A stretch of 64,000 bases of DNA, from the IMG/VR virus record IMGVR_UViG_3300020731_000015, positions 11,271 to 75,270 of that record, one strand, 5' to 3'. Position numbers and translations under genes: made by a program. This DNA comes from a virus. The notes beneath the pieces were generated by a model that saw only the letters and a program-made list of their open reading frames with translations, searched no databases and was not told the DNA's origin. Within the stretch, counting starts at the first letter, position 1. Each line of letters begins with the position of its first letter. This document shows positions 1-64,000 of the stretch, piece after piece.

Positions 1-33
1 GATTGATTCCTGTCGTGGACAGTTGGCTATCGT

Positions 34-663
34 ATGATTTCCGTAAGTGCTGATGACTTCCTACGAATCGTTGTAGGCGTTGACCCCGCTATGACGAGTG
101 GCGAGAACTCTGACGAGACCGGGATTATCGTTGCCGCATCAGGGCCGCATCAGCCAGATACTTGTAGTTTGGAACATTGTAAAGTTCACGGCTACATCTT
201 GGAAGATGCCACTATCCCTAGAGGGCAAAAGGCAACACCTGAAAAGTGGGCCACGAGAGTCGTAGAAGCCTTTGACGAGTGGAACGCTGGCGTTGTTGTT
301 GTAGAAAGCAACGCTGGTCACGAACTCTTGGAAATGACCCTACGCACGATTCGCCCGACCTTGCCAGTATTGCGACCCAATGCGGGCGAGGGAAAGCGGG
401 CTCGTGCTGAACCTATCGTGGCTCTTTACGAGCAGGGGCGAGTTCATCACTTAGGCGACCCAACACAGTTCGCTACTTTGGAAGAACAGATGACAACTTG
501 GGTTCCTGAAGCGGGCAAGCACAATTCACCAGACCGGCTTGATGCCCTTGTATGGGCATTGACCGAACTCAACCTGTCTGGGCGTAAGCCACGCAGGGCT
601 TTGCCTGATGTTATGCCTATAGATATGCCCCAGCCTAATGTGTGGCGAGGTATGAGCCTCTAA
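34..663 (+). CDS. terL: Terminase large subunit, C-terminal RNase H-like nuclease domain, apparently a separate ORF
   Basis: RIVVGVDPA, SDETGIIV, VVESNAG, GKRARAEPIVALYEQGRVHH and SPDRLDALVWA are typical TerL nuclease motifs. Its ATG overlaps the TGA of an upstream frame-2 ORF. Confidence 0.9.
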   Translation: MISVSADDFLRIVVGVDPAMTSGENSDETGIIVAASGPHQPDTCSLEHCKVHGYILEDATIPRGQKATPEKWATRVVEAFDEWNAGVVVVESNAGHELLEMTLRTIRPTLPVLRPNAGEGKRARAEPIVALYEQGRVHHLGDPTQFATLEEQMTTWVPEAGKHNSPDRLDALVWALTELNLSGRKPRRALPDVMPIDMPQPNVWRGMSL

Positions 664-902
664 ACGAGCGCGTAGTGAGCCTGTGTGCCGTTTCCTGACC
701 ATCTAGACCAGACTTGGGAGTATCCGACTATCCGAATCTTTCCGTCGCTCTCAAGGCGGTCTAGAAGCCAAGTTAGGCTCGGCTCAAAGATGTTTGTATC
801 GCTGCTGATTTCCTCAACCGACAATCCGTTGGGATTACGCTCTAGGTCGTTCAGAATCTTCTCTTGATTCGCTATGACCCACTCTGATTGGAGAGTATTC
901 AT
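660..902 (-). CDS. Small winged-helix DNA-binding protein
   Basis: GLSVEEIS...LTWLLDRLESDGKI wHTH-like pattern; coupled to the upstream gene. Confidence 0.55.
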   Translation of the reverse strand: MNTLQSEWVIANQEKILNDLERNPNGLSVEEISSDTNIFEPSLTWLLDRLESDGKIRIVGYSQVWSRWSGNGTQAHYALV

Positions 903-1306
903 AGTGGATTCCCATCAAAGTCCGTGACGGTAATTCTCAAGTAATCCTCGATATTGAGATTGGGAACGGTCACGCTCTCTTCGTAGGCGAGAAGCGTAGC
1001 GAGTTGCTCGTCTGTCAGACCAAGCGTTTCACCACCGAGGTTCGCGCCACCTGTGAAGATAACATTTCCGACCATAACATCAGTTGGGCCGTAGTTCTCT
1101 ACCCAAAGGGCGGTAGCCATAGGGTTCTGAACAATCTCGCCAGCGTATTTACCCTCTTCGTTGACCCACATATCTATACCGAGCGATGGCAGGTGGACAC
1201 GCTCAATAAATCCGCCTACGGCTTCGCTCAAAACATCTAGAGATGTCGCTTTGCTGAAATCAACAACTTCACGCTTGTTATCGGTAGATACCTTTAGGGC
1301 TTTCAT
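899..1306 (-). CDS. DUF3846-like phage protein
   Basis: LSEAVGGFIE...MWVNEEGK...NPMAT...MVGNVIFTG. Confidence 0.75.
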   Translation of the reverse strand: MKALKVSTDNKREVVDFSKATSLDVLSEAVGGFIERVHLPSLGIDMWVNEEGKYAGEIVQNPMATALWVENYGPTDVMVGNVIFTGGANLGGETLGLTDEQLATLLAYEESVTVPNLNIEDYLRITVTDFDGNPL

Positions 1307-1563
1307 TAGTTGCCCTGCTTTACGAAAGTGAGCGCGTAGGTGGCAAATCGCTTGCGGGCTAGTGCCGTGTTTTCGATTCCGTGAAAGACCTCTTTGAGAG
1401 CCGGGTCGCCGTTGCTGAAATCAAAATCCATAGCGAGGGTCACGCCAGTCTCATCAAGATAAAGTTCCCCACGAAGCGTTGAGCCATCGCTACGAACGAC
1501 CGATGACTCTAAGCACTTGATACCGGGAACCCATACTGGTTCGGTAATTGTTGTGTTTGGCAT
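1306..1563 (-). CDS. Hypothetical early protein
   Basis: AAAGGAG RBS and its own promoter upstream. Confidence 0.65.
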   Translation of the reverse strand: MPNTTITEPVWVPGIKCLESSVVRSDGSTLRGELYLDETGVTLAMDFDFSNGDPALKEVFHGIENTALARKRFATYALTFVKQGN

Positions 1564-1623
1564 TTGTATCTCCTTTATTTGCCTAACCCTAGTTTAGTGT
1601 CTAGGAACACCTCAAAGCAAGGG

Positions 1624-2031
1624 CTATTCGCCGCCCTCTATCTTCTCTACAAAGAAACGGAGTTTGCCCGCCTCTAGAGAATCAACAACCATTTTGTTTA
1701 GTTGGTTTGTAGCGTTTTGTAGATTGGCATTGACCTCATCATTTAGGCGAGTGGTCTTATCCAGCAGCAAGGCCGCTTGCTCGGAGTAGTCAGCGAGACT
1801 AATTTCCCCATCTAGATACTTCTTGAGCAAGACCGCCCCAAGTGATGAGTGAGTCGCTAGGTTCTCGTGCTTTTTATCCTTTGCTCGTTGCTGAAATGAA
1901 TACTCAACGGTCGCTACGAGATAGCCGAGTTTCTCGGCCTGATGCTCGATAGAGCCAAAGGTGGAAGAGTCGAACGAGTCGCTACTCACCGGCACTTTCG
2001 CCCTCTTCTGCCATACCAACGACACTCTCAA
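1624..2031 (-). CDS. Hypothetical protein (start uncertain)
   Basis: ORF within the minus-strand operon. Confidence 0.5.
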   Translation of the reverse strand: MRVSLVWQKRAKVPVSSDSFDSSTFGSIEHQAEKLGYLVATVEYSFQQRAKDKKHENLATHSSLGAVLLKKYLDGEISLADYSEQAALLLDKTTRLNDEVNANLQNATNQLNKMVVDSLEAGKLRFFVEKIEGGE

Positions 2032-2308
2032 GGTCTTCTACATACTCCTTGATTCGTTGCTCTAGGAACTTCAGCACGAAGTTAAACGAGTTGATAGCCC
2101 CGAACCTCTGTTGCCCCTCGGCGGTGTCTGTCGTGCCACCTGAAGTGACAACGGCATTGTGCTCGTCAGTCAGGTTATTGATATTGGCTACCAAGACATT
2201 GTGAATGAACATCAACTCTGCCCCAACCGCCGCTTCCTTGCTAGGCATAGCCTTAGCGGTTTCGGAGTTGGGGTAGGTGATATTCTCGTTAGTGGGTGCG
2301 TCGCTCAT
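1982..2308 (-). CDS. Hypothetical protein
   Basis: ATGA overlap with the upstream gene. Confidence 0.6.
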   Translation of the reverse strand: MSDAPTNENITYPNSETAKAMPSKEAAVGAELMFIHNVLVANINNLTDEHNAVVTSGGTTDTAEGQQRFGAINSFNFVLKFLEQRIKEYVEDLESVVGMAEEGESAGE

Positions 2309-2691
2309 TCTTTGAGGCTATCGGCTTTGGGTAGAACGGTCAAGTTCGCCGGTTCCTTGTGGACTCCGAAAGCCCGGTTAAATAGTTCGTGGATGTCCAT
2401 AGCCTCAACCTCGGCTGGTGAATCCTCGTCATCTGACTCGTAGTGAGCGCAAGTGTCATCGTGTTGCCAAGCGTAGAACTCCGTGTTGGGAGTGTTGCCG
2501 AGCCAACGGTCATCTTCGGGGGTCTTCGCCCAGTCCGCATAACTCTCGCAGCAATTCTCGTAGGCAACCAAGACCTCTGCTGAAACGGTCTTGTCGCTAG
2601 AACTAAGCAAGTAGTTGTAGTTCCAAGTGGATGGGTCGGTGTCGCTCTCAACTTCGAGAACAACCACATACTTCTTCTTATTGGTATCCAT
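2305..2691 (-). CDS. Hypothetical acidic protein
   Basis: AAAGGAGA RBS and an early-type promoter element at 2706-2720. Confidence 0.65.
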   Translation of the reverse strand: MDTNKKKYVVVLEVESDTDPSTWNYNYLLSSSDKTVSAEVLVAYENCCESYADWAKTPEDDRWLGNTPNTEFYAWQHDDTCAHYESDDEDSPAEVEAMDIHELFNRAFGVHKEPANLTVLPKADSLKE

Positions 2692-2728
2692 AGGTATCTC
2701 CTTTACTAAACCCTACTCTACTAGTGTA

Positions 2729-3664
2729 TCAGGCCGCTGTGACAGTCGAGCGGATTTCCTCGCCTAGAACGACAGAATCCCCGTTATCAAAGGAAAGTGT
2801 CACGGGTCCGATTTCCTCGGCCAACTTCGTAAGGCGATTGGTGATTTCTCTTTCTAGTTCGCCCAAGAACTTCTTGTAGATAGTCAAGATAATTCGCCGG
2901 GAAGACTGAATCGCTTGCTCGAAGTCTGTTTCGATTAGGCAACCGTTGGGAAGCAACCGACTGATGTAGTCGTTGTTAGGGGTGCTGAAATGCTGGGCGG
3001 CCTTACTAAAAATTGTGTAGCGATGTGAGCCCAACTTGACCTTGTAGCGGGTATCCATTTCGCCGTTATTTCCAAATTGGATAAACGGAGTAATCGTCAA
3101 CAAAGTAATGTCCATTCGAGGAACGCCAACGAGGACTAACTCGCCGCTAGTAGATGGCTCGACCACTACCCCTTGCTGATTTATTTTCTCAATGTGCCAA
3201 ACAATTTTGTTGTAGTCAGCCACGAGGGTATCAACGCTTTCCGTAGGGAACACTCCGTATCCGCCACTACTACCAGTCATAAGCCGAAGGGCGGGGAGAA
3301 TCGTGCTATTGACCCGATTGGCGCGAAAAGATGCGATTGCTTCTTCCATATCTTTTAAGAACCGAGTCAGGGCTCGCTTTACAACTGGTGAAGCGTTCTG
3401 CTTTTCTCTAAAGGCATCTTCTTTGGCTGCCACGACATCATCAACGAGCAAGAAAGTATTACCGCCCCGATAGAACTGGTCGCAGTCGTAGTCAAGAACA
3501 TCAGCAACGGTGTATCCGCTACCAGCGGGCATACAAACCTTGATTGGGGGCAAAACCCCAGAGGCTTCATCTCGCTCGGCCTTTTGCCGACCATACGCCG
3601 TAATCTGTCTGATTATTGGGTTTAGGTCTTTTGTGATTTGGATTCCCTTTGGAAAATTAGTCAT
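2729..3664 (-). CDS. Hypothetical protein, probable start MTNFPK at 3664
   Basis: AAGGAG RBS upstream of ATG 3664; last gene of the amidoligase operon. Confidence 0.6.
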   Translation of the reverse strand: MTNFPKGIQITKDLNPIIRQITAYGRQKAERDEASGVLPPIKVCMPAGSGYTVADVLDYDCDQFYRGGNTFLLVDDVVAAKEDAFREKQNASPVVKRALTRFLKDMEEAIASFRANRVNSTILPALRLMTGSSGGYGVFPTESVDTLVADYNKIVWHIEKINQQGVVVEPSTSGELVLVGVPRMDITLLTITPFIQFGNNGEMDTRYKVKLGSHRYTIFSKAAQHFSTPNNDYISRLLPNGCLIETDFEQAIQSSRRIILTIYKKFLGELEREITNRLTKLAEEIGPVTLSFDNGDSVVLGEEIRSTVTAA

Positions 3665-3983
3665 TGTTCTCAATCTCCTTTTGGTGAAATGACTCGTAAA
3701 AATCTCTGGCTTCTGTGAGCACATCAGGCAAGGGCTTGCCAGTCACGCTCAACCTAATAACGCCATACTCGGCTAGACCGATAAGGAACTCTTCTTCGGT
3801 TAGGTCGGGGTCAATGATTACTCCATACTGAACCCACACCCGATAGGCGATTCCCCGCTTGGGATACTTGGCGTCGGCGGGCGAATACGAACGCTCACCG
3901 ATAATCGCTAGAACATCGAAAGCCGATGGGGCAGTGATAGTTTCACCACCCCATACGACTTTCCAAGTGGCTTCCTTACGCAT
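3657..3983 (-). CDS. Hypothetical protein in the amidoligase operon
   Basis: TAATG coupling to the GATase gene. Confidence 0.6.
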   Translation of the reverse strand: MRKEATWKVVWGGETITAPSAFDVLAIIGERSYSPADAKYPKRGIAYRVWVQYGVIIDPDLTEEEFLIGLAEYGVIRLSVTGKPLPDVLTEARDFYESFHQKEIENND

Positions 3984-4711
3984 TAGGCAATCGCTTTCAG
4001 ACTCTCGCCAATCTTGCGAACATCAAGAATATTGCCGTTGCGGATTCGCATATAGGTATAAGGCTTGATATTTTCTATCCACTCCAACTTCACGCCAGCA
4101 TCCTCGCAAGCGTTCACTAGCAAGGGGATAGTGGAAGCGAATACCAACGAACCCTTTGGGGTCACGCCGATAGCAAGTGGTGAATCGGTCACACGGGCAA
4201 GGTGTAGGTCACGCTTATCCTTGGCATCGAACCACGCTAAGGCGGCCCGACCCTTGAGAGACTTCAGAACCTTGTTAGGGGCGTGAACCGTGTTGGCAAG
4301 CAAGGCAAACGCCGCTTCGCTATCCACTTCACCATAACGCTCGCAGCGTAGGGTGTCGAAGATTGCGTTGTCATTCGCCAAGTGTCCGTTGTGAACCCCC
4401 ACGACCCGGCCCGAAACAATCGGGTGGTTGTTGAGGTTGTCCTGTGGTGAACCCTGCGTAGCGTAGCGAGTGTGAAGGATAGCCCTACGAGTATCCGTAG
4501 GCATCTCCGCCAAGTATGGCTCAAACTCCCAAGCGGGGACAGGGGCCTTACTAACAGCGATAGAAGCCTTTTTGTTGCCGTCCTTGAATACCCACGCCGC
4601 ACCGGTGGCGTGTTCACCACGCTCAACGATTTGATTTAGTAGGCACTCGGATAGAAGTTGGGCATCTATCTTTTCGTTTTGCGTGAAGCAAAATCCAGCA
4701 ATTCCACACAT
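3983..4711 (-). CDS. Class II (Ntn) glutamine amidotransferase
   Basis: N-terminal MCGIAG, RG..ATG, HTRYATQG, NNHP, HNG, VDSE. Confidence 0.9.
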   Translation of the reverse strand: MCGIAGFCFTQNEKIDAQLLSECLLNQIVERGEHATGAAWVFKDGNKKASIAVSKAPVPAWEFEPYLAEMPTDTRRAILHTRYATQGSPQDNLNNHPIVSGRVVGVHNGHLANDNAIFDTLRCERYGEVDSEAAFALLANTVHAPNKVLKSLKGRAALAWFDAKDKRDLHLARVTDSPLAIGVTPKGSLVFASTIPLLVNACEDAGVKLEWIENIKPYTYMRIRNGNILDVRKIGESLKAIA

Positions 4712-4722
4712 TGTTATCTCCT

Positions 4723-5820
4723 TTAGTTAGATGTTGCTCGTGCGCGGGCTTCGTCACGGCTACGCTCTAAGCGCTCGGCGCGACGGGTGAGGAAAGTGCG
4801 AGTCTCCGAGTGGAGTGGCAAGCCGTTCAGCAATCCGTCAAGGGAAGTGAGGTCGGTTGCCGTGTCCATAGTGACTGACTTCTCAACCATAGCCATAAGG
4901 AACTTGACCCACGAAGTCACCTTTTCGCCGTTGAGCGTTCCTTGGTGCTGACGGAACTCAACGGTTCCATACTTGGCGTAGGAAGCAAGGTTGACAGCGT
5001 GGTAGCGGTCGTAGTGGCTAAGCGTTGGGCGCAAGCGGCGAGTGTCGCTCGCACTATCAGCGTTCTCAAACGCCACCACAGTATTGCTATTGCGAGTGTA
5101 GCGGTCCATCGGCTGGCAGTAGATATTGGTCCAACGACTACGAGCAATCAACTTGTTGATGTGCTCTTGGTTGGCCGAGTAGAGGTCAAGGGTCTTGACA
5201 ATCTGCTTCCCGGTCAAACCGTCCATACCGATATGAATGTGTAAGCCACAAGTTTTGTCGGTCTTACCACCGGCGTTCTGTAGGGCGTTGACCGCTTTGG
5301 CAGCGAGAACCAATCCCTCTTCACCTCGTAGGACTGGCGAAACCAATTCCATACCACGACCAAGACCCGTGCCACGACCGTTAACGCTCTGGTCGTAAAC
5401 CAACTTCCAACCGCTAACGGTGTTAGTCGAGACATCGTGGTTGTAGCCAACATAAGGGGCGGTGATTCCGATAGCGGCGAGAGCGGCCGTTGCTTCGGTA
5501 GGTGTGATACCGAAGAACTCCGCTTCGAAACCGAAAGTGCGGTTCGAGGGAAGCATAGGGAACTCACCGTTAGCCACCGAGTAGTCGGTAGTGGTGCTGT
5601 TGCCAAGTGCCATACGGCGGGCTACCGCACGAACGGCCTCGGCTGCTGATTGTGCCTTTGGATTGCCGAGCGCGTCAACATAACCGAGTTGGCGGGCAAT
5701 CTCAATGTATGACACTCCGTTTTGGCGAAGCGTGTAGGCCGCTTCTTGGCGCAAGCGAGTTGCTGCGCGTGAGCGGTCAATGTTCGACCAGTTGTAATTG
5801 TTAGGCCGGTTCTGTGGCAT
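4723..5820 (-). CDS. Putative amidoligase (COOH-NH2 ligase type 2) with an N-terminal HTH
   Basis: RTFGFEAEF, WKLVYDQSV, MELVSPVL, TCGLHIHIG, RYHAVNL, GTVEFRQHQGT; N-terminal AYTLRQNGVSYIEIARQLGY. Confidence 0.88.
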   Translation of the reverse strand: MPQNRPNNYNWSNIDRSRAATRLRQEAAYTLRQNGVSYIEIARQLGYVDALGNPKAQSAAEAVRAVARRMALGNSTTTDYSVANGEFPMLPSNRTFGFEAEFFGITPTEATAALAAIGITAPYVGYNHDVSTNTVSGWKLVYDQSVNGRGTGLGRGMELVSPVLRGEEGLVLAAKAVNALQNAGGKTDKTCGLHIHIGMDGLTGKQIVKTLDLYSANQEHINKLIARSRWTNIYCQPMDRYTRNSNTVVAFENADSASDTRRLRPTLSHYDRYHAVNLASYAKYGTVEFRQHQGTLNGEKVTSWVKFLMAMVEKSVTMDTATDLTSLDGLLNGLPLHSETRTFLTRRAERLERSRDEARARATSN

Positions 5821-5863
5821 CGGTGTCTCCTTTTTCCTTTTGTTTATCCGACAACTAAACCTT

Positions 5864-5990
5864 ACTATAGTTTGGAAACCAATGTCAAGTCAATTTGGAA
5901 AAAACTTCTAAAGCCTTGTAAATAAAGGGTTTTGGGGCTTTACCAACTTTTCCAAACAATCCTTGACCCCCGAACCCCACTCTAGTATTA
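5864..5990. promoter_or_regulatory. Divergent sigma-A-type promoters
   Basis: Minus strand TTGACT-N18-TATAGT; plus strand TTGACC-N17-TATTAT starting at 5963; CCTTGTAAATAAAGGG lies between them. Confidence 0.7.
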
Positions 5991-6022
5991 TGGATTCTGT
6001 CGGATACAACAAAGGAGACACT

Positions 6023-6310
6023 ATGCGACAGGTATCACCAAACAAAAGGAAGCGCGGCAACGAGTGGACTAGCACGATTTGGGGCTGGTCGGCGTTCTTG
6101 GGCTTCTTGGAATTGCGAATTGCGATGCACTTCTACAAGTCAATCAACCTCAACACCTTTGGTGCTGAAGCCCGGCTCGCAGTTGTGTATGGCGGGCTCA
6201 CGGCTCTGACGGCAATCGTTATCGCCGGGATTTGCTCGGAGGTTCGTATCGTTCGCCGCCGTGCCGAGCAAAAGATTTTGGCGAAAGCCAACAAAACTTT
6301 AATCAAGTAG
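6023..6310 (+). CDS. Small membrane protein
   Basis: AAAGGAGACACT-ATG at 6023; two hydrophobic segments. Confidence 0.65.
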   Translation: MRQVSPNKRKRGNEWTSTIWGWSAFLGFLELRIAMHFYKSINLNTFGAEARLAVVYGGLTALTAIVIAGICSEVRIVRRRAEQKILAKANKTLIK

Positions 6311-6350
6311 GTATCACCTAGTAGCCCCCTACATACTAGAGTGGGGGGCT

Positions 6351-6968
6351 ATGGGTGGACCCACAAAAGGCATAGCATCATTTGAGGAACGGCAGGCTAC
6401 CGAAGCCCGCGCGTTGCCTATTATCAGGCGATACATCAACTCGCTTGACTTCACCCTCGACCTAGAAGATGTAGATGTCGAAACGCAAAAATCTGACGAC
6501 ATAGATTTCTATTGGATTCGCTCTAACAAGGGCAAACACGAAACAATCACTATTGAGGTCAAAGCGGATACGAAAATAGCCGGGAGTGGGAACTTTGCTT
6601 TCGAGACAATCAGCAACGAGATAAAGTTCACGCAAGGTTGCTTTATGCGAAGCAAGGCCGACTACTTCTACTACTTCGCTCTCGAAACTAATGAACTTTG
6701 GATTTTCCCGCTTGATGTAGTTCGCCAGTGGTTTATTCGTGAGATGAGTAGCCGACCCAATCGCTTTCCACAATTTAGGACTCATACACGGATTGCTTAC
6801 AATAAGTTCTACACGGCTCGTGGCTACCTAGTTCCTATCGTAGAACTCCAACAGGCCTTTGGAACGGAACTTCGGTATCGTGACCTAAGTGCGTTCGCAA
6901 CCGTGCCATCACCAAAAGAAACGATTATGTCCGTATTCGGCTCTAGTGCGAAAGTAGTCGAGGAATAA
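6351..6968 (+). CDS. PD-(D/E)xK nuclease-like protein
   Basis: DIDF...TIEVKAD...NFAFE...KADY. Confidence 0.6.
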   Translation: MGGPTKGIASFEERQATEARALPIIRRYINSLDFTLDLEDVDVETQKSDDIDFYWIRSNKGKHETITIEVKADTKIAGSGNFAFETISNEIKFTQGCFMRSKADYFYYFALETNELWIFPLDVVRQWFIREMSSRPNRFPQFRTHTRIAYNKFYTARGYLVPIVELQQAFGTELRYRDLSAFATVPSPKETIMSVFGSSAKVVEE

Positions 6969-7147
6969 TGACCCCATCACAGCGCCGACACTATCGGGCG
7001 AAGCACACACCACGTTGGAACGAACAAACGCCTAGAGGCGAATACCAATGCTTAGAGTGCGAAAAGCAATACCCTTGCGACGTTGCCGAGTTGTTGGACT
7101 ACCTAGACATCGTTGAGCCACTACCGAAAGTAGTCGAGGAATAATGA
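6949..7147 (+). repeat. 23-bp direct repeat CGAAAGTAGTCGAGGAATAATGA at 6949-6971 and 7125-7147
   Basis: Exact match read from the sequence. Confidence 0.9.
6968..7144 (+). CDS. 58-aa Cys/His protein (not in the ORF track)
   Basis: MTPSQRRHYRAKH...CLECEKQYPC...KVVEE; TAATG-coupled on both sides. Confidence 0.65.
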   Translation: MTPSQRRHYRAKHTPRWNEQTPRGEYQCLECEKQYPCDVAELLDYLDIVEPLPKVVEE

Positions 7148-7731
7148 AACTCTCCGAACTACAGGAACTCGCTCTAATCACCACTCTCTATCCTTGGGAG
7201 AACGAAGCGGCTATCGCCGTAGGCAAGGGCAGAACCCAGCAAAATCTAACCAAGAGCAATCGCCACTCCTACGATGAATCAAAGTTGATGGCGGATAACG
7301 AGTTGGCGAATATCCACTCGGCCGCTGCTGAAATCGGTTCGTTCCGTTTGATAGGCGGATATTGCTTTAATGGAATCTGGCTCAAGGAAGACCACGCCAA
7401 GTATCGGGAACTACCTGACGGCTTGCTAGGTGCTACCGAGGTGGAAATCAAGTGGCGTAGGAACGCCCATTCAATGCCGGTTGACCTAAAGGACTCCGAG
7501 CGCAACCGACTAGTTCTATGGGCCGAGAGTCGCATAGCGGGCTGTGTCTGCGAGGTATGTGCTGATTACCCACCGCGCCCGGCCACGAAAGTTCGCCTAC
7601 TAGGTGGGGGCTGGGCTCGAGAACTCTACCCACTCGGAACGGCATACAACGGCGACCCAAAGCGAGTAAAAGTCTCCGTTAACGAACTAACCCCTATCTC
7701 ACTACTTCTTTCTAACGAGGTGAAAGTATGA
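7144..7731 (+). CDS. Hypothetical protein, possibly PD-(D/E)xK-like
   Basis: AAAEIG...LPDG...EVEIKW pattern. Confidence 0.5.
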   Translation: MKLSELQELALITTLYPWENEAAIAVGKGRTQQNLTKSNRHSYDESKLMADNELANIHSAAAEIGSFRLIGGYCFNGIWLKEDHAKYRELPDGLLGATEVEIKWRRNAHSMPVDLKDSERNRLVLWAESRIAGCVCEVCADYPPRPATKVRLLGGGWARELYPLGTAYNGDPKRVKVSVNELTPISLLLSNEVKV

Positions 7732-8834
7732 AACTCTCCCTAGCGATGATTGTCCGGGATAACGAAAGTGTCTTGGGCCAGACTTTGGAATCAATCCAGT
7801 CCTTTGTTGATGAAATCATTATCGTTGACACGGGCTCACTAGACAATACGAAAGCCGTTGCTGAATCGTATGGGGCAAAGGTCTATGACTTCGAGTGGAT
7901 AGACGACTTCGCCGCAGCAAGAAACTTCTCGTTCGAGAAAGCCACGAATGATTGGGTTATGTGGCTAGATAGTGGTGATATCGTTCCGCCCAACTCCGCC
8001 AAGATAATTATCTCGGAGTTTAAGAACAACCCTTTCTTCAATAATCCAAATACGGATGCTGAGGGCGCGATGTTCCGTATGAATCGCCTAATCACTGACG
8101 AGGGCGAAGTAATCAGTTGGTATATGATTTGCCGAATCGCTCGCAAATCAGCAGGGGCTAAGTGGGTAGAGCCAATCCACGAAACACTAGCGACCGACAA
8201 CAATCGCTTCTACGGAATCGACACGGCCTATGTAAATGACCCGCTCGCTATCCATCAGGGCGTATCAGACCGAAACCTCAATATCTTGCTACGCCTACGC
8301 GCTCGAGAAGAGGTATCCACCCGAACCCATTACTACTTGGGCCAAGAACTCGTAGCCCATCAGCGACTTGACGAGGCTATCCCAGAGTTCCTATCGGTTT
8401 TGGAAAAGCAGGACTACACCTACCAACGCTATGTCTCACTAATGAACCTAGCGATGATTTACTTCGCCAAGCAGGACTTCGGCAAGTATGTGGAGTATCT
8501 CCTACAGGCGGCGTTCTTCGATTCTTCCAAACCTGATGCCTTTATCAACTTAGGTGATGTGTTCTTTAACAACAGCGACTGGCTCAAGGCTATGCCGTTC
8601 TACAAAGCCACTATCGGTATGAAGCCGATTAGCGATGGCTCGCAAGCCAACGAACACTTCTACGGCTACTACCCGCACGGCAAGTTGGGCTTCTGTTATC
8701 TCGGCTTAGGTGATAACAAGCAAGCGCTCTACCACTTTAAGGAAGCGGCCCGAACCTCGGCGGGGGAAATCAAAGATAAGTATATGAAACTCGTTAGAGA
8801 TTTCACCTTAGAGAGAAAGAACAAAAAGAAATGA
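7728..8834 (+). CDS. GT2-family glycosyltransferase with TPR repeats
   Basis: LSLAMIVRD, VDTGSLD, DDFAAARN, WLDSGD, IHE; C-terminal TPR helices. Confidence 0.88.
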   Translation: MKLSLAMIVRDNESVLGQTLESIQSFVDEIIIVDTGSLDNTKAVAESYGAKVYDFEWIDDFAAARNFSFEKATNDWVMWLDSGDIVPPNSAKIIISEFKNNPFFNNPNTDAEGAMFRMNRLITDEGEVISWYMICRIARKSAGAKWVEPIHETLATDNNRFYGIDTAYVNDPLAIHQGVSDRNLNILLRLRAREEVSTRTHYYLGQELVAHQRLDEAIPEFLSVLEKQDYTYQRYVSLMNLAMIYFAKQDFGKYVEYLLQAAFFDSSKPDAFINLGDVFFNNSDWLKAMPFYKATIGMKPISDGSQANEHFYGYYPHGKLGFCYLGLGDNKQALYHFKEAARTSAGEIKDKYMKLVRDFTLERKNKKK

Positions 8835-9265
8835 GACTTTTACTAGAGGTAGATAAGAATGTCGGCAAGATTCGACTGGCTCGTGCCAACGAAGAGGGCT
8901 TCTTAGTTAGTCAGCGCGATATCGCCACTATCGAGAACTCCGATACAGATGCGAACCGAGTAGCGGCACTCAAGGTAGCGAAAGTCTATGGCTGGGCTCA
9001 AGCCGATGAGTGGGGAACTAACGAAGACGGAACTATCAATTGGTGCTATGTAGAACCGACCCCAATCAAGATTTCGTTTGTCGGTGCTGATATCCCAAAC
9101 GAACTCGCACTTGCCTACGCTAAGGCCGCCGATTACAAGGTCACATCAGTTATTGACCGAGAGCCGTTGCCTGACGAGGGCAAGATTGCCTTTACCTTTA
9201 CGATTAACGAACCGCACGGCTGGTCATACGAGTCGTTCACAACCAACGAACCTTTCGATGTATAA
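8831..9265 (+). CDS. Hypothetical protein
   Basis: ATGA overlap with the glycosyltransferase gene. Confidence 0.6.
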   Translation: MRLLLEVDKNVGKIRLARANEEGFLVSQRDIATIENSDTDANRVAALKVAKVYGWAQADEWGTNEDGTINWCYVEPTPIKISFVGADIPNELALAYAKAADYKVTSVIDREPLPDEGKIAFTFTINEPHGWSYESFTTNEPFDV

Positions 9266-9752
9266 CATCTACGAAAGGGCTATGCGGGATTGTTTTGTCA
9301 CCGCACTCCAATCGCCAGACCGTGCGACCCAGAACGCTTCGGTGCTGATACGCAACGACTGGATTCTTCGCCCGACCTACGCCTACAACGACTTCCCAAA
9401 GGGCCTTAGAACGCCCCCAGAGCGCCTAGAACCCCCGACTAAGTATCTCTATACCGAACACGCCGAGAGGAACTCTCTCTACGCCGCAGCGAGGGCTGGT
9501 ATCAGCACGGCGGGCTTGACGATGGTGGCTATCTGGGCTTCCTGTGCGGATTGTGCTCGAGGGATTATCCAAAGTGGAGTCACGACTCTGGTTCGCTACA
9601 AGATTGATACCCCCGAACGCTGGGGGGAATCTATCGAGGCTGGTGAAACAATGCTTCGGGAAGCGGGCGTGGAAATAGTAGGGATTTCCAAACTATTTCC
9701 TGATGTAAAACCCCTTCTTCGTAGTGGGGAATACTGGATACCAAATAAATAA
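9258..9752 (+). CDS. dCMP deaminase-family protein
   Basis: SPD...YN..PKG, EHAERN, SCADCARGIIQSG; start at ATG 9258. Confidence 0.85.
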   Translation: MYNIYERAMRDCFVTALQSPDRATQNASVLIRNDWILRPTYAYNDFPKGLRTPPERLEPPTKYLYTEHAERNSLYAAARAGISTAGLTMVAIWASCADCARGIIQSGVTTLVRYKIDTPERWGESIEAGETMLREAGVEIVGISKLFPDVKPLLRSGEYWIPNK

Positions 9753-10078
9753 TCCTTGCTTTGTCACTCAACCCTGCTATAGTGGGTATATGGCATATAA
9801 AACCATAAGAGAGATTGATGACGCAGACCTTGAGGGCGTAGTGGCTTGCTACTGCGGTTGCAAGTACTGGGAGAACTTACGCTGTATTTCTTGCGGCGAC
9901 CGAGTTGAGCCCGAACTGCTGATTCAACTAAAGGAGACAATGTAATGAGCAACAAAGAGGAAATCATCAAGGGTCTTGAGAAGTTCCGCCCGCTTGAGTT
10001 GGGCGACGACCCTATGGCTTGGCGACAGAGCGATACTCTCGACCGAGTAATCGCCTATCTGAACGAGGTGCTGAACTA

Positions 10079-10378
10079 ATGTCAGACCTTATGATTCAGG
10101 CCGACCCGCCCGCCTCTAAGCGAGGCCGTAAGCCGAGTGCCAAAGTCGGGGTTCGCCGTGAGCAACTTCACCAAAACCCCGGCACTTGGTTCCTATGGCA
10201 AAACGATGCCAAGAACCCCTCATACTCTCGCAAGACAGCGTGGCAACTTTTGGAACTAAAGCAGGGCGACAAAATCAAGATGAAGCAAATCCCCTACGAG
10301 TTCCGTTCAATAAAGAACGAGAACGACTCGTGCTACACCCTGTATGTACGATACATTCCAACGAAAGGGCAACAATGA
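10079..10378 (+). CDS. Hypothetical protein, possibly DNA-binding
   Basis: DPP..RGRKP...NPGTWF...YVRY. Confidence 0.55.
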   Translation: MSDLMIQADPPASKRGRKPSAKVGVRREQLHQNPGTWFLWQNDAKNPSYSRKTAWQLLELKQGDKIKMKQIPYEFRSIKNENDSCYTLYVRYIPTKGQQ

Positions 10379-10986
10379 TTGTTTGGATAGACACCGAAAC
10401 CACAGGGCTTGACTACAAGAAAGAAGCATTGTTGGAAATCGCCGTGCTGATTACCGATGACGAACTCAATGAGGTCGGCTCATACTCCACGATTATCAAG
10501 ACCCCTAAGCGTAAGTTGCGCCGTATGGACAACTATGTGACAGAGATGCACAATCGTTCGGGCTTGCTTGACGACCTCGAGCACTTCGGCGGTCGTAATA
10601 TCAAGGTTGCTGAAATGGAAATCTTGGCACTCCTTGACCAGCACGGTCTAGGCAAGGGCTTGCTACTCGGCGGCAATAGCGTTCACTTTGACCGCCGTAT
10701 GCTTGAGACTCGTATGCCACGCCTTATGGCTCGATTCACTCATCAGAACCTTGATGTGTCATCTATCGGGCTCACAATCAAGCGTTGGGCTCCGCACGTC
10801 TACGATTTGGTGAAACTAGAGAGCAAGGGGCGCGAACACGCCAACCCCCACCGGGCGTTATCCGACTTGATTGACTGCGTTCATTCGCTTAGGCGATACC
10901 GCCACTTGACCTTTACAACGGCTTCAGAAGAGTATCTGATTGCCACTAGAGGCTATGCCGAAGACACAACAGGAGAGGTGAACTAA
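10375..10986 (+). CDS. orn: Oligoribonuclease (DEDDh exonuclease)
   Basis: MIVWIDTETTGLD, EMHNRSGL, GNSVHFDRR, LDVSSI, HRALSDL. Confidence 0.9.
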   Translation: MIVWIDTETTGLDYKKEALLEIAVLITDDELNEVGSYSTIIKTPKRKLRRMDNYVTEMHNRSGLLDDLEHFGGRNIKVAEMEILALLDQHGLGKGLLLGGNSVHFDRRMLETRMPRLMARFTHQNLDVSSIGLTIKRWAPHVYDLVKLESKGREHANPHRALSDLIDCVHSLRRYRHLTFTTASEEYLIATRGYAEDTTGEVN

Positions 10987-11267
10987 TGGACCCGAATGAA
11001 TTGGACAAACTTTACAAGAAGCGTGAAAAGGACACCCTACGCGCTATTCGACAGACTCGCTGGCGTCGTAAGACCACCGCTCAAAAGTTTGCCGATATTT
11101 GGCTACGGATTATCGGCTGGGCTATGTTTACCGCTTGCGCAACGGTGCTTCTCGGAATCCTCGTAATCTTTGCGGCTGATTCCAAAATCCCCCTAGTCTC
11201 AAAACTTCTAGTCGGCTTGATTATCGTGATACTCGGTGTCTCGGTCTGGGCTCTAGAGAACCAATAG
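10986..11267 (+). CDS. Two-TM membrane protein
   Basis: Basic N-terminus followed by two hydrophobic helices. Confidence 0.65.
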   Translation: MDPNELDKLYKKREKDTLRAIRQTRWRRKTTAQKFADIWLRIIGWAMFTACATVLLGILVIFAADSKIPLVSKLLVGLIIVILGVSVWALENQ

Positions 11268-11278
11268 AAAGGAACACA

Positions 11279-11527
11279 ATGGGAAGAAAAATTGATGAGG
11301 CGTTCTATCGCCTAAGCGTAGAGGCCAATCACCACATACGCCTATCACAAACAAAGCAGGAAGACTACGAAAACGGTTTCGCACAGGGATTCGTAGAGGC
11401 TCTCCGTATCGTTGGGAATATTAGGAATCAAAAGGTTCCGACCAAGACACGAAACTTGTTCCCAGAGGGAATGCTTATCGTTCGCCACACGGACACGAAG
11501 CCTCGCCGTTTCAGCAAAAAGAAGTAG
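11279..11527 (+). CDS. Hypothetical protein
   Basis: GAAAGGA RBS. Confidence 0.55.
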   Translation: MGRKIDEAFYRLSVEANHHIRLSQTKQEDYENGFAQGFVEALRIVGNIRNQKVPTKTRNLFPEGMLIVRHTDTKPRRFSKKK

Positions 11528-11529
11528 GC

Positions 11530-11940
11530 GTGTCAAAGCGAGTGCCTAAATACAGAGCCAAAGTTCCCGGCGTATTCCAAACGGATTTCGATATCCGAGC
11601 GGATAAGACTACGGATTATTGGTTCTGTTATGGCGGCAACACTTTCGTAGGCACATACACATACCGGGGCAAGACCCTAGATATCTATTGCTGTGGTGAA
11701 ATGCGTATGACCCACAAGGGCGATATCTGGCGATACTCCGATGACATAAACATCAGACCCAAGAATGATACGAAGTTGGCCGAACTAATCCAAAGCGGTC
11801 AAATCCAGCAAGATAATAACTGCTGGTTCGAGGTCTTCTACCAAGATGACGAAGAGTGGGGCGATGACACAACTAACATCATTGGCGGGAGCCTAGATGA
11901 AGTTATGTCATACGCCCACAAACTTCTATCGGCGGGCTGA
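11530..11940 (+). CDS. Hypothetical protein
   Basis: ORF within the operon. Confidence 0.55.
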   Translation: MSKRVPKYRAKVPGVFQTDFDIRADKTTDYWFCYGGNTFVGTYTYRGKTLDIYCCGEMRMTHKGDIWRYSDDINIRPKNDTKLAELIQSGQIQQDNNCWFEVFYQDDEEWGDDTTNIIGGSLDEVMSYAHKLLSAG

Positions 11941-12237
11941 TTCCTCACCCTTGAGGGCATCAATCGCTGTGCTTATCCAAGCGTTGCGTGGGCGATAGTT
12001 GGCATCGGCCTGAATCTTGCCGAGGACGCGGTCGATTGCTTCCTGCCAAGAGTCGCCGTTCTTTCCCACTTTGGTAGTGGTGCGACCCTTTGCGAGCGAG
12101 AGGAAGAAAGCCATCTGCTTGTCGCTGGCGGGCTTGTCGGCAATCTTGCGCTGTGCTTCAGCACGGCGAGTTAGTCGCTGCTCGACTTCCCACTCGTAGC
12201 GAAGTTCCGCGCTTTTGTCTGCCTTTGTATAACTCAT
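11926..12237 (-). CDS. Hypothetical early protein with an ASDKQ-type motif
   Basis: AAGGAGACACT-ATG; PASDKQMAF resembles ATDKQIAY of the 18708 gene. Confidence 0.65.
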   Translation of the reverse strand: MSYTKADKSAELRYEWEVEQRLTRRAEAQRKIADKPASDKQMAFFLSLAKGRTTTKVGKNGDSWQEAIDRVLGKIQADANYRPRNAWISTAIDALKGEESARR

Positions 12238-12330
12238 AGTGTCTCCTTATCACTAAACCCTACTCTATTACTTTACCAAAGGGGTGTGACATTAGCAAGG
12301 ACCGCCCAAACCCCTTGTTATTGTTGGGCT

Positions 12331-12537
12331 ATGGAACCCGACCTATTTGACGAGCAATCATTTCTGACCCAATTCAGCAAAGAGGAAATCCGCTTCGGAA
12401 TTGACCAGTTCGCAGAAGTCAAACTCGGTATGACCGGGGAAGTATTTATTTCCAAAGTTCGTGCTGGCGAGCCCGTTCACCAACTCCATAAAAAAGCCCA
12501 AGAGGTAGCAAATCTGGTATCCCTGTTGGATAACTAG
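12331..12537 (+). CDS. Hypothetical protein, leaderless start
   Basis: TATTGT-N6-ATG at 12331. Confidence 0.5.
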   Translation: MEPDLFDEQSFLTQFSKEEIRFGIDQFAEVKLGMTGEVFISKVRAGEPVHQLHKKAQEVANLVSLLDN

Positions 12538-12554
12538 CGTGTAGTGTTCTACCT

Positions 12555-12872
12555 ATGAACCGACTCACTATCAGAGAGCGACTCGCCCTTTGGTTGGTAA
12601 GGAAACGCCCGATTGATGACGGATTCTTACCCGATGGCTTACAGATGCGCATCGCCAAAGACGAGGCTCTGATTTCTGCCGTTAGCCTTGCCGTGATTCA
12701 GCAAGGTCTTCTACACAATCTAGTTATGTCTCTCAACGAGATGGGGATTGTGATAGCGACCGACAGCGATATTCACGAAGAGATGACTCGGTTGGTGGAA
12801 TCGCTACACGCTTCGCAAAATGTGATGGCAGAAGTAGCCGGAATAAAAGACCTCAAGACGGAGACAGTATGA
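12555..12872 (+). CDS. Hypothetical protein, leaderless start
   Basis: TAGTGT-N7-ATG. Confidence 0.6.
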   Translation: MNRLTIRERLALWLVRKRPIDDGFLPDGLQMRIAKDEALISAVSLAVIQQGLLHNLVMSLNEMGIVIATDSDIHEEMTRLVESLHASQNVMAEVAGIKDLKTETV

Positions 12873-13192
12873 CAGACGAAAACGCAACCACACCAGACCC
12901 CAACGAGGCTACTAAAACCAATTTGGATTTCGAGGGCCTCGACCCCGGCAAGATTGCGGTCAAGTTAGGTCTTGAGCAAGTTCTTCGCATCCACGAGATT
13001 GAGCGCACAATGCTTTCGCGCGCTATCCAAGTAATCCACGAATTGACCAAGCAGAGTGCTGAAGAGATTATCGCCAAGTTGTCAAAGGGTCTAAACGGAG
13101 AATATGACGAGGCCGTAGAAACGGCTAAGACCGCAACCCAAGTTGCCAAGTTGTATATCCCGCAGAAGAAGATTATCAACCCGGGTCTTTAG
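12869..13192 (+). CDS. Hypothetical helical protein, similar to 20667-20921
   Basis: GLEQ...MLSRAIQ.I.E.T similarity. Confidence 0.6.
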   Translation: MTDENATTPDPNEATKTNLDFEGLDPGKIAVKLGLEQVLRIHEIERTMLSRAIQVIHELTKQSAEEIIAKLSKGLNGEYDEAVETAKTATQVAKLYIPQKKIINPGL

Positions 13193-13581
13193 TTTTCCTT
13201 TAGCCACTCTTCGGGGATAGTCAAATCCTTTGGAACAACGCCACATACGACTGGAACCGAACTCTTGCTGAAATGGGTGGCCGCTGCGCCATAGAACGCC
13301 GAGATAACGGCGTAGTAATCAATACCCGTTTCATTACTAAAGGCAGTGCAAAGGAATTGGAAGTAAGCGATAGTCTCGCTCTCGTTTGGGTCAAGGGTTT
13401 CGCCCGCCTCTTCCAAACTATTTTTCATAGCCTTACGCATATAGATATCTAGAACCGAAAGATTCGGGGTTTCCCTAGTTTCTTTGGCGAAGAAAGCGGC
13501 GAGGCTTCCGAGTGCGATACCCGCAGCAAACGAATCAACGAGTGCGGATTCTTCTGGTGAAAACTGAAGTTCGTCTGACAT
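13189..13581 (-). CDS. Hypothetical protein
   Basis: TAATG coupling within the GGCT operon. Confidence 0.55.
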   Translation of the reverse strand: MSDELQFSPEESALVDSFAAGIALGSLAAFFAKETRETPNLSVLDIYMRKAMKNSLEEAGETLDPNESETIAYFQFLCTAFSNETGIDYYAVISAFYGAAATHFSKSSVPVVCGVVPKDLTIPEEWLKEN

Positions 13582-14048
13582 TACTTGATAATCACAAAGT
13601 AGTGAGGAACTGGCTTCTTAGCCTTAGCCGTGAGGCCTGTTCCCAACTTGTTCCGACCTCTTGGCTTCGTGGCAAGTGCCTTACGGAGTGGCGTAGGTGG
13701 AGAGTATTTGCTGAAAGTGCTTGTCCAAAGGTCTTGCTCTTCCTCGACCGTTGAGCCGAAAGCCTCAATCAGTTCATCAAACCGTTCGTTGATAGAGAAG
13801 TCATCTTCATACTCAAAGTTTTCAGCAAAGCCGTCTAGGAGAGCCATAAACTCGGCATCTTCGCTCAACTCGTTCATACGAGCATCACCGAAGAGGTAGT
13901 AAGGCAAGTCTTCGGGGGTGCAATCAAAGAAGTCGAACCACTCGACATCTTTCATACCCCGAACTTGGTTCATATCCATACCGAATTGACTAGAGCAATA
14001 GTCGTAATCTTCTTCGTTCATAAATTGTGAAAACTGATTCTTTGGCAT
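13581..14048 (-). CDS. Acidic hypothetical protein with a basic C-terminus, start MPKNQ at 14048
   Basis: TAATG coupling to the GGCT gene. Confidence 0.55.
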   Translation of the reverse strand: MPKNQFSQFMNEEDYDYCSSQFGMDMNQVRGMKDVEWFDFFDCTPEDLPYYLFGDARMNELSEDAEFMALLDGFAENFEYEDDFSINERFDELIEAFGSTVEEEQDLWTSTFSKYSPPTPLRKALATKPRGRNKLGTGLTAKAKKPVPHYFVIIK

Positions 14049-14485
14049 TATCGCCACCACTCTTTCCTCTCGACCGAACACCAGTCGTTGTTCGGAACTT
14101 CATCTCCGACTTCATATTGCCAAGTGCAAACGGTAGCCTCTAGCAACTCGCCGCTAGGAGTCTCCACACTTGCCTCATTAATTGTGTAGCCCGCACCCGA
14201 CTCCATTCGCAACATAGCGATTGTGTCATCGTTGAGGGTGAGTTCATACAATTCACCTACGGCCTTGTCAGCGATAGACCCACTCCACCGAAGAACCGGG
14301 TAAGAGCGATGACCACGCTGGTAGTAAAGTTTCGCCCCCTTGATTACAATCGGGCCGAGGTCATTAATAATTGACTGCTCAATCCAGTTGTGTAAGGGCT
14401 CGCCTTTGCGTAGCGTTCCGTAGGCAACGAACAGGATTGTTTCCTGCGTTGGTGCTGATTCTTTTTCTTGTTGGTCTAATGACAT
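14048..14485 (-). CDS. Gamma-glutamylcyclotransferase (AIG2-like)
   Basis: FVAYGTLRKG, YP, GELY, L..E; leaderless TTGACT-N18-TAAACT-N6-ATG. Confidence 0.85.
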   Translation of the reverse strand: MSLDQQEKESAPTQETILFVAYGTLRKGEPLHNWIEQSIINDLGPIVIKGAKLYYQRGHRSYPVLRWSGSIADKAVGELYELTLNDDTIAMLRMESGAGYTINEASVETPSGELLEATVCTWQYEVGDEVPNNDWCSVERKEWWR

Positions 14486-14536
14486 AACCCTAGTTTAGTC
14501 GGCGGCCACAACCAAAGTCAAGAATGCTCTGAATAC

Positions 14537-14565
14537 TTGACTAGGGTTTAGTTTGGAACTATAAT
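14537..14565 (+). promoter_or_regulatory. Near-consensus sigma-A promoter
   Basis: TTGACT-N17-TATAAT. Confidence 0.85.
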
Positions 14566-14590
14566 CTATTCATCAGACAAAGGAGACAAG

Positions 14591-14695
14591 ATGACTGATT
14601 TCACCAACCACGAAACCGAAGAAGAGATGGCCGTGCGACTTGGCTTTGACAAGTTCAATGCTTTGCTTGCCGGGCAATACAAAGACGAGGAATAA
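14591..14695 (+). CDS. 34-aa micro-ORF
   Basis: AAAGGAGACAAG-ATG directly after the strong promoter; MTDFTNHETEEE...KDEE. Confidence 0.6.
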   Translation: MTDFTNHETEEEMAVRLGFDKFNALLAGQYKDEE

Positions 14696-14760
14696 TGTTC
14701 TTCGCTTCTATTGCGCTGTTCGTCACGGTCGTTGCCGTTCTAGCGGGATACGACAAGTAG
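14695..14760 (+). CDS. 21-aa hydrophobic peptide
   Basis: TAATG-coupled; MFFASIALFVTVVAVLAGYDK. Confidence 0.45.
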   Translation: MFFASIALFVTVVAVLAGYDK

Positions 14761-14825
14761 GTTCTTGACAAGAGTGGTGCGCTCGCACTAGTGTCTCCGA
14801 CAACATCAACAAAAGGAGAACAACT

Positions 14826-15083
14826 ATGGGTAGCCCCACAGATAATGTCGTCGTATTTTCGCTTCCGCCGAATAACGACCCCTACAAACTTTATGTAGGA
14901 AAGGGCGACCAACGAGTTGCCGATATGGTCCACCTTTGGACCGCGCCGGGTGCGCCAGAGTTCACGCCAGAATTGGTTGCTGAAATCGAAGACCACCTTT
15001 TCACGAAGCACAACATTGTTGTTGTATCCCCTTGGGAGTCTGAAGAGATTGAGTATCGCGTCGCCTATTACGACCACGCCTAG
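14826..15083 (+). CDS. Hypothetical protein
   Basis: TTGACA-N18-TAGTGT promoter at 14765; AAAGGAG RBS. Confidence 0.65.
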   Translation: MGSPTDNVVVFSLPPNNDPYKLYVGKGDQRVADMVHLWTAPGAPEFTPELVAEIEDHLFTKHNIVVVSPWESEEIEYRVAYYDHA

Positions 15084-15352
15084 TGACTGTCGTAAGGCGA
15101 ACCATCTATCGCCGTATCAACCCCAATAGAAGTATTGGTGGAGTGGCAGATGGCTACCTCGTAGAACGATACAAGGGAGTATTAGCGGGGCGCATCACGC
15201 CGCTCGGCTACATACCCACCGACAAAGAAGACTTTGCTGAAATGCTTTATGAGAACAACAACTTGACCCCCTCTGGCTCTTGGTCGGAAACAAAGGTTGA
15301 GGGATTACAAAAGATTCGTTGCGTTATTAGCAGCGACTTTTCCCAAGACTAG
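15083..15352 (+). CDS. Hypothetical protein
   Basis: TAGTG coupling. Confidence 0.5.
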   Translation: MTVVRRTIYRRINPNRSIGGVADGYLVERYKGVLAGRITPLGYIPTDKEDFAEMLYENNNLTPSGSWSETKVEGLQKIRCVISSDFSQD

Positions 15353-15360
15353 GAGAACTG

Positions 15361-15801
15361 GTGGCTAAATACACCAATGATGATATTCGTAATTGGTCAG
15401 AAAAAAGGAGTTGCGTAGGAATCGGCCCAAGTGCTTTCTATCCAATTAGGGAACAAGAAATCTCTATAGATATTCTCCAACTCTGTGATACTTGCCCTGT
15501 AAACGAGAAGTGTGCTGAACAAGCAATAGCGACCGAAGAGCCATCTGGCTATTGGGGTGGATTAAATATGAGCGAGCGCAATCGCATTATGGCGGCGCGT
15601 AGACACTTAGCAGCGAACCCAAACTTCGAGCCCGAAGAACCACCGTGCCGAAACAAAATCAAGGTGCGTGGAACTGGATTTAAGTTGCACATCGACTTAG
15701 GTGAAGTTCCGTGTAGAGCGTGTCGCATTGTTTATAGAGAAAAGCAAATCGCTAAACGAGCATCTATTCAGAAATCACTTTTGGCGAAGATGGCGAATTA
15801 G
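15361..15801 (+). CDS. whiB: WhiB-family transcription factor with a C-terminal Cys/His extension
   Basis: W..RSC...FYP...CDTCPVNEKC...GYWGG..ER. Confidence 0.85.
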   Translation: MAKYTNDDIRNWSEKRSCVGIGPSAFYPIREQEISIDILQLCDTCPVNEKCAEQAIATEEPSGYWGGLNMSERNRIMAARRHLAANPNFEPEEPPCRNKIKVRGTGFKLHIDLGEVPCRACRIVYREKQIAKRASIQKSLLAKMAN

Positions 15802-15833
15802 GATTTTCCAAACCTCATTGTAAATTGTGAGGT

Positions 15834-16916
15834 ATGGCGCACCCCTTAAAACACTTATCTGTATTTGTCGTATGGCTACTGTTATCAGCATCGCTAGTTA
15901 TGGGGTTTGGAGATACTGCCTATGGCACTCCAAGTGTCTGTGCCAAAGCGAATTGGGTGAGCATTATCGATGTCTCATCAAACAATGTTCACCCGATTGG
16001 CTGGGGCAAACTCCTAGTCGCTGGCGTGGCTGGTGCTTACATCAAAAACTCCGATGGCTACCACTACATCAACCCTTATTGGGCTGCTGATACCAAAGCC
16101 GCTACCAAAGCCGGTATCCCTTACGGCAACTACTACTTCGCCCAACCTAAGACCACCGACCCCACCCTTGCAGCCAACTTTTTCGTCAAGAGTGGTGGGG
16201 CGAGCGGTCAGTTGCCACCGGCCCTAGACCTTGAGGTTGAGGGTAAATCACCAGCAGCGACCGCACAATGGGCCGTCACTTGGCTCAACCGAGTTCGCTA
16301 CCTAACCAATCGCACCCCAATCATCTACACGGGGGCTTTCCAGCCTTGGTCATCATCTCTGCTATTCAAGGGTTGGACCCTCTGGCTTCCGGCCTATCCG
16401 CTCGGCTACAAAAAGGTCACGAGTGTCTGCACCCTGCCCCTGCCCGTTCTCCCTGCCGCTTGGCGTGGCGTTGGCTGGTCTATGTGGCAATACACGAGCG
16501 TTGCCCGACTCCTCGGCACGAAGAACCCAAATGATGTGAGCGTGGCTGTGGCCGCTTGGTTCGCTCGTTGGACTGGTGCTGGTGTTCAGCCCCCACAACC
16601 CGGCATAAACAAAATACCAACCCCGCTTTACACGAGTGGTTCGTATGGTGTGAAAGTTGTAGCGATTCAGAAAGTCTTGATTACTGCTGGCCTGCTTCCC
16701 GCTGGCTCTGCTGATGGCTACTTTGGAAGAACCACGAAAATTGCCCTTGAGAAGTGGCAAAAGACTATTGGCGTACAGGCTGATGGTGAATGGTCCGCCG
16801 CAACCCAAACCGCAAGTTCGTTCTATCTAAGCCACGGCTTTACACTTACCCAAGCAACAAATATGGCGGCTATGGGTGCTGTCCTTAAGGCGAATCAATA
16901 CAAGGTGGTCTTCTAA
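15834..16916 (+). CDS. Endolysin: signal peptide, GH25 muramidase and peptidoglycan-binding domain
   Basis: IDVSS, YYFA, ALDLE, PIIYTG, WQYTS; ADGYFGRTT..A..WQ...ADG. Confidence 0.88.
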   Translation: MAHPLKHLSVFVVWLLLSASLVMGFGDTAYGTPSVCAKANWVSIIDVSSNNVHPIGWGKLLVAGVAGAYIKNSDGYHYINPYWAADTKAATKAGIPYGNYYFAQPKTTDPTLAANFFVKSGGASGQLPPALDLEVEGKSPAATAQWAVTWLNRVRYLTNRTPIIYTGAFQPWSSSLLFKGWTLWLPAYPLGYKKVTSVCTLPLPVLPAAWRGVGWSMWQYTSVARLLGTKNPNDVSVAVAAWFARWTGAGVQPPQPGINKIPTPLYTSGSYGVKVVAIQKVLITAGLLPAGSADGYFGRTTKIALEKWQKTIGVQADGEWSAATQTASSFYLSHGFTLTQATNMAAMGAVLKANQYKVVF

Positions 16917-17233
16917 TGTTCGGTCTAGTAGTCAATCAGAACACATACAACATTTGGCAAACGGTTCTTGCCTTTGTGCTGATGTCTGGCGCGCTCATTG
17001 GCGGGTTTTCCAAACTAAACAAGAACCTTGCCAAGAAAGAAGACATTGACAAACTCCGTGAGCAGTTGGCCGAGGTCAAAGAGGGCAACACAAAAGAAAA
17101 CACTCGGATTATCGCAATCGTTGAGGATATCAAGGAAGATATCCAAAATAGCGAACGCCGCCTAGACCGACACATTGACTTAGGCGGTCACGGAAAAGTC
17201 AAGCGAAACCACTTAGACGGTGCTGATGAGTAA
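16916..17233 (+). CDS. Single-TM coiled-coil protein (holin-like or lysis accessory)
   Basis: Coupled to the endolysin; N-terminal TM helix. Confidence 0.5.
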   Translation: MFGLVVNQNTYNIWQTVLAFVLMSGALIGGFSKLNKNLAKKEDIDKLREQLAEVKEGNTKENTRIIAIVEDIKEDIQNSERRLDRHIDLGGHGKVKRNHLDGADE

Positions 17234-17669
17234 TCACGAGCCCACGCCCGTCCATATCCAAAAGGTCACGCACAACTACGCAATCCGCTTCCCTGAACAC
17301 GAAGCGCGCGAAGATGACCCAAACTATGTAGATTTCAACCACATCCGCCGAGAGTGGCAGAAAGACCCCGTGAAGTGGCAGTGCCACATTGGAATCGTTC
17401 GTGGTGATTTCTCCGAGTGCTCGCTAGACAAGCCCCTAGAACTCCACCACGCCCACATCGAGTTCGCCATTATGAACTCCGTTGACCTTGGTTGGCTAGA
17501 ACGCCAATACCCGGGCGTATCCGACCCCGACAAGTTGGGTGCTTGGGTTGAGAGTGCTGAAAACCTATTGGTCCTATGCGAGTTCCACCACCGAGGTCAC
17601 GCCGGTATCCACGTTGCCTCTTCGAGTGACTATGAGGGATTAAAATTCGTGCGTAATCTGATAGTCTAA
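17226..17669 (+). CDS. HNH-like protein
   Basis: C...C...LELHH...NLLVLCEFHHRG. Confidence 0.6.
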   Translation: MSNHEPTPVHIQKVTHNYAIRFPEHEAREDDPNYVDFNHIRREWQKDPVKWQCHIGIVRGDFSECSLDKPLELHHAHIEFAIMNSVDLGWLERQYPGVSDPDKLGAWVESAENLLVLCEFHHRGHAGIHVASSSDYEGLKFVRNLIV

Positions 17670-17701
17670 CGAAATGACCAGAGGAATACGAGTCGTAGGG
17701 T

Positions 17702-17860
17702 GTTCACCACATAAACGGTGATAGGGCAGACAACAGAATAGAAAACCTAGAACTTTGGGTAGTATCTCAACCAGCGGGTAAACGCCCAGCGGATTTAGTT
17801 GCGTATGCGAAAGAGATTCTCAACACATATAGCGAAGAGGTCGAGAGAGGTATCATATGA
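17702..17860 (+). pseudogene. Truncated HNH homing endonuclease remnant
   Basis: Frame from 17702 reads VHHINGDRADNRIENLELWVVSQPAGKRPADLVAYAKEIL; in-frame TAG at 17696 and no start codon. Confidence 0.75.
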
Positions 17861-18240
17861 AAATTGCCCTAATCACATTCTTCTGTTTTATCTTTTCCAA
17901 TATCGCCTCTACGCTGATGGTTCAGGCCGAGAGCCGCAACCGAGCAATCTTGAGCGGTATGTTCGAGGCTATCTACGCCCTATTTTGGATTTACGCCGCC
18001 AAGTATGCGCTCTCAACATCACCAATCGAAATCGGTGCTTTGATTGGTGGCAACTTTCTTGGTGCGGTCGTGGGAGTCAAGTTTGGCGAGAAGTGGGTAG
18101 CCGACCACGATGATTTGGAAACCAAGCAGCGACTTGCTGAAACGGAAGCGGCACTCTTGCTCGCACATCAGTCCCTAGAAGAACTCAACGATGAAGTTGA
18201 GATGCACCACGAACTAGACGAAGAGAACCACACCCACTAA
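17857..18240 (+). CDS. Three-TM membrane protein
   Basis: Three hydrophobic segments; GAGAGG RBS. Confidence 0.65.
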   Translation: MKIALITFFCFIFSNIASTLMVQAESRNRAILSGMFEAIYALFWIYAAKYALSTSPIEIGALIGGNFLGAVVGVKFGEKWVADHDDLETKQRLAETEAALLLAHQSLEELNDEVEMHHELDEENHTH

Positions 18241-18277
18241 AGCAAAAAGCCCACCCAATCGGGCGGGCTAAGTGCTG
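18241..18277. terminator. Probable terminator between convergent genes
   Basis: AAAAAGCCCACCC-AATC-GGGCGGGCT hairpin. Confidence 0.6.
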
Positions 18278-18288
18278 ATTTGGAAAAT

Positions 18289-18522
18289 CTACTTCGTTTT
18301 GGTGTCCTCAACAAAAATGAAGCCAGCGTCGTTGCCCTCTTCGTCTGAACTTGGAATCAAAGCCTTGCCGTTGTCCAAGAAGATGACGAAAGGAACTGCG
18401 CCGAAGCGTGAATCCCAACCGTAGGCTTCGGTTTCAGCATCAGTGAGCGGGCGAACATTTGTAATCTTCGCCCCCACGAGTGAGCCGAACTCTGCCTTGA
18501 TGTATTCCTGTGATGTAGCCAT
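18289..18522 (-). CDS. Hypothetical early protein
   Basis: TTGACT-N17-TAAGAT promoter; AAAGGAGACA RBS; PSSDEEGNDAG motif. Confidence 0.7.
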   Translation of the reverse strand: MATSQEYIKAEFGSLVGAKITNVRPLTDAETEAYGWDSRFGAVPFVIFLDNGKALIPSSDEEGNDAGFIFVEDTKTK

Positions 18523-18707
18523 CTATGTCTCCTTTGTAAATACCTACATAAATATCTTACACCAATACTAAACCCTAGTCAAGTATCTAGATTATCCTTG
18601 TAAATCAGCCAAAATCGGGCGGATTCTCAAGAAATCTAGGGAAATCCTTGCTTATGTCACTACACCCCTGTATAGTGGATTATGTAGAAACAAGTAAAGG
18701 AGACACT

Positions 18708-19325
18708 ATGACTACAACGATGAATGAAGTAAAGGCGACTGACAAGCAGATTGCCTACATCAACGACTTGCTCAACTCACGAGTTGCGCCAGCCGAACTA
18801 CAGGCGTTGACTATCGACTTGCTTTCCCGCGCGGATGCGAGCCAAGTCATCGAGACTCTCTTGGCTTCACCACGCAAGTCTGTCTCTGGCCGCACCGAGA
18901 ACACGAATGTTCTCCCCAACACCGCACCAATCAACAAGATTCCAGTTGGCATCTACACGGTAGAACACGGTGACGGAACCCACACCACCCTCAAGTTCAG
19001 CGAAGAGGCTTGGGCCGACAACAAGATTATCGTTGCCGTTCTCACCGGCCCTAACAACGAACTAAACTACACCAAGTTCGGTTTCTTGACCGAGCAAGGC
19101 GTAAAGAAGTGGGCGAGCAAGCAAGTGAGCGAGAAGACCCTCGCTGCTGTTCAGTATCTCTTGACCGGTGGCGTTGACAAGGCTCGTGAGACTTTCCTCG
19201 CACAAGCCGAGGCTCACGCTTTCGAGTCGGGCAACTGCTTGGCTTGCCTCAAGACCTTGACTGTCCCCGCCTCACGGCACAGGGGTTTGGGTCCAGTATG
19301 CGCGAAGCGATTGGGGGTGCTGTAA
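18708..19325 (+). CDS. DUF6011-like Zn-finger protein
   Basis: CLACLKTLTVPASRHRGLGPVCA; AAAGGAGACACT-ATG at 18708. Confidence 0.75.
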   Translation: MTTTMNEVKATDKQIAYINDLLNSRVAPAELQALTIDLLSRADASQVIETLLASPRKSVSGRTENTNVLPNTAPINKIPVGIYTVEHGDGTHTTLKFSEEAWADNKIIVAVLTGPNNELNYTKFGFLTEQGVKKWASKQVSEKTLAAVQYLLTGGVDKARETFLAQAEAHAFESGNCLACLKTLTVPASRHRGLGPVCAKRLGVL

Positions 19326-19603
19326 TGAGTAGCGGATACTCCGTAATAGTTATGGGTAGGTATGCTCAATTAGTGCCTGCCTATGACTACCAAGTTGTTC
19401 GTATCGTTGATGGCTCTATTGCCGCAACCGTAGATGAATCGTTCACCCCGGTTGGACCAATAGACGGACTTGAGCAATACAAGTATCTAGACGAAAGACT
19501 AGAACAGATAGGCTTCGAGCGCGTAGGTGATTTCCAAGCGTTCGGCCCATACGACAAGTCATACATTTGCCAAATCAAGAAGAAAGAAGAGAGCGATGCC
19601 TAA
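19325..19603 (+). CDS. Hypothetical protein
   Basis: TAATG coupling, start MSSGY. Confidence 0.5.
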   Translation: MSSGYSVIVMGRYAQLVPAYDYQVVRIVDGSIAATVDESFTPVGPIDGLEQYKYLDERLEQIGFERVGDFQAFGPYDKSYICQIKKKEESDA

Positions 19604-20183
19604 TTGGTGCTACAACATCGTTGGAATTACTGGCGACAAGGAAAAGATAGAAGCCTTGCGTGACAAACTCGGCAAGCCCTACGAGATTAAGGGAGAAACC
19701 GTAGAATCACCATTCTCTTTTTGGAACATAGTCGCACCGACCGACCTCGTGGCTTACAACGAGGTCGTAGGATTCCCCGGTCGTGAGATGAATGACGAAC
19801 TCGGTTGGTATGGGTGGAACATCAAGAATTGGGGTTGTAAATGGGACGCGATAGATGCCACCCTTGAGGAACTCCCACAAATCGATGGGCGTATCCACCT
19901 CTCGTATCACTTCCAAACTCCTTGGAGTCCACCAGAGAAGATTATGGAATGGCTATTTCAGCACGGCAAGGAAAACGGCTTTACCGTCTATTGGCACTAC
20001 GAGGAAGAACAAGGCTGGGGCGGAGAAAGAGAACTCCGAGATGGTGAACTCACCGAAGAGACTTGGGATATTCCAAGTAGCCACGCCGAGTATGTGGCGA
20101 GGAATCAGGAGTGCTTCTGTGAGTGGGCCGCACCTGAAGTTGCCTTTCCCGACTGTCCAAAGCCCGAAGAAGCCAACGCCTAA
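19596..20183 (+). CDS. YubB/DUF1281 ferredoxin-like domain protein
   Basis: MPNWCYN...WYGWNIKNWGCKWD...FQTPWSPP. Confidence 0.8.
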   Translation: MPNWCYNIVGITGDKEKIEALRDKLGKPYEIKGETVESPFSFWNIVAPTDLVAYNEVVGFPGREMNDELGWYGWNIKNWGCKWDAIDATLEELPQIDGRIHLSYHFQTPWSPPEKIMEWLFQHGKENGFTVYWHYEEEQGWGGERELRDGELTEETWDIPSSHAEYVARNQECFCEWAAPEVAFPDCPKPEEANA

Positions 20184-20249
20184 CTGGATTTGGGCCTCGC
20201 TAGAGGCTAGGCTTACGCCATAGATTTGTAATAGTTATAAAGGAGAGAA

Positions 20250-20603
20250 GTGCTTACTCAAGGTGAAGTTCAGGAACGGATTGAGAAGTTAGAGGAACAC
20301 ATTGAGGCATTGACAGACGAGATTCGGGCCGCTGGTCACGACGCTGCGATTGCTGAAACTGATTACGAAACGGCTTACGCCCAACAACGATTGCTCGCAC
20401 GATTTAATGCGAACGAAGAGGGTAAGAAAATAACCGCCCCCGCCGTTGATGACACTGCTGTTGTAGCAACTAGCGAACTTCGACGCGCGGCGTTGCTTGC
20501 TCGCAACAACCTATCCACCTTGCGTGAGGCTCTAGCGGCCGCCAAAACTAATATGGACGGGCTAAGAACTCTTGCGGCTTCTCACCGAAGCGTTGCCCCA
20601 TAA
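20250..20603 (+). CDS. Coiled-coil hypothetical protein
   Basis: AAAGGAG RBS, GTG start. Confidence 0.6.
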   Translation: MLTQGEVQERIEKLEEHIEALTDEIRAAGHDAAIAETDYETAYAQQRLLARFNANEEGKKITAPAVDDTAVVATSELRRAALLARNNLSTLREALAAAKTNMDGLRTLAASHRSVAP

Positions 20604-20666
20604 ATAACTTGCTTTCGGCGGTAGTTTTTCCAAACTAGCGTGTTATCGTCAGTGGTGAAGACCACT

Positions 20667-20921
20667 ATGGAAAAGCCACCAATAACCGAGCAAGATATCA
20701 AGTTAATTGCCTTAGAAGAGGGTCTTCGCTCGGCTATCACTTTGGATAACCTACGCTTGGATATGCTGAATCGAGCCGTTCAATGGCTTGAGGAAGAAAC
20801 TGGTTTGGAAACCTACGAAATCCGGCAAGAAATAATTTCCCAAAAGGCTGGACAAGTGAAGCGCTCTCTTGATACAATTAAAGCCGTTCGTCATTTACTT
20901 CAAGATGATGGGCGAAACTAA
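20667..20921 (+). CDS. Hypothetical helical protein
   Basis: Similar to 12869-13192; start uncertain. Confidence 0.55.
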   Translation: MEKPPITEQDIKLIALEEGLRSAITLDNLRLDMLNRAVQWLEEETGLETYEIRQEIISQKAGQVKRSLDTIKAVRHLLQDDGRN

Positions 20922-20953
20922 ACGCATTACCTATTAGAGAGAGAGGACTTTCA

Positions 20954-21394
20954 ATGTCCAACGGTGCAAACACCACAGTAGTAGGCAACCTAGTTGCTGA
21001 CCCAGAAATCAAGTTCTTCACGAGCGGAGATGCTTACTGCAACATCACAGTTGCCGTATCCAGCCGCAAGAAGGACGACGCAGGAAACTGGGTTGACGGA
21101 GAAGTGTCATATTTTGACGCAACTCTTGTTGGCTCGCTTGCTGAAAACTTTGTCAACTCGTTGTCAAAGGGAACTCGTGTCTTCGTGACCGGAACCCAGA
21201 CTCAACGCCATTGGGAAGACAAGGACGGCAACAAGCGCAGTTCCTACGGCATCAAGGTTGACTCGGCAGGCCCAGACCTTCGTTGGTCAACTGCTTCTGT
21301 CACAAAGGTCGTTCGTGGCGAGGGTGGTGCTTCCAAGCCCGCTTCAGCACCGGCCGCCACTGCCCAGAGTTCCTTTGACGAGGAGCCCTTTTAA
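20954..21394 (+). CDS. ssb: Single-stranded DNA-binding protein
   Basis: VVGNLVADPE, SLSKGTRVFVTG, GPDLRW, C-terminal DEEPF. Confidence 0.95.
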   Translation: MSNGANTTVVGNLVADPEIKFFTSGDAYCNITVAVSSRKKDDAGNWVDGEVSYFDATLVGSLAENFVNSLSKGTRVFVTGTQTQRHWEDKDGNKRSSYGIKVDSAGPDLRWSTASVTKVVRGEGGASKPASAPAATAQSSFDEEPF

Positions 21395-21407
21395 GGCACA
21401 AGGTTGA

Positions 21408-21574
21408 TGGCGGATTCCGTTTGGGAAGCCTCGGCTGACCCTAAGAACCGCTAATCAAAGAGTTTCCCCTAGACCTAGCGAGTTTCTGGTTTTACCCCTT
21501 TTTACCAGAGAACAAGCGAACACACGAAGCCTTTTGTCTCCTCTTGGCGAGTGAACCGGTCTAGGGGATTTCTC
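21408..21574. ncRNA. Candidate structured ncRNA, strand uncertain
   Basis: 11-bp perfect closing stem TCCCCTAGACC (21465-75) with GGTCTAGGGGA (21558-68) encloses two hairpins; a further hairpin at about 21408-21453; no credible ORF. Confidence 0.5.
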
Positions 21575-21619
21575 ACATAAAAAGTCAATTTCACAACATT
21601 TCAGCAAAAAGATGCTGTA

Positions 21620-22048
21620 GTGTTTCCAAACGTGACCTTTCCAAACCACGGCGACAATAAAGAAGACGAGTTCGGCTTTACGCCCGACTTCGACTTCCCT
21701 GAAACGCCGATTTACCTTGAGTTTGATTTATTCAAGGCTTTCTTTGGGTCAGTTTGGAAACAAGATGCTTTATGTAAGACCCCTAACGCCGAGCACTTGG
21801 ATAAGTTCTATCCCGAAGCCGGGGTTCACGGTGGGAATCACCTCGCCGCGCCGAGAAAACTTTGTTTGGAATGCCCGGTCCGATACGAGTGTTTGGAAGA
21901 GGGAATCGATGAGCCTTTCGGAGTTTGGGGCGGACATTCGCCAAGTCAACGACGCCGGATTAGTTCAATGCTGAAAAAGGGTAGTAGCCTTATAGAAGCA
22001 AGCCAATTTATAGACCAACGGAGTAGAGATGCCCGACGACCAGAGTAA
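21620..22048 (+). CDS. whiB: WhiB-family transcription factor (start may be GTG 21632)
   Basis: WKQDALC...FYP...CLECPVRYEC...FGVWGG.S..QRR. Confidence 0.9.
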   Translation: MFPNVTFPNHGDNKEDEFGFTPDFDFPETPIYLEFDLFKAFFGSVWKQDALCKTPNAEHLDKFYPEAGVHGGNHLAAPRKLCLECPVRYECLEEGIDEPFGVWGGHSPSQRRRISSMLKKGSSLIEASQFIDQRSRDARRPE

Positions 22049-23642
22049 GGTAAATAATTACGCCGAACTCGGTGCTTCCGGTCTTTGGCGCACCGGTGGA
22101 TTCGTCATTGACGATATCCTTCCTCAACTCCGAGGAAAACAAGCCCTTACTGCTTACCGTGATATGTCGGAGAACGACCCAATCGTGGGTGCGATGCTGT
22201 TCGCTATTGAGCGCATTATTCTCCAAGTTGACTGGCGTGTTGACCCTTACGATGATGCGACTGGCACAACACCAACTGATGAAGACCGTGCGATAGCGTT
22301 GTTTGTCCAAGAGTGTATGGATGATATGAGTCACTCGTGGCACGAGTTTATGATTGCAATTCTTTCGTTCTTGCCTTACGGCTTTTCTTTCTTCGAGATT
22401 GTTTACAAACAGCGCAAGGGGCCGAATCAGAAAGACCCATCACAGCGCTCTAAGTTCTCCGACAACAAAATCGGTTGGCGAAAGATTGTTATGCGCGCGC
22501 AAGACTCCTTGTGGCAGTGGCAATTCGATGAGAGCGGCGGAATCAAAGCGTTCATTCAGCGCGACCCCACTACTGGTCGCCTCAATGTAATCCCGATTGA
22601 AAAGGGTTTGCTGTTCCGCACGACTTCGGCTCGTGGAAACCCAGAGGGTCGTTCTATTCTTCGCAACGCCTTTAAGTCTTGGTATTACAAGCGTCGTATC
22701 GAAGAGTTCGAGGCGGTCGGAGTAGAGCGTGACCTCGCTGGTTTGCCAGTCGCTTATGTTCCCGCCGAGTGGCTAAGTTCCAACGCCACCCCTGCTGAAA
22801 AGATGGCACTACAAGCGATGCAGCAAATCGTTCGTAATGTCAAGCGCAACGAAACAGAGGGAATCGTTCTCCCTACCTTGTTTGATGAGAACGGCAAGCA
22901 ACTAATCGACTTTAAGTTGCTGAATAGCGGTGGAAACCGTCAGTTCAATACCGACCAGATTATTTCTCGCTACAACCAGCAAATCTCAATGACCGTCTTG
23001 GCTGACTTCATTATGTTGGGTCACGAGAGCGTGGGCTCGTTCTCACTAGGAACTTCCAAAGTAGAACTCTTTATGGCCGCCGTTGAGTCGTGGGTTCGCC
23101 TAATTGCTGAAGTTATCAATAGCCACGCTATTCCTCGCCTAATGAACCTAAACGGATTCGACACCGAGCGTTGCCCCACCCTTTCTTATGGTCAGGTCAC
23201 AGCCGTTGACCTACAGGAACTCGGCGGATTCTTGGGAACCCTTACCCAGAACAAGTTGATTACACCAGACAACAACTTGGAAGACTTCCTGCGAGAACTC
23301 GCTGGTCTGCCCGATTTTATGTCACAGCCAGATGGTATGGCCCAAAACCTACGCTACGGCGATGGTGGTCAGTTCGCTCAAGACCAAATTATGCAAGGGA
23401 AACACCCCTTTATTGGCGTAAAGGGCGACTCTTCAGGTGGCGACGACTCAACTGACGGACCAGTTCAGAACCCACAGGGCGGGGTCAACGACCAATCGGG
23501 CGGTAGCGGAATCCAATCGGAAATCAGCAGCCACGGCTATCCCGGTGAGACTGGACAAGTTCCACCATCGGCTAAGGGCAAGACCAAAGACGACAAGGGT
23601 ATGAACGGCCCTCTAACCAACAATCAAGGCCCGACTTCGTAA
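22029..23642 (+). CDS. Portal protein (DUF935/Mu gp29-like)
   Basis: YRDMSEND, L.YGFSFFEIVYK, GNPEGRSILR, GVERDLAGLPV; directly upstream of the protease. Confidence 0.88.
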   Translation: MPDDQSKVNNYAELGASGLWRTGGFVIDDILPQLRGKQALTAYRDMSENDPIVGAMLFAIERIILQVDWRVDPYDDATGTTPTDEDRAIALFVQECMDDMSHSWHEFMIAILSFLPYGFSFFEIVYKQRKGPNQKDPSQRSKFSDNKIGWRKIVMRAQDSLWQWQFDESGGIKAFIQRDPTTGRLNVIPIEKGLLFRTTSARGNPEGRSILRNAFKSWYYKRRIEEFEAVGVERDLAGLPVAYVPAEWLSSNATPAEKMALQAMQQIVRNVKRNETEGIVLPTLFDENGKQLIDFKLLNSGGNRQFNTDQIISRYNQQISMTVLADFIMLGHESVGSFSLGTSKVELFMAAVESWVRLIAEVINSHAIPRLMNLNGFDTERCPTLSYGQVTAVDLQELGGFLGTLTQNKLITPDNNLEDFLRELAGLPDFMSQPDGMAQNLRYGDGGQFAQDQIMQGKHPFIGVKGDSSGGDDSTDGPVQNPQGGVNDQSGGSGIQSEISSHGYPGETGQVPPSAKGKTKDDKGMNGPLTNNQGPTS

Positions 23643-23806
23643 TGAAGCGAATTATGTTTATCAGTCCTAAGTTTGCTAAGAAGCGCAAAAGCGTATTGCG
23701 AGTTCAATCACCACTCAAGGCCGCTAGGCGACCACGCTCTAACTAAACAGAGATTTGGAAAGAGTGGGGTAAAGTAATGAACGAACTAACCACAAGGGAG
23801 TCGGCC

Positions 23807-25681
23807 GTGTCACAAGTGAGCATCTTTGATGTAGTTGCTGATGTCGCTTTGGGCGACATTATTAAGAACCAGAACCTAAACGCAGATGTGCGTGAGGGTG
23901 CTGCCGACCTCTTACGAGAGGGCTACCTCACCGCAGATGTTATGGCTGTTTCTAAGGGCGAGGGCGAAATGTCCGTTGTTCTTATTCCCAACGAGGAAGT
24001 CAAAGACGAGTCGCCAATTTGGAAAAAGTTGGCTGGCAAGGTATTTGGCGAAACCGAACTTTCGGCTGGTGCTGAACAGCGTTTGATTTCTCGCAATATC
24101 GCTAAGGGCTTGGCTTCCGTGTCACACCCCTTTGTTAAGAGCGCCAATGCCTTTGGCGGCGTTCACGCTTGCGTAGTCTGTGGCTCAACCGCCGAGACTG
24201 ATGTATGTGAGCCGCTAGACAAGGCCGTAGGCTTCCCATTCTCCTTTGCCCCTAGCCCCGTAGAGCCAACTGCTGATATGAACGATGATGGCGCGGTCCA
24301 AGTCCAACTCGACCCACAGACAGTTGCCTCAATTATCGGTGCGGTTCAGACTCCCGACAACACCGATAACTCATCAAGCGAGAGCGAGAGTTCATCTTCA
24401 TCAAGTAGCAGTAGTAGTTCCTCATCATCTTCTAGTAGCAGCGACTCCACCGAGGAATCATCTTCCTCAAGCAGTTCCTCTTCCTCATCATCAAGCAGTA
24501 GCAGTAGCGACAGCGAATACTCAAGTGCTGATGACTCATCAAGTAGTTCCTCTAGTTCGAGTAGTTCCTCATCTTCCTCAAGTTCGAGCAGTTCGTCTTC
24601 TTCGTCTAGCGATGATGCGATTCTTGGCGACAGTTGGAAAGACGGCCTTGACCCTTGGCAGGTAGAACTTGCTGAAAGCCTTGACGAAATCGTTGAGGAT
24701 ATCGGTCGTATCCCTACTACCGAGGCTAACTACACCGACGTCTCTCCATACCAAGCATCCGGCCAGAACTGTAAGAACTGTATTGCTTACGATGGCGGTT
24801 GTGACTGGGTAGCCGTTCAGCCAGCCGAGGGCGGATGGTGCAAGTTCAATATTGTTCCAGTCCTTATCAAGTCTTCTGCTGAAACCGAAGCCTTTATGAA
24901 GAACCCATCGGTTTCCAAAGTAGAGAGTATGGCTTACGGCGACTTGCCAGAGGACTCAAGCGATTCAGAAGACGAATCCTCAAACCCTTTTGGAATGAGC
25001 ATTAACGCCGATGGCACTTACGGCGCGCCCATTACCGACCCCAACTCTGCCCCTAGCCGTGACTCACTCGCTAGTGGCCCGATGCTGAAATCGCAGCCAA
25101 GTTCGGGCTCGGTTCACGTTGACTCAACTTCTTGGAACGGCAAATACGAGCCAGAGATGCCAGAGAATATGACTATTCTTGACGAGCAGATGCCAGAGCC
25201 ACTCAACGAGTTTGGTGAAGTCGCAGAAGACGAAGACGACAGTATTCCCGGCACTATCCGTAAGGATGCCGACCTGCGCTACACGCTCGGCCCTTGGTAT
25301 GTTCCATACTCATCAGATGCACACGGCGAATGGACCGACCCATCAGAACTTCAGCAAGCCCTTTGGGGTTATGTCCGTTCAGGCGACCGTGATATCCGAC
25401 TCCAACACAATGTAGATATCGTTGCTGGTGAGTGGGTAGAGGCTATGACTTGGCCTTACGAAGTGACCTTGCCAATGGTTCAGGCCGGGACTGGTGCTGT
25501 TTCCAATACTAAGTTCCCCGCTGGAACCGTTTTCCTCGGCGTTCTTTGGAAGCCTTGGGCTTGGGAATTGGTGAAGCAAGGAAAGATTGGTGGCTACTCA
25601 ATGGGTGGCACAGGCGCGGGCGTAGAAGTTGATATGCCAGCCCCAACCGATATTCCGACTTTCCCTGCTGTTAACAACTAA
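23807..25681 (+). CDS. XkdF-like prohead protease with an N-terminal poly-Ser tract and a HiPIP-like Cys domain
   Basis: C-terminal YTLGPWYVP...DAHGEW...LQH...GEWVE...PAGT...WELVKQGKIGGYSMGG; AAGGGAG RBS before GTG 23807. Confidence 0.8.
   Translation: MSQVSIFDVVADVALGDIIKNQNLNADVREGAADLLREGYLTADVMAVSKGEGEMSVVLIPNEEVKDESPIWKKLAGKVFGETELSAGAEQRLISRNIAKGLASVSHPFVKSANAFGGVHACVVCGSTAETDVCEPLDKAVGFPFSFAPSPVEPTADMNDDGAVQVQLDPQTVASIIGAVQTPDNTDNSSSESESSSSSSSSSSSSSSSSSSDSTEESSSSSSSSSSSSSSSSSDSEYSSADDSSSSSSSSSSSSSSSSSSSSSSSSSDDAILGDSWKDGLDPWQVELAESLDEIVEDIGRIPTTEANYTDVSPYQASGQNCKNCIAYDGGCDWVAVQPAEGGWCKFNIVPVLIKSSAETEAFMKNPSVSKVESMAYGDLPEDSSDSEDESSNPFGMSINADGTYGAPITDPNSAPSRDSLASGPMLKSQPSSGSVHVDSTSWNGKYEPEMPENMTILDEQMPEPLNEFGEVAEDEDDSIPGTIRKDADLRYTLGPWYVPYSSDAHGEWTDPSELQQALWGYVRSGDRDIRLQHNVDIVAGEWVEAMTWPYEVTLPMVQAGTGAVSNTKFPAGTVFLGVLWKPWAWELVKQGKIGGYSMGGTGAGVEVDMPAPTDIPTFPAVNN
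24372..24610 (+). repeat. Poly-serine low-complexity tract
   Basis: Three long Ser runs encoded by mixed TCN and AGY codons. Confidence 0.9.
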
Positions 25682-25757
25682 TCCCCCTATCTACGACTAG
25701 GGTTTTCCAAAGTAGGGGATAGTATCTACCCAGAAACTTCCCCACTTGGAGGCCGCC

Positions 25758-28073
25758 GTGTCAGAAAACATCTTCTCGCAGATTGAGTCTTGGATTCGCA
25801 TCGTTAAAGATGCCAACGAGTCGCTCGCAACGGTTATGCGACACGACCAAGACCACGACAATTGGCACAGAATGCACGGTGACGCACCTTGCACTTCAGA
25901 GGCAGACTGCGCAGCAAAGCGCGCCAAATACGCAGAGGTGAAAGACGAGCAGGCAGTCACTAAGGGAGACTTGCCGGGCCACGAGTTCCACGGGAACCAG
26001 TACGAGGCTGGAGAGGGCGGTGGTGGAAATCTCACCCCCTCTGGGCACCGTCCGTTGAACGAGATTGCTCGTGACATCGAAAAGGTTTGGAATGCGAACA
26101 GCAAGAATGGCGTTCACTATACCGCCAAACCATACCTAGACGCACTAAAGCAACTCCACGACATCAAAGACAACTATATGTTTGACAGTGCCAAGAGCGT
26201 TGTCAACTACTTGCTCTCCAATATGGGAACTTTCCGTGGTGAAGGCGCCCCCGAATTAAAAAACGAATTAAAAGCACTGGTCAAACAATACACCGCAGGT
26301 AGTGGTGGCGGGAAGACCGCTCAAATCACTAGTGACTCAAAAACCAAGCCGACCGCAAGCGGCCCAGCAGCAAACCTCGCTAGGACTCACACGAGTATCA
26401 ACAACGCACTAAAGGCTGCGGTATCAGCAAACGGCGACCTCAAAGACTTGATTAGTACTTCTAAGTCATCAAAGACACGGGGCTACTACGGAACCGTTGG
26501 TGATGACGACCTTATGTGGGGAACACACCTAGACCTCAAGGACGCCCACGAAAAGTTGGCCGCCTTGCACACACGCGCCGCAACACAGGCAACCAAAGTT
26601 GGCGACACGGAACTAGCAAACGCTCATATTCAGGCGGCCAATGCTCACCGTTTGGCTGCTGAAACGGCAAACGACCGCCGTAATCGTGGTGGCGACACCA
26701 CCCCTAGCCAAGCAGAAGTCAAGGAAGCGCAAGACACCGCTAGAAAGAGCGCTCGTGCTATTTCGGCCTCGCAGAAAATCCTAGATGGCTCGAAGACCGC
26801 TCAAATCACCAGCGATTCGCAAACTAGAAGCGGAACATCCAATGTAAAGTTTGGACCATCTGAAACAAGCAAGATGCGTAGCGAGGCTGCTCGCCTTTCC
26901 AACCAAGTTCTTCACAAAGAAGACGCAGAGACAGATGCGCACGTTGCTCACATCGAACTCGCTAATAGCCACGCTAACGCCGCTAGGAGTGCTAGGGAAG
27001 ATGGGCTAAACAAATTAGCCAACGCTCACCAGAACGCTGCGAACGCTCACGCTAATGCTGCTGTTGCCACTACTTTGGGTGGCGACAACTACCCCAAACT
27101 CGCTCAAGCCGCTGGTGTTGCGACTGCTAAGGCCGACAACATCAACTACGAGCGCCCTATCAATGACGGAATTGCTGGTGGCATTATCGCTAGTGACTCG
27201 CAGACCAAGCCAAGCACAAGTGGCTTGGCTGACCGTGCTAACGACTTGGCAGAAAACGCCGAGCGAATGGAGCCAGAAGAGGTCGCCCAAGAACACGATG
27301 AAATCGCACAGGGCCACAAGGATGCCGCTAGCGATGCTAAGGCGGCCCTAGACACTTTTAAGGCAGAAAACGAAAAGAATCCAGTTGTTTCAGCAGACAA
27401 GCACATCGCTGACCTGCAAAACGAGATTGACGCACACAAGCAAGCGGCCGAAGAGCACGAAATGGCCGCCGATAGCCAAAGAGCCTCTGCGGGAAATAAC
27501 TATGAATATCAAGAAGCCGCTCAAGGTGCTACTGACTCGGCTGCTGATGCTTCGGTTAGGGCCACTAAAGCATCGGATATTGCTAGTGGAACTATTACTA
27601 AGGCCGACCAAATGGGCCACGAGTTCCGAGGCAACCAATATTCACAAGGACAAGGTGGCGGTTCAGCACCAGCGCGCCGTGTAGATGAGGGTCGTTGGAA
27701 TCCCGGCGACTGGAATCCCGGCGACCACCCGGTTTTGCCACTACACCCCGACTTCCCCGAACACCGAGTAGGAAGCCCATTCCAAACTAATCAGTGGGAG
27801 CCGCCAATACACAGAACGCCGGATGCGCCCTACACCACTAGGCCAACTATTTCACCAGACGGCCATCAAGAACCCGAAGCAGGCAATCCTTTCCGCTCTA
27901 ACCAATGGCACCCAGATGGAACTCGCCTACACGGAATGCCAGAAATCACACAACCAGAACAAGGGCCATCTACTCATCAAGAGGGTGGCGTGGGAAACCG
28001 ATTCAACCCCACTAGCCCAAGCAAAGTTCTAGATTACTTGCGCTCCAAGTATAGAGCCCGTGACAATGGCTAA
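25758..28073 (+). CDS. Tagged cargo protein 1 (two GHxFxGNQ tags, His/Ala helical repeats)
   Basis: GGAGG RBS before GTG 25758; leader FSQIESWIRIVK; tags at 25962 and 27600. Confidence 0.8.
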   Translation: MSENIFSQIESWIRIVKDANESLATVMRHDQDHDNWHRMHGDAPCTSEADCAAKRAKYAEVKDEQAVTKGDLPGHEFHGNQYEAGEGGGGNLTPSGHRPLNEIARDIEKVWNANSKNGVHYTAKPYLDALKQLHDIKDNYMFDSAKSVVNYLLSNMGTFRGEGAPELKNELKALVKQYTAGSGGGKTAQITSDSKTKPTASGPAANLARTHTSINNALKAAVSANGDLKDLISTSKSSKTRGYYGTVGDDDLMWGTHLDLKDAHEKLAALHTRAATQATKVGDTELANAHIQAANAHRLAAETANDRRNRGGDTTPSQAEVKEAQDTARKSARAISASQKILDGSKTAQITSDSQTRSGTSNVKFGPSETSKMRSEAARLSNQVLHKEDAETDAHVAHIELANSHANAARSAREDGLNKLANAHQNAANAHANAAVATTLGGDNYPKLAQAAGVATAKADNINYERPINDGIAGGIIASDSQTKPSTSGLADRANDLAENAERMEPEEVAQEHDEIAQGHKDAASDAKAALDTFKAENEKNPVVSADKHIADLQNEIDAHKQAAEEHEMAADSQRASAGNNYEYQEAAQGATDSAADASVRATKASDIASGTITKADQMGHEFRGNQYSQGQGGGSAPARRVDEGRWNPGDWNPGDHPVLPLHPDFPEHRVGSPFQTNQWEPPIHRTPDAPYTTRPTISPDGHQEPEAGNPFRSNQWHPDGTRLHGMPEITQPEQGPSTHQEGGVGNRFNPTSPSKVLDYLRSKYRARDNG

Positions 28074-29217
28074 TGACTTCTTTGCTGAAATAGAGGCGTG
28101 GGTTCGTATTGCTAAGGCAAAGCCCGACTACACCGAGTTGATTTCAGACCGCAAAGGCGAGCCTGACAACCAGAAGTTATACGACCAAGTAAAGGCCGAT
28201 GCCCAGAAGAAGTTTGATGTCTATCCATCAGCAGTGGCAAACGGCTGGGTCGTTCAGGAATACAAGCGTCGTGGCGGAACATACTCCAAGCCAGTAGCCA
28301 AAGGCGACTTACCGGGTCACGAGTTTCGAGGAAACCAATATGCGTCGGCTGGCGGAACGGCACAAATCACTAGCGAATCACAGACCGCACCACTAAACGC
28401 TGCTAGTGCTGCGAAAGACCTCGCTACTAAGGCAAACGACCTTTACGAGAAGAACCAGATTGACAAGTTCGACAAGACTATGCCCGCTAGTGTCGCTTCC
28501 AAGATTGGAAAAGACCATTGGGATATGGCTATCGAACACCAAAAAGAAGCAGAGCGTTTGTCAAACGAAGACGAGACTCACCTCAACTCTGAAATCGGTC
28601 ACGCCGACGCTTCTGATGAGCACTACAACGCCGCTAAACGGTGGGGCGTAGTTGCCGATATGCTGAATGGCACATACGGCCCAAGTCAACTCAATGTTGA
28701 TAGCGCTATCGCTGCGGCCAAAGAAGCATCTGGCTCTGCTACTGATGCCTCTTCTAACATTATCCCAGAAGCGGCTCACGAAGACACTATTGCTCAAAAC
28801 GGCGGTCCAAATGTCGCTAAGCCACTATACGGTTTTAGTGTCAAAAACGCAGGAAACATCAAGAGCGATGTCGAGGCGAGTTATATCGCTTCTGCCCTCC
28901 ACGAACACCTAGTAATAGGTGCTGGACACCCAGACGACACAGAAGTTCGCACCCCAGCGGATTACAAAGTGGGTGCGAGTCAGCACTATCAGTTGGCCCA
29001 GTATTACGCAGGGAAAGCACAAAGCGGCCCACAGAAAGCCGAATACCAAAAGGCTGCTGATGCTCACATTGCTGCGTATAAAGCCTGTGAAAAAGCGGCT
29101 AGTGCTGGAACGAAAGAGCCATCAAAGGCAAGCGTGGCTGCCGTTGCTGACACAGCGAGGGTTGCCGATAGGGCATCGTTTAATCTGGGCGAAACCTATA
29201 TGAACAATAGAAAGTAA
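28066..29217 (+). CDS. Tagged cargo protein 2 (DUF5872-like domain, His/Ala repeats)
   Basis: Leader FFAEIEAWVRIAK; LYDQVK...YPSA...VQEYKRRGGTY; tag at 28300. Confidence 0.8.
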   Translation: MANDFFAEIEAWVRIAKAKPDYTELISDRKGEPDNQKLYDQVKADAQKKFDVYPSAVANGWVVQEYKRRGGTYSKPVAKGDLPGHEFRGNQYASAGGTAQITSESQTAPLNAASAAKDLATKANDLYEKNQIDKFDKTMPASVASKIGKDHWDMAIEHQKEAERLSNEDETHLNSEIGHADASDEHYNAAKRWGVVADMLNGTYGPSQLNVDSAIAAAKEASGSATDASSNIIPEAAHEDTIAQNGGPNVAKPLYGFSVKNAGNIKSDVEASYIASALHEHLVIGAGHPDDTEVRTPADYKVGASQHYQLAQYYAGKAQSGPQKAEYQKAADAHIAAYKACEKAASAGTKEPSKASVAAVADTARVADRASFNLGETYMNNRK

Positions 29218-29221
29218 AACA

Positions 29222-30571
29222 ATGGCTAGGGATTTCTTTGCTGAAGTAGAATCGTGGATTCGTGTTGCCAAGGGCGATGTGGTTGGCCACGAGTTTCACG
29301 GGAACCAGTATCAGTCGGCTAGCGAAACGACACAAATCACTAGTGAATCGCAGACTAGCCCCGCTAGCCGTGCTTCGGAAATCGCTGCTAGGGCTAACGC
29401 ACTAGTTGATGGTATCTGGCACGACCCGGGTTCACCAGTATTACGAGATGAACACTCTGAAATAGCAGATGAACACTTTGCGGAAGCCAATAGAGTTCGT
29501 TCTACCAACCCAGCGTTGGCTGACGCCCACGTAGAGGCCGGCAACGCTCACGAGGATGCCCACAACGCTCACTCAATGGCACACACTTACATTAGTGATG
29601 AGAACGATGACCGTGCTGAAGCCGCAACTAGTAGGGCTATTCGGGCTAGTAGGAATGTCGAAGCACTAGCCAACGGAACTGCCACCGCCCCAAGTGCTAC
29701 TCCAACACCTACCCCAAACCCCAATAAGTTCTCGCACCCTTATCAGACTCAATACAGCGCGCCAAACTACCTAGCGCAAGCGGCCAAGAATGTTGCTGAT
29801 AGGCATCTAGATGTTGCGGTCGCTGGCGATAAGCCAGAAGACCTAAACGCCCTTGCTGACGAGCACCAAAAAATTGCCGAGGGTCTTCGTGATGTCGCTG
29901 ACCAGAAAGCGATTGCTGCTAGAACTGCCCAGACACAGGCGGCATCATTGGGCCGCCAAGACCCTGATGAGGGTGAGAAACTCGGAACCGGGCGTGAAGC
30001 AACGGAACGACCAGCCAACGTGACTGCTGAATCATTAGCCGACAAGTATTCCCCAGCAGGCGCATCGAACTCGGATGCGAACCGTAATCGGATTGCCGGT
30101 ATGACTTCTAGCCGTTTGGAAGACCTAAAGTTGGCCTCAAACTCGATGTCCAAACTTGCTGATATGAGTCACGGCTACGCATCTAGCCGAGTTCGTGGCG
30201 AATTGGGAAGTATCCGAGAGGCTATCCAAAGCCGAATCACAGACCTCAAGAACGAGGCAAAGGCCGGTGGCTCTAAGTTCGTTCAGGGTCAAGGAAACCA
30301 GCCAACTCGCACTTCTGCTGATTACAAGAACCTGATTTCCAAACTAACTAGTGCTTCTAAGTCCGTTTCTGAACTACGCAACGCTATTCGTAGCACGAAT
30401 CTCCAAAGCACGAACCACTACTACCACTCTGGTCAATTTGCCAAAGATGCCCCAGCCGTAGCCGATAAGGTGGCGGACGCTACACAGGCCTACAACGATT
30501 TCTATCGTGGAACTGATGGCAAGGATACGGGCTACTTCGCAAATGACCGATTTAAGAAGTCGGTTGGCTGA
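29222..30571 (+). CDS. Tagged cargo protein 3 (His/Ala helical repeats)
   Basis: MARDFFAEVESWIRVAKGDVVGHEFHGNQY. Confidence 0.8.
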   Translation: MARDFFAEVESWIRVAKGDVVGHEFHGNQYQSASETTQITSESQTSPASRASEIAARANALVDGIWHDPGSPVLRDEHSEIADEHFAEANRVRSTNPALADAHVEAGNAHEDAHNAHSMAHTYISDENDDRAEAATSRAIRASRNVEALANGTATAPSATPTPTPNPNKFSHPYQTQYSAPNYLAQAAKNVADRHLDVAVAGDKPEDLNALADEHQKIAEGLRDVADQKAIAARTAQTQAASLGRQDPDEGEKLGTGREATERPANVTAESLADKYSPAGASNSDANRNRIAGMTSSRLEDLKLASNSMSKLADMSHGYASSRVRGELGSIREAIQSRITDLKNEAKAGGSKFVQGQGNQPTRTSADYKNLISKLTSASKSVSELRNAIRSTNLQSTNHYYHSGQFAKDAPAVADKVADATQAYNDFYRGTDGKDTGYFANDRFKKSVG

Positions 30572-30601
30572 AAAATCACAACCCTGTGAAAGAATAGAAC
30601 T

Positions 30602-31822
30602 ATGGAAAACTTTGCTGCTGAAATCGAATCTTGGGTCCGAATCGCTAAGGGCGGGCCGGGCTCGGGAGATACCCCCGGTCACGAGTTCAATGGAAACCAA
30701 TACACCGACGCGAGTGGTGCTATCGCGGGCATTTCCAAACTTCGTGGGCTTTCAGGAGAACTCAAGTCAATAGTTGATGAACTAAATGGCAAGTTTTACC
30801 CACAGGGATTTACGCTGCGAGCCAAACCAGCAGATAAGTACGACAAAGACAGAATGTATGGGGAAAACTCATATAGTTCTTTTGCGCGCTATGTCACCCC
30901 AGAGAAACTAAAAGAAACACAGAGCAAACTTGAGGGGTTGGCCGACCAAGTGGATTCTCTAGTTGCTGGAGTTCGCCGTTCAGCAGCCGTTCACTCGGAC
31001 ACATCACCCACGATAGACAAGTTTGGTGGAGGCGAGTGGAAACTCGGACAAGACGAAGTTGGTAAGCACTTTTTAGAAGCCTCTAAGTCGCTTGAGGCTT
31101 TATCAGACAACTTGCGTGGTGCGGCATCCATAATGAGCCACTCGGCAAACAAGGCGGTTTCAGTCAAATCACCTCGCCCAATGGCGGATGATGGCTATCC
31201 TGCTTTCGGCTCTTCCGAACCAAAAGCCTTTGACGCCGTTAAAGGCGAGGATGTTCTATCAACGAAGTTGGCGATTTCACGCTATTCGGGTCACGAAAGC
31301 AGTTTGGGAGAACAAGTTGATGCGATTTCCAAACTCTTTGACAAGTCGGAACTATCGCTTTCTCGTGCGGCTATCGCTATAGCGAAAGACCCCTCAAAAG
31401 AACCTAACGAGGCAAAGGCCGCTTCTGATTCAGCCAAGTTCGAGTCGAAGTCAAAGGAGTACACTGCTTCTGCTGATGCTATGGAAAAAGACATTGAGGC
31501 TAAGTACGATATGGTCAAAAAAGACTATGACCTCGATGAAGACGGTAGGCCTATTCGTTATGGCCCCCAACACTCGGAAGAACTAGATGAATACGAAGAG
31601 GCAAAAGACAAGCAAGATGTCGTTCTCTCACGCGCCAAAGTAGCGGCGGTATCGGCTAGTAATGCCTACTCTGTAATGGCTCACTTTGCTTCGCAGCGTG
31701 GCGACACCGAAGCCGCCAAGCAAGCGCAAGAAAAAGCCAGCGAAATGCTGAAAGTGGCGCGCTATAGCGAATCTCGCTGGCCAGATGCGGTCAATCATTA
31801 CGATGACTACGATGGCGAATAA
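30602..31822 (+). CDS. Tagged cargo protein 4
   Basis: MENFAAEIESWVRIAKGGPGSGDTPGHEFNGNQY. Confidence 0.8.
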   Translation: MENFAAEIESWVRIAKGGPGSGDTPGHEFNGNQYTDASGAIAGISKLRGLSGELKSIVDELNGKFYPQGFTLRAKPADKYDKDRMYGENSYSSFARYVTPEKLKETQSKLEGLADQVDSLVAGVRRSAAVHSDTSPTIDKFGGGEWKLGQDEVGKHFLEASKSLEALSDNLRGAASIMSHSANKAVSVKSPRPMADDGYPAFGSSEPKAFDAVKGEDVLSTKLAISRYSGHESSLGEQVDAISKLFDKSELSLSRAAIAIAKDPSKEPNEAKAASDSAKFESKSKEYTASADAMEKDIEAKYDMVKKDYDLDEDGRPIRYGPQHSEELDEYEEAKDKQDVVLSRAKVAAVSASNAYSVMAHFASQRGDTEAAKQAQEKASEMLKVARYSESRWPDAVNHYDDYDGE

Positions 31823-31828
31823 CAACAA

Positions 31829-34126
31829 ATGTCATCTATCCAAGATGTCCGAAAGTTCCTTGTTAGAGAACGGTTTGTGGTCCTCAAGGGCGACTATGTT
31901 GGCCACCCCTTTCGTGGAAACCAATACTCCGACTTAGGCTCTGCTGAACACCTACAAGAAGCGAATAGAGCCGCTAGAGAAACGGATTCGCTCAAAAGAG
32001 AGGGCCGTCGTAGGTATGGTCGTTCTCACGGATATTCCCTTGATGGCGACCTAGCAAAAGCATCGCTCGATGCCCTTGACCACGCGGCATCAGCAAAAGC
32101 CAAAGTAGGCGTTCTTAAAACAACAATATCTGAACTAGAAGAAAAGATTAAGAGAAACGGTGGCGACCCCAAAACTCCGATAGACGGATTCCACGACTCC
32201 GTTGAGGTGCGACAACTCAAAGACAACTTACAGCGTTCCCAAGAACAGTTAAGCCATATAACTAGCGGGAATATGAAGTTTCGTATTTCTTGGAACAAAT
32301 CACTAACTAGCGAGCAAATGAGCAAGCAGGCCGCATCCGCGCTGAATCGTGGATACAAGGAAGTTCTCAACAAATTATCTTCGATGCCCGGCGTGACTAT
32401 GCCGAAAGCCAAGTCGCTTCTTGACAACAAGAACAACCCTCGCCCAGAGGCTCTAAAGGTTCTTCAGAACGATGTCAAGCAGATAGACTCAATCGCCAAG
32501 AAAGATGCCAAAACAGCGCAAGACGAAAGTGCGAGCCCAGAAGATAGGTATAACGCAACTGTCGGCTTGCGAAACTCATCGAAGAACGCCCTCTCTGCCC
32601 ACACCTTTCTTGAGCAAGTCTATCGGATTAGTGGAGACACTACTAACCAAGATGCTGAAGCAAAAATCGTTGAGAAAGCAAAAGCGTCTATTGGGAAAGC
32701 GGACGAACATTACACAAATAATTTCGCTCAAATAACACTTTCATACGCCAAAGAGAGCATCGATAAGGCTAGTAAGACGATTGACCTAAGTGGAGTCAAC
32801 CTATTCAGCATCAGCCCGGAACAGAAACAAACGATTTCCGATGCAAAAAGTCTTTACTCGAACGCCTACAGAATACTTAGTGATGCCAGACTAGGCAATA
32901 CTGATGAGGCTAGGTTGGCAAGAGACAATTCTCAACAAGCAAACGCACTCCTAAATACCGCTAGGTCTAACGAACTAAAAGCAACCCTAGACGGGTCAAT
33001 GAAGAACATAGGTAAGGCAACTGCTGATAAGAGCGCCTATGAGAACACCCAAAAGGCCGAGCGCGATTATCGCACTTTCCAATCGGCGGTTGGCGAGGCT
33101 AAGTCGAATTGGAACGGCCTATTATCTAACTACGGTGGTGCTTCATCACCAGAGTTAAATGCAAAAGCACAGAGCAACGCTATCGGATTAGCGAACCAAC
33201 TAGAACTCGTACAAAAGACCGCTGGTTTGGCTATCGGTAAGGAATACCTAAAAACGGCTAGTGACTCCCTAAAGTTCGTTCGTGAAAACCTCGGAAACAC
33301 AGACCCAGCCGTGGCGGAAAAGGCCGACAAACTTATTACCGAAGCATCAAGTGCAGCCAATACAGCAAGAGGGCTATTCTCAAAAGAATCTCGCTACTAT
33401 TCATCAAGCGCACCAGCGACAAGTGGTTTGGAAAACGAGTGGAATCAGGCATCTAGGTTTGAGAAAGAATGCACCGCCTACTCCAATGCTGTTCGTGGAA
33501 CATCTCTTTTGGAAAAAGGTCTAGCGGAAACAAGGAGTATGCCCGAAAAGGTGGATATGAGTGACATCGGCCAAGATGACCCCAATAGTTATGTATCCCT
33601 AAAGGCTAAAGCCGCGGGAACTTTGGATGACTCGTTCGGCTACCTAACGCGCGGAGTTGAAGCAATCGACAAATCAGACCTTTTCAGCAAAGACGAAAAA
33701 CAAGAACTTATTGGCAAACTTAAGGACCAAGCCACCCAAGCGGGTAAGGAACTTGCCGATATCAACTTTAAGTTCTATAGAGATGGTCTTGACTCTATGG
33801 TTGTCAACGGTAGTAAGGAATTGGAAAAATCCAAAGACACCGATGACGATAACCCTATGTATGCCTCTACTAAGGCAGAAAAACTATTGGTGCAGGCTAC
33901 CTATCTTGCTGATTCTATAGAAAACAGTATCGCTCACAAGGAACTTAGTGGTTCGCTACTAGTTGGTCACTTCCAAGACAAGACCCCGCTACAACTCAAT
34001 TCCGAGCAAGTAAAGCAACTCAAGGAAACCCTCGCCAAGCATAGTGTTGCTGAAATCCAGCAAAAAGCCGATGAAGCGAAGCAGGGCCAGCGCGCTTTCT
34101 ATCGCCTACGCCAATACGCCCTGTAA
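31829..34126 (+). CDS. Tagged cargo protein 5 (long alpha-helical protein)
   Basis: VVLKGDYVGHPFRGNQY at 31886. Confidence 0.8.
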   Translation: MSSIQDVRKFLVRERFVVLKGDYVGHPFRGNQYSDLGSAEHLQEANRAARETDSLKREGRRRYGRSHGYSLDGDLAKASLDALDHAASAKAKVGVLKTTISELEEKIKRNGGDPKTPIDGFHDSVEVRQLKDNLQRSQEQLSHITSGNMKFRISWNKSLTSEQMSKQAASALNRGYKEVLNKLSSMPGVTMPKAKSLLDNKNNPRPEALKVLQNDVKQIDSIAKKDAKTAQDESASPEDRYNATVGLRNSSKNALSAHTFLEQVYRISGDTTNQDAEAKIVEKAKASIGKADEHYTNNFAQITLSYAKESIDKASKTIDLSGVNLFSISPEQKQTISDAKSLYSNAYRILSDARLGNTDEARLARDNSQQANALLNTARSNELKATLDGSMKNIGKATADKSAYENTQKAERDYRTFQSAVGEAKSNWNGLLSNYGGASSPELNAKAQSNAIGLANQLELVQKTAGLAIGKEYLKTASDSLKFVRENLGNTDPAVAEKADKLITEASSAANTARGLFSKESRYYSSSAPATSGLENEWNQASRFEKECTAYSNAVRGTSLLEKGLAETRSMPEKVDMSDIGQDDPNSYVSLKAKAAGTLDDSFGYLTRGVEAIDKSDLFSKDEKQELIGKLKDQATQAGKELADINFKFYRDGLDSMVVNGSKELEKSKDTDDDNPMYASTKAEKLLVQATYLADSIENSIAHKELSGSLLVGHFQDKTPLQLNSEQVKQLKETLAKHSVAEIQQKADEAKQGQRAFYRLRQYAL

Positions 34127-34174
34127 TTTATCAACTGTGGTCTATTATCTATAACGAACGCAAGGGAGTTGCCT

Positions 34175-35596
34175 ATGTCTGATGAAATCCTCAACGCCGC
34201 ATCCGAATGGATTGGCTCTGTGAACAAGGGTCTTTACGGCGCACTCTTTAACGAGTCGCTCACCTTTGGTCAGGACAATGCCGCTAAGGCCGAGTCACTC
34301 TACGCAGTTGCCCTCACTGCTGAAATGGCTGGCGACAAGGCTAAGGCGACTAACGCCCTTATGACTGCTTCGCAACTCCACCTCACTTCTGCCGACTACT
34401 ACTTACGCGCCTCTTCTTACGGAACGATTGAGCGCACCCAACTACTCGCCCTCTCACAAGAACAAAATGCACTCGCACAAAAGGCGATTGAGGCCGTTCA
34501 TCTTCTTGAGAACACTCCTGCTGAATCAACTACCGATGCTGGTCTTGATGGCGTGACCGTTGATGAGGCCGACACTTACCCTATTGATACTGCGAACAAC
34601 CTAGATGCCCGTGACCACGCACCCGACCTGCCAGATATGTATAAGTCAGTTGGCGGGTTTGCTGAAATCGCAGAAGACGGCGTAGAGGTTTGGAACTTCG
34701 ACATCGCAAAGGGTGACACACCCGGCCACGAGTTCCGTGGAAATCAATACACCGAGGGAACTGGAAAACTATCTGGCCGTGCTGATGATGTTGCCGATAG
34801 AGCAAATGACGAGGGTGCTAGCAAGTCAATCGCTGCGGAACACAAGAGCATCGCTGAAGGACACAAGAGTATCGCTATGGAACTCGCTGACCAAGCAGCC
34901 GAAATGCCACTAACGCAAGCGGAAAAACCACTTGTGGCAAAAGCCGCTATTGACAACTTCAAGGCTTTTATTGCTCACGCTAACGCCGCAGACGCACACG
35001 AAGAAGCGGCAAAAGCACTTGCGAACGACCCACACTCGGAGAGTGCGCTAGATGCTGAGGAAGCAGCACAGCGCACTAGCGATGATGCCGCAACTGCGAG
35101 CGCCGAGGCTCACGGGGGAACCTCGATTGCGGCCAATGCTGAAAAGGTTGCCCCAACAAGCACTAGTGGCACGACTACCCAAATCACTAGCGAGGCTCGT
35201 AGCAACCCCTCAAGCGTTAAGTACATCAAGCCAGTCAACCTTACGGCCGCTAACACCTTGCGTGAAAGGGCCGCAAGTCTCGCTTTGGAAACAGGGCGCA
35301 CCGTGCCAAACCAAGCCTTCGTGCAAGAACACACTCAAATCGCTAAGGAACACACGAAACTTGCAAAGGCAAATGACAAGGCTGGAAATAGCGATATTGC
35401 CGAGGCCCACCGAGATGCCGCTCACGCACACGAGGTTGCCGCTGCTTTTACTAAGGATGCTATTGGGGTTTCACCAGACGGAACCGACCAAAAGGCTATT
35501 GATGCCGAGCAGAAGAGCCAAGAGGCCTTTACCGCTAGTGGTGAGGCCGCTCGTCTTGAGAGAGCCAATATTTTCCCCGACACTAGTTCTTACTGA
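34175..35596 (+). CDS. Tagged cargo protein 6 (His/Ala helical repeats)
   Basis: IAKGDTPGHEFRGNQY at 34709. Confidence 0.8.
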   Translation: MSDEILNAASEWIGSVNKGLYGALFNESLTFGQDNAAKAESLYAVALTAEMAGDKAKATNALMTASQLHLTSADYYLRASSYGTIERTQLLALSQEQNALAQKAIEAVHLLENTPAESTTDAGLDGVTVDEADTYPIDTANNLDARDHAPDLPDMYKSVGGFAEIAEDGVEVWNFDIAKGDTPGHEFRGNQYTEGTGKLSGRADDVADRANDEGASKSIAAEHKSIAEGHKSIAMELADQAAEMPLTQAEKPLVAKAAIDNFKAFIAHANAADAHEEAAKALANDPHSESALDAEEAAQRTSDDAATASAEAHGGTSIAANAEKVAPTSTSGTTTQITSEARSNPSSVKYIKPVNLTAANTLRERAASLALETGRTVPNQAFVQEHTQIAKEHTKLAKANDKAGNSDIAEAHRDAAHAHEVAAAFTKDAIGVSPDGTDQKAIDAEQKSQEAFTASGEAARLERANIFPDTSSY

Positions 35597-35609
35597 TACT
35601 AGAAAATCC

Positions 35610-35822
35610 GTGCGAAACCCCTTTGAGATAGAGGAACTCCTAAAATCCCCGCTTTACAAGCAGGTAGTTGACGGAGTGGTGAAACAGCCTCGCTATGTGC
35701 CTTTGGCCGAGCAACGCAAACACCCACAGGATTTCGGCTGGCTAGATGATGCCGTGCCAGATAACTATGTATTCCCAGAGGAAGACTCCGAAGACCCTAT
35801 GGGCGAATCACCTCTAGGGTAG
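35610..35822 (+). CDS. 70-aa hypothetical protein (3' end of track ORF 35052-35822)
   Basis: GTG 35610 follows the preceding stop; VRNPFEIEELLKSP... Confidence 0.5.
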   Translation: MRNPFEIEELLKSPLYKQVVDGVVKQPRYVPLAEQRKHPQDFGWLDDAVPDNYVFPEEDSEDPMGESPLG

Positions 35823-35886
35823 GTAAGCAATAGCGATTTGGAAATCGTAGTGTAGCCTTTCTCGTAGAGCGAAAGGAACTCCTTTT

Positions 35887-37878
35887 ATGAATATTGGCGA
35901 CCGATTCAAGCCGGTTTACACCCCACGCAACCAAGCATCTATTGATGCCGAGATTGCCAGCAAGCAGATTGCTAAGACTGCTCGTAGTGAGGTTGAGGCT
36001 ATGTCAGCACTAGACAACGCTAACTTCCGTCTTCGTAAGGCTACAGAGTCTTTGAGCGAAGCACAGGTGGCTTACTTTGCCGCCGTTGAGAAGTCAGCAA
36101 GCAACGCTACTGAACTCCGTGCTGCCTACAACAACGCACTTGCCGGATTCCGTGACAGCGAGAAAATCGCCGCTGTCGCTGCTGATGAGGTTCGCAAGGC
36201 TAAGGCCGCTCTCGCAGGTCTTCGCAAGAAGGCTTCTATGGAAGATGACTATGAGGATGACTCATCAGACGATGACTCATCAGAGTACGATGAGGATGAG
36301 AAGAAGAAGTCTTTTGGTGGCTCTAGCGACCAAGAAGATGCTGCTGATGCTATGGCTGGCGATGACCCAGAGGGCGCAGTAAAGGTTCTTGACTCACTTG
36401 CCGACACCCACGAGCGCCTCGCAGGTATGGCTCGTAAGACTGGCAATATGGATGCTCACTCGGCTCACGCTGCTGAAGCCGGTCGCATTCGCTCAAAGAT
36501 TGTTTCTCTTCGTGGCAAGGCCAACAACAAGGAAGTTGTAAAGTCTGCTTCAGATTTCATCACTAAGCGTGAGTTCTCTGACACCAAGCGCGCTCAACTC
36601 GCTGATTTGCTTGAAGACTGGAAAGTTTCTAAGGCTGCAATGTTGATTGTTTGCCCATCTTGTATGGGTGACGGTGGCTCGTGCTGTGAAAACGGAATGA
36701 TTAGCCCCGATGACCTTTCAGACCACGTTCAGTTGGCAGACGAGATGCCAGTTGCTATGAGTGCTTTCAGCACCTCTTCGCTTCTGACCCGTGACTTCCA
36801 AAAGTCGGCCGCTTACCAAGAGTATGTCTTGGCTAAGGGTGATGTTGATGGTCACGAGTTCCACGGAAACCAGTACACCGCAGGTGGTGGCGGAAAGACT
36901 GCTCAAGTCGCTAGCAACTCGCAGACCGCACCAAAGACCGATGCCGAGCGTTTGGGTAATGTCCCGGGCGCTAGCAAGGCACTACTCACTCAAGATGCGA
37001 TAGACAAGTTCCAAAGTGGCAAGATTGACCACAAGGCTTTGGCAAATGCTCACGATGCTCTTGCTGCTGCCCACCTTTCTGCCGCTAAAGAGGCACGGCT
37101 AGTTGGTGACAAGAAAGGTATCGCCCTCCACATCGCCGCCGCCAACGCTCACCTTTCTGCCGCTACTGCCCACCTAACTGCAGACGGAGAGGGCTACGAG
37201 CCCTATGTTGACAAAAACGGTAATGAGGTCAAGACCGAGGGTATGTCATACGGCGAACTAGCCAACTTGCCAACCGCTTCAGACCGACTTTCAGCAAACG
37301 CCGCTGATGCTTCTAAGGCCGCAGACAAGCACGATGTAGAGATGGAGCAGGAAACCGCTCAAATCACTAGCGAAGCCCGCACCGTTCCAATCAAGCCCGG
37401 CCAAGCCGCACAGACCCGTGACCCCAACTGGAACCCACGCACTAGTGGCGCGTTGATAAATATGCCAAAGGCGGGAACCCAAAAGGGTTTTAACACCATC
37501 GTTGGTGGCTACGAAAAGAACATTCCAGTTCAACTTGGACTCGCTAAGCAAGCAGAGGAAGAATCAAAGAAAGCCGTTGCTGATGGCGACCTTGAGACTG
37601 CCACTGCGAAGATGGAAGAGGCTGTGAAGGCTTATGAGGCCGCCGCCGGAAACGCTCGTGGAATCTTTATGATGCACGAGAAGTTCCAAGGTCAGGTCAA
37701 GCAGGCAAACCCTGAAGACCCAAAGGTAGCCGCTTTCCGTGAACAGGCTCGTTCTATTCGTGCTAACGAAAAGGCTTCGGCACAGGAAAAGGCTGCTGAA
37801 CTTGGAAAGAAGTTTAAGGAACAAGAGGCCGCCAAAATCGCCGCTGCTAAGGATGCCCAGAAAATCGTAGGCGAGTAA
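35887..37878 (+). CDS. Tagged cargo protein 7 (coiled coil, acidic linker, CxxC finger, His/Ala repeats)
   Basis: GAAAGGA RBS; VLAKGDVDGHEFHGNQY at 36835. Confidence 0.8.
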   Translation: MNIGDRFKPVYTPRNQASIDAEIASKQIAKTARSEVEAMSALDNANFRLRKATESLSEAQVAYFAAVEKSASNATELRAAYNNALAGFRDSEKIAAVAADEVRKAKAALAGLRKKASMEDDYEDDSSDDDSSEYDEDEKKKSFGGSSDQEDAADAMAGDDPEGAVKVLDSLADTHERLAGMARKTGNMDAHSAHAAEAGRIRSKIVSLRGKANNKEVVKSASDFITKREFSDTKRAQLADLLEDWKVSKAAMLIVCPSCMGDGGSCCENGMISPDDLSDHVQLADEMPVAMSAFSTSSLLTRDFQKSAAYQEYVLAKGDVDGHEFHGNQYTAGGGGKTAQVASNSQTAPKTDAERLGNVPGASKALLTQDAIDKFQSGKIDHKALANAHDALAAAHLSAAKEARLVGDKKGIALHIAAANAHLSAATAHLTADGEGYEPYVDKNGNEVKTEGMSYGELANLPTASDRLSANAADASKAADKHDVEMEQETAQITSEARTVPIKPGQAAQTRDPNWNPRTSGALINMPKAGTQKGFNTIVGGYEKNIPVQLGLAKQAEEESKKAVADGDLETATAKMEEAVKAYEAAAGNARGIFMMHEKFQGQVKQANPEDPKVAAFREQARSIRANEKASAQEKAAELGKKFKEQEAAKIAAAKDAQKIVGE

Positions 37879-37904
37879 GAGCCTTAGTGTTCTAAGGTTT
37901 ACTC

Positions 37905-40190
37905 GTGAACTACAAAGATATTCTCTCTATCCTTAAGGCTGGCGTTGCTGGTCAATCTGGTGATAAAGACGGTCACGACTTTCGTGGCAATCAATGGACT
38001 GTTATGGGCCCTTGGGGTCAACCAGTTCCACGACCCCGTGACCCAGCGACTAACAAGCCCCTAAAGGGCGCAGCGTTGGCTGCTGAATTGGCACGACTCT
38101 ATCCGAGCCCGAACACGCCTATTCCAAACGCCCCTAAAACGACTGCCAAACCAGCCCCACCAAAGGTATCTGGCTCGACCCCTAAATCACCAAAAGCCCC
38201 CAAAGCACCAAAGGCTACGCCAGCACTCGCACCAACCCCTACACCGGTCGCTACAACCCCTACAACGCCCCCTAAGCCCGTTGATGAAGCACCAAAGGCC
38301 GAAGCCCCAAAGGTAGAGGAAGTCAAGCCAGAAGAGCCTAAAAAGGTCGAGGATAACCGAGTTATCACGGAAGAGGGTCAGAAGTCTATTCAGGAACGAA
38401 TTGCCGATGCTGAAAAGTGGGAACCCAAAACTGATTTGGAAAAGCGGGCTTCCGAAGCCGCCTCGAAAATCGCCGCCGCAATCCTCGTTCCAAAAGAACG
38501 CCGACCCCTATTCGTAAAGAATCTCACTACGGTTCTCACCCAGCCAAAGGCTTTTAGAGATGCCGTTGCACAAGCCAAAACCGTAGAAGTCAACGACCGT
38601 GTTAGAGACAACGCAGCGATGCTGAAAATGATTGGCTTTACGGGTCTTCCAAAGGTCGTATCGGAAGCAGAGTTTAAGGCCACACCCGGCAAGGTCGCCT
38701 ACTCTGGTCTTTCGTACACTCGGAGTTCTACCCAAACACTTCAGCAGAAGTTAGCGACGCTTTACAACGGGGAGTTCCCACGCTACGGCGGTCCTATGTT
38801 CGGTGCGGCGTTCTACACATCCGAGAGCAAAGATGTGCCGGTTTCATACGCCCAAAAGAATGGGGCTAGTGGAACAAATACCTGTATCTTTCGCAACAAG
38901 TTAGTTGACCCCAACAATGTCTATAACGCATCTGGCAACGGCCCAATGATTAAATTGGATGTCTTATCAGCAACGGCTAGGGAAGACCACGGCAAGTATT
39001 CGGCTATGGACCACCCTGACTACAATCTCCGAGAAATTATGTCGGATGCTGGATACACCGATGACGAAATCAACCGAATTGATGGCAAGGGAAGCCAGCA
39101 AGGTATCTTTAGTGGAGACAACAACTGTAAGAGTATCGGCCCAGCCCTAGCGGGATACGATGCGCTGAAAGATACCCACCACAACTACACAATGGTTCTA
39201 AATCGTGGGGCTATGGTCCTACCTGACACCTACGCAACCAATATCCAACATCAAGGTTCGTTTGGGCCAGAGGGAGCAGCAAATGTGTCTGACAATGTTC
39301 CTGTGGATTCGGCTTACGCAATCTCCGTGCCTACGCCAAAAGCACCCGAAGATGATGAGCAAGATGTCGCTAAAGGTGAATCTGACGGACACCCTTATCG
39401 TGGCAACCAATATGGGCCGGGCAAGAGTGATGGCACTCCTGAAAAGCCAAAGCCACTACCCGGGTCTGAAGAAGAAACGGAAGAAGTAGTAAAGAAACTC
39501 ACCGAGGATATGAAGTTGCCTCCTGCTGTTATCCGTATGGGTATCCAAGTAGCCCGACCACTTCTCGCAGAAGCCGCTAAATACGAACCGGCTATCACCA
39601 AAGCGATTTCTCAATCCGTAAAAGAGAGTGGCGGAACTCGAAAGCGCGCTCAATCTGCCGTAAAGTCACTCTCTAGTGCTACCGAAAAGGCGGTTAGGGA
39701 TACCGCCGATTCTGTCCAAAAGGGCTTGACTGCTGAAATCACATCTAACTCCCTTTCCAAAGAAGCCGGAGAAATCCACGACCTCGTTCGCTATACGGTT
39801 ATCTGGCCACAAAAGGAAATAGCAAGCGGCGCGAACAAGATGATACAGAGCCTCGCCAATAAGGGCTTCGTTCCATACAAAGACGAGAACGGCACGGAGA
39901 TGGTGAAAAACTACTTCCACGATAGGCCGGGAAACTCATACCGAGGCATCAATGCCAACTTCGTTGACCCCAAGAGTGGAATGGTCTTTGAGGTTCAGTT
40001 CCACACACTCCAAAGCCTTGATACTGCTGAAAAGATGCACAAAATATATGACAGTATTCGCAAACTAGATAAGACCGACCCAGTTTACGAAAAGGGGCAG
40101 GAAAAGATGCGAGCGGGCTTCGCACAGGTAAAAATCCCACCGGGAATTGACTCGGTTGGAAATGTCTGGTTCAAGAAGGCTATAATTTAG
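37905..40190 (+). CDS. Tagged cargo protein 8: possible ART-like domain plus an Apk2/RelA-SpoT-like nucleotidyltransferase
   Basis: Tags at 37935 and 39372; IHDLVRYT, KNYF, YRGINANF, FEVQFHT, HKIY. Confidence 0.8.
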   Translation: MNYKDILSILKAGVAGQSGDKDGHDFRGNQWTVMGPWGQPVPRPRDPATNKPLKGAALAAELARLYPSPNTPIPNAPKTTAKPAPPKVSGSTPKSPKAPKAPKATPALAPTPTPVATTPTTPPKPVDEAPKAEAPKVEEVKPEEPKKVEDNRVITEEGQKSIQERIADAEKWEPKTDLEKRASEAASKIAAAILVPKERRPLFVKNLTTVLTQPKAFRDAVAQAKTVEVNDRVRDNAAMLKMIGFTGLPKVVSEAEFKATPGKVAYSGLSYTRSSTQTLQQKLATLYNGEFPRYGGPMFGAAFYTSESKDVPVSYAQKNGASGTNTCIFRNKLVDPNNVYNASGNGPMIKLDVLSATAREDHGKYSAMDHPDYNLREIMSDAGYTDDEINRIDGKGSQQGIFSGDNNCKSIGPALAGYDALKDTHHNYTMVLNRGAMVLPDTYATNIQHQGSFGPEGAANVSDNVPVDSAYAISVPTPKAPEDDEQDVAKGESDGHPYRGNQYGPGKSDGTPEKPKPLPGSEEETEEVVKKLTEDMKLPPAVIRMGIQVARPLLAEAAKYEPAITKAISQSVKESGGTRKRAQSAVKSLSSATEKAVRDTADSVQKGLTAEITSNSLSKEAGEIHDLVRYTVIWPQKEIASGANKMIQSLANKGFVPYKDENGTEMVKNYFHDRPGNSYRGINANFVDPKSGMVFEVQFHTLQSLDTAEKMHKIYDSIRKLDKTDPVYEKGQEKMRAGFAQVKIPPGIDSVGNVWFKKAII

Positions 40191-40192
40191 GT

Positions 40193-40408
40193 ATGGATTG
40201 GATTTACTACGAACGCCGATACAAAGACGGCTCTTTGGCCGCTGGGTATCGCTATGACAACGAGCATCGTGGTGAAATCCTTACGGCTAACGGCTGGCAA
40301 CACTCCGACAACTTCTTCCACAAACTAATCACGGGCGACAACGCCCTACGCCAATTAGAGGGAATCCCCGGTTGGGCCTATAACGAACAGGGAAACTTGA
40401 TTCAGTAG
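40193..40408 (+). CDS. Probable immunity protein (IapK-like) for the upstream toxin domain
   Basis: 71 aa, starts 2 nt after the toxin stop; WIYY...GWQHSDNFF..LITGD; carries no tag. Confidence 0.55.
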   Translation: MDWIYYERRYKDGSLAAGYRYDNEHRGEILTANGWQHSDNFFHKLITGDNALRQLEGIPGWAYNEQGNLIQ

Positions 40409-40446
40409 GGTAAAGTATCGGGAATCCTAGTTTGGAAAGGCCCGTT

Positions 40447-41334
40447 ATGACTTCGGACATCAATGCTGAAATCTTGGCGTGGGTCCGACTAGCAAAGGCT
40501 GGCGATACCAAAGGTCACGCTTTTCACGGCAATCAGTATCAAGAGGGCGAGAGTGGTGGCGAAGCCCCAGCCCGACAGGTAGATTCGAGTCGCTATCAGG
40601 CAAATGGTCGCTACGGAACTGCTGAAACCACCGAATCAATCAAGCCGACAGTTGCCGAAAAGCCAAAGCCCGCCGAACTTCCAAACCACGACACCCGCAT
40701 AAAGAGCGACCCAGCCGATACCTCTCCAAAAGGCATAAAGAATTGGGCTCGAGAAATCCACTTCGCGCTCACTCGTGGCGAGCAACCCATTATCTCCGCC
40801 CAGCACTTCCCCGCCTTGATTGCTGAAATGGCCCGAACGAACTCAAAGGGCAACGACATAACCAACATCCGTATTGACGGAACTCGCCTTATGGGATTAG
40901 ACGGAAAGGGCTACTCTCGCAGCAAAATGCCCCAAATTGACGAGAGCGAACGCCCCCAATTCCTAAAGGATATTGAGAAGTCAGACGGAATCACCGTAAA
41001 GCCAATGTCCGTTGACCCCACGACCCTAAAGCCAATCCAAAAGGAAATCAACGGCGACAAGTCTGGGGCGATTATGAAGAAGAACCCAGATGGTATTCCC
41101 GACAATATGCGAATCTTGGTTTCCAAAGATGGTTATGTAGTGGATGGACACCACACTTGGGCCGCTGCCGTTGCGCTGAAATTGGCAGGAAAGTCGGCTC
41201 AATTCCCGGTCTATCAACTCTCCTGTGACTGGAAGAAAGCGATGGATGTCGGCCTCGCTTGGGATAAGGAACACAATGTTCCCCTACAAGGATTTGATAC
41301 CAAGCCACCGGTTTTATCAAAATCCGTGAAATAA
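40447..41334 (+). CDS. Tagged cargo protein 9: ParB/Srx-like domain
   Basis: Leader INAEILAWVRLAK, tag at 40495; LKPIQKEI, ILVSKDGYVVDGHHTWAA. Confidence 0.8.
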   Translation: MTSDINAEILAWVRLAKAGDTKGHAFHGNQYQEGESGGEAPARQVDSSRYQANGRYGTAETTESIKPTVAEKPKPAELPNHDTRIKSDPADTSPKGIKNWAREIHFALTRGEQPIISAQHFPALIAEMARTNSKGNDITNIRIDGTRLMGLDGKGYSRSKMPQIDESERPQFLKDIEKSDGITVKPMSVDPTTLKPIQKEINGDKSGAIMKKNPDGIPDNMRILVSKDGYVVDGHHTWAAAVALKLAGKSAQFPVYQLSCDWKKAMDVGLAWDKEHNVPLQGFDTKPPVLSKSVK

Positions 41335-41341
41335 TAGGATT

Positions 41342-41749
41342 ATGACGAACGCATCAGATTTCAGCAGAGGCAATTTGCTTGGCCCAGATGGGGTTTATCG
41401 TGAGTTCATCAAGGGTGATTTCTCTGGCCACGTCTTTCGTGGCAACCAGCACTCGGTCGGTGGCGTAGGTCACTTCGACCCTTGGCGCGCAACCCTAATG
41501 ACTATCTGTGCTTCGGGCCACCAGAACACCATCGGCGTTCCCCCAACTTGGATTGAGCGTGATGCTCAAGGTAAGCCAACTGGTCAGTTCACGGCGGGAA
41601 CCCAGAGCCGTATGTGCGCTACTTGTTCCAAACCTCTACCTAACCGTTGGAAGTTGATAAACGGACAGAAGTTTATTCAGCCCGACAAGCAACCCGTGAC
41701 GAGCGCAAACCAATGGCTTTACGGTGGAGTAAAGAACTATGTCAAGTAG
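41342..41749 (+). CDS. Tagged cargo protein 10: Zn-ribbon protein
   Basis: FIKGDFSGHVFRGNQH; CASGH...CATC. Confidence 0.75.
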   Translation: MTNASDFSRGNLLGPDGVYREFIKGDFSGHVFRGNQHSVGGVGHFDPWRATLMTICASGHQNTIGVPPTWIERDAQGKPTGQFTAGTQSRMCATCSKPLPNRWKLINGQKFIQPDKQPVTSANQWLYGGVKNYVK

Positions 41750-44700
41750 TTTGGAAAAGCAAGTCTTCCAGCCGAACTTCGTAAAGTTCACCAACACGGA
41801 AATCGTTGACCGCAACCCTATTTCTGGCACGACTTTCTTTGGAAACCAGAACAACGGCTTCCAACTCGTTAAGTTTGCTGATGGCTCTAACGGAGTTGAG
41901 AAGCGACTCAAGCATTGGGTCGGGAACAAGACTGGTCGCCTCTATCGTGGCGAACTTCTCGGTGCGCAGGAATACCTAGCGGCTCGTGTGGGCGAAGTAA
42001 TGAACGCCCCTATCCGTGACTGCCACTTCACTAGCAAAGACGCACAGAGTATCGTTATGCCGTTTATTGATGGGCGCTCTGGTGCTGAAATGAACGATAA
42101 GGATATCCCCGACACTCCACAAGGAGTAGCCCTACGACTATTTGACTACCTAGTAGCCAACGCAGACCGACGCCCCAAGAATATTATGTTTGCTGATAAC
42201 GGAAACATAGTGGGTATTGACCACGCCCTTTGTAATTTCCGGCCTCGTGAGCCTAAGCCAGAGTTGATTACTATCCTTTGGAACGGCGGAGTCACCCTAA
42301 GTAGTTTGGAAATCCTAAAGCCAAAACTGCTTGCTCTCGGTGGTTTGTTTTCCCAAATGGGTATGACAGAAAAGTTTGGAAACCTAATCGGCAACCTCGA
42401 CCGATTGATTGCGGCTTTCACCAAAATCCAAAATATCGCGGTGGCTAAGGCCGCCTTTGACTCACAGACCCCACCACAAGCCGTTCAACAAGCAGCGAAA
42501 CAGGCTTTGGAGTGGATAGCAGACGGCAAGGCTGGTAGGAACTTTACCTCGGTAGGTCGTAAAAGGGCTTCAGACCTCGCTCACGGACACCCAGTATCCC
42601 TAGAAACCCTAAAGCGTATGAAAGCCTACTTTGATAGGCACGGCGTTGATAAGCAGACCCCACATTGGAACGAGCCAAGCCCCGGCAAGGTGGCGTGGTA
42701 TGCGTGGGGTGGAGATGCTGGCTACTCGTGGGCTAAGAAGATGGTCGCTCGTGCTGAAAAGGCCGCAGAAGCGGTCCGTAAAGATGCCGACACCGATAGG
42801 AAAAAAGCGGACGCGAAACTAAAGGAAGCAGAAGCACTAGCGGCAGAAGCCTTTGATTTTCGCCGTAGGGAACACTTTGAGTCGGCCGCCAACGCTCACG
42901 CCAATGCCTCACGCTTATTCTTTGAGGCTTCCAAACTCTACGGAAATGACGAGAATGGTGATGCCGTAAGCGCACTCGCTAGGGGAAACTCGGAGAAAGA
43001 CCTAGCCGAATCCGCCCGATTTACAGACCAGATGGGCGAACAACACAGTCCTGCTGAAATCCACGATGGAACTTGGGTGGATGGGGGTGCTTGGGCTGGC
43101 GGAACCGACCCGGTGGAAAAGGGAGATGTCGTAGGACACGAGTTCCACGGGAATCAATGGACCGGAGATGAATACGACTTCAATAAGGATTCTTACGACC
43201 ACAATGCTTGGGGTTCGCCACTCAAGTATGACTCTTGGACAGGGGCAACGACCGAAGACAAGTCAGAAAAAGTTGGTGATTATGTCTTTAATTCTAGGTT
43301 GCCTAGTAGCGAATACATCGCTTATATGAAGTCGCACTTTTCATACAACAACATACCAACGCCAGACAAACTAACCACTAACTGGAAAGATGAAATGGCG
43401 AAAGCACGGAGTAAGTATGTCGTTAGTGATGTATGGGCTACGAAAATAAACGACAAATTGCGAAAAGACAAAGCACTTAGCCCCAAGCAACAAACGGAGT
43501 TTGAGGCCGTAAAGAAATGGGCCGAGTCAGAAACGATTATCAAACCGGTATCGCTATACCGAGTGTCTATCTTGCCTGATGCTGTTTTGGACAAACTGCA
43601 GCCCGGAACTTCCTACTTGGAAAAAGGATTCCAATCCACTTCCATATCACCATCAGATATGATTAATTACGGAGTATCCCGAAGATTGGGTGGGGATACC
43701 CATACGGCTATTAGCGGCAATAGGGTTTATTTTAGGCTCAACGCACCAAAGGGAACGAAAGCCGTTGACGCTTACTCGGAAGAAGTGGTATTGCCACCCA
43801 ACACGCAAGTTTCAGTCACTAGCCGAGCAACCGACAAGATGGGTAATACCTACATCACGGCAGATATCAATAATAGCACGGAAGTCAAAAAGGGCGACTC
43901 GCCCGGTCACGAGTTTCACGGCAATCAGTACGAGGCAGGTATCGTTTCCAAACTAGATGCTGGCGAGAGCCCCGAAATCGCTTCTGCTGATTTGCCCGGT
44001 CTGGTTTCTGGCATCCACGACTTAGGTTCTCGTGGTCACGGATACGACATTACGAACCTAAAAGTTGATGGAGAAAAGCCTTTCCAAACTGACCACGATG
44101 CTGATTTGCTTCGTGAGCATATGCCCCAAATACTCCCAAGCCAACGAGCAGAGTTCCTCAAGGATATTCAGAGCGAATACGGAATTGTAAGCAAGGCAGA
44201 AGAGGTCAACCCCAAAACCCTAAAGCCCTCACAAACAGAGATTGATGGTTGGAAGACGGGTGGCGTTTATAAGGAGTTTGCTGAAAAGGGCATACCCGCC
44301 GAGCGCGCTCCACTCGTTTCTAGCGACAACTACATTATTGACGGACACCACTATTGGTCGGCGGCAATCGCCCTAAAAGCCGCAAACCCCGACTACAAAC
44401 TCCCTATTCGCCGTTTATCCTGCGACCTAGACACGGCACTAAAGGTTGCTAACCAATGGCACGACAAGGTTGGCAACCCACGCCTATCGCTGGGCGATAC
44501 CCAAGTTTCCAAATCAGGAGTAGCCGGACAATCTGGTGATAAAGAGGGCCACGCCTTTAGAGGCAACCAATGGTGGATGATGGGGCCAGACGGAGTTCCA
44601 GTTCCACGCCCTCGAGCACCTAAAACCGATACGGGAGACAAGACACCAGCGGCCCCTAAAGCCCCAAGGGTATCAACCCCACGCGCTCCAAAAGCCACGC

Positions 44701-45986
44701 CAACTGCTGAAACGCCTAAGCCTATCTACCAAGAAGACCTCAAAGTTCCATACGGCAAGGGAGTTATTCCGCCGGGCTGGAAGAAAACTGGCACGACTTC
44801 GGTAGTTATCCCGTCTAGAGATTGGAGTAAGCCGCCGAAGATAGTTAATTGCACAACCTTTTCTTCAGCAAAGGGCAACACCGCTATTATCGGCACAAGA
44901 GCGCGTGGGTGGAAGATAGGCGACCGATACACCAATACCGTCTTGATGACGATTGACAGATTTGCTACGGGAAAGCAAGTTGAGTTTGTTCACACTCTAA
45001 GACAAGGCGCGAACACCCTTGCTTCTGTCTCTTTGGGAAATCCAAACTCCCTAATGATTGGCCGCTATGGAATTATTGGTAGAGACTTAAAGGCGGGCAT
45101 AGAAAAGTATCGCCCCAACTACCAAACAGATGATACGACACCAGAGGCAATCAAGGCTCAAGCCGATTGGGATTCCCTAAAGGATACGGCAGTCGCACAG
45201 GCAAAGGGTGAAATCAACACCCAAGAGGGTCGTGATGCTTTGGATAAGGTCGAGGCAACGCTTCAGGCTACTGATAATTCCAATTTGGCTAAGGGCTTTA
45301 CGATTGACAAGTTGGGCCGAACTTGGAACACGGGCGACCTATTTATGTCCTCCCAACGCCGTATTGAGTCAACGATTATCCACGAACTAGGCCACTCCAA
45401 CTTCTTTAGTGATGGCAAAAAAATAACCGATGTAATCCCAGAACTCCAAAAGTCTTTGGGTAGCAAAGTAGACCTTTCTAAAGAAAACGAGAGCGGCAAA
45501 AGGGGTTTCGTAAGAAACATCAAGACCCCCGCCCTCAATTTCGGTGGAAAGACAATAGTTCCTAGAGGTGAAGTTAAAGACTTTCTAGATAAACACGAGC
45601 CCGGCATCTACCCTCTCTCGTTGGATACAACGAAAGCCCTCAAAGCGATTGGTGGAACCAAATACGGAACGAGCAGTCTCCAAGAGTTAGGTGCTGAATC
45701 GTTCGCCCAATTCCAACTAGGGATAACCCAATCGCCCATAACCCAAGCCTTTGCTACCTCTCTCGGCTGGCAACAGGCTGGAACTACGGTAGCCAAGTCT
45801 GGTAGCGTTGCTGATATGAGTCAATCCCAATCCCCCAATGTTTACTACTCGCCAGAGTTCGGTGGGGAAGTCGCACGGGTATTCCTAGAGGATTCCCTTG
45901 ATGGCCCACGCCTTGTGGTTGGTGATTCGGTGGAAAACTACGGCCACCCAGACCAGACTGACGACTCGACTGAAGACGAGGAATAA
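41739..45986 (+). CDS. Tagged polyvalent protein 11: PI3/4K-like kinase, WGGDAG domain, ADP-ribosyltransferase, ParB-like domain, zincin peptidase
   Basis: FDYLVANADRRPKN..IDH; AWYAWGGDAG; LYR..FQSTS..SEEVVL; IIDGHH; IIHELGH..KYG...QELGAE; three tags. Confidence 0.85.
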   Translation: MSSSLEKQVFQPNFVKFTNTEIVDRNPISGTTFFGNQNNGFQLVKFADGSNGVEKRLKHWVGNKTGRLYRGELLGAQEYLAARVGEVMNAPIRDCHFTSKDAQSIVMPFIDGRSGAEMNDKDIPDTPQGVALRLFDYLVANADRRPKNIMFADNGNIVGIDHALCNFRPREPKPELITILWNGGVTLSSLEILKPKLLALGGLFSQMGMTEKFGNLIGNLDRLIAAFTKIQNIAVAKAAFDSQTPPQAVQQAAKQALEWIADGKAGRNFTSVGRKRASDLAHGHPVSLETLKRMKAYFDRHGVDKQTPHWNEPSPGKVAWYAWGGDAGYSWAKKMVARAEKAAEAVRKDADTDRKKADAKLKEAEALAAEAFDFRRREHFESAANAHANASRLFFEASKLYGNDENGDAVSALARGNSEKDLAESARFTDQMGEQHSPAEIHDGTWVDGGAWAGGTDPVEKGDVVGHEFHGNQWTGDEYDFNKDSYDHNAWGSPLKYDSWTGATTEDKSEKVGDYVFNSRLPSSEYIAYMKSHFSYNNIPTPDKLTTNWKDEMAKARSKYVVSDVWATKINDKLRKDKALSPKQQTEFEAVKKWAESETIIKPVSLYRVSILPDAVLDKLQPGTSYLEKGFQSTSISPSDMINYGVSRRLGGDTHTAISGNRVYFRLNAPKGTKAVDAYSEEVVLPPNTQVSVTSRATDKMGNTYITADINNSTEVKKGDSPGHEFHGNQYEAGIVSKLDAGESPEIASADLPGLVSGIHDLGSRGHGYDITNLKVDGEKPFQTDHDADLLREHMPQILPSQRAEFLKDIQSEYGIVSKAEEVNPKTLKPSQTEIDGWKTGGVYKEFAEKGIPAERAPLVSSDNYIIDGHHYWSAAIALKAANPDYKLPIRRLSCDLDTALKVANQWHDKVGNPRLSLGDTQVSKSGVAGQSGDKEGHAFRGNQWWMMGPDGVPVPRPRAPKTDTGDKTPAAPKAPRVSTPRAPKATPTAETPKPIYQEDLKVPYGKGVIPPGWKKTGTTSVVIPSRDWSKPPKIVNCTTFSSAKGNTAIIGTRARGWKIGDRYTNTVLMTIDRFATGKQVEFVHTLRQGANTLASVSLGNPNSLMIGRYGIIGRDLKAGIEKYRPNYQTDDTTPEAIKAQADWDSLKDTAVAQAKGEINTQEGRDALDKVEATLQATDNSNLAKGFTIDKLGRTWNTGDLFMSSQRRIESTIIHELGHSNFFSDGKKITDVIPELQKSLGSKVDLSKENESGKRGFVRNIKTPALNFGGKTIVPRGEVKDFLDKHEPGIYPLSLDTTKALKAIGGTKYGTSSLQELGAESFAQFQLGITQSPITQAFATSLGWQQAGTTVAKSGSVADMSQSQSPNVYYSPEFGGEVARVFLEDSLDGPRLVVGDSVENYGHPDQTDDSTEDEE

Positions 45987-46016
45987 GAAACCCCCCAACC
46001 GAAGTCAGGGGGTTTC
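45987..46016. terminator. Intrinsic terminator, probably bidirectional
   Basis: GAAACCCCCC...GGGGGTTTC hairpin directly after the array. Confidence 0.75.
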
Positions 46017-46025
46017 AGCGACTAG

Positions 46026-46137
46026 GCAGTATCCGGTTCCGAAAGCGACATCCGGCTAGGCTTGCGGACCGGTGGCTCTCGCCACGCAGCGTTCAAGGTT
46101 CGCCCCGTGTCCGTCCTTTCAGCGGCGGATACTACAT
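46026..46137 (-). ncRNA. Candidate structured ncRNA of about 110 nt
   Basis: Own TTGACA-N17-TAGTAT promoter; 10-bp terminal stem; GTGGC-GAGA-GCCAC hairpin; ends at the terminator; the ATG at the predicted start is followed directly by TAG. Confidence 0.65.
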
Positions 46138-46308
46138 AAGTAATACTATACCCCTATCTAGTGTTTGTCAAGTCTTTATCCCCACTATTTTCGGGCTCTC
46201 CAACGGCATAAATCCTTGTAAATAAAGGGATTTCAGCAGTTGCTTGCTTCGGATACCCCAACCGACTAGGATGGTTAAAACCCCCAATGGGCGACCAAAG
46301 GAGGCGTT

Positions 46309-46902
46309 GTGACAAGCAACCCTGTAGTAATGCGCAGTGTTATTCGTAGTATCTGGCAAGACTTATGTGATGGTGTCGAAGAGATGGGCGCGAAAGCGGC
46401 CTCGGCGGTGGCTCTAGGGCTAGCGATTATCTTCGCCGTGAGCGGGCTACAACCGATAGCCCAAGCAAGCACCCCAACTAGGGCAATCACCCCTATAGTC
46501 GTAAACGCTAAAGCGGTGTCTAGCCCCTATGCCAACTTCCCCAAACTAATCAACTATGAGATTGGTGATTCCAAGTGGCGAACTTGGACTTGGGATAAGA
46601 CCGCCTATAGGCCGTCTTTGGTTGACCCCACACGAGCCCTACCGCTCAAGGCCCAAGTCACCTTTGCCTGTATCCGATACGCCGAAAGCCGTAATCACCC
46701 CAACGATACGAACCAGCAATCGGGTGCAGAGGGCCTTTACCAATTCCTGCCCTACCTATGGCAATATGGGGCAAAAGCCCTCGGTATCAAGGCCGTTAGT
46801 GCCAATAACGCCACCCCCGAACAGCAGAGTGCCGTAGCCGTTTGGTATTACAAACGAAACGCTGGCTTCTACCCCGAATGGGTGGATGGCTGCACGGGCT
46901 AA
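46309..46902 (+). CDS. Secreted lytic transglycosylase, Rpf-like (start uncertain, possibly 46384)
   Basis: Signal-like segment; CIRYAES...SGAEGLYQF...W...ATPEQQ..VA. Confidence 0.75.
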   Translation: MTSNPVVMRSVIRSIWQDLCDGVEEMGAKAASAVALGLAIIFAVSGLQPIAQASTPTRAITPIVVNAKAVSSPYANFPKLINYEIGDSKWRTWTWDKTAYRPSLVDPTRALPLKAQVTFACIRYAESRNHPNDTNQQSGAEGLYQFLPYLWQYGAKALGIKAVSANNATPEQQSAVAVWYYKRNAGFYPEWVDGCTG

Positions 46903-46961
46903 GTCGAAAGTCGCTATAGTGGATGCCGAAAGGCGTTCCTTTCCAAATCATCAGTATCAGC

Positions 46962-46996
46962 AAAAAGTCCTCACGAAAGGTTCGTGGGGATTTTTT
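46962..46996 (+). terminator. Intrinsic terminator
   Basis: AAAAAGTCCTCACGAA-AGG-TTCGTGGGGA-TTTTTT. Confidence 0.8.
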
Positions 46997-47042
46997 GTTT
47001 ATTGGCTTGATTTGCCCCACCACATCAGTTATCATTAGTCCT

Positions 47043-47801
47043 ATGGCTAACGAAACCAAACAGATGACTGCGGTTTCACTATTTGCGGGCGTGGGCGGTT
47101 TCGACTTAGCACTAGAGCGCAACGGAGTGAATGTCGTAGCGGCAGTAGAAATTGACAAACACGCACAAGCAGTGTTGGCAAAGCAGTTCCCAAATACAAA
47201 ACTATTCAACGATGTCACGGAGGTATCGGGTGAGCAACTTATTTCAGCAGGATTTGACCCAAGAAACGGAATCCTTGTCGGTGGATTCCCCTGCCAAGAC
47301 CTTTCCGTTGCCGGAAGACGTGCAGGGCTGGCTGGAAAGAGAAGCGGCCTCTTCTACGAAGTCGCGCGCATCATCGAAGAACTCCAACCGGAGTGGTTCG
47401 TCCTCGAAAATGTCCCCGGCCTTTTATCAAGTCAGCAGGGAGCAGATATGGGAGCAGTTGTCGGAACGCTGGTTGACCTCGGGTACGGCGTCAGTTGGCG
47501 GGTGTTGGATGCTCAATACTTCGGAGTTCCCCAGCGGCGGCGTCGTGTCTTCATCGTTGGCCGACGTTCTGGAGACTGGAGAAGTACCGCAAAAGTATTA
47601 TTTGAGCGCGAAAGCGTGTGCGGGGATTCTGACCAGAGCCGAGCGACGGGGGAAGAAACTACCCGAACCGCTTTTACAAGCATTGAAAGCACAAGCGGCG
47701 GATTACAAGCCGGAGTAGCAAAGGGGGGAGTGTCCGTCACAGATGAGAACACGACCAACCCTTTTACAAGTCAGGATTTGCTGAATACTCAACAGGTGTA
47801 G
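47043..47801 (+). CDS. C5-cytosine DNA methyltransferase, catalytic part (motifs I-VIII only)
   Basis: SLFAGVGGF, GGFPCQD, ENVPG, QRRRRVF; leaderless TTGATT-N17-TATCAT-N7-ATG. Confidence 0.9.
   Translation: MANETKQMTAVSLFAGVGGFDLALERNGVNVVAAVEIDKHAQAVLAKQFPNTKLFNDVTEVSGEQLISAGFDPRNGILVGGFPCQDLSVAGRRAGLAGKRSGLFYEVARIIEELQPEWFVLENVPGLLSSQQGADMGAVVGTLVDLGYGVSWRVLDAQYFGVPQRRRRVFIVGRRSGDWRSTAKVLFERESVCGDSDQSRATGEETTRTAFTSIESTSGGLQAGVAKGGVSVTDENTTNPFTSQDLLNTQQV
47152..47718 (+). CDS. Alternative-frame peptide nested in the MTase gene, resembling the M.EcoHK31I beta polypeptide (start uncertain)
   Basis: SEFPSGGVVSSSLADVLETGEVPQKYYLSAKACAGILTRAERRGKKLPEPLLQAL in the +1 frame. Confidence 0.65.
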   Translation: MTNTHKQCWQSSSQIQNYSTMSRRYRVSNLFQQDLTQETESLSVDSPAKTFPLPEDVQGWLEREAASSTKSRASSKNSNRSGSSSKMSPAFYQVSREQIWEQLSERWLTSGTASVGGCWMLNTSEFPSGGVVSSSLADVLETGEVPQKYYLSAKACAGILTRAERRGKKLPEPLLQALKAQAADYKPE

Positions 47802-48091
47802 GCACACTACGCGCCTCATCTTCGCAAGAAGACCACATTCTTGTTGAGCAAATCGGCTTTTCCGGTAGCAACTTTAACGGTTATGCTGAAACGCCCCAAA
47901 TGGCTACCCTCGTGGCGACCGATAGCAAGAGAAGCGACAAGGTAGTTGTAGAGCGCCGAGTCAACTCTATGTATGGTGAAAAGATTGCCCCTACCCTCAC
48001 GGCAAGTGGCAACGACTACATCGGGCTAGGCGTTCCTATGGTTTCCGTTGATACGCAAGAGCCAGTATTCGGTGCTTTTGAGGAACTATGA
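47762..48091 (+). CDS. MTase target-recognition-domain repeats, reachable by -1 frameshift or from ATG 47900
   Basis: Open frame FYKSGFAEYSTGVGTLRA...MATLVA...IAPTLTA begins at CCCTTTT (47759-65). Confidence 0.55.
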   Translation, partial: FYKSGFAEYSTGVGTLRASSSQEDHILVEQIGFSGSNFNGYAETPQMATLVATDSKRSDKVVVERRVNSMYGEKIAPTLTASGNDYIGLGVPMVSVDTQEPVFGAFEEL

Positions 48092-49140
48092 GCGAGAACG
48101 ACCCAATCGTTATCCCAATCCAAGACGGTCGGGGTATGAATCAGAAGCAAAACGGATTTGGAGTTGGTGAAGAGGGCGACCCTGCTTACACACTCACAGC
48201 CGTTGGCGGTGCTTCGGTAGCCGTTGCCTTTGATGAATACAACTTCTCGATTAGCGATACTCACCACACACTTCGGGCCGGAACTCCACAATCCACTGGC
48301 GTTATCCAGCCTGTCGTATTTGAGCCGGGTGCTATGAGCCGTATTGAGGGTCACGACCCTGCTGAAATAGCCCCAACCCTACGAGCCCATATGGGAGACA
48401 ATCAGTTGGCACTCTTTTACGAAGAAGAACTACCAGCAACCCCTACGGGGAATCTAACCCCTTGGCCAGAGATGGGTCAGCCAAATATGGTTTATCGCAC
48501 CGATACCGTGACTAGGACAGTCGATAACAATCGCCACCTAATCCTCACGCAAGCGGGGCAAGAAACGCCAACTGCTGAAAACAATTCAGAGACAGGTTGC
48601 CTAACCCCTTGGCCCGAAATGCCCCAGCCCTACAGAGTTTACGGAACAGAAACGGTGACAAGAACTGTGGACAACAACCGACACAACATACTTACGACTA
48701 TTCCTATTGACATCAGAAACGCAACACGACCACCAGACGGAGAACAAGGTATGGGTATTGGCGACAACGGCGACCCCTCAACAACAATCACCACAGGCCG
48801 AGTGCCGGGTGTATTCGCAGAGGGCGAGGAATCATTCTCGGTCTATGAGAACCAGCGTTCAGAGGTTCGTGAGCAAACGGTATTTAACGCCCTAACGCTC
48901 GGTGGCGGAAAGCCCGGTCAGGGATACCCCACAATCAGAACTCGCTCGGTAGTTCGCCGCCTCACTCCTATCGAGTGCGAGCGCCTACAGGGATTCCCAG
49001 ACGACCACACGCTTCTCCGTGCTGATGGCAAGGAACAAGCCAATGTCCATCGCTACAAGCAGATGGGTAATGCCGTTGCTGTTCCTGTTGTTGAGTGGGT
49101 AATCGCCGGAATCGTTGAGGTTCACAACAAAGATGAGTGA
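48088..49140 (+). CDS. MTase C-terminal module 1 (several TRDs plus motifs IX-X)
   Basis: Several TL-type repeats; RRLTPIECERLQGFPD; RYKQMGNAVAVPVV. Confidence 0.85.
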   Translation: MSENDPIVIPIQDGRGMNQKQNGFGVGEEGDPAYTLTAVGGASVAVAFDEYNFSISDTHHTLRAGTPQSTGVIQPVVFEPGAMSRIEGHDPAEIAPTLRAHMGDNQLALFYEEELPATPTGNLTPWPEMGQPNMVYRTDTVTRTVDNNRHLILTQAGQETPTAENNSETGCLTPWPEMPQPYRVYGTETVTRTVDNNRHNILTTIPIDIRNATRPPDGEQGMGIGDNGDPSTTITTGRVPGVFAEGEESFSVYENQRSEVREQTVFNALTLGGGKPGQGYPTIRTRSVVRRLTPIECERLQGFPDDHTLLRADGKEQANVHRYKQMGNAVAVPVVEWVIAGIVEVHNKDE

Positions 49141-49534
49141 GAATAAAGACGAAATGGTGATGCCGACCCTATTGGCTGGTATGGGCGATTCTGCCGTAGG
49201 AACGACCCAAGATGCCTACATACTCAAGTATCTTGCCTATTCGATTAGGGAAGATGCCAAAGCAAATACCTTTAGCGCCACACCCGTAGATGTTGCTGGC
49301 ACTATTTCAGCACATCAACCAAGCGTTCAGAGCCACCACGCTCAAGTGTTCGCTATCCACCCAAAGCCACGCCGTCTTCTACCCGAAGAGTGCGAGCAAC
49401 TACAAGGCTTCCCTATCGGGTGGACAGACAACGGCCAAATTGACCGATACCGATTTAAGCAAATGGGCAACGCAGTCGCCGTGCCAGTCGTTGATTGGGT
49501 CATCAAAGGAATCGTAGATGTCCACAACCGATAA
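49133..49534 (+). CDS. MTase C-terminal module 2
   Basis: RRLLPEECEQLQGFP; RFKQMGNAVAVPVV. Confidence 0.85.
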   Translation: MSENKDEMVMPTLLAGMGDSAVGTTQDAYILKYLAYSIREDAKANTFSATPVDVAGTISAHQPSVQSHHAQVFAIHPKPRRLLPEECEQLQGFPIGWTDNGQIDRYRFKQMGNAVAVPVVDWVIKGIVDVHNR

Positions 49535-49925
49535 CGACAGTCTTTATGTGACCAATCGTAGGACTGGCGCTGTAGATGAACACAAGGGCGTTTCACCAAC
49601 CTTGTTGGCGTTTATGGGAACCGGTGGCGGAAATGTTCCAATTCTCGGCGGCCAACACCCACACGCAGCCGTAGGAGAGGGCGTTTCACCAACTCTTACT
49701 GCCGCTTCAGGTGGCGGTGGCGGTCACACGCCAGTAATCGCTAGTGAACTATCGGTTCGCCGTTTGACACCAGAAGAGTGCGAAGCCCTACAAGGTTTTC
49801 CTCGTGGCTGGACAGAAATCAACTCCACCACCAACCGATACAAGGAAATGGGAAATGCCGTAGCCGTGCCTGTGGTGAATTGGATTATTGAGGGAATCGT
49901 AAAGGTTCACAATGAGCGTAAGTAG
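49518..49925 (+). CDS. MTase C-terminal module 3
   Basis: Two copies of GVSPTL..GGG; RRLTPEECEALQGFP; RYKEMGNAVAVPVV. Confidence 0.85.
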   Translation: MSTTDNDSLYVTNRRTGAVDEHKGVSPTLLAFMGTGGGNVPILGGQHPHAAVGEGVSPTLTAASGGGGGHTPVIASELSVRRLTPEECEALQGFPRGWTEINSTTNRYKEMGNAVAVPVVNWIIEGIVKVHNERK

Positions 49926-50231
49926 GAAAGTGGCGTTCTGGTCTGGTAGCGGCTTCTTTATCGAAACCTTTGCCGATGGTGATGGTGCGTTCAGACTAGT
50001 AATTCACACCCCAGACTTTGATACGCTAGAACAGGCTCAAAAGGCCGAGACTTATTTCCAAAACCTAGTGATGAAGAGAACCAATGGCTAAATGCGCAGG
50101 ACACAAGTGGATGCTGAACTTGAGTATGAACCCCAATGTTTTCTGCTCTCTTTGCTATGTCCAATTTAAGCCAGAGAACCAGCAGATTCCTTATTACGGA
50201 GTAGTTCCAAACAAGTTTAAGGACAACCAAA

Positions 50232-50585
50232 ATGGCTAGGGGCGATAAGCGTAGTTTGGAAAAACTTGCCGATGCGCTCGAGAAGCAAGCAGAGAACTCT
50301 TCGATTATGGCAAAGAGTCTCCAAGTAGCCAGTATCTCCAACCGTGCGCTAGCGGAGTCTTATGCTGAAATGGAAGCCGAGCGAGACCATTATCGGATGG
50401 CGTTTAACCTAGCCGTTGGGCGTTTGGCGGCCTATACCCCTAACATTCCGTCACAGGCTCTCGTAGAGGGAATCTTGGGCGAAGCGTTTGCTGAAATCAC
50501 GAACAGGCGTTCGGAAACTGTGCTATCCTCTTTAGATGACTTACCAGACACGAAACTACCTCACGCCAGAGGAATCCCACAATAG
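50232..50585 (+). CDS. Hypothetical coiled-coil protein
   Basis: AAGGA RBS. Confidence 0.6.
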   Translation: MARGDKRSLEKLADALEKQAENSSIMAKSLQVASISNRALAESYAEMEAERDHYRMAFNLAVGRLAAYTPNIPSQALVEGILGEAFAEITNRRSETVLSSLDDLPDTKLPHARGIPQ

Positions 50586-50940
50586 AGATGAGAAAGTAGT
50601 CCAATACATCATTTGGTATTGGGAGAAGTATGGCTTTCCACCCTCAATCCGTTCTATTGGCAAGGCCGTAGGAATCCCCGGTCCGGCTACCACTCACGAA
50701 GTCATCAACCGACTAGTTCGCCAGAAGCGAATCGTTCGTGACCCCGTAAACCACAAAATCCGTATCGTAAATAACGGAAAGAAAGAAACCTGCGTTCACG
50801 ACTGGCGAGTGAAAAAGATAGTCAAGGGCATAGCCAAACTCATCTGTGCCGACTGTCGGCACACGACCGAGGCGGAATACGCCCCAGACGAAGACACGCC
50901 GTTAAAGGATTTGCTGAAATACCCCGGCAAAATCAACTAG
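50536..50940 (+). CDS. LexA-like DNA-binding domain plus Zn ribbon
   Basis: YGFPPSIRSIGKAVGI..PAT; CVHDW...CADC. Confidence 0.7.
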   Translation: MTYQTRNYLTPEESHNRDEKVVQYIIWYWEKYGFPPSIRSIGKAVGIPGPATTHEVINRLVRQKRIVRDPVNHKIRIVNNGKKETCVHDWRVKKIVKGIAKLICADCRHTTEAEYAPDEDTPLKDLLKYPGKIN

Positions 50941-50964
50941 GGTAGAAGCACACAAGGAGTAATA

Positions 50965-51231
50965 ATGATTCTCAATTGGGAAGAACTAGATTTCAATCAA
51001 ATCCGCGCCAAGAACGGCCCATACGAGTTCGTTCTTTGGACACCCGAAGACGAGGGCAAACTATCGGAACTTCGTATTATTCGTCGGGAGAACACGGGCG
51101 GAATGATTACGCCTATCCAAGACTTCTCACTCTTCGTTCGCAACCAAGAGGGCGGCAAGGAAGTTGCTGAAGCGATTATGGCTGTATTCCAAACTGTCTC
51201 GGAATACAACGAGTTCACCCCACTCCAATAA
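50965..51231 (+). CDS. Hypothetical protein
   Basis: AAGGAG RBS. Confidence 0.6.
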   Translation: MILNWEELDFNQIRAKNGPYEFVLWTPEDEGKLSELRIIRRENTGGMITPIQDFSLFVRNQEGGKEVAEAIMAVFQTVSEYNEFTPLQ

Positions 51232-51271
51232 GACCCTCAATCACAGGGGCATCCAAGTTCTGTGACACCCA

Positions 51272-52105
51272 TTGAGTAAGATAGAACCTATGGAATCCAC
51301 ACCAGTCTCGCTCGGCCCTAAGCCATACGGCGTATCACCAAGCCGAGTAAATCAGATTGAGACTTGCCCTCGCCAATACCAATACTCCACTATCCAACGC
51401 TTGCCCGAGCGCAAGAAGATGGAGACATACCGAGGAACGGTATTCCACGCAATCCTCGAAGAGATGTTCAATCGAACTGCTGAAACGCCAGAAGAGCGAA
51501 CCCTTGACTACACCCTTGCCTTGATGCGAGAGATTTTTCGTGGGCTCGTGACCCAAGAGTTTGCTGAAGAGATGGGAATAGACGAACAGGGTATCCAAGT
51601 GTTCGGTCGTGACCTAGCCAAATACATACGCACCTACTTCACTATGGAAGACCCAACCCAAGTGGTAAACGAGGGTATAGAGATAGAGATGAAAGCGGAT
51701 ATGGGCGGATGGATTCTCAAGGGAATCCTCGACCGCCTAGACCGAGATGACAAGGGCAACCTAATTATCGTGGACTACAAGACGGGCAAAGTGCCGGGCG
51801 ACAAATACAAAGCATCAGCACTTCTGCCAGCCAAAATCTATGCCTACCTCTGTGAGACAGTTCTAGGTGAGCGGCCTACGGAAATCCGATTGCTCTATGT
51901 CCAGTTTGGAAAAACCCTCGTAGTAGAAGTGACCGATGAAGATGTCACCTACGCCGAGAAGCGAGTTCGTGAGGCTTGGGCCAAGATTGAGAATTGGTAT
52001 GACCTACAGTTCTTCCCGCCAGTTCCAAACAACTTGTGCGAGAAATGGTGTTCCTTTAAGGAAATCTGTCCTGTCTTCGCCGTTCCTGAATATTCTCCTT
52101 TCTAA
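51272..52105 (+). CDS. RecB/Cas4-like PD-(D/E)xK exonuclease
   Basis: SPSR...CPRQY, GTVFH, GILDRLD, IVDYKTGK, C-terminal C..WC..C. Confidence 0.85.
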   Translation: MSKIEPMESTPVSLGPKPYGVSPSRVNQIETCPRQYQYSTIQRLPERKKMETYRGTVFHAILEEMFNRTAETPEERTLDYTLALMREIFRGLVTQEFAEEMGIDEQGIQVFGRDLAKYIRTYFTMEDPTQVVNEGIEIEMKADMGGWILKGILDRLDRDDKGNLIIVDYKTGKVPGDKYKASALLPAKIYAYLCETVLGERPTEIRLLYVQFGKTLVVEVTDEDVTYAEKRVREAWAKIENWYDLQFFPPVPNNLCEKWCSFKEICPVFAVPEYSPF

Positions 52106-52249
52106 GTAATAATCCCCTTTTCAGCACTTGTTTGCGAGTAGAAACACGCCCCTAAGAGTTCAACCCTTGACGATTTGGAAAATGCCTCTACGCTTTTCAT
52201 TGTCAAGACCTTTGGTATTCGCTAAAGGTGAAAGTTCTTAGGAGAAGAT

Positions 52250-53047
52250 GTGGCACGAAAGTTAGTGCGACTCGCTATCAAGGAGACGTCGGGCGTTGAC
52301 CGTCCGGCCCACCTACACGATGGTTGGGCTGTAATGAAGTCTGCCTCTCAATCCGACGTGACCGCCGTTCTTGACGAACTGCGCCCTGAAATCCCTTCCG
52401 TGATGGAAGCGGTTGAGGGGACCCCAGCCGAAGTTGAGAAATCAACGGAAGCAACGGTAGAGGCGACCGCCTCTGCTGAAATTATCCAGACTCCACAGGA
52501 GGACACTATGAGCGAACTGCTCAAGGCAACCCCAGAGGTTGTAGTAATCCCAGAGGCTGCGAGCGAGGAAGAGATTATCAAGGCGATGCCCGCCGTTATC
52601 AAGAAAATGCTTGATGACTCAAAGGCTGCTGCTGAAGAGGCTCTTCTAAAGGCTGCTGCGAACGAGCGCGCCCTTATCAACGAGCGTGAAGCCCGTGCTG
52701 ATGAGGCCGCTGTAATCAAGGCTGCCGAATGGTCGCACCTCAACTCTGACCCATCAATCCTCGGACCGGCTCTTCGCCGTCTTGCCGAGACTGACGGCGC
52801 ATTGGCTGACGAAGTTGTTAAGGCTTTGGACTCCGCTAACTCGCTGCTTGAGTCAAATGTTGTATTCACCGAAGTAGGTTCCAGCGAAGTTCCTGCTGCT
52901 GACGACGCTTTCGCAAAGATGGAAAATCTCGCTAAGGCTGCTGTTGCCTCTGGCGTTGCCCCATCATTCGAGGCTGCGCTCTTGTCAGTTGCACAGACCA
53001 ACCCTGACCTCTACACCCAGTACTTGAACGAAAAGGCAGGTCGCTAA
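52250..53047 (+). CDS. Head scaffolding protein
   Basis: Ala/Glu-rich helical protein upstream of decoration and capsid genes; many hydrophobic-x-K sites; C-terminal NPDLY..Y. Confidence 0.7.
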   Translation: MARKLVRLAIKETSGVDRPAHLHDGWAVMKSASQSDVTAVLDELRPEIPSVMEAVEGTPAEVEKSTEATVEATASAEIIQTPQEDTMSELLKATPEVVVIPEAASEEEIIKAMPAVIKKMLDDSKAAAEEALLKAAANERALINEREARADEAAVIKAAEWSHLNSDPSILGPALRRLAETDGALADEVVKALDSANSLLESNVVFTEVGSSEVPAADDAFAKMENLAKAAVASGVAPSFEAALLSVAQTNPDLYTQYLNEKAGR

Positions 53048-53544
53048 TGGCTTGGGAACAGAATCCATACGCAATCAAAATCACTTGCTCACCCGACACC
53101 ACCGGAATGACGCAGTTGGCCAACACGAACTTCTCTGCGCCTTTGGCACAGTTCTCGTTCGTGATTGTTTCAACTAACGCGAACCCAGCGGGCAACCCAG
53201 CATCACCTTTGGTGAATGTTGTGACCGCTTCAACGCAGCGTCCAATCGGTGTTCTTCAGAACGCACCAAAGGCCCGCTACTCGGCCGCTGGTACTCTTGA
53301 AGGCGTTGACGAGGCTGAAGTCACTATCGCAGGAATCACCAAGGCTATTGCCGGTGCTGCTATCTCTGCCGGTGCTGCTTTGTCAGTCAACACTTTGGGC
53401 CAAGTGGTTCCAGTCACCTTCCCATCTAGCGACACCACTGCTGACACCTACTTCATCGTAGGAACGGCTTTGACTCCTGCCGCTGCACAGGGCGACTTAA
53501 TCACTATTGTCACCGACTGCGCCGCTATCGGCCGCGCCGCTTAA
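53047..53544 (+). CDS. Capsid decoration/cement protein (DUF2190-like)
   Basis: IGVLQN.P, AEV...GITK..AGAAI.AG, GTAL..A...GDLI. Confidence 0.75.
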   Translation: MAWEQNPYAIKITCSPDTTGMTQLANTNFSAPLAQFSFVIVSTNANPAGNPASPLVNVVTASTQRPIGVLQNAPKARYSAAGTLEGVDEAEVTIAGITKAIAGAAISAGAALSVNTLGQVVPVTFPSSDTTADTYFIVGTALTPAAAQGDLITIVTDCAAIGRAA

Positions 53545-53563
53545 TAGAAAGGACTGACCAAAA

Positions 53564-54565
53564 ATGGCACAGCCCAACGTAAACAACGTTCACATCGACG
53601 CAATCTTGACCAACATCTCGGTTGCTTACTTGCAGAACACCAACAACTTCATCGCTGACCGGGTTTTCCCAGTTGTCCCAGTGGACAAGAAGTCTGACTT
53701 GTACTTCAAGTACACCAAGGAAGACTGGTTCCGTGACGAAGCACAGCGCCGCGCTGACGGAACCGCCTCGGCTGGTTCTGGCTACGGTCTGCAGACGGAA
53801 ACCTACTCGGCCGACGTCTACGCCTTCCACAAGGACATTGGCGACCAGACCCGTGCGAACGCCGACAACCCCTTGAACCCCGATATGGAGGCGACTCAGT
53901 TCGTGACCCAGCGTTTGCTGCTCCGTAAGGAAGTTCAGTGGGCTTCGGACTACTTCGCCGCCGGCGTTTGGTCAGTGACCGTGACCGGAACCACCGCTAC
54001 TGCTGTTGCAGGAACCGTTTGGTCCGACTACGTGAACAACCCAACTTCATACACCTCTGACCCAATCTCGCAGGTTGAGAACGCTAAGGCGTCAGTTCTG
54101 CAGACGACCGGATACGAGCCAAACACTTTCGTTCTTGGCTACAAGGTATTCCAGACTCTTAAGAACCACCCTCTCTTGATTGACCGCTACAAGTACACCC
54201 AAGCCGGTGCTATTGTCACCGAAGAGTTGCTCGCGCAACTGTTTGGCGTGGACCGTGTTCTTGTCGCTAAGGCAGTCGTAAACGCAGGCCCAGAAGGCTC
54301 GAACAGCCCCACCAACGACTCATTCTCGTTCGTGACCGGCAACTCGGCTCTTCTGTGCTACTCCGCACCTAACCCCGGTTTGCTGACCCCTTCGGCTGGC
54401 TATACCTTTATGTGGACTGGTGTTTCGGGTGGCCTCGGAACGACCGTTGGTGTTTCACGCTTCCGTATGGAAGAGTTGAAGGCCGACCGTGTTGAGGGCG
54501 AACTCGCTTTCGACAACAAGGTTGTTGCTGCCGACCTCGGCTACTTCTGGAACAGCATTATCTAA
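53564..54565 (+). CDS. Major capsid protein
   Basis: HIDAILTNISVAY, FIADRVFPVVPV, SDPI, G.EPNT.VLG, LKNHP. Confidence 0.88.
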   Translation: MAQPNVNNVHIDAILTNISVAYLQNTNNFIADRVFPVVPVDKKSDLYFKYTKEDWFRDEAQRRADGTASAGSGYGLQTETYSADVYAFHKDIGDQTRANADNPLNPDMEATQFVTQRLLLRKEVQWASDYFAAGVWSVTVTGTTATAVAGTVWSDYVNNPTSYTSDPISQVENAKASVLQTTGYEPNTFVLGYKVFQTLKNHPLLIDRYKYTQAGAIVTEELLAQLFGVDRVLVAKAVVNAGPEGSNSPTNDSFSFVTGNSALLCYSAPNPGLLTPSAGYTFMWTGVSGGLGTTVGVSRFRMEELKADRVEGELAFDNKVVAADLGYFWNSII

Positions 54566-54586
54566 GTTCCAGCAGTTCCATAGCGA

Positions 54587-54616
54587 GAGCCCCTCACCGA
54601 AAGGTGGGGGGTTTTT
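54587..54616 (+). terminator. Intrinsic terminator after the capsid gene
   Basis: CCCCTCACC-GAAA-GGTGGGGGG-TTTTT. Confidence 0.85.
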
Positions 54617-54681
54617 GCTTTCTATGGTGATTTTTCCAAACTGGCTATACAAGGCTACAAATAGGGTGGTATCATCTCTTT

Positions 54682-55101
54682 ATGGCATCTAAGCGATACA
54701 CACACAGAGTTATTCGTGGCTTTCCATTGGATGGGGTCACGCTTGAGCGCGGTCAACTCGTTTCTTCAGACGACTGGACTTGGCAAGGCAAGATTTATGT
54801 AGAGGCTCGTGGCTGGGTTGAGAAACTAGAGCCTAAAGTCGTAGCCCACTATGCGGCACTAGCCGAGCAAGAGGCCGCTGAAATCGCTAAGGCAGTAGTT
54901 GAGAAGACGGAAGAGATTGTCCAAGATGTCGTTGAGGCTATTTCTCCTAAGCCGACAGTAAAAAAGGCTCAAGGCAAGACTCTAGAGGCTGCTGAAAAGA
55001 CTACGCCCGTGAAGAAGTCTGGCCCAGCCAAGAAATCCACTACGGCCAAGAAGAAGACTTCTCCGACCAAAATCGCGCCCAAAAAAACGAGCGAAAAGTA
55101 G
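54682..55101 (+). CDS. Hypothetical protein with a Lys-rich tail
   Basis: Follows the capsid gene; repeated KK motifs at the C-terminus. Confidence 0.6.
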   Translation: MASKRYTHRVIRGFPLDGVTLERGQLVSSDDWTWQGKIYVEARGWVEKLEPKVVAHYAALAEQEAAEIAKAVVEKTEEIVQDVVEAISPKPTVKKAQGKTLEAAEKTTPVKKSGPAKKSTTAKKKTSPTKIAPKKTSEK

Positions 55102-55136
55102 TTCTTTTTTACGAGAAGTGGTGATACCATTTCTCT

Positions 55137-55388
55137 ATGTCACTCAAAGAAGCAGAGAAGCGTCTGTCGGAGCGCACCTGTCGTTTTGTGGATTTTATTG
55201 ATTCACTAGACAAATCCGATAAAGAAACTATTGCAAAATGGTTTGAGGAACGCAAGCCCGTTGGTTGGATTGCTCGTGTTGCGACTGCTGATGGCAAGCG
55301 CACCAACGACAAGACTCTAGGTAGCCACCTAAAGGGTCAATGCCACTGCCCAGCAGGAACAGAGTTCAAGGGGCTTTATGTCGTTTGA
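55137..55388 (+). CDS. Small Cys/His protein
   Basis: C...H.KG.C.C, adjacent to the phosphoesterase gene. Confidence 0.6.
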   Translation: MSLKEAEKRLSERTCRFVDFIDSLDKSDKETIAKWFEERKPVGWIARVATADGKRTNDKTLGSHLKGQCHCPAGTEFKGLYVV

Positions 55389-56619
55389 GTCTGCTGAAAA
55401 GGAAGCCGAAAGGCGTGAGGCCGCTCGCCGTGCTTCTGTAGCAAAAGGTTATGAGCGAGAGATTCGTTGGGATGGCGAGAAAGGCTACATAGATAGCCCA
55501 CCAACCGAAGCAGAACCCGACCAAGCACTTTGGGATATGGTGATTGAGGATTGGGGCTTAGACCCAAACCTAACCGAAATCGTTGATGGTTCTGTCCATA
55601 TTAGAGCGTGGGATACCAATATAGGCAACGGCGAAATCGCCAAGATGCGCTACTACCGAGCACAGATTAGGCGTCGTGGTGAAAAGGGCGACAGAGCCGA
55701 TATTGAGGCTCTCTGTAAAGAGATTATGAAACGCCCCGCTGTCAAGAAGCCGAAGAAAAAGGCGACCAAAGATGCGCGCGCTTTTATGGCGTTTTTTTCT
55801 GACTGGCAGATAGGAAAATCGGAAGGGGGCGGTAGTGAAGCAACGGCCGCTCGTATCATCACTTCTCAAGATGAATCTATCGAGCGTATTCGTGAACTAA
55901 TCACCATCGGTCGTGCGCCATCCGTTATCTATTGCTGCGGAATGGGAGATTTAGTAGAAAATTGCTCGAACCACTATGCGATGCAGACTTTCTCCGTTGA
56001 TTTAGATTCGCGCGAACAGCAGAAAGTTGCTCGGCGTTTGATTCTTCGTTTCGTGGAACTCTGTGTTGAGAACTTCCCAGAGATTCCTCTCGTTGTTGCC
56101 GCCGTGCCGGGAAACCACGGAGAGAATAGGCTCAATGGGAAGGCTTATACAACTTGGACAGATAATATGGATTTGGCCGTCTTCGAGGGCGTCGCTGAAA
56201 TCTGTGCCGCAAACCCAAGTCGTTTTGGAAATGTATCGTTCCCACAATTCGAGGGTTTGATTGAAGAAGACCTGACTATGACCCTCAATGTGTGTGGCAA
56301 GTTGGTCACTCTGGCTCACGGACACCAGTTCGGTAAGGGTTCGGGTGGCGGAACTATCGCCAAGATTGAGTCGTGGATTCTGGGTCAGATTAGAGGCCGC
56401 ACAAAGGCTGCTGAATCGGATATCTATGTCAGCGGCCACTTCCACCACTACATAGCATCAGAGGGAACAGGTCGCACTTGCTTCCAATGCCCTGCTCAAG
56501 ACGGTGGCTCTAAGTGGTTTACGGATACAAGCGGTAAGGGTTCTCCTGCCGGTATGTTGACTTTCTGTGTTGGCGACGCTTATGGCAAGCGTGGCTGGGG
56601 CGACTTGCTGATTATCTGA
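55378..56619 (+). CDS. Calcineurin-like metallophosphoesterase
   Basis: SDWQIGK, GDLVE, PGNHGE, AHGH, GHFHH. Confidence 0.85.
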   Translation: MSFESAEKEAERREAARRASVAKGYEREIRWDGEKGYIDSPPTEAEPDQALWDMVIEDWGLDPNLTEIVDGSVHIRAWDTNIGNGEIAKMRYYRAQIRRRGEKGDRADIEALCKEIMKRPAVKKPKKKATKDARAFMAFFSDWQIGKSEGGGSEATAARIITSQDESIERIRELITIGRAPSVIYCCGMGDLVENCSNHYAMQTFSVDLDSREQQKVARRLILRFVELCVENFPEIPLVVAAVPGNHGENRLNGKAYTTWTDNMDLAVFEGVAEICAANPSRFGNVSFPQFEGLIEEDLTMTLNVCGKLVTLAHGHQFGKGSGGGTIAKIESWILGQIRGRTKAAESDIYVSGHFHHYIASEGTGRTCFQCPAQDGGSKWFTDTSGKGSPAGMLTFCVGDAYGKRGWGDLLII

Positions 56620-57002
56620 TGAAGTTCTACCTTGCTGGCCCAATGACGGGTCTTCCCGAACACAACTACCCTGCTTTTGCCGAGGCGCGCGAGCGTATCC
56701 GTAAAGAGGGTCACGAAATCTTCTGCCCTGCTGAACACGCCTTATTAGAGGGCTACGAGCCAACGACACCCGTGACGAAAGAGTGGGTTCAGGACAAGAT
56801 GCGAGTCTTTCTTTCCACCATCCTTGATTCTGATGGAATCGTTGTATTGCCCGGTTGGGCTCGCTCGGAAGGTGCGAAAGTAGAGGTTGCTACGGCTGTG
56901 GCGACTGGAAAGAAAATCTTTCAGTATCACAAGCATCGCCCTATCTCCCTAGAGGAACTCAACGGAGTTCAGATTGTCACTCGTGCCGAGGTGCTGAAAT
57001 GA
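56619..57002 (+). CDS. DUF4406 / nucleoside 2-deoxyribosyltransferase-like protein
   Basis: YLAGPMTG...NYPAF...LPGWARSEGAKVE. Confidence 0.85.
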   Translation: MKFYLAGPMTGLPEHNYPAFAEARERIRKEGHEIFCPAEHALLEGYEPTTPVTKEWVQDKMRVFLSTILDSDGIVVLPGWARSEGAKVEVATAVATGKKIFQYHKHRPISLEELNGVQIVTRAEVLK

Positions 57003-57517
57003 ACGAGATAGAAATCGATTGGACAGACGGCGTGGAGAGCGAAGCGTGGTTCGACCCCAATAACCCTTGGACACCACTACCCGGCGTTCGCACAGGCTCG
57101 GAACTAACTCGTGGCGAAAAGGCCGCTGATGCCGTTAGAAACAAGATGGGTTCGTGGGGCTTTGTGACCCTATTCGTTATCTTTATGCTGATATGGGCCG
57201 GAGTCAATATCTTCTGGCTCAACAACAAGGGATTTGACCCCTATCCGTTTATCCTGCTCAACCTATTCCTTTCTATGTTGGCGGGCTTACAAGGGGCAAT
57301 CCTGCTGATTGCGGCCAAACGAGCAGATGCCGTAGCCGCCGAGCAAGCCCTTTCTCACCTCACTATTTCCAAAACAAGCAGCGAGATTATTCGGCGTTTG
57401 GAAAAGGAACTCAAGGCAAATACAGAGGCTACAAAAGCCATTCACGAAGTCGTGGCTGAACTACACTCTCTACTAAATAGAGCAAAGGCTACAGATGACC
57501 CAAAACCAGAGGCTTAG
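56999..57517 (+). CDS. DUF1003 membrane protein
   Basis: ADAV...MGSW.F...FDPYPFILLNLFLSMLA.LQ. Confidence 0.85.
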   Translation: MNEIEIDWTDGVESEAWFDPNNPWTPLPGVRTGSELTRGEKAADAVRNKMGSWGFVTLFVIFMLIWAGVNIFWLNNKGFDPYPFILLNLFLSMLAGLQGAILLIAAKRADAVAAEQALSHLTISKTSSEIIRRLEKELKANTEATKAIHEVVAELHSLLNRAKATDDPKPEA

Positions 57518-57663
57518 AAGCGTTATGAATCACCCTAGTTTTAAGGAACTCACGCCCCGACTCGTATCGGTTTATGGCAAGGTCAAGAATGTGGCTACCA
57601 CGCTAGATGACTCCGAGAGTTATGTCGTAAAGGGCTGCGACTGCGATGATTGCGAGTGCTGAA

Positions 57664-58134
57664 ATGTTTAGCCTAAGACACTACCCAGATGCCGTTCTTG
57701 CTCTAGAGGCTAGAGAAGTCACGGATATTGACAAGGGTATTGTCCTGCTTGCTCAAACTATGGCCGAGGTGATGTATGCCAATAACGGCGTAGGTCTGGC
57801 GGCCAACCAGATTGGTATCACGAAGCGTGTCTTTGTCTATGACGAGGAACTATCGGGGAACTACTCGGTGGTCGTAAATCCCAAACTATCCCTCGGTGCT
57901 GAAATGGCTTTGGGTCTAGAGGGCTGTCTATCCGTTCCCAACAATCGTTCCCACGTAGAGCGCGCCATAAGTTGCCACCTCACGGGTTTGGACTTAAACG
58001 GAAACGACATAGAGATTGAGGCGACTGGTTTGCTGGCTCGAATCTTTCAGCACGAAGTTGACCATCTCAACGGTTTGCTAATTATCGATAGGGCGCAAGG
58101 CACAGATAGCCTTAAGGCTCGCTACGGTTTCTAA
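57664..58134 (+). CDS. def: Peptide deformylase
   Basis: GVGLAANQIG, EGCLSVP, QHEVDHLNG. Confidence 0.93.
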   Translation: MFSLRHYPDAVLALEAREVTDIDKGIVLLAQTMAEVMYANNGVGLAANQIGITKRVFVYDEELSGNYSVVVNPKLSLGAEMALGLEGCLSVPNNRSHVERAISCHLTGLDLNGNDIEIEATGLLARIFQHEVDHLNGLLIIDRAQGTDSLKARYGF

Positions 58135-58171
58135 CCCCTAGATTTTCCAAATCAGGGCGTAGAATGTCGCT

Positions 58172-61100
58172 ATGGCCTACCCCTCTGCGACATCCAAACG
58201 CTCGGTTCCCGGTTCGGCAAAGCCTACATACATAACCACGAGCCTCTCTAGTTCCTACGCAGAAACAACTTTTACGCTCTTTTCAGCAACTAGTTGGCTA
58301 GAAGTAGGCACGAACGGCCAAGACACTAGCAATCCTTTGGGAACTAGCGGCGTTTTTACGGTCGTCGTGGACTTTGGATTATCCACCGAAGAGCACATTC
58401 TCTGCTCGGCGGTCAACCCCTCAACTGGCGTAGTCACGATTTGGACAGACGGAACGCTCAACGGTCGTGGCTGGGATGGCACTCCTATTTCAGCACACGC
58501 CCCAAACGGCGGCATCAACAACTGCTTCCCATTCGTAGGTGGAACAGACTTCTCGGCTATCACTAGCGTTATCTCTACCCTTTTCCCGAACGGCGGAACG
58601 AGTCAGGCCTACAACTACTCATCAGTCACCCCGACCTCAAACCCCACTCTTACTGGTCAATACAACCAAGTAAATCCCACCGCTTCGGGTCAATCGGTCA
58701 CACTTCCACCTATTGCTGCGACCGGTCAATTTATCTATATTGACAACAACAGTTCTTCGTATTCTCTTGCTGTTTATCCAAACCTTTCCACGCAGACTAT
58801 TGACTTAGGCACGGCTGGCTCACCTATCTTCCTAGCCCCAAACGCATATTGGCTCGGAGTCGTTGAGGCCACAGGTTCAGCAGGCAACTGGGTATCGGTT
58901 ATCCAATCGATGCAAGGTTCAGACCCGATTAGCGTTTCATATGGACACGGAACACTTACCTTTGCCCTTACTGGTATCGTGCCGACTTCCAATGGTGGAA
59001 CTGGTCTAAGTTCTATCGGAACAGCAGGCCAAGCACTCGTTGTAAATAACGCGGGAACGGCGCTCACCTACACAACCGTTGTCGGTCAGCAGGGATATCA
59101 GGGTTCGCAAGGATTTCAGGGAACGCAAGGTAGCACCGGGTCACAGGGAACGACAGGAAGCACTGGCCCTAAAGGTGATACCGGCCCACAAGGACCACAG
59201 GGCTATCAGGGGTCACAGGGAAGTCAAGGCGCTACTGGAACTCAAGGCTTTCAGGGCAATCAAGGCTTTCAGGGTCAAACTGGCAGTCAAGGAAGCACGG
59301 GCTCGCAGGGAAGTCAAGGTTTTCAGGGTCAGACCGGAAGCCAAGGCAATCAGGGAAATCAAGGTTTTCAGGGAACGCAAGGACAGACAGGCTCCCAAGG
59401 TTCTACAGGTTCGCAGGGGTCGCAAGGTTTTCAGGGTAATCAAGGACAGGTTGGTAGTCAGGGAAGTCAGGGCTATCAAGGAAACCAAGGTGTTCAGGGT
59501 CTAAACCTCTCGTTTAAGGGCGATTACAGTTCGTCTTACGCCTACTACCACATTGGCGATGTCGTCACCTACCTCGGCTCTAGTTATGTTTGCTACGCAG
59601 GTAGCGGACTACAGAACATTCCACCAACCAATACTGCCTATTGGCAGTTGATAGCACAAGTCGGCAGTCAGGGCAACCAAGGCTTTCAAGGCAATCAAGG
59701 CAACCAAGGTGTTGCTGGAACTCAGGGTAATCAGGGGTTTCAGGGAAATCAGGGTTCAGTTGGTAGCCAAGGTAATCAAGGGTATCAAGGTCAAACCGGC
59801 GCACAAGGTTTTCAGGGGAATCAGGGGAACACCGGTGCTACGGGTTCACAGGGAAATCAGGGCTACCAAGGTACGCAAGGTCAAACAGGTAGTCAAGGCA
59901 GTCAAGGTAATCAGGGATACCAAGGTGTAATCGGTGCGACTGGTGCGCAAGGTGCTGTCGGGTCACAAGGCAGTCAGGGATACCAAGGCAACCAAGGTAA
60001 TCAGGGCACGACAGGCGCACAGGGGTCACAGGGATACCAAGGTTCCACCGGAAGTCAAGGTGCGACAGGTTCTCAGGGCGCACAAGGCTATCAAGGTAGT
60101 CAAGGAACAGCAGGAACAAATGGCGCACAAGGAGCGCAGGGTTTCCAAGGTTCCACGGGTAGCCAAGGGGCGCAAGGTTATCAAGGTGCTACGGGTAGTC
60201 AAGGCTCTACGGGAGCGCAAGGCTCAACAGGTGCTACAGGCTCTCAGGGTAGTCAGGGTTCGCAGGGCTTCCAAGGAAATCAAGGAACGCAAGGCTCAAC
60301 GGGTAGTCAGGGAACACAAGGCTCTACAGGCTCACAAGGAACGCAAGGCAATCAGGGTTTCCAAGGTTCTACCGGCTCACAAGGTAGCCAAGGCTTTCAG
60401 GGCAACACAGGTTCGCAGGGAAGTCAAGGTAGTCAAGGAACGCAGGGTGTTCAAGGGTCTACGGGCGCACAGGGAAGCACTGGCGCACAAGGTTCTACAG
60501 GCTCACAGGGAAGTCAAGGCTTCCAAGGAGCAATAGGCTCGCAGGGTTCAACTGGTTCCCAAGGTGCGACTGGTTCCCAAGGAGCACAAGGTTATCAAGG
60601 TAATCAAGGAACGCAGGGCGCTACTAGCACCGCCAACGCTCACCCAGCAGTAAAGGTCGTCTATACCAACAACTTGCCCGCAACTTATGCGGCAGGTTCG
60701 GCGGATGCTGAAAACGGAACAGGTGTCGGTGCGACTATCACAGCAACGGCTAACGGTGCTTTGGGCGCTATTGATAGCGTGAGCCTCTCGGTTGGAGACA
60801 GAATCCTCTTTACAGGCCGCACAAACAATATCGAAAACGGAATCTACACGGTCACTAGCCTCGGTTCGCCAACAAGCAAGTATTCATTCACTCGTGCCAC
60901 CGACTATGACAACCACATAGCCCTACAGGTGATTAGCGGCGACTACTCCTTTATTACAAACGGAACGCTTTACGGAAACACCACTTGGGTTCAGTATGGC
61001 AACGGCTCAAACCCAGACGCCTCTATTCGTATCGGGACCGATGCAATCACTTTTACCGAAACCGCAGGTATAGGTGCGCAGGGATATCAGGGAGTTCAGG

Positions 61101-64000
61101 GTGCTGGTGGAGTGGTCGCCCCTTATATTTCAGCATACGACACTACGACCCAAACCGCCTCATCAACTACAACCGCCTATGTAGTTGGCATAAACACCAC
61201 AAGCGGAAACTACGGCATTTCTATCGTTAGTGGCAACCAAGTCACCTTTAGTTATGCTGGCACATACAACATCCAATACTCAATTCAGTTCACCAACTCG
61301 GATAGCAACTCGGACAATGTTGATGTGTGGCTACGCAAAAATGGTTCAGATGTCGCTGAAACAAACTCAATTTACAATGTTCCCGGCACAAGTCACGGTG
61401 GCTCTGGCGCACTTATCGCAGCCATCAACTACCTAGTCAATGTAAACGCTGGTGATTATGTTCAGTTGGCGTGGGCGGTATCAAGCACAACTATCGCTAT
61501 CACCACAACCGCAGCACAAACAAGCCCAACGGTTCCAGCAACGCCGGGCGTAATCTTTACGGCACAACAAATCACATATCAAGGTCTTCAGGGGTATCAA
61601 GGATTTCAGGGTAGTCAGGGAACTCAAGGAACACAGGGTTTTCAGGGAGTTCTAGGCTCACAGGGATACCAAGGAAATCAAGGTTTTCAGGGTGTTGCTG
61701 GCTCACAGGGAAATCAGGGGTATCAGGGGGCAACCGGTTCGCAAGGAAGCACGGGTTCACAGGGGTATCAAGGAACACAAGGTCAAACAGGTTCTCAAGG
61801 CTCCATTGGTTCGCAAGGGTCACAGGGGTATCAAGGTCAAACTGGCTCGCAGGGTTCGCAAGGAAGTACTGGCGCTCAAGGCTCGCAAGGGTATCAAGGC
61901 AATCAAGGTAATCAGGGAACGCAGGGTTCTACTGGCGCGACAGGGTCACAAGGTTCTACGGGTGCTACAGGTGCTCAGGGTTCTACTGGTGCGCAGGGTG
62001 CGCAAGGAAACCAAGGTGTTCAGGGTTCTACGGGGTCACAGGGTTCACAAGGTTTCCAAGGCACACAGGGTTCAACTGGCTCACAAGGTTCCACCGGCTC
62101 GCAGGGCGCTCAGGGCTATCAGGGTAATCAGGGAACTACAGGAAGTCAAGGTAATCAAGGTTTCCAAGGCAACCAAGGAACGCAGGGAACAACGGGTTCT
62201 CAGGGCAACCAAGGTAATCAGGGTTTCCAAGGCACAGGCTATTCGGGTGTCACCTCATCTACCTCAACAACAATTGGAACAGGGTCGCTTACTTTTTCAG
62301 TAGCCGCTACTCAGGCGTTTGCCGTGGGTCTGCGTGTCCGTGTAGCAAACAGCGCAACCAACTGGCTTGAAGGAAACATCACCGCCCTAACGCCCAACTC
62401 GTCTATCACGGTTCTCGTAGATACGACAAGCGGAACAGGAACTTTCACCTCTTGGACTTTTGGAATTGCCGGTGTTGTCGGACCACAGGGTTTTCAGGGA
62501 AACCAAGGAACGCAAGGCACACAAGGAAATCAAGGCAACCAAGGAAGCACAGGCTCTCAGGGTTCACAGGGCTATCAGGGAACGACAGGTTCGCAAGGTT
62601 CTCAGGGTTTCCAAGGTAATCAGGGCGCAACTGGTAGTCAAGGCTCACAAGGATTTCAAGGTTCACAAGGAAACCAAGGAACAACGGGTGCTACGGGTTC
62701 GCAAGGTAATCAAGGATTTCAGGGAACGATTGGTTCTCAAGGAACACAAGGAAACCAAGGTGCGATTGGCTCTACTGGTAGTCAGGGCGCTCAAGGTTAT
62801 CAAGGCAACCAAGGAACGCAGGGAACACAGGGAACACAGGGAACACAAGGCAACCAAGGTTCGCAAGGAACACAAGGAACTATCGGAAGTCAAGGAGTTC
62901 AGGGATACCAAGGAAGTCAAGGAACGCAGGGTTCGCAGGGTAATCAGGGTGCTCAAGGAAATCAGGGAAGTCAAGGTTTCCAAGGTAATCAAGGAAACCA
63001 AGGCGCGCAATCTGCCGTTCAGGGGCCACAAGGGTATCAAGGGTATCAAGGGTATCAAGGTGTAAGCGGCGCGCAAAACGCACTCCCCCTTACAGGTGGA
63101 ACGCTAACTGGTGAATTGTTCGTTCCAAATATTGATGTCACGAACACGCCATCCAATACGACCTCAACCAATGTCGGCGTAATCCAAAATGGTTCAGCAC
63201 TCGGATACTCCGATGTAAACATTATGGAGTCAATCGCTTCTACGGTCAATAACTACAACCAAGTTATTATTCAGAACCTAAGCAACGGAACGCAAGCGAG
63301 CGCGAACTTTAATATCTCGAACGACCAAGGAACTAACAACTCCAACTATGGTGAAATCGGTATCAACTCCTCTGGCTTCCAAGGAACGGGCGCGTTTGGA
63401 AAAGCGGGAATGGTTTACCTCGCTTCGGGCTCAACCGAACTAGCAGTTGGAACTTACGGCCCACAGGCGATTCACTTTGTAGTGAATAACGGCGCGACAG
63501 ACGCTATGACTATTAGTTCTAGCGGAAACACCACAATCTACGGAACTCTGGCTATGAACAGCCAGAAGATTACGAGTCTCGCCAACGGAACGGCCTCAAC
63601 TGATGCCGCTGCTTTTGGTCAGATTCCAACCTCTTTGCCCCCTAACGGCTCTGCCGGTGGTGACTTGACTGGAACATATCCAAACCCCACCCTCGCCTCA
63701 ATCGTCACAGGAAGCACGGTAGGTTCATCAACCCAGATTCCAGTAATCACCTACGATGCTAAGGGCCGAATTACAGGAACATCAACTGCCACTCCATCAG
63801 GAGTTTCGGCTACTCAACGCACAGGTTCAGCAACGGCGAATGCTGGGGAATACACAATCTTTACTGGCTCAAGCACGGGAACTATCAGTCTCCCCTCTTC
63901 GCCAGCAAACGGAACGATAAACACAGTAGCAAACTACGCAAGCGTTAACATCACCGTTTCTCGTAGTAGCACGAACACCCTAACTTTGGAACAGGGATAC
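58172..64000 (+). CDS. Very large collagen-like fibre protein (partial, more than 1940 aa, runs off the window, absent from the ORF track)
   Basis: Leaderless TAGAAT-N6-ATG; frame confirmed at 59081, 60602, 63062 and 63962; Gly-X-Gln triplet blocks separated by beta-rich domains. Confidence 0.85.
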   Translation, partial: MAYPSATSKRSVPGSAKPTYITTSLSSSYAETTFTLFSATSWLEVGTNGQDTSNPLGTSGVFTVVVDFGLSTEEHILCSAVNPSTGVVTIWTDGTLNGRGWDGTPISAHAPNGGINNCFPFVGGTDFSAITSVISTLFPNGGTSQAYNYSSVTPTSNPTLTGQYNQVNPTASGQSVTLPPIAATGQFIYIDNNSSSYSLAVYPNLSTQTIDLGTAGSPIFLAPNAYWLGVVEATGSAGNWVSVIQSMQGSDPISVSYGHGTLTFALTGIVPTSNGGTGLSSIGTAGQALVVNNAGTALTYTTVVGQQGYQGSQGFQGTQGSTGSQGTTGSTGPKGDTGPQGPQGYQGSQGSQGATGTQGFQGNQGFQGQTGSQGSTGSQGSQGFQGQTGSQGNQGNQGFQGTQGQTGSQGSTGSQGSQGFQGNQGQVGSQGSQGYQGNQGVQGLNLSFKGDYSSSYAYYHIGDVVTYLGSSYVCYAGSGLQNIPPTNTAYWQLIAQVGSQGNQGFQGNQGNQGVAGTQGNQGFQGNQGSVGSQGNQGYQGQTGAQGFQGNQGNTGATGSQGNQGYQGTQGQTGSQGSQGNQGYQGVIGATGAQGAVGSQGSQGYQGNQGNQGTTGAQGSQGYQGSTGSQGATGSQGAQGYQGSQGTAGTNGAQGAQGFQGSTGSQGAQGYQGATGSQGSTGAQGSTGATGSQGSQGSQGFQGNQGTQGSTGSQGTQGSTGSQGTQGNQGFQGSTGSQGSQGFQGNTGSQGSQGSQGTQGVQGSTGAQGSTGAQGSTGSQGSQGFQGAIGSQGSTGSQGATGSQGAQGYQGNQGTQGATSTANAHPAVKVVYTNNLPATYAAGSADAENGTGVGATITATANGALGAIDSVSLSVGDRILFTGRTNNIENGIYTVTSLGSPTSKYSFTRATDYDNHIALQVISGDYSFITNGTLYGNTTWVQYGNGSNPDASIRIGTDAITFTETAGIGAQGYQGVQGAGGVVAPYISAYDTTTQTASSTTTAYVVGINTTSGNYGISIVSGNQVTFSYAGTYNIQYSIQFTNSDSNSDNVDVWLRKNGSDVAETNSIYNVPGTSHGGSGALIAAINYLVNVNAGDYVQLAWAVSSTTIAITTTAAQTSPTVPATPGVIFTAQQITYQGLQGYQGFQGSQGTQGTQGFQGVLGSQGYQGNQGFQGVAGSQGNQGYQGATGSQGSTGSQGYQGTQGQTGSQGSIGSQGSQGYQGQTGSQGSQGSTGAQGSQGYQGNQGNQGTQGSTGATGSQGSTGATGAQGSTGAQGAQGNQGVQGSTGSQGSQGFQGTQGSTGSQGSTGSQGAQGYQGNQGTTGSQGNQGFQGNQGTQGTTGSQGNQGNQGFQGTGYSGVTSSTSTTIGTGSLTFSVAATQAFAVGLRVRVANSATNWLEGNITALTPNSSITVLVDTTSGTGTFTSWTFGIAGVVGPQGFQGNQGTQGTQGNQGNQGSTGSQGSQGYQGTTGSQGSQGFQGNQGATGSQGSQGFQGSQGNQGTTGATGSQGNQGFQGTIGSQGTQGNQGAIGSTGSQGAQGYQGNQGTQGTQGTQGTQGNQGSQGTQGTIGSQGVQGYQGSQGTQGSQGNQGAQGNQGSQGFQGNQGNQGAQSAVQGPQGYQGYQGYQGVSGAQNALPLTGGTLTGELFVPNIDVTNTPSNTTSTNVGVIQNGSALGYSDVNIMESIASTVNNYNQVIIQNLSNGTQASANFNISNDQGTNNSNYGEIGINSSGFQGTGAFGKAGMVYLASGSTELAVGTYGPQAIHFVVNNGATDAMTISSSGNTTIYGTLAMNSQKITSLANGTASTDAAAFGQIPTSLPPNGSAGGDLTGTYPNPTLASIVTGSTVGSSTQIPVITYDAKGRITGTSTATPSGVSATQRTGSATANAGEYTIFTGSSTGTISLPSSPANGTINTVANYASVNITVSRSSTNTLTLEQGY
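59087..63062 (+). repeat. Collagen-like (Gly-X-Gln/Thr)n blocks
   Basis: Blocks at about 59087-59500, 59662-60620, 61579-62240 and 62471-63062. Confidence 0.9.

Follow-up and report, generated by a model that had tools for sequence, protein, structure and literature searches.

The window analysed here, a stretch of 64,000 nucleotides, comprises bases 11271-75270 of a 75,270-bp IMG/VR contig from an uncultured actinobacterial phage. It contains an array of ORFs on one strand, bounded by the portal and protease genes on one side and by the scaffold and major capsid protein (MCP) genes on the other, that carry a short peptide tag. The 15 copies of the tag in the window follow the pattern [VILF]-x-K-(0-7 aa)-GDxxGHxFxGNQ[YWH], in frame and on the + strand; we refer to GDxxGHxFxGNQ[YWH] as the core and to the residues ahead of it as the flank. 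The features are listed below, with a slash after the Lys where a tag is spelled out.

22029-23642, +, portal protein (Portal_Mu type; PF06074, E=8e-35; phrog_113, E=8e-87)
23777-25681, +, prohead protease precursor, XkdF (S78_2) domain at aa 496-614 (PF14550, E=1e-7; phrog_14859, E=4e-57)
25746-28073, +, tagged ORF, 775 aa, two tags; W-leader, His-rich helical repeats
25956-26003, +, tag 1, VTK/GD..GHEFHGNQY
27594-27641, +, tag 2, ITK/AD..GHEFRGNQY
28060-29217, +, tagged ORF, 385 aa; W-leader, DUF5872-like piece, tag, His-rich module
28294-28341, +, tag 3
29222-30571, +, tagged ORF, 449 aa; N-terminal W-leader and tag
29264-29311, +, tag 4
30602-31822, +, tagged ORF, 406 aa; W-leader and tag carrying a 5-aa insert
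30641-30703, +, tag 5, IAK/GGPGS-GD..
31829-34126, +, tagged ORF, 765 aa; N-terminal tag, long helical protein
31880-31927, +, tag 6
34169-35596, +, tagged ORF, 475 aa; 180-aa N-terminal domain, tag, His-rich module
34703-34750, +, tag 7
35887-37878, +, tagged ORF, 663 aa; 317-aa N-terminal part, tag, His-rich module
36829-36876, +, tag 8
37905-40190, +, tagged ORF, 761 aa; two modules, the second small-alarmone-synthetase-like
37929-37997, +, tag 9, ILK/AGVAGQS-GD..
39366-39413, +, tag 10, VAK/GE..GHPYRGNQY
40193-40408, +, untagged ORF, 71 aa
40432-41334, +, tagged ORF, 300 aa; W-leader, tag, disordered linker, ParB-like fold (AF2 model)
40489-40539, +, tag 11
41342-41749, +, tagged ORF, 135 aa; leader, tag, Cys-rich module
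41405-41452, +, tag 12
41739-45986, +, polyvalent-type ORF, 1415 aa; kinase-like, tag, ADP-ribosyltransferase (ART), tag, ParB-like, tag, HELGH-motif module
43113-43160, +, tag 13
43884-43931, +, tag 14
44505-44573, +, tag 15, VSK/SGVAGQS-GD..
52250-53047, +, scaffold-like protein, phrog_13547, encoded two genes ahead of the MCP; rich in hydrophobic-x-K-[GAS] sites
53047-53544, +, head scaffolding-type protein, phrog_673
53564-54565, +, MCP, phrog_1005 (E=4e-96)

The portal is 52% identical to the portals of Arthrobacter phages Laroye and Waltz, and the protease precursor has a long N-terminal region with a poly-Ser tract and bears no tag. No match to MuF (PF04233) was found anywhere in the 75-kb contig, in agreement with the original prediction that no MuF carrier is visible. 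That prediction also placed the tags directly downstream of portal and protease, which proved too narrow. The contig holds 20 tags in total: the 15 in the window, four full copies and one cut by the contig start. Because these five further copies lie just upstream of the terminase genes, outside the window, in two ORFs, one 5'-open and no shorter than 1021 aa, the other of 166 aa, the tags are not limited to the block after portal and protease. About 20 unrelated enzyme modules, encoded next to the head genes, each start with this one short peptide, which stands straight after a likely head-protease cut site.

Sequence and conservation of the tag

All 15 Lys codons fall in frame inside 11 large + strand ORFs (span 25746-45986). 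A six-frame scan for GH.[FY].GNQ returned the same 15 tags, all on the + strand, and no match in 50 shuffled versions of the window; the copies and ORFs first listed from the letters alone thus stand, as does the absence of the tag from the small ORF at 40193-40408. Position P3 is Val, Ile, Leu or Phe and P1 is Lys in every copy, followed by Gly, Ala or Ser at P1'. The proposed order of hydrophobic-x-Lys and then tag therefore holds for P3 and P1, but not for strict adjacency: four of the 15 copies (Lys codons at 30647, 37935, 40495 and 44511) have a spacer of 1-7 residues before the core, and the core starts once as K-AD and once as K-GE.

Third codon positions of the tag are identical between copies at a frequency of 0.53, against 0.51 expected from codon usage. 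Because the two values nearly coincide, conservation is at the level of the peptide, as had been argued from the differing codons; selection acts on the peptide and synonymous sites look random. Across 119 aligned tags, the Gly, His, Asn and Gln residues of the core are unchanged in all or nearly all. AF2 modelling of the 300-aa ORF gives a pLDDT below 50 for residues 1-88, which include the tag, while residues 90-290 score around 90 and adopt a ParB-like fold; the tag is thus predicted to sit in a disordered region. Linkers of differing length follow the tag. Many stand-alone ORFs, in the window and elsewhere, have a conserved amphipathic leader ahead of their first tag. In some predicted proteins only 4-5 aa precede the tag, and cutting there would gain little.

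The invariance of these four residues, and a core that is unchanged across protease families, would also be expected if the core were self-cleaving, for instance through an Asn-dependent break of the backbone at GNQ of the kind that occurs in some animal-virus capsid maturation steps, separating the modules whatever the protease type. We consider this exceedingly improbable, since known autocleaving sites require a surrounding fold whereas the tag is predicted to be unstructured, and since self-cleavage leaves unexplained both the lineage-specific flanks and their match to sites in the scaffold.

A candidate cut site in the flank

The motif hydrophobic-x-K-[GAS] was counted in proteins of four phages that encode XkdF, including the cultured Arthrobacter phage Laroye, which is tag-free. 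In the scaffold-like ORF it was enriched 5-8 fold in all four, each with p<0.002: 8 occurrences versus 1.2 expected in the window (52250-53047), 8 versus 1.5 in Laroye gp24, 12 versus 1.6 in genome G009 and 6 versus 0.7 in genome G002. The XkdF protein itself was about 4-6 fold enriched in three of the four (6 versus 1.6 expected in the window, p=0.004), the XkdF fusion of G002 being the exception. The same site thus recurs in scaffold and protease of the same phage, as expected for substrates of XkdF. The 765-aa tagged ORF contains 10 occurrences versus 4.1 expected (p=0.016), and no enrichment was found in portal, MCP, terminase or tail proteins. These counts indicate that hydrophobic-x-K-small before the tag is likely a cut site for the head protease. 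The 6-12 sites in the scaffold-like proteins lack the core, and the core therefore appears unnecessary for the predicted cutting.

Across tag-bearing phages the core is universal, and the preceding residues are lineage-specific: K, [RK]-x-[LA], E-[FL] or hydrophobic-x-E. The Lys, first taken as a fixed leader residue, is consequently one of several alternatives. Flank type is uniform within a protein, with 100 proteins K-type, 47 non-K and 18 intermediate. XkdF was detected in 14 of 20 K-type contigs (4/4 of the complete ones) and in none of 13 non-K contigs (Fisher p=5e-5), a correlation that rests on few lineages that are not independent of each other. The anticipated link between tag and XkdF thus has indirect support from this co-occurrence and by the site enrichment in scaffold-like and protease proteins. 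K-type tags do go together with XkdF, but the core itself is not tied to this portal, MCP or XkdF type and also accompanies four or more further kinds of portal or protease. For the three non-K classes, no enrichment of the class motif in a scaffold could be demonstrated, and no S77 protease was found in the hydrophobic-x-Glu class (L162).

Modules, carriers and distribution

Relatives of the array argue that the modules are interchangeable units, encoded as separate ORFs by one phage and as a fusion by another. The ORFs at 40432 and 41342 correspond to consecutive internal modules of a 784-aa protein (P0123); the latter ORF, together with its leader, shares 49% identity with the last such module of that protein, and its leader aligns with a linker there. 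A near-identical version of the 1415-aa protein (P0078) lacks the ART module, exactly one tag-to-tag unit, with the break inside the core. Module order varies among relatives. The fused and separate forms and the tag-to-tag loss support the earlier view of a modular system in which the tag opens each module.

In the window, aa 617-751 of the ORF at 37905-40190 match PDB 8vx3 (SaSAS; E=2e-10), and the ORF matches the C-terminal part of NF041399 (E=3e-22). The 1415-aa ORF matches phrog_2859 and, just under the curated cut-off of 23.4 bits, ADPrib_exo_Tox (PF03496; E=9e-5, 22.3 bits); it also has a weak kinase-like match below cut-off (E=1.4e-4) and a ParB-like module homologous to ORF 40432. Its last module contains a HELGH motif and matched nothing in Pfam, NCBIfam or PDB. 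In relatives, Acb1, ARTs, a Zeta-toxin kinase, alarmone-synthetase-like and ParB-like domains follow the tag; these are anti-defence and toxin-like domains, in line with the anti-defence payload first proposed.

The tag occurs in 2,308 protein clusters, counted on representative proteins, with up to nine tags per protein, and in at least 119 IMG/VR stretches. Among 185,579 cellular species genomes the canonical K-type tag was present in two, both on MAG contigs; the tag is confined to viral DNA and all but absent from cellular genomes. Widespread as it is, it is undescribed, as originally supposed: we found no entry or match in Pfam, NCBIfam, PHROGs or PDB and no published description in the literature. 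No cultured tag-bearing phage, or proteome of one, was found; the tag-bearing phages are apparently lytic. Complete phage genomes have tag arrays adjoining or around the protease (for example G004 with 24 tags, G002 with 10, G009 with five), and several tagged genes are found well away from the head block.

Portal, MuF and protease proteins are located inside the phage head, and all three carry the tag in other phages. It is found on portal C-termini (P0090, P0117, L145), on MuF proteins (P0014, P0025, P0071, L145, L162) and on protease proteins (Acb1-tag-X-tag-XkdF in P0046, XkdF-tag-Zeta toxin in G002, and a protease bracketed by tags in L162). Carriers of these three kinds are common outside this contig. 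These fusions also bear on the possibility that the proteins are late polyvalent enzymes of the producing cell rather than cargo, with the tag a neutral linker for in-frame shuffling. A tag-to-tag module indel, variable module order and tagged genes outside the head block would fit such a linker, but the random synonymous sites offer little DNA homology on which recombination could act, the strict conservation of the peptide in thousands of clusters demands a function at the protein level, and fusion to portal, MuF and protease proteins is at odds with it. We judge this reading very improbable.

A probable bipartite signal and related systems

We consider it probable that the tag is a bipartite signal on capsid-internal effector cargo, consisting of a head-protease cut site and a linear motif read in trans. 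The data suggest packaging of the modules in the capsid, followed by their separation and injection; we infer that the proteins are cut at the tag, form part of the virion and are injected into the host, and that the core has a role. The residues ahead of the core (hydrophobic-x-Lys, then Gly, Ala or Ser) would be the target of the phage's own XkdF-type prohead protease, which would split the polyproteins into modules at every tag and remove the short N-terminal leaders likewise, within the procapsid. The disordered core would be retained at the new N-terminus of each module, where a partner that very different phage heads have in common would recognise it in trans. The most likely task of this partner is to load the module into the procapsid or keep it there; a possible alternative is a part in ejection. 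ART, alarmone-synthetase-like, ParB-like, kinase-like, zincin-like and His-rich helical modules would then enter the host with the DNA.

It is also conceivable, though rather unlikely, that the tag is a processing junction only. The whole motif would then be an extended head-protease site whose P' side binds an exosite shared by HK97/assemblin-fold proteases, and capsid loading would rely not on the core but on an N-terminal leader, the W-leader for instance, or on a covalent carrier, be it portal, MuF or protease. Tags do follow portal, MuF and protease domains, for which an extra address is superfluous, the amphipathic leader is conserved ahead of the first tag in many stand-alone ORFs, and the flanks co-vary with the protease. 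On the other hand, the core-free sites in the scaffold-like proteins imply a protease independent of the core, a 13-residue invariant P' side across different protease families would be unusual, and some leaders have just 4-5 aa.

The core is identical across differing portal, MCP and protease families, and its reader need not be a head component. The core might work in the host after injection, through a conserved host factor or processing step that localises, activates or stabilises the effectors, with the head serving as delivery route. Its invariance across unrelated head modules fits a conserved target outside the virion, as does a disordered segment kept on every module. We nevertheless hold this to be improbable: the core resembles no known host-binding motif, with no PDB or literature match, is all but absent from cellular genomes and has a less obvious role on protease and portal fusions.

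The bipartite signal that we favour has partial counterparts in known systems. In T4-like phages only, IPI-III and Alt bear an N-terminal capsid-targeting sequence (CTS) that is removed by the S77 prohead protease after Glu at a hydrophobic-x-charged site, and enzymes, including an ART, are delivered with the DNA. The likeness lies in a short signal that heads non-structural proteins, in the hydrophobic-x-charged site and in the delivery of enzymes predicted here. The tag, however, is also found between polyprotein modules, would remain on the product and is common to thousands of clusters with unrelated head modules. Membership in the T4 type was rejected, as this phage has an XkdF protease (PF14550), Lys is the last residue of the site and tags are also internal. 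Encapsulin cargo-loading peptides are short, disordered and address unrelated enzymes into an HK97-fold shell; they differ in being C-terminal, of other sequence, uncut and from cellular nanocompartments. Cleavage sites in phiKZ-like phages are a three-residue consensus ending in Glu. Those inner-body proteins differ in having no conserved downstream tag and in not being modular polyproteins with an embedded protease. For the phiKZ-like phages SPN3US and 201phi2-1, a prohead protease is reported to cut many head-internal proteins at a short consensus (PMC5694885, PMC7411985, PMC10052503), as is predicted here for the tagged proteins.

MuF toxins of temperate phages combine a head-internal carrier with variable toxin domains, and no junction motif is mentioned (Jamet et al., 2017; PMC5576092). 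Other tag-bearing phages do carry MuF, and the alarmone-synthetase-like module resembles the pyrophosphokinase toxins of that family. The array differs in having many modules, not a single C-terminal toxin, and this contig was not assigned to the MuF polymorphic toxins, as it has no PF04233 and the canonical tag occurs in 2/185,579 cellular genomes. Polyvalent proteins, which combine ART, ParB-like, RelA/SpoT-like, kinase and zincin-like domains, adjoin virion genes and were predicted to be injected and processed, the processing being ascribed to an embedded metallopeptidase (Iyer, Burroughs, Anand, de Souza and Aravind, 2017; PMC5512222). The text of that paper names no junction motif and does not contain 'GNQ', 'linker' or 'conserved motif'. 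The 1415-aa ORF, with its ART and kinase-like matches and ParB-like module, and the alarmone-synthetase-like domain of ORF 37905 share this multi-domain character, and the array, between portal/protease and scaffold/MCP, shares the late, virion-gene location. Unlike the described polyvalent proteins, the array has a tag that marks each junction and also heads stand-alone ORFs, with a flank that points to the prohead protease.

Tag copies in the contig and their gene neighbourhood

The 15 Lys codons listed in the original prediction all proved to be in frame, within 11 large plus-strand ORFs between positions 25746 and 45986. A six-frame scan of the window for GH.[FY].GNQ returned exactly these 15 copies, with none on the minus strand and none elsewhere in the window, and 50 shuffles of the window gave no match. 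Every copy has Val, Ile, Leu or Phe three positions before the core (GDxxGHxFxGNQ[YWH]) and a Lys before the core region, followed by Gly, Ala or Ser; an insert of 1–7 residues separates the Lys from the GD in four of the 15. As had been noted from the sequence, codons differ between copies and conservation is at the protein level: third-position identity of the invariant tag residues is 0.53, against 0.51 predicted from codon usage. The third positions thus show only the similarity expected from codon usage, and selection therefore acts on the peptide. A recombination linker conserved as DNA was rejected since the synonymous sites of the tag codons are random, and 2A-like ribosome skipping was dropped because many tags lie only a few residues from the start codon.

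The window corresponds to bases 11271–75270 of a linear source contig of 75,270 bp (CheckV completeness ~60%). A portal gene (Portal_Mu type) is followed by the gene for a protease precursor of 634 aa, whose XkdF (S78_2) domain is C-terminal (window 25181–25681), and then by the 20-kb tagged array. Behind the array are genes for a transglycosylase-like protein, C5 methylases and nucleases, and further on those for a scaffold-like protein (phrog_13547), the phrog_673 'scaffolding' protein, the major capsid protein (MCP, phrog_1005) and a giant collagen-like fibre. The placement of the tags in the block behind portal and protease holds for the 15 window copies, but tags are not limited to that block, since the same contig carries four more complete copies, and one cut by the contig start, outside the window. 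They are carried by an ORF of ≥1021 aa that is open at its 5' end and by an ORF of 166 aa; the gene that follows directly encodes an HTH protein, the putative small terminase, and the large terminase is ~6 kb beyond it. The lack of a MuF carrier noted for the window extends to the full contig, in which no MuF domain was found anywhere in the 75,270 bp. An actinobacterial host is indicated by a WhiB-like gene and by the portal, which shares 52% identity with those of Laroye and Waltz, two Arthrobacter phages. The tag was found neither in the first 24 kb of Laroye, where its head genes lie, nor in a contig of a gut phage that shares the portal type. Three further features of the window are listed below; the second may be a split methylase with alternative target-recognition subunits.

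24370–24620: poly-Ser tract of ~80 residues in the N-terminal half of the protease precursor
46923–49925: one N-terminal half of a C5 cytosine methylase (motifs to about position 167 of the Pfam model), then three ORFs that each match the same model at its C-terminal end only
58172–64000: 3'-open ORF of more than 1,940 aa with collagen-like tail-fibre repeats, running off the contig end

Distribution and modular organisation

The DNA pattern K-GD-xx-GH-x-F-x-GNQ matches at least 119 IMG/VR stretches. The third position before the predicted cut (P3) was left free in this pattern and is hydrophobic in ~80% of 302 tags among the IMG/VR matches listed. A profile search of databases, suggested in the original prediction, was carried out with a 40-column profile built from 119 tags against 1.84 billion proteins, and yielded 2,308 representative proteins at E≤0.001, 491 of them below 1e-10, with up to nine tags per protein. 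Their names are uninformative ('hypothetical protein' or a domain-derived label only). Among 185,579 cellular species genomes, the K-type DNA pattern (hydrophobic-x-K before the core), the only one searched there, occurs in two, both as MAG contigs. The tag has no Pfam, NCBIfam or PHROG model and does not occur in any PDB chain, and the motif strings gave no match in the literature searched, in line with the earlier statement that no description of the family was known. A junction motif like the tag is absent both from the polyvalent-protein paper (PMC5512222) and from the MuF-toxin paper (PMC5576092). Searches of GenBank phages by tblastn with tag peptides of 53 and 24 aa gave nothing, probably owing to the limits of short-query BLAST, and long tag-bearing proteins gave only domain matches in cultured phages, none of which has the tag. 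Tag arrays that adjoin or surround the protease gene are also present in complete or near-complete genomes: a 121-kb genome with terminal repeats has 24 tags, a 69-kb contig has 25, a 72-kb genome 10 and a 54-kb genome 5.

Tags are separated by a median of 215 aa, a domain-sized distance; of the tags in a set of 244 proteins, 674 are internal and 108 are found no more than 45 aa from the N-terminus. An AlphaFold2 model of window ORF 40432 built with 15 aligned homologues has pLDDT <50 at residues 1–88 (leader, tag and linker) and ~90 at residues 90–290, a ParB-like fold. The linker from tag to fold ranges from ~20 to 90 residues among the homologues. As modelled, the tag is a disordered linear motif. 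The adjacent genes 40432–41334 and 41342–41749, each with its own leader and tag, correspond to the third and fourth modules of the 784-aa database protein P0123, whose inter-module linker aligns with the leader of ORF 41342. Several further modules likewise stand at the N-terminus of some proteins but inside others. Another database protein, P0078, is 99–100% identical to the 1415-aa window protein (ORF 41739) minus exactly the ADP-ribosyltransferase (ART) module, with the break point inside the core of both flanking tags. These comparisons are evidence that tag plus module would be the unit.

Two other short sequences accompany the tags. A repeat, T-[AT]-Q-I-T-S-x-[SA]-x-T-x-P, occurs eight times in the window, often 5–10 aa past a tag or G-G-K, where it opens His-rich helical modules. 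It appears lineage-specific because, among the fetched loci, it recurs only in the near-identical contig L061. An N-terminal amphipathic leader, acidic-x-E-I-x-x-W-[VIL]-R-[VIL]-x-K (W-leader), is found on six stand-alone tagged ORFs; other K-type phages have similar leaders, and further N-terminal leaders are unrelated. The W-leader could be the true capsid-targeting part.

Second repeat, plus strand of the window: 26322, 26802, 28363, 29333, 35180, 36904, 37360, 39735
W-leader, window: 25746–25810, 28060–28120, 29222–29270, 30602–30650, 40432–40500
W-leader, fetched locus L011: 3074–3130

Flank classes and a candidate protease site

The core is universal, but the residues preceding it vary from lineage to lineage while staying constant within any one protein. 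The hydrophobic-x-K flank is present in 100 of 165 multi-tag proteins; the others have [RK]-x-[LA], E-[FL], hydrophobic-x-E or rarer types. Contigs with non-K flanks were obtained by class-specific DNA patterns, and in the contigs so recovered every tag obeys the rule of its class. The co-occurrence with XkdF proteases that the original prediction had put forward for examination was seen: XkdF is present in 14 of 20 large K-type contigs, including all four complete ones, versus none of 13 non-K contigs (Fisher p=5e-5), in a sample whose lineages are few and related. For that reason the data are suggestive of flank type following protease type. Protease PHROGs in the non-K classes are 530/2229, 18402 and 15531. 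Among the K-type contigs without an XkdF match, the S78 profile (PF04586) gave a single sub-threshold match, inside a tagged 1337-aa ORF of genome G001, and Mu-like_Pro (PF10123) gave nothing, its control being silent too. The non-K contigs gave two sub-threshold S78 matches and no ClpP (PF00574) match; in locus L162 S78 was not found, and neither was S77 (PF03420), the control for which was also silent. The tagged protein P0147 was considered as a counter-example with a 'maturation protease', a name borne by its matches in Gordonia, Arthrobacter and Streptomyces phages, and was discarded, the matched part being dissimilar to the XkdF domain. Because of this dissimilarity and its two HxT motifs, that part is read as a putative 2H phosphoesterase.

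Prohead proteases digest scaffolds and the protease itself during head maturation. Sites of the form hydrophobic-x-K-[GAS] were counted, independently of the tags, in the scaffold-like protein encoded two genes ahead of the MCP.

Observed and expected hydrophobic-x-K-[GAS] sites in scaffold-like proteins
Window ORF 52250–53047: observed 8, expected 1.2, p<0.002
Laroye gp24: observed 8, expected 1.5, p<0.002
Genome G009: observed 12, expected 1.6, p<0.002
Genome G002: observed 6, expected 0.7, p<0.002

The sites are also enriched in three of four XkdF proteins, the exception being the XkdF-Zeta fusion of G002; portal, MCP, terminase, tail and early proteins show no enrichment. Because the enrichment falls on scaffold-like and XkdF proteins, the likely substrates of the prohead protease, hydrophobic-x-Lys followed by a small residue is likely the XkdF site. 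Every tag of the window phage starts with this sequence. The uncharacterised XkdF family thereby gains a predicted and testable specificity.

GenBank gene names in the tag-free Laroye (NC_041947, 12602–15502) look wrong. By eye, a MuF-type Cys motif is visible in gp17 ('head maturation protease') and two 2H-phosphoesterase HxT motifs in gp18 ('RNA ligase'), which also has a C-terminal part like the window XkdF domain. To judge from these features, gp18 is an Acb1-like enzyme attached to the protease, here in a phage that is in culture and lacks the tag.

Proteins joined to the tag and a possible role of the core

The domains behind tags, and the other proteins joined to them, are as follows.

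Domains behind tags: ADP-ribosyltransferases of several families and PARP; ParB-like, GNAT, Zeta-toxin/AAA_33 kinases, HipA-like and PI3/4-kinase-like; Tpt1/KptA, NUDIX, InPase, pentapeptide repeats and 2H phosphoesterase; the anti-CBASS nuclease Acb1
Portals with a tag after the portal domain: database proteins P0090 and P0117, and the Phage_portal_3 protein in L145
MuF proteins with a tag: P0014, P0025, P0071, and in L145 and L162
P0046: Acb1, tag, X, tag, XkdF, so that anti-CBASS Acb1 is joined to the XkdF protease through tags
G002 (complete 72-kb phage; L160:5571–7010, minus strand): XkdF, tag, Zeta-toxin-type kinase
L162: protease domain between two tags
Genome G025: tag before the protease domain

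In the window, ORF 41739 has an ART match and ORF 37905 a C-terminal alarmone-synthetase-like domain (PDB 8vx3, E=2e-10). The non-effector partners are all of head-internal kinds: portal, MuF and protease proteins are located inside the phage head. The data suggest that some tailed phages use true polyproteins with an embedded maturation protease, a strategy better known from eukaryotic RNA viruses.

Taken together, the comparisons make it probable, though by no means firm, that the tag is a bipartite signal on capsid-internal effector cargo, combining a prohead protease site with a core read in trans. Its lineage-specific part would be the protease site, and the universal core, which would stay on every product, the motif read in trans. 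The hydrophobic-x-K sites of the scaffolds lack the core, which therefore would not be needed for cutting, and the core is also found on stand-alone proteins with very short leaders. Because it seems dispensable for cutting, occurs on short-leader proteins and would be kept on the products, the most economical role for the core would be in loading or retention in the procapsid, or in passage during ejection. That it is the capsid address is a tentative proposal, less likely than the overall reading. It is likewise doubtful, though conceivable, that it serves as a portable, near-universal cargo address for tailed-phage heads, with a receptor shared by heads whose portals, proteases and capsid proteins are unrelated; in that case it would be comparable to the signal peptide on secreted proteins. 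The invariance of the core across unrelated head modules leaves room for a role on the host side.

So read, the window system would work like the internal proteins of T4 with their capsid-targeting sequence (CTS) and like processed ejection proteins of the phiKZ type, but it does not have the S77 protease, Glu site and N-terminal-only leader that define those systems. Its large proteins qualify as phage-type polyvalent proteins, although the junction tag and the role of a prohead protease are not part of the description of that class. The MuF toxin system is not found in the window phage, whereas relatives use MuF as a carrier. Phage proteins injected with DNA are hard to predict from sequence, and such systems are understood in only a few models (T4, P1, N4 and phiKZ). 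A peptide heading thousands of otherwise unannotated modules, including ARTs, Acb1, Zeta-type kinases and alarmone-synthetase-like enzymes, would offer a direct handle on this hidden injected arsenal. If the core is an address, the injected effectors of metagenomic phages could be recognised by sequence alone, and chosen proteins could be loaded into capsids as a practical tool.

Two minor observations concern individual tagged proteins. Just after its MuF domain, the 1410-aa P0025 has a weak intein-splicing match at residues 782–1031 (E=6e-5, below the Pfam cut-off). Residues 257–331 of ORF 41739 (window 42500–42730) form a small conserved domain shared with cultured phages of Synechococcus (S-CBS1/3), Roseobacter (CRP) and Vibrio; for the first two, it coincides with genes whose annotation is major capsid (or capsid and portal), and the domain may be a head-associated adaptor.

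Follow-up and report, generated by a model that had tools for sequence, protein, structure and literature searches.

Nearly every protein encoded in a 20-kb block beside the head genes of this phage starts with one of a few short leader peptides, and we propose that these leaders probably load the proteins that carry them into the capsid, in a new form of a strategy that phages T4 and P1 are known to use. The block occupies positions 25758 to 45986 of the window (the whole stretch of viral DNA analysed, 64,000 nucleotides), with portal and protease genes on one side and scaffold and capsid genes on the other. Phage proteins that are carried in the head and injected together with the DNA are first-line weapons against host defences, and they are hard to spot from sequence. 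The leaders described here fall into at least three classes, all of which end at the same kind of lysine motif and many of which are followed by a second, separable motif, GH.F.GNQ, referred to below as the tag.

Results

The cargo block lies within the head module

The head module is marked by a portal gene of the Mu/P23-45 type (22029..23642, plus strand), which also served as the query for collecting relatives. Beside it is encoded a 634-residue protein, read as the head-protease precursor, whose N-terminal part runs from 23777 to about 24290 and whose C-terminus is an XkdF-type (Peptidase_S78_2) domain (25262..25618, plus strand), and beyond the block follows a scaffold-like protein (52250..53047, plus strand). 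The shell is encoded by a lambda E-type phage capsid gene (53564-54565), accompanied by the portal and scaffold genes.

The payload domains of the block (ART, ParB-like, MuF-like and an HExxH domain) are typical of phage polyvalent proteins and, as in those proteins, several unrelated enzymatic domains occur per polypeptide in a late, head-gene context. The kinase-like and ART matches of the 41739 protein are weak and below cutoff, and its HExxH motif is visible in the sequence; the C-terminus of the 37905 protein is MuF-like, and the 40432 protein finds its match in phrog_2859, a family of unknown function that we read as ParB-like. We consider it most likely that the proteins of the block are packed inside the capsid.

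No carrier was found among the cultured phages of a phage collection searched for the array, for leader plus tag and for the polyprotein, where the matches were confined to small unrelated domains. Arthrobacter phages have the nearest portals and lack the tag. A tag-profile search of solved structures gave no match, and a literature search for the motif letters returned nothing relevant. A host-assignment scan of bacterial genomes led to a single MAG contig.

Class A leaders open free-standing polypeptides at a fixed register

The initial annotation had named six peptides as amphipathic leaders, and all six are present on the plus strand. The leader of cargo 1 (25758..25808) comprises 17 residues, with Trp at position 12 and the closing Lys at position 17; its probable start is a GTG codon with GGAGG upstream. 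Between this leader and the tag (25977-26000) lies a conserved domain of ~50 residues, and in cargo 2 (leader 28066..28116, tag 28315-28338) the intervening segment is DUF5872 (E = 6.6e-9), which bears out the earlier observation that an extra domain separates leader from tag in these two proteins. The leader of cargo 3 (29222..29272) joins KGD and the tag (29285-29308) directly, that of cargo 4 (30602..30649) is followed by GGPGSGD and the tag (30677-30700), and that of the ParB-like cargo (40447..40497) precedes a tag at 40513-40536. The remaining N-terminus (34175..34228) had been called weaker, rightly so: Trp 12 and Lys 18 keep the register and little else is kept, the first tag comes at 34724, ~180 residues downstream of the N-terminus, and a check for orthology to canonical class A proteins did not confirm it. 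The starts at 28066, 29222, 30602, 34175 and 40447 are probable ATG codons. A seventh class A copy, around position 3062 of the contig, falls upstream of the window. Among the class A proteins, several are long, rich in Ala, Glu and Lys, and probably helical.

The class A pattern consists of M, two to five residues and then [DN]-x-E-I-x-x-W-[VIL]-x-hydrophobic-[AS]-K, which puts Trp at position 11-12 and the Lys that closes the leader at position 16-18. When the contig was read in six frames, W[VIL]R[IVL].K matched seven times against a shuffling expectation of 0.37, and six of the seven matches are cargo N-termini. The strict pattern has 34 distinct copies in 54 related loci, all of them at most 60 residues from the preceding stop codon, with no internal and no minus-strand copies; among database proteins, Trp is residue 11 in 24 of 36. 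Selection on class A appears to act at the protein level, because about half of the codon pairs that encode the same residue (50/104) use different codons.

Class A is predicted to form an amphipathic helix. Its hydrophobic moment is 0.4-0.62, about twice that of shuffles, and the AF2 model of class A plus tag gives a helix at residues 2-17 followed by the tag as coil (mean pLDDT 63, low to moderate confidence). We rejected a Sec or Tat signal peptide: a charged residue occurs every 2-4 positions, mean hydrophobicity is ~0.1, and there is neither an uninterrupted hydrophobic core of ~10-15 residues nor a twin arginine.

Class B and class C occupy the same position without a shared helix

Both peptides previously assigned to class B are likewise present on the plus strand. 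The first is a 24-residue leader ending in FIK (41342..41413, tag 41426-41449) on a zinc-ribbon-like cargo of 135 residues, and the second lies inside the 35887 protein (36760..36837, residues about 292-317), after an acidic linker and ahead of a tag at 36850-36873. The class B core is (N)PF[ST]x[DE]xLL, with a variable stretch behind it. A small unlisted ORF (35610..35822, plus strand, GTG start, 70 residues) carries the core RNPFEIEELL at its N-terminus and has no tag; this ORF is conserved in the relative L012. Two copies in the window are weak evidence taken alone, and the relatives supply ~21 N-terminal and 14 internal distinct copies. Class B is not simply a second N-terminal leader, since it is also conserved at internal junctions, as in the 35887 family. 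Across relatives we looked upstream of the internal element for a conserved Met or a ribosome-binding site and found neither, and we set aside an internal translation start. The presence of class B at internal junctions makes it more likely to be a docking or recognition motif near the cut site than a pure N-terminal address. The AF2 model of class B plus tag has a mean pLDDT of <40.

The proposal of only two leader classes proved too narrow. Class C peptides open the proteins at 31829 (31829..31888, plus strand; short, hydrophobic and ending in VLK, tag 31901-31924) and 37905 (37905..37937, plus strand; ending in ILK, then AGVAGQSGD and the tag at 37971-37994), and the 35887 and 41739 families have conserved N-termini of their own. 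Classes B and C have no shared amphipathic helix, yet both stand where class A does.

Leader and tag are separable modules

Leader and tag can be separated, as had been suggested from the window: some proteins have a leader and lack the tag, and in lineage L059 leaders A and B are kept while KGGPGSG[RP]H replaces every GH.F.GNQ tag. Leaders are also swapped between payloads, one orthologous payload bearing, in different phages, class A, class B or class A together with a zinc ribbon, with the joint immediately after the invariant Lys. The tag, which is carried by 2225 clusters, runs without a break into the conserved core of the 41342 family.

Classes A and B are distributed differently with respect to the tag. 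N-terminal tags are preceded by class A in 22 cases, by class B in 21 and by neither in 6, and the 67 internal tags are preceded by class A in 0-1 cases, by class B in 14 and by something else in 49. Comparison thus supports a specificity of class A for the N-termini of free-standing polypeptides. Some portals carry a C-terminal tag and a payload fusion and have no leader; such leader-less fusions suggest that tagged modules are placed inside capsids.

A hydrophobic-x-Lys motif is a candidate head-protease site

Every leader, whether of class A, B or C, ends in hydrophobic-x-Lys. In the scaffold and the protease precursor this motif is over-represented by a factor of 5-6. Measured against residue shuffles of homologous helical proteins, hydrophobic-x-K-[GASD] occurs 8 times in the scaffold (1.3-1.4 expected), accounting for 8 of its 15 lysines, and 7 times in the protease precursor (2.0 expected). 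No enrichment was seen in the portal, capsid, cement or non-head proteins, and no excess appeared when R, E, D or Q took the place of Lys. Three relatives and the cultured Arthrobacter phage Laroye show the excess in their scaffolds as well, and the individual scaffold sites are partly conserved and partly turned over.

We read this enrichment as marking the site at which an XkdF-like head protease cuts, with the domain at 25262..25618 as the candidate enzyme. It is circumstantial evidence for cutting, and it lends indirect support to the idea, already raised in the initial annotation, that the leaders are cleavable. In other tag-bearing lineages Leu, Ala or Phe rather than Lys precedes G-D, so this reading requires that protease specificity differ between lineages. 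A literature search on XkdF protease specificity turned up nothing usable. Two other candidate cut sites were set aside: VKGD in the portal tail is not conserved in relatives, and TAQITS[DE]SQT, considered as a general site, is confined to this phage and its closest relatives. The scaffold N-terminus, considered as a degenerate leader plus tag, is a conserved motif common to untagged phages, including Laroye.

Discussion

A proposed role for the leaders

We propose that the leader is a capsid-loading propeptide that is then removed after its Lys by the XkdF-like head protease, a reading for which we see about an even chance. The leader, which a partner in the assembling procapsid would bind, would bring the polypeptide inside, a task that falls to the capsid targeting sequence in T4 and to the first 30 residues of DarB in P1. 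The head protease would then cut after Lys, freeing a peptide of 16-24 residues and leaving a mature protein that would begin G-D-x-x-G-H-x-F-x-G-N-Q. Modules fused behind another module or behind the portal would ride in with their carrier, and they would need no class A leader because the carrier brings them in. Class B, which would also work at internal junctions, would more likely serve for docking or recognition beside the cut site. Loading, cutting and the leader-binding partner are what we infer from the positions, modularity and lysine motif described above. The ideas in the initial annotation that the leader binds the scaffold or core, and that the tag stays on the mature protein with a role in ejection or in binding DNA or metal, drew no support from the comparison.

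Alternative explanations

The leaders may instead be nothing but substrate-recognition elements that serve either the head protease or the 41739 polyprotein's zinc-peptidase-like domain, with loading achieved through, say, the tag or the payload. All leaders do stop at the putative cut motif, class B occurs at internal junctions, where no address is needed, and peptidase domains have been proposed to cut polyvalent proteins apart (Iyer et al., PMC5512222). However, 49 internal junctions have Lys-Gly-tag and no A or B element, which suggests that junction recognition needs no leader, and both the restriction of class A to the N-termini of free-standing polypeptides and the portal fusions without leaders speak against this reading. 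We therefore regard a purely recognitional role as unlikely.

A lower probability still attaches to the leaders remaining on the mature proteins and acting during or after ejection, for example in host-membrane targeting or in setting the order or direction of exit through the portal. An amphipathic, Trp-containing helix at a fixed distance from a free N-terminus would suit such a role, and removal of the leader is itself a proposal. The payloads, however, are soluble enzymes of many kinds, the leader always ends at a motif enriched in the scaffold and protease precursor, and classes B and C hold the same position without a shared amphipathic helix.

It is also doubtful, slightly more so in our estimation, that leader and tag form one small folded or oligomerising unit, such as a helix that bundles cargo into an inner body, and so are a structural part rather than a signal. 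The length and probable helicity of several Ala/Glu/Lys-rich class A proteins would fit such a unit, as would the way in which the tag runs on into the core of the 41342 family; but AF2 gives a lone helix and an unstructured tag without packing, leader and tag are found apart, and inserts of 50-70 residues are tolerated between them. Finally, although modules are shuffled at joints (in one relative, a 28066-like N-terminus is followed by a 34175-like C-terminus) and leaders are exchanged between payloads, we reject as highly improbable a role for these stretches as DNA-level junctions that promote recombination or shuffling of payload genes, which is largely refuted by the different codons behind about half of the identical residues, while the hydrophobic periodicity and fixed Trp position point to selection on a peptide and the motifs never occur on the minus strand.

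Implications

If the leaders are loading signals with a protease site, as we favour, every leader-bearing protein of the clade becomes a predicted virion passenger, and the same logic would extend to all the clusters that carry the junction tag. Hydrophobic-x-Lys would provide a concrete, testable specificity for an unstudied head-protease family, including that of a cultured Arthrobacter phage, and short, portable loading peptides would be practical for packing foreign proteins into capsids, for which T4 and P1 offer precedent. A broader possibility, which we put forward only tentatively and consider improbable as a whole, is that, across a large group of uncultured phages, leaders and tag make up a general two-part code for capsid cargo. 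Interchangeable A, B and C addresses would sort polypeptides to different procapsid partners or assembly steps, and the head protease would read its cutting position from the junction of hydrophobic-x-Lys and GH.F.GNQ. Were this code real, sequence alone could be enough to pick out injected effectors among thousands of metagenomic proteins, and the loading of foreign proteins could be designed.

Comparison with known systems

The cargo-loading peptides of encapsulins are usually C-terminal and are not removed. The leaders resemble them in that unrelated cargo would be directed into an HK97-fold shell by a short linear peptide, but we rejected membership in this class: the leaders are N-terminal, no encapsulin is present, and the shell is encoded by a phage capsid gene, with portal and scaffold genes alongside.

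The payloads bring to mind the phage-type polyvalent proteins, for which processing into units has been proposed (Iyer, Burroughs, Anand, de Souza and Aravind, 2017, PMC5512222). ART, DdrB-like ParB, MuF, kinase-like and zinc peptidase-like modules are found in both, as is the late, head-gene context. Here, however, many modules have a gene to themselves and begin with an N-terminal leader of their own, and the putative cutter is the head protease rather than a peptidase domain. A term search of that paper's text showed no GNQ motif, and the passages it led to describe no such leaders.

Closer in function is DarB of phage P1, in which an N-terminal stretch of >9 and <=30 residues is enough to direct the large anti-restriction protein into the capsid, and does the same for a reporter (PMC9024508). 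In both systems the cargo is an injected enzyme of the polyvalent type, as predicted for this phage. The P1 signal sits on one protein, whereas this phage has a family of paralogous leaders; neither a cleavage motif nor a following tag is described for the DarB signal, and we found no sequence relation between it and the leaders.

The head protease of T4, gp21, cuts at L/I-x-E. The capsid targeting sequence carried by the T4 internal proteins IPI-III and Alt is N-terminal, ends at the head-protease consensus site and is removed (PMC3012670). As in T4, a short N-terminal peptide is common to otherwise unrelated head-module proteins of one phage, here in six class A copies in the window and one upstream, and its carriers would be packed in the head and delivered with the DNA. 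The leaders show no evident sequence similarity to the T4 peptide, and are best seen as a functional analogue of the targeting sequence rather than a member of its family. The protease is of the XkdF/S78_2 type instead of gp21, and the putative cut site is hydrophobic-x-Lys instead of L/I-x-Glu. Unlike T4, this phage has several interchangeable leader classes side by side, and behind the leader it carries a second widespread junction motif, GH.F.GNQ.

Gene order and the shared tag

The window comprises the 3′ 64 kb of a 75,270-base IMG/VR virus contig and carries its head genes on the plus strand. A Mu/P23-45-type portal (22029-23642) is followed by the protease precursor (23777-25681), whose 634 residues include a long poly-Ser tract and, at the C-terminus, a Peptidase_S78_2 (XkdF) domain. 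Next come eleven large ORFs (25746-45986), then DNA methylase genes and a gene for a Cas4-like nuclease, and finally the genes for a scaffold-like protein (52250-53047), a cement-like protein and a capsid protein of the lambda E type (53564-54565). The eleven ORFs yield few family matches: DUF5872, a MuF-like C-terminus, weak ART and kinase-like matches, and phrog_2859 (function unknown), which we read as a ParB-like domain. In the protease precursor, a stretch of over 100 residues (24290-24640), nearly all Ser apart from some Asp and Glu, separates an N-terminal domain from a Cys-rich middle part. A Dps/ferritin-like gene (HWNV.G..F...H..FEE) without leader or tag is present in many of the related cargo arrays (L016:15845, L021:16377, L024:16412 and L072:8842, among other loci).

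Common to the eleven ORFs is the tag K-G-[DE]-x-x-G-H-x-F-x-G-N-Q-[YW], with 19 copies in the contig, all on the plus strand. Across 80 related viral loci collected via the portal, 157 tags lie on the plus strand and one on the minus. Searched against 1.84 billion proteins, a tag profile matched 2225 cluster representatives at E ≤ 0.001, of which 507 reached E ≤ 1e-10; all 119 matches in a separate, source-annotated search came from metagenomes or unnamed records, and there was no match in the Protein Data Bank or in cultured phages. In other lineages the tag does not vary, but each lineage has N-terminal peptides of its own and its own residue before G-D (Leu, Ala, Phe or Lys). Another repeated peptide, (G)-[TK]-[TA]-Q-I-T-S-[DE]-[SA]-[QKR]-T-x-P, appears eight times by a strict pattern (26322, 26802, 28363, 29333, 35180, 36904, 37360 and 39735), often about 10 residues past the tag. 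It is confined to this phage and its closest relatives, and 228,000 residues from other tag proteins gave two chance-level matches; it therefore does not belong to the general system.

Leader classes

The peptides quoted in the initial annotation are all present in the window, and the positions it gave for class A, the amphipathic leaders, coincide with likely start codons: GTG at 25758, with GGAGG upstream, and ATG at 28066, 29222, 30602, 34175 and 40447. Each of the six copies has Trp at residue 11-12 and a closing Lys at residue 16-18; the 34175 copy is weak, keeping this register and little else. A seventh copy forms the N-terminus of an ORF lying upstream, outside the window. Shuffling predicts 0.37 matches to the core W[VIL]R[IVL].K, against six true ones observed, and the hydrophobic moment (0.4-0.62) is about twice that of shuffled versions. 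An AlphaFold2 model from 17 aligned leader-plus-tag sequences predicts a helix spanning residues 2-17 (pLDDT ~70), with the tag unstructured. In 24 of 36 database proteins Trp is residue 11. In the clade delimited by portal identity of about 72% or more, all 34 distinct copies matching a strict class A pattern lie within 60 residues of the preceding stop, and that pattern finds no internal or minus-strand copy. About half of the identical class A residues are encoded by different codons, which indicates selection on the peptide and not on the DNA.

Two N-terminal classes had been described initially; both exist, but class B is also internal, and there is a third, shorter class C, which forms the N-termini of 31829 and 37905 and their relatives. 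Class B, with two copies in the window and good support from relatives, has the core (N)PF[ST]x[DE]xLL and a variable continuation (YP[IL]TK; P.W.KASEILK;.GQGIY.V.K; TRDFQKS..YQ.YI..K), each type of which ends in hydrophobic-x-Lys. Throughout the 35887 family it lies internally, after an acidic linker, and no conserved internal start was found before it. A second AlphaFold model (41342 family, eight sequences) was of low confidence, with leader and tag pLDDT below 40. Class B adjoins candidate cut sites, N-terminal and internal alike, and is more likely to be a docking or recognition motif than an address confined to the N-terminus.

A class B-like core also stands at a C-terminus. The catalytic half of the C5 methylase (N-half, 46923-47801) ends, at 47700-47801, with VAK-GG, 10 residues, NPFTSQDLL and a stop; such a peptide might serve to load a packaged methylase, or the resemblance may be due to chance. 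The extreme N-terminus of kinase-first polyproteins (41739-41800 in the window; many database proteins, such as P0011 and P0127) is very conserved, M-(x)-F-Q-P-N-F-V-x-F-T-N-T-[DE]-I. This could be another kind of leader, with a distant likeness to class B, or just the opening strand of the kinase-like domain.

Separability of leader and tag

The proposal that leader and tag are separable holds well beyond the inserts in cargo 1 (25758) and cargo 2 (28066) that suggested it. Some proteins of relatives bear a canonical class A leader without a tag, and a small conserved ORF in the window (35610-35822) has a class B start and no tag. Lineage L059 has KGGPGSG[RP]H in place of every GH.F.GNQ tag and keeps class A and class B leaders; such replacement by a Gly-rich stretch argues that the tag is not essential for the leaders' role. 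One small payload domain is preceded by a class A leader in the window; its counterparts, 52-68% identical to the window copy, follow class B in another phage and class A plus a zinc ribbon elsewhere, with the joint directly after the invariant Lys. Tag and payload also occur, leaderless, at the C-terminus (inside the capsid) of portals of three different kinds. Among distinct N-terminal tags of the clade, 22 follow class A, 21 class B and 6 neither; the corresponding internal counts are 0-1 (true class A), 14 and 49.

In P0080, a protein of a relative, the leader and DUF5872 region of cargo 2 are fused to a C-terminus that matches the last 340 residues of cargo 6 (34175) at 53% identity, a chimera indicating that payloads are shuffled at junctions. 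Portals of the tagged clade (23400-23642 in the window; L012-L059, L072) end in a common Gly-, Gln-, Asn- and Ser-rich tail of about 90 residues that contains the conserved blocks NPQGG.NDQSGGSG[IL]Q..I[ST]S.GY.G ... NGPLTNNQG.TS; portals of untagged relatives do not have it, and it is a candidate partner of cargo inside the capsid. The portal ORFs of L059 (5488-8220) and L054 (910 and 930 residues) are each interrupted by an intein-like stretch of about 370 residues that includes what looks like a homing-endonuclease part.

A candidate cutting motif

Every leader ends in exactly hydrophobic-x-Lys. The 265-residue scaffold contains eight hydrophobic-x-K-[GASD] motifs, where 1.3 are expected, and the protease precursor seven, where 2.0 are expected; the portal, capsid, cement and non-head proteins show no such enrichment. 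The excess is specific to Lys, with none for Arg, Glu, Asp or Gln at that position. It recurs in the scaffolds of two tagged relatives, one untagged relative and the cultured Arthrobacter phage Laroye. Among the scaffolds some sites are position-conserved and others have moved, but their number stays at 5-8. Head proteases classically act on scaffolds and protease precursors, and hydrophobic-x-Lys is therefore probably the cutting motif of this lineage's XkdF-like protease.

The scaffold N-terminus (52250-52370; Laroye, L089, 17524-17650) carries a conserved E-T-S-G-V-D-x-P-A-H-L-x-x-G-W, then the first hydrophobic-x-Lys site, and this block is common to untagged phages too. Laroye gp17, annotated as a head maturation protease, looks MuF-like, and gp18, annotated as an RNA ligase, contains an XkdF-like stretch.

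Proposed mechanism and alternatives

We propose, giving it about an even chance of being right, that the N-terminal leader would bring a free-standing cargo polypeptide into the procapsid, that the head protease would then cut after the leader's Lys, and that the mature protein would start with the G-D...G-H-x-F-x-G-N-Q stretch. A class A leader would be unnecessary for a module that follows another module, or a portal, in one polypeptide. What is shown here are the sequence features; the loading, the cutting and the leaders' binding partner are inferred. That the leader only guides the protease would fit class B, but leaves unexplained both the restriction of class A to N-termini and the 49 leaderless internal junctions, and we consider it unlikely. 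Retention of the leader, to act after ejection, seems less likely still, and a structural mini-domain slightly less so again. A DNA-level recombination joint, which codon usage contradicts, is highly improbable.

Comparison with known systems

The payloads belong to the phage-type polyvalent proteins of Iyer et al. (PMC5512222); a term search of that article did not find the GNQ motif, nor are such leaders described in the passages that came up. The closest analogues of our proposed loading leaders are the capsid targeting sequence of T4 (PMC3012670) and the N-terminal packaging signal of P1 DarB (PMC9024508). Because the leaders have no known sequence relation to the T4 signal, and the head protease family here differs from that of T4, we class them as a functional analogue of the T4 signal.

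Follow-up and report, generated by a model that had tools for sequence, protein, structure and literature searches.

A phage C5 methyltransferase locus encoding one catalytic half and several putative alternative specificity subunits

Our analysis revealed a 2.9-kb locus for a C5 cytosine methyltransferase (MTase) in an uncultivated phage (IMG/VR record IMGVR_UViG_3300020731_000015), the best reading of which is one catalytic core with interchangeable specificity subunits. Specifically, one N-terminal half (N-half) would be combined with three interchangeable C-terminal modules, four in a sister strain, to give broad anti-restriction methylation, a model that, judged from the sequence, we regard as reasonably probable. 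The stretch analysed, hereafter the window, comprises 64,000 nt (positions 11,271-75,270 of the record), and the whole 75-kb record holds one N-half and three ends with motifs IX and X. ORFs and their translations give the order N-half, -1-frame extension, modules A, B and C (Table 1), and from the N-half to the extension, and from there to module A, the frame shifts by -1 each time. Overlapping information is dense at the locus, which also has a nested gene, overlapping genes that are coupled and possibly a frameshift isoform. No restriction partner was seen near the MTase locus and no recombinase near the module genes.

Table 1. Features of the MTase locus in window coordinates.
Feature	Coordinates	Strand	Basis
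N-half, C5 cytosine MTase catalytic subunit	47043..47801	+	PF00145, TIGR00675, phrog_116/363
Nested ORF, 188 codons, candidate extra subunit	47152..47718	+	+1 frame inside N-half gene
-1-frame extension, three to four further TRD cassettes	47747..48091	+	translation
C CCT TTT heptamer, candidate -1 slip site	47759..47765	+	sequence; in phase from N-half into extension frame
Module A, 350 aa, about seven TRD cassettes then motifs IX-X	48088..49140	+	PF00145 positions 269-322
A/B junction, site of module D in sister strain	49120..49140	+	blastn and three-way DNA alignment, window and L167
Module B, 133 aa from ATG 49133, two TRD cassettes then motifs IX-X	49133..49534	+	PF00145 positions 243-322
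Module C, 135 aa, two GVSPTL...GGG cassettes then motifs IX-X	49518..49925	+	PF00145 positions 271-323

The N-half carries in order the C5 MTase motifs I (LFAGVGGF), IV (GFPCQD, with the catalytic cysteine of PCQ), VI (ENVPGL, with ENV) and VIII (QRRRRVF, matching QxRxR), followed by a short tail, and its ORF stops without motif IX or X. Its match to PF00145 covers profile positions 1-167 of 324 (E 1.8e-57), which bears out the claim of a first-pass annotation that this ORF is a catalytic one with motifs I-VIII only. The usual monomeric form has ten motifs on one polypeptide, whereas here motifs IX and X are found only on other ORFs in other frames. The ORF itself is as that annotation gave it, but the true start may be ATG 47064 according to an alignment with relatives, and there is no clear Shine-Dalgarno sequence. 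A search of IMG/VR with exact peptide patterns of the N-half returned no close relatives.

Motifs IX and X follow a variable region three times, on separate ORFs. Each of these three modules matches PF00145 at about positions 243-323 (E 1e-10 to 1e-12) and each has different TRD-like cassettes, just as the first-pass annotation had described; the internal duplications that it noted are real as well. Module A contains a duplicated LTPWPEM...TVTRTVDNNRH unit, encoded by a 96-nt repeat (48454-48549 and 48601-48696, 71%), together with two PI.D.R...GDP..T.T units, and its motifs IX-X (48949-49137) lie in a tail that aligns with M.HhaI residues 268-317. The cassettes of module B are MPTLLAGMG... 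and YSIREDAKANTFSAT...SHQPSVQSHHAQ, and a module B cassette also occurs in L008 and L011. The GVSPT unit of module C is repeated at 49585 and 49678. The module ORFs stand as first described, except that module B more likely starts at ATG 49133 than at TTG 49115. The ATG of each module overlaps the stop of the preceding ORF: the stop of the extension overlaps that of module A (ATGA), the start of module B overlaps the end of module A, and the start of module C overlaps the end of module B by 17 nt. Shine-Dalgarno-like sequences precede modules A (GAGGA, 5 nt upstream of the ATG) and C, module B being without a clear one, and no terminator-like sites were found on the + strand between the modules.

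The DNA segments for motifs IX and X of the three modules are direct repeats with 66-76% identity at a spacing of about 400 nt. The module tails are 65% identical as proteins, with synonymous sites saturated (pS 0.61-0.84 versus pN 0.25), and the modules share no exact word longer than 12 nt; they are therefore old, selected copies and not an assembly artefact. All paralogous tails of the lineage end in a private GIV.VHN, which would fit docking to one partner. An AF2 prediction of module C alone was moderately confident for the helical part of IX-X and showed no TRD fold for the TRD part (pLDDT <50). Modules A-C are without the WFTKSRRAQ...DYETW head common to most C subunits of the clade, a head that could be a docking element.

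The same structure was found on an independent 125-kb contig (L167) that is 99% identical to the window and encodes the same N-half and modules A, B and C together with a fourth intact module. This module D (114 aa), with a TRD and motifs IX-X of its own, sits precisely at the A/B junction and leaves the reading frames intact; where the motif X tail ends, the crossover lies within a shared GTTCAC. A divergent relative (L168), the only contig returned when IMG/VR was searched with the module A alignment, keeps the order extension-A-B-C. Strong purifying selection acts on modules A and B, whose orthologs in this relative are 79% and 85% identical, respectively, each with a dN/dS of 0.06; the module C ortholog is 67% identical (dN 0.29, synonymous sites saturated). 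Window and L168 orthologs differ by whole-cassette indels. The number of C chains per N chain is thus three in the window, four in the sister contig and three in the divergent relative, and in none of them one.

The extension between N-half and module A includes the cassettes GFAEYSTGVGTLRAS, ATLVATDSKRSDKVVV and IAPTLTASGNDY. It has no start codon before ATG 47900, which itself lies inside a cassette, and shows a dN/dS of 0.16 against the divergent relative. Its cassette types are found in frame in the N-subunit tails of relatives, and homology to these tail cassettes begins exactly at the CCCTTTT heptamer. The heptamer is identical in the sister contig, and the RNA downstream of it folds mildly better than shuffled sequences (z -2.3). 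The extension probably belongs to the enzyme as part of the N-half.

Within the surrounding phage clade a split enzyme is the rule. About 30 of the closest IMG/VR loci have an N ORF and one C ORF in another frame, the latter usually with its own ATG, GTG or TTG; relative frames of N and C ORFs are +1, -1 or 0, and most C starts lie just before the conserved head. A programmed frameshift joining N and C as a rule of the clade was rejected on these grounds, namely that the frames vary and that most C ORFs have their own start. The closest annotated relatives are the two-gene MTases of cluster J-like mycobacteriophages (e.g. Dove and Omega), which are likewise split after motif VIII, contain the nested ORF too and show 72% DNA identity across motifs IV-VIII. 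Mycobacterium phage Dove has two annotated MTase genes (107 and 108), and its gp108 also is without the conserved head. The Dove type has one small C gene (116 aa), whereas the window has three and the sister strain four; among about 265 loci, this lineage was the only one found to have more than one C module per N-half. Other phages of the clade have the cassettes in different combinations, and every cassette has a T-L/GGG-type core like the TRD core of M.HhaI. The C parts are mosaics of short cassettes shuffled between phages, and such a shuffled repertoire fits a multispecific enzyme. Altogether about 15 repeated cassettes of 25-40 aa, assigned as putative TRDs by sequence pattern, are spread over four to five ORFs at the locus. 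Since relatives have up to about seven cassettes in one C subunit, it is not evident why several subunits would be needed.

The locus combines two known kinds of enzyme, the split M.AquI type and the multispecific phage MTases, and its new feature is the presence of several C modules per N-half. SPR/phi3T-type enzymes have three or four TRDs, each about 40-50 aa long, and all of them on a single polypeptide. The cassettes described here are instead distributed between the tail or extension of the N-half and three to four separate C subunits; they are also shorter than the characterised Bacillus phage TRDs (25-40 versus 40-50 aa), which makes 'one cassette, one target' a guess. In the account of Trautner et al. 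(1996) given in PMC12707154, the Bacillus phage C5 MTases (SPR, phi3T, rho11s, H2) have several short TRDs between motifs VIII and IX, and with these tandem TRDs they give protection from several restriction enzymes. Among C5 enzymes, natural two-chain forms and fragment complementation are both established, and M.AquI and M.EcoHK31I are the only natural multi-chain C5 MTases named in the literature that we consulted (PMC3404938, PMC2836561). M.AquI of Agmenellum quadruplicatum is a natural two-subunit enzyme whose smaller chain, encoded by the adjacent gene, completes the variable region and contains motifs IX-X (PMC3404938). The phage locus is similar in having adjacent genes, a first chain that has motifs I-VIII together with a portion of the variable region, and a second chain with the remainder and IX-X. 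However, M.AquI, with its single beta chain, has a single target (CYCGRG), whereas here there are three or four beta-like chains with several TRD-like cassettes each, and unlike M.AquI the locus is phage-borne. A functional analogy exists to Type I restriction-modification systems, in which a common catalytic partner works with specificity subunits from alternative hsdS genes that are exchanged singly, usually through site-specific inversion. These loci belong to a different enzyme class (N6-adenine), whereas the genes described here are tandem, direct and apparently co-expressed. A literature search found no paper on multi-C-subunit C5 enzymes, and to our knowledge no multi-beta C5 MTase of such a kind has been described.

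On the proposed mechanism, a C5 MTase naturally split after motif VIII would have its catalytic N-half co-expressed with alternative C-terminal subunits, each a string of short target-recognition cassettes followed by its own motifs IX and X. Every C subunit would dock on the same N-half, as in M.AquI alpha/beta, so that three or four holoenzymes would arise, each for another set of target sequences, and the many methylated sites on the phage DNA would allow evasion of many host restriction enzymes. Whole modules, as well as single cassettes inside them, would be gained and lost by recombination at conserved ends, so that the repertoire would evolve quickly. What we infer from this arrangement is that the subunits physically assemble, that each cassette has one specificity and that the role is anti-restriction. 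The first-pass annotation had already proposed interchangeable subunits, and architecture, independent assembly, conservation and selection on modules A and B agree with that proposal. Its picture was incomplete, however, since the locus also contains the nested +1-frame gene and the -1-frame TRD extension, and the number of modules varies between three and four.

Several other explanations have to be weighed against this model. One module alone might work with the N-half, the others being passengers, either C-halves lately captured from other phages or a cassette store used in recombination and not for expression. Such an arrangement would agree with the differing module count of 99%-identical strains, which implies that a single module is dispensable, with the rarity of arrays, seen in a single lineage out of about 265 loci, and with the observation that each tail in the window is about as near to the tails of other phages as to its neighbours. 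We nevertheless consider it unlikely, since silent cassette stores are normally without starts and complete ends, whereas every module here begins at an ATG of its own that is coupled to the stop before it, and since modules A and B retain their low dN/dS against a relative near synonymous saturation, with order, starts and stops conserved. The proposal of a single gene in decay, or of strain variants assembled into a chimera, also raised by the first-pass annotation, starts from the metagenomic origin of the contig and from an N-half tail that is out of frame with cassettes that relatives have in frame. It is barely credible and was excluded by the independent occurrence of the same structure in the sister contig and by the lack of inter-module words longer than 12 nt that could mislead an assembler; furthermore, the divergent relative keeps the order, no ORF is broken, and purifying selection acts on modules A and B.

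A recoded single chain would require a -1 slip at the heptamer into the extension and again into module A, leaving modules B and C separate or unused. The heptamer is in phase and marks the start of the homology to tail cassettes of relatives, the extension is under selection and has no early start, and the successive -1 frames would suit such a path. At the extension/A junction, however, there is no slippery site and module A has an ATG with GAGGA, the RNA structure downstream of the heptamer is weak, and a simple frameshift mutation within the T run would leave the same picture; the varying N/C frames with own starts in relatives argue for separate initiation. We therefore hold a single recoded chain to be improbable. 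Very unlikely is a role of the modules with a host C5 MTase or another partner, e.g. in retargeting or blocking it: nothing speaks for it directly, although the modules do lack the conserved head of clade C subunits, and against it stand the tight gene string directly behind the only N-half, the same N-C pairing in single-C relatives and the lineage-specific ending common to all tails.

If one catalytic half does serve several specificity subunits, the rare multi-chain C5 class would be extended by an enzyme whose logic no described C5 enzyme matches as closely as does the switching of hsdS in Type I systems. Rapid change of protection would be explained by the gain and loss of whole modules, which is seen directly between two 99%-identical genomes, and the shuffling of short cassettes would offer a second route to new protection. 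Split MTases are the basis of targeted-methylation tools (PMC2836561, PMC3404938), and natural orthogonal C-halves for one N-half with very small cassettes would be starting material for engineering.

The nested +1-frame ORF lies wholly within the MTase gene, in another frame, and is under selection, as in the M.EcoHK31I type. In Dove, Rctr41k and 26 of the 26 closest loci, which were picked via the frame-0 protein, this frame stays open as well, and 59 of the 80 cellular relatives that share the MTase motifs lack the ORF. After motif VIII the codon-position entropy flips, frame-0 position 3 falling to 0.49 bits and position 1 rising to 1.48. Only the last about 50 residues (about 47556-47706) are predicted to fold, into three helices, with AF2 pLDDT >82-97 at residues ~140-185 only. 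Between the window and the sister contig three of three differences in this folded part are silent in +1, while two alter frame 0. The N-terminal part looks dispensable or unstructured, as has been reported for M.EcoHK31I beta (PMC2836561). M.EcoHK31I beta is said to supply motif IX, whereas here motif IX is on the C modules; the nested C-terminus as a motif IX paralog was not supported by hhalign of the nested family against the IX-X tails (probability 0.1). Foldseek and sequence profile searches against the PDB returned nothing for the nested protein, and a literature search found no paper on this nested gene in phages. The nested protein is probably part of the enzyme. More tentatively, and with slightly less than an even chance in our view, the locus might be a toolkit with the N-half in two isoforms (by -1 slip), the nested chain and three or four promiscuous subunits, in which about 15 cassettes would give at least ten specificities and the subunits, gained and lost whole among near-identical strains, would be the unit of the arms race with host restriction systems. 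Database searches with the nested ORF gave 368 relatives, the closest of which (P0001) is encoded on a 72.8-kb ENA contig.

Our analysis bore out the first-pass annotation, which had described one ORF with C5 methyltransferase motifs I-VIII only (N-half) followed by three alternative TRD + motif IX-X ORFs (modules A-C). Its observation is supported by the PF00145 matches and motifs (see table), by the occurrence of a single N-half across the whole 75-kb IMG/VR viral record (about 60% complete), and by the repeats: the DNA segments for motifs IX and X form three direct repeats with 66-76% identity, and the LTPWPEM and GVSPT units are repeated internally.

Features of the split methyltransferase locus and of associated regions
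Feature	Position	Description
N-half	47043-47801	PF00145 profile positions 1-167 only, E 1.8e-57; motifs I, IV, VI, VIII
Module A	48088-49140	PF00145 match confined to last ~55-80 profile positions (motifs IX-X)
Module B	49133-49534, alternative start TTG 49115	PF00145 match confined to last ~55-80 profile positions (motifs IX-X)
Module C	49518-49925	PF00145 match confined to last ~55-80 profile positions (motifs IX-X)
Compared module tails	49049-49127, 49449-49527, 49834-49912	
Extension	47747-48091	-1 frame, open
Heptamer C CCT TTT	47759-47765	in phase with N-half for -1 slip (candidate)
Nested ORF	47152-47718	+1 frame, inside N-half gene
Upstream gene, compared stretches	window 46534-46903; L167 942-1235	
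N6/N4 methyltransferase	G000:C1:5906-6928 (phage's own record, outside window)	PF01555, E 4e-50

A misassembly or a decayed single gene, which the annotation had itself considered, would be the trivial explanations. Apart from the physical B/C overlap, exact words common to the modules are at most 12 nt long, so that there was nothing for an assembler to mis-join and misassembly of the modules is ruled out. The IX-X tails are about 65% identical as proteins, with saturated synonymous sites (pS 0.61-0.84) against a pN of about 0.25, which argues against a wrecked gene, as do two further contigs that keep the same architecture. For tail A against tail B, pS was 0.84, above the ~0.75 expected at saturation. 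Selection that disfavours recombination of the tandem copies may lie behind this excess, but the sample of about 50 codons is too small for a conclusion.

The first of these contigs, the sister contig L167 (metagenome, 125 kb), matches the window at 99% identity. N-half, nested ORF, extension and modules A to C are all present in it, and exactly between A and B it has a fourth, intact module D (114 aa), which brings a TRD-like part and IX-X of its own. The motif X tail ends in a common GTTCAC, within which the crossover lies, and on both sides of the insertion the overlaps coupling stop and start are retained. In the second, the divergent relative L168 (also collected as L192), extension, A, B and C follow one another in the same order, with protein identities to the window of 79% (A), 85% (B) and 67% (C). 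Values of dN/dS were 0.06 for both A and B and 0.16 for the extension, while for module C dN was 0.29 with synonymous sites saturated. The orthologs differ mainly in the presence or absence of whole cassettes, i.e. short TRD-like repeat units: L168 has one LTPWPEM unit where the window has two, lacks one PI.D.R...GDP unit, and has two cassettes absent from the window. The gene directly upstream (46309-46902) has an N-terminal half common to the window and L167 but different C-terminal domains, with an SLT-like motif (AESRN...GLYQF) in the window and an Rpf-like CETNGNW motif in L167; the latter hints at an actinobacterial host.

About 265 related loci were collected by four routes, namely with the nested-ORF family (L007-L086), with N-half residues 1-80 (L089-L166), with module C against metagenomes (L167-L191), and with the N-half against one genome per prokaryote species (L199-L278). 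HMMs for N-half, IX-X tail and nested ORF were applied to all stop-to-stop frames of these loci. Within the window's clade, defined by an N-half identity of 60-70%, almost all loci show a split after motif VIII, with a single C ORF in a different frame from the N ORF, and in Mycobacterium phage Dove the two parts are annotated as two methyltransferase genes; more distant relatives and cellular homologs have a single-chain enzyme. Among split relatives N and C do not keep a fixed relative frame, and for most C ORFs a separate ATG, GTG or TTG lies directly before a conserved head (WFTKSRRAQ..DYETW), which points to separate initiation and argues against frameshifting as the link between N and C. 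C subunits and N-subunit tails are mosaics of cassettes of 25-40 aa. Each cassette has a core of the T-L type, in many cases with a glycine run after it, and the cassettes recur across phages in differing order and number. The window draws on this repertoire with PIQDGR...GDPAYTL and DTHHTLRAGT.QSTGV in module A, YSIREDAKANTFSAT...SHQPSVQSHHAQ in module B, and the ..R....PTL.A.MGTGGGN.P type in module C. An N-half with several C modules was found only in one lineage, consisting of the window, L167 and L168. In the IMG/VR contig L135 (2977-5631) two complete genes for C5 methyltransferases lie in tandem, and each of them contains a nested-ORF match; this is a further way of acquiring several specificities.

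M.AquI and M.EcoHK31I are established as naturally two-chained C5 enzymes, and N and C fragments separated from monomeric C5 enzymes complement each other (PMC3404938, PMC2836561). In the simplest reading the lone N-half would pair with each co-expressed C module, and each complex would pick its targets through the cassettes of that module; we infer the assembly, the targets and a role in anti-restriction. This reading is supported by the overlap of each module's ATG with the preceding stop, by SD-like sequences at modules A and C, by the lack of any terminator-like site found on the + strand between the genes of the locus, and by a private ending, GIV.VHN, common to all module tails of the lineage, which would be compatible with docking onto a shared partner. 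We regard the combinatorial model, with one N-half and alternative C subunits, as reasonably probable; its chief competitor is that some of the modules are not used. Elsewhere in its record the phage encodes a second DNA methyltransferase, which belongs to the N6/N4 amino type and is in line with a strategy of DNA protection. A promoter-like TTGATT-17-TATCAT (47007-47035) ends 7 nt before ATG 47043, although such sites number at chance level; no Shine-Dalgarno sequence precedes this ATG, and the N-half mRNA could be leaderless.

The locus combines an M.AquI-type split after motif VIII with putative TRDs in tandem, as in the multispecific phage enzymes. Its cassette organisation is that reported for the Bacillus phage enzymes (Trautner 1996, as cited in PMC12707154), here on a split enzyme. 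Unlike either system, the lineage has three to four alternative C subunits per N-half, an arrangement of which no description was found in the literature.

The extension encodes cassettes that sit in frame in the N-subunit tail of relatives, and this homology starts exactly at the C CCT TTT heptamer. It has no start before 47900, which falls within a cassette, is arranged identically in L167, and is under selection in comparison with L168; RNA structure 3′ of the heptamer is weak. Two explanations, a programmed -1 slip (as a candidate) and a frameshift mutation that is tolerated, are indistinguishable here.

The nested gene, which is under selection, is almost never annotated, although its conservation extends from mycobacteriophages to P1-like phage-plasmids. 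Its database relatives, about 155 aa long, number in the hundreds, and it is open in the same frame in 26 of the 26 closest loci, which were picked via the frame-0 protein, while it is absent from 59 of 80 cellular relatives having motifs IV-VIII. Third-position entropy is about 1.65 bits ahead of the overlap and drops to 0.49 directly after motif VIII, where first-position entropy reaches 1.48, indicating that the +1 frame is under the stronger constraint there. Only the last ~50 residues fold in the AF2 model, as three helices, and in this part all three changes between the window and L167 are silent in +1, while two of them alter frame 0. A tblastn search with the nested protein matched 527 plasmids, mostly P1-like phage-plasmids; in the example checked (E. 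coli P1-like plasmid NZ_CP009051.1, L087, 2501-2758) the matched stretch is inside the gene annotated as 'Dam family' (Dmt), in its +1 frame. A nested layout of this kind is that of M.EcoHK31I, where the alpha gene contains the coding sequence of the beta chain (PMC2836561). No profile similarity was found between the nested protein and motifs IX-X. In two loci (L039, 1139-2068; L113, 3182-3940) the nested ORF extends, with no intervening stop, into motifs IX-X by way of a TRD cassette, which may be a natural fusion of nested protein and C-half, and in several split relatives (e.g. L024 and L014) nested ORF and C ORF are in the same frame with one stop between them.
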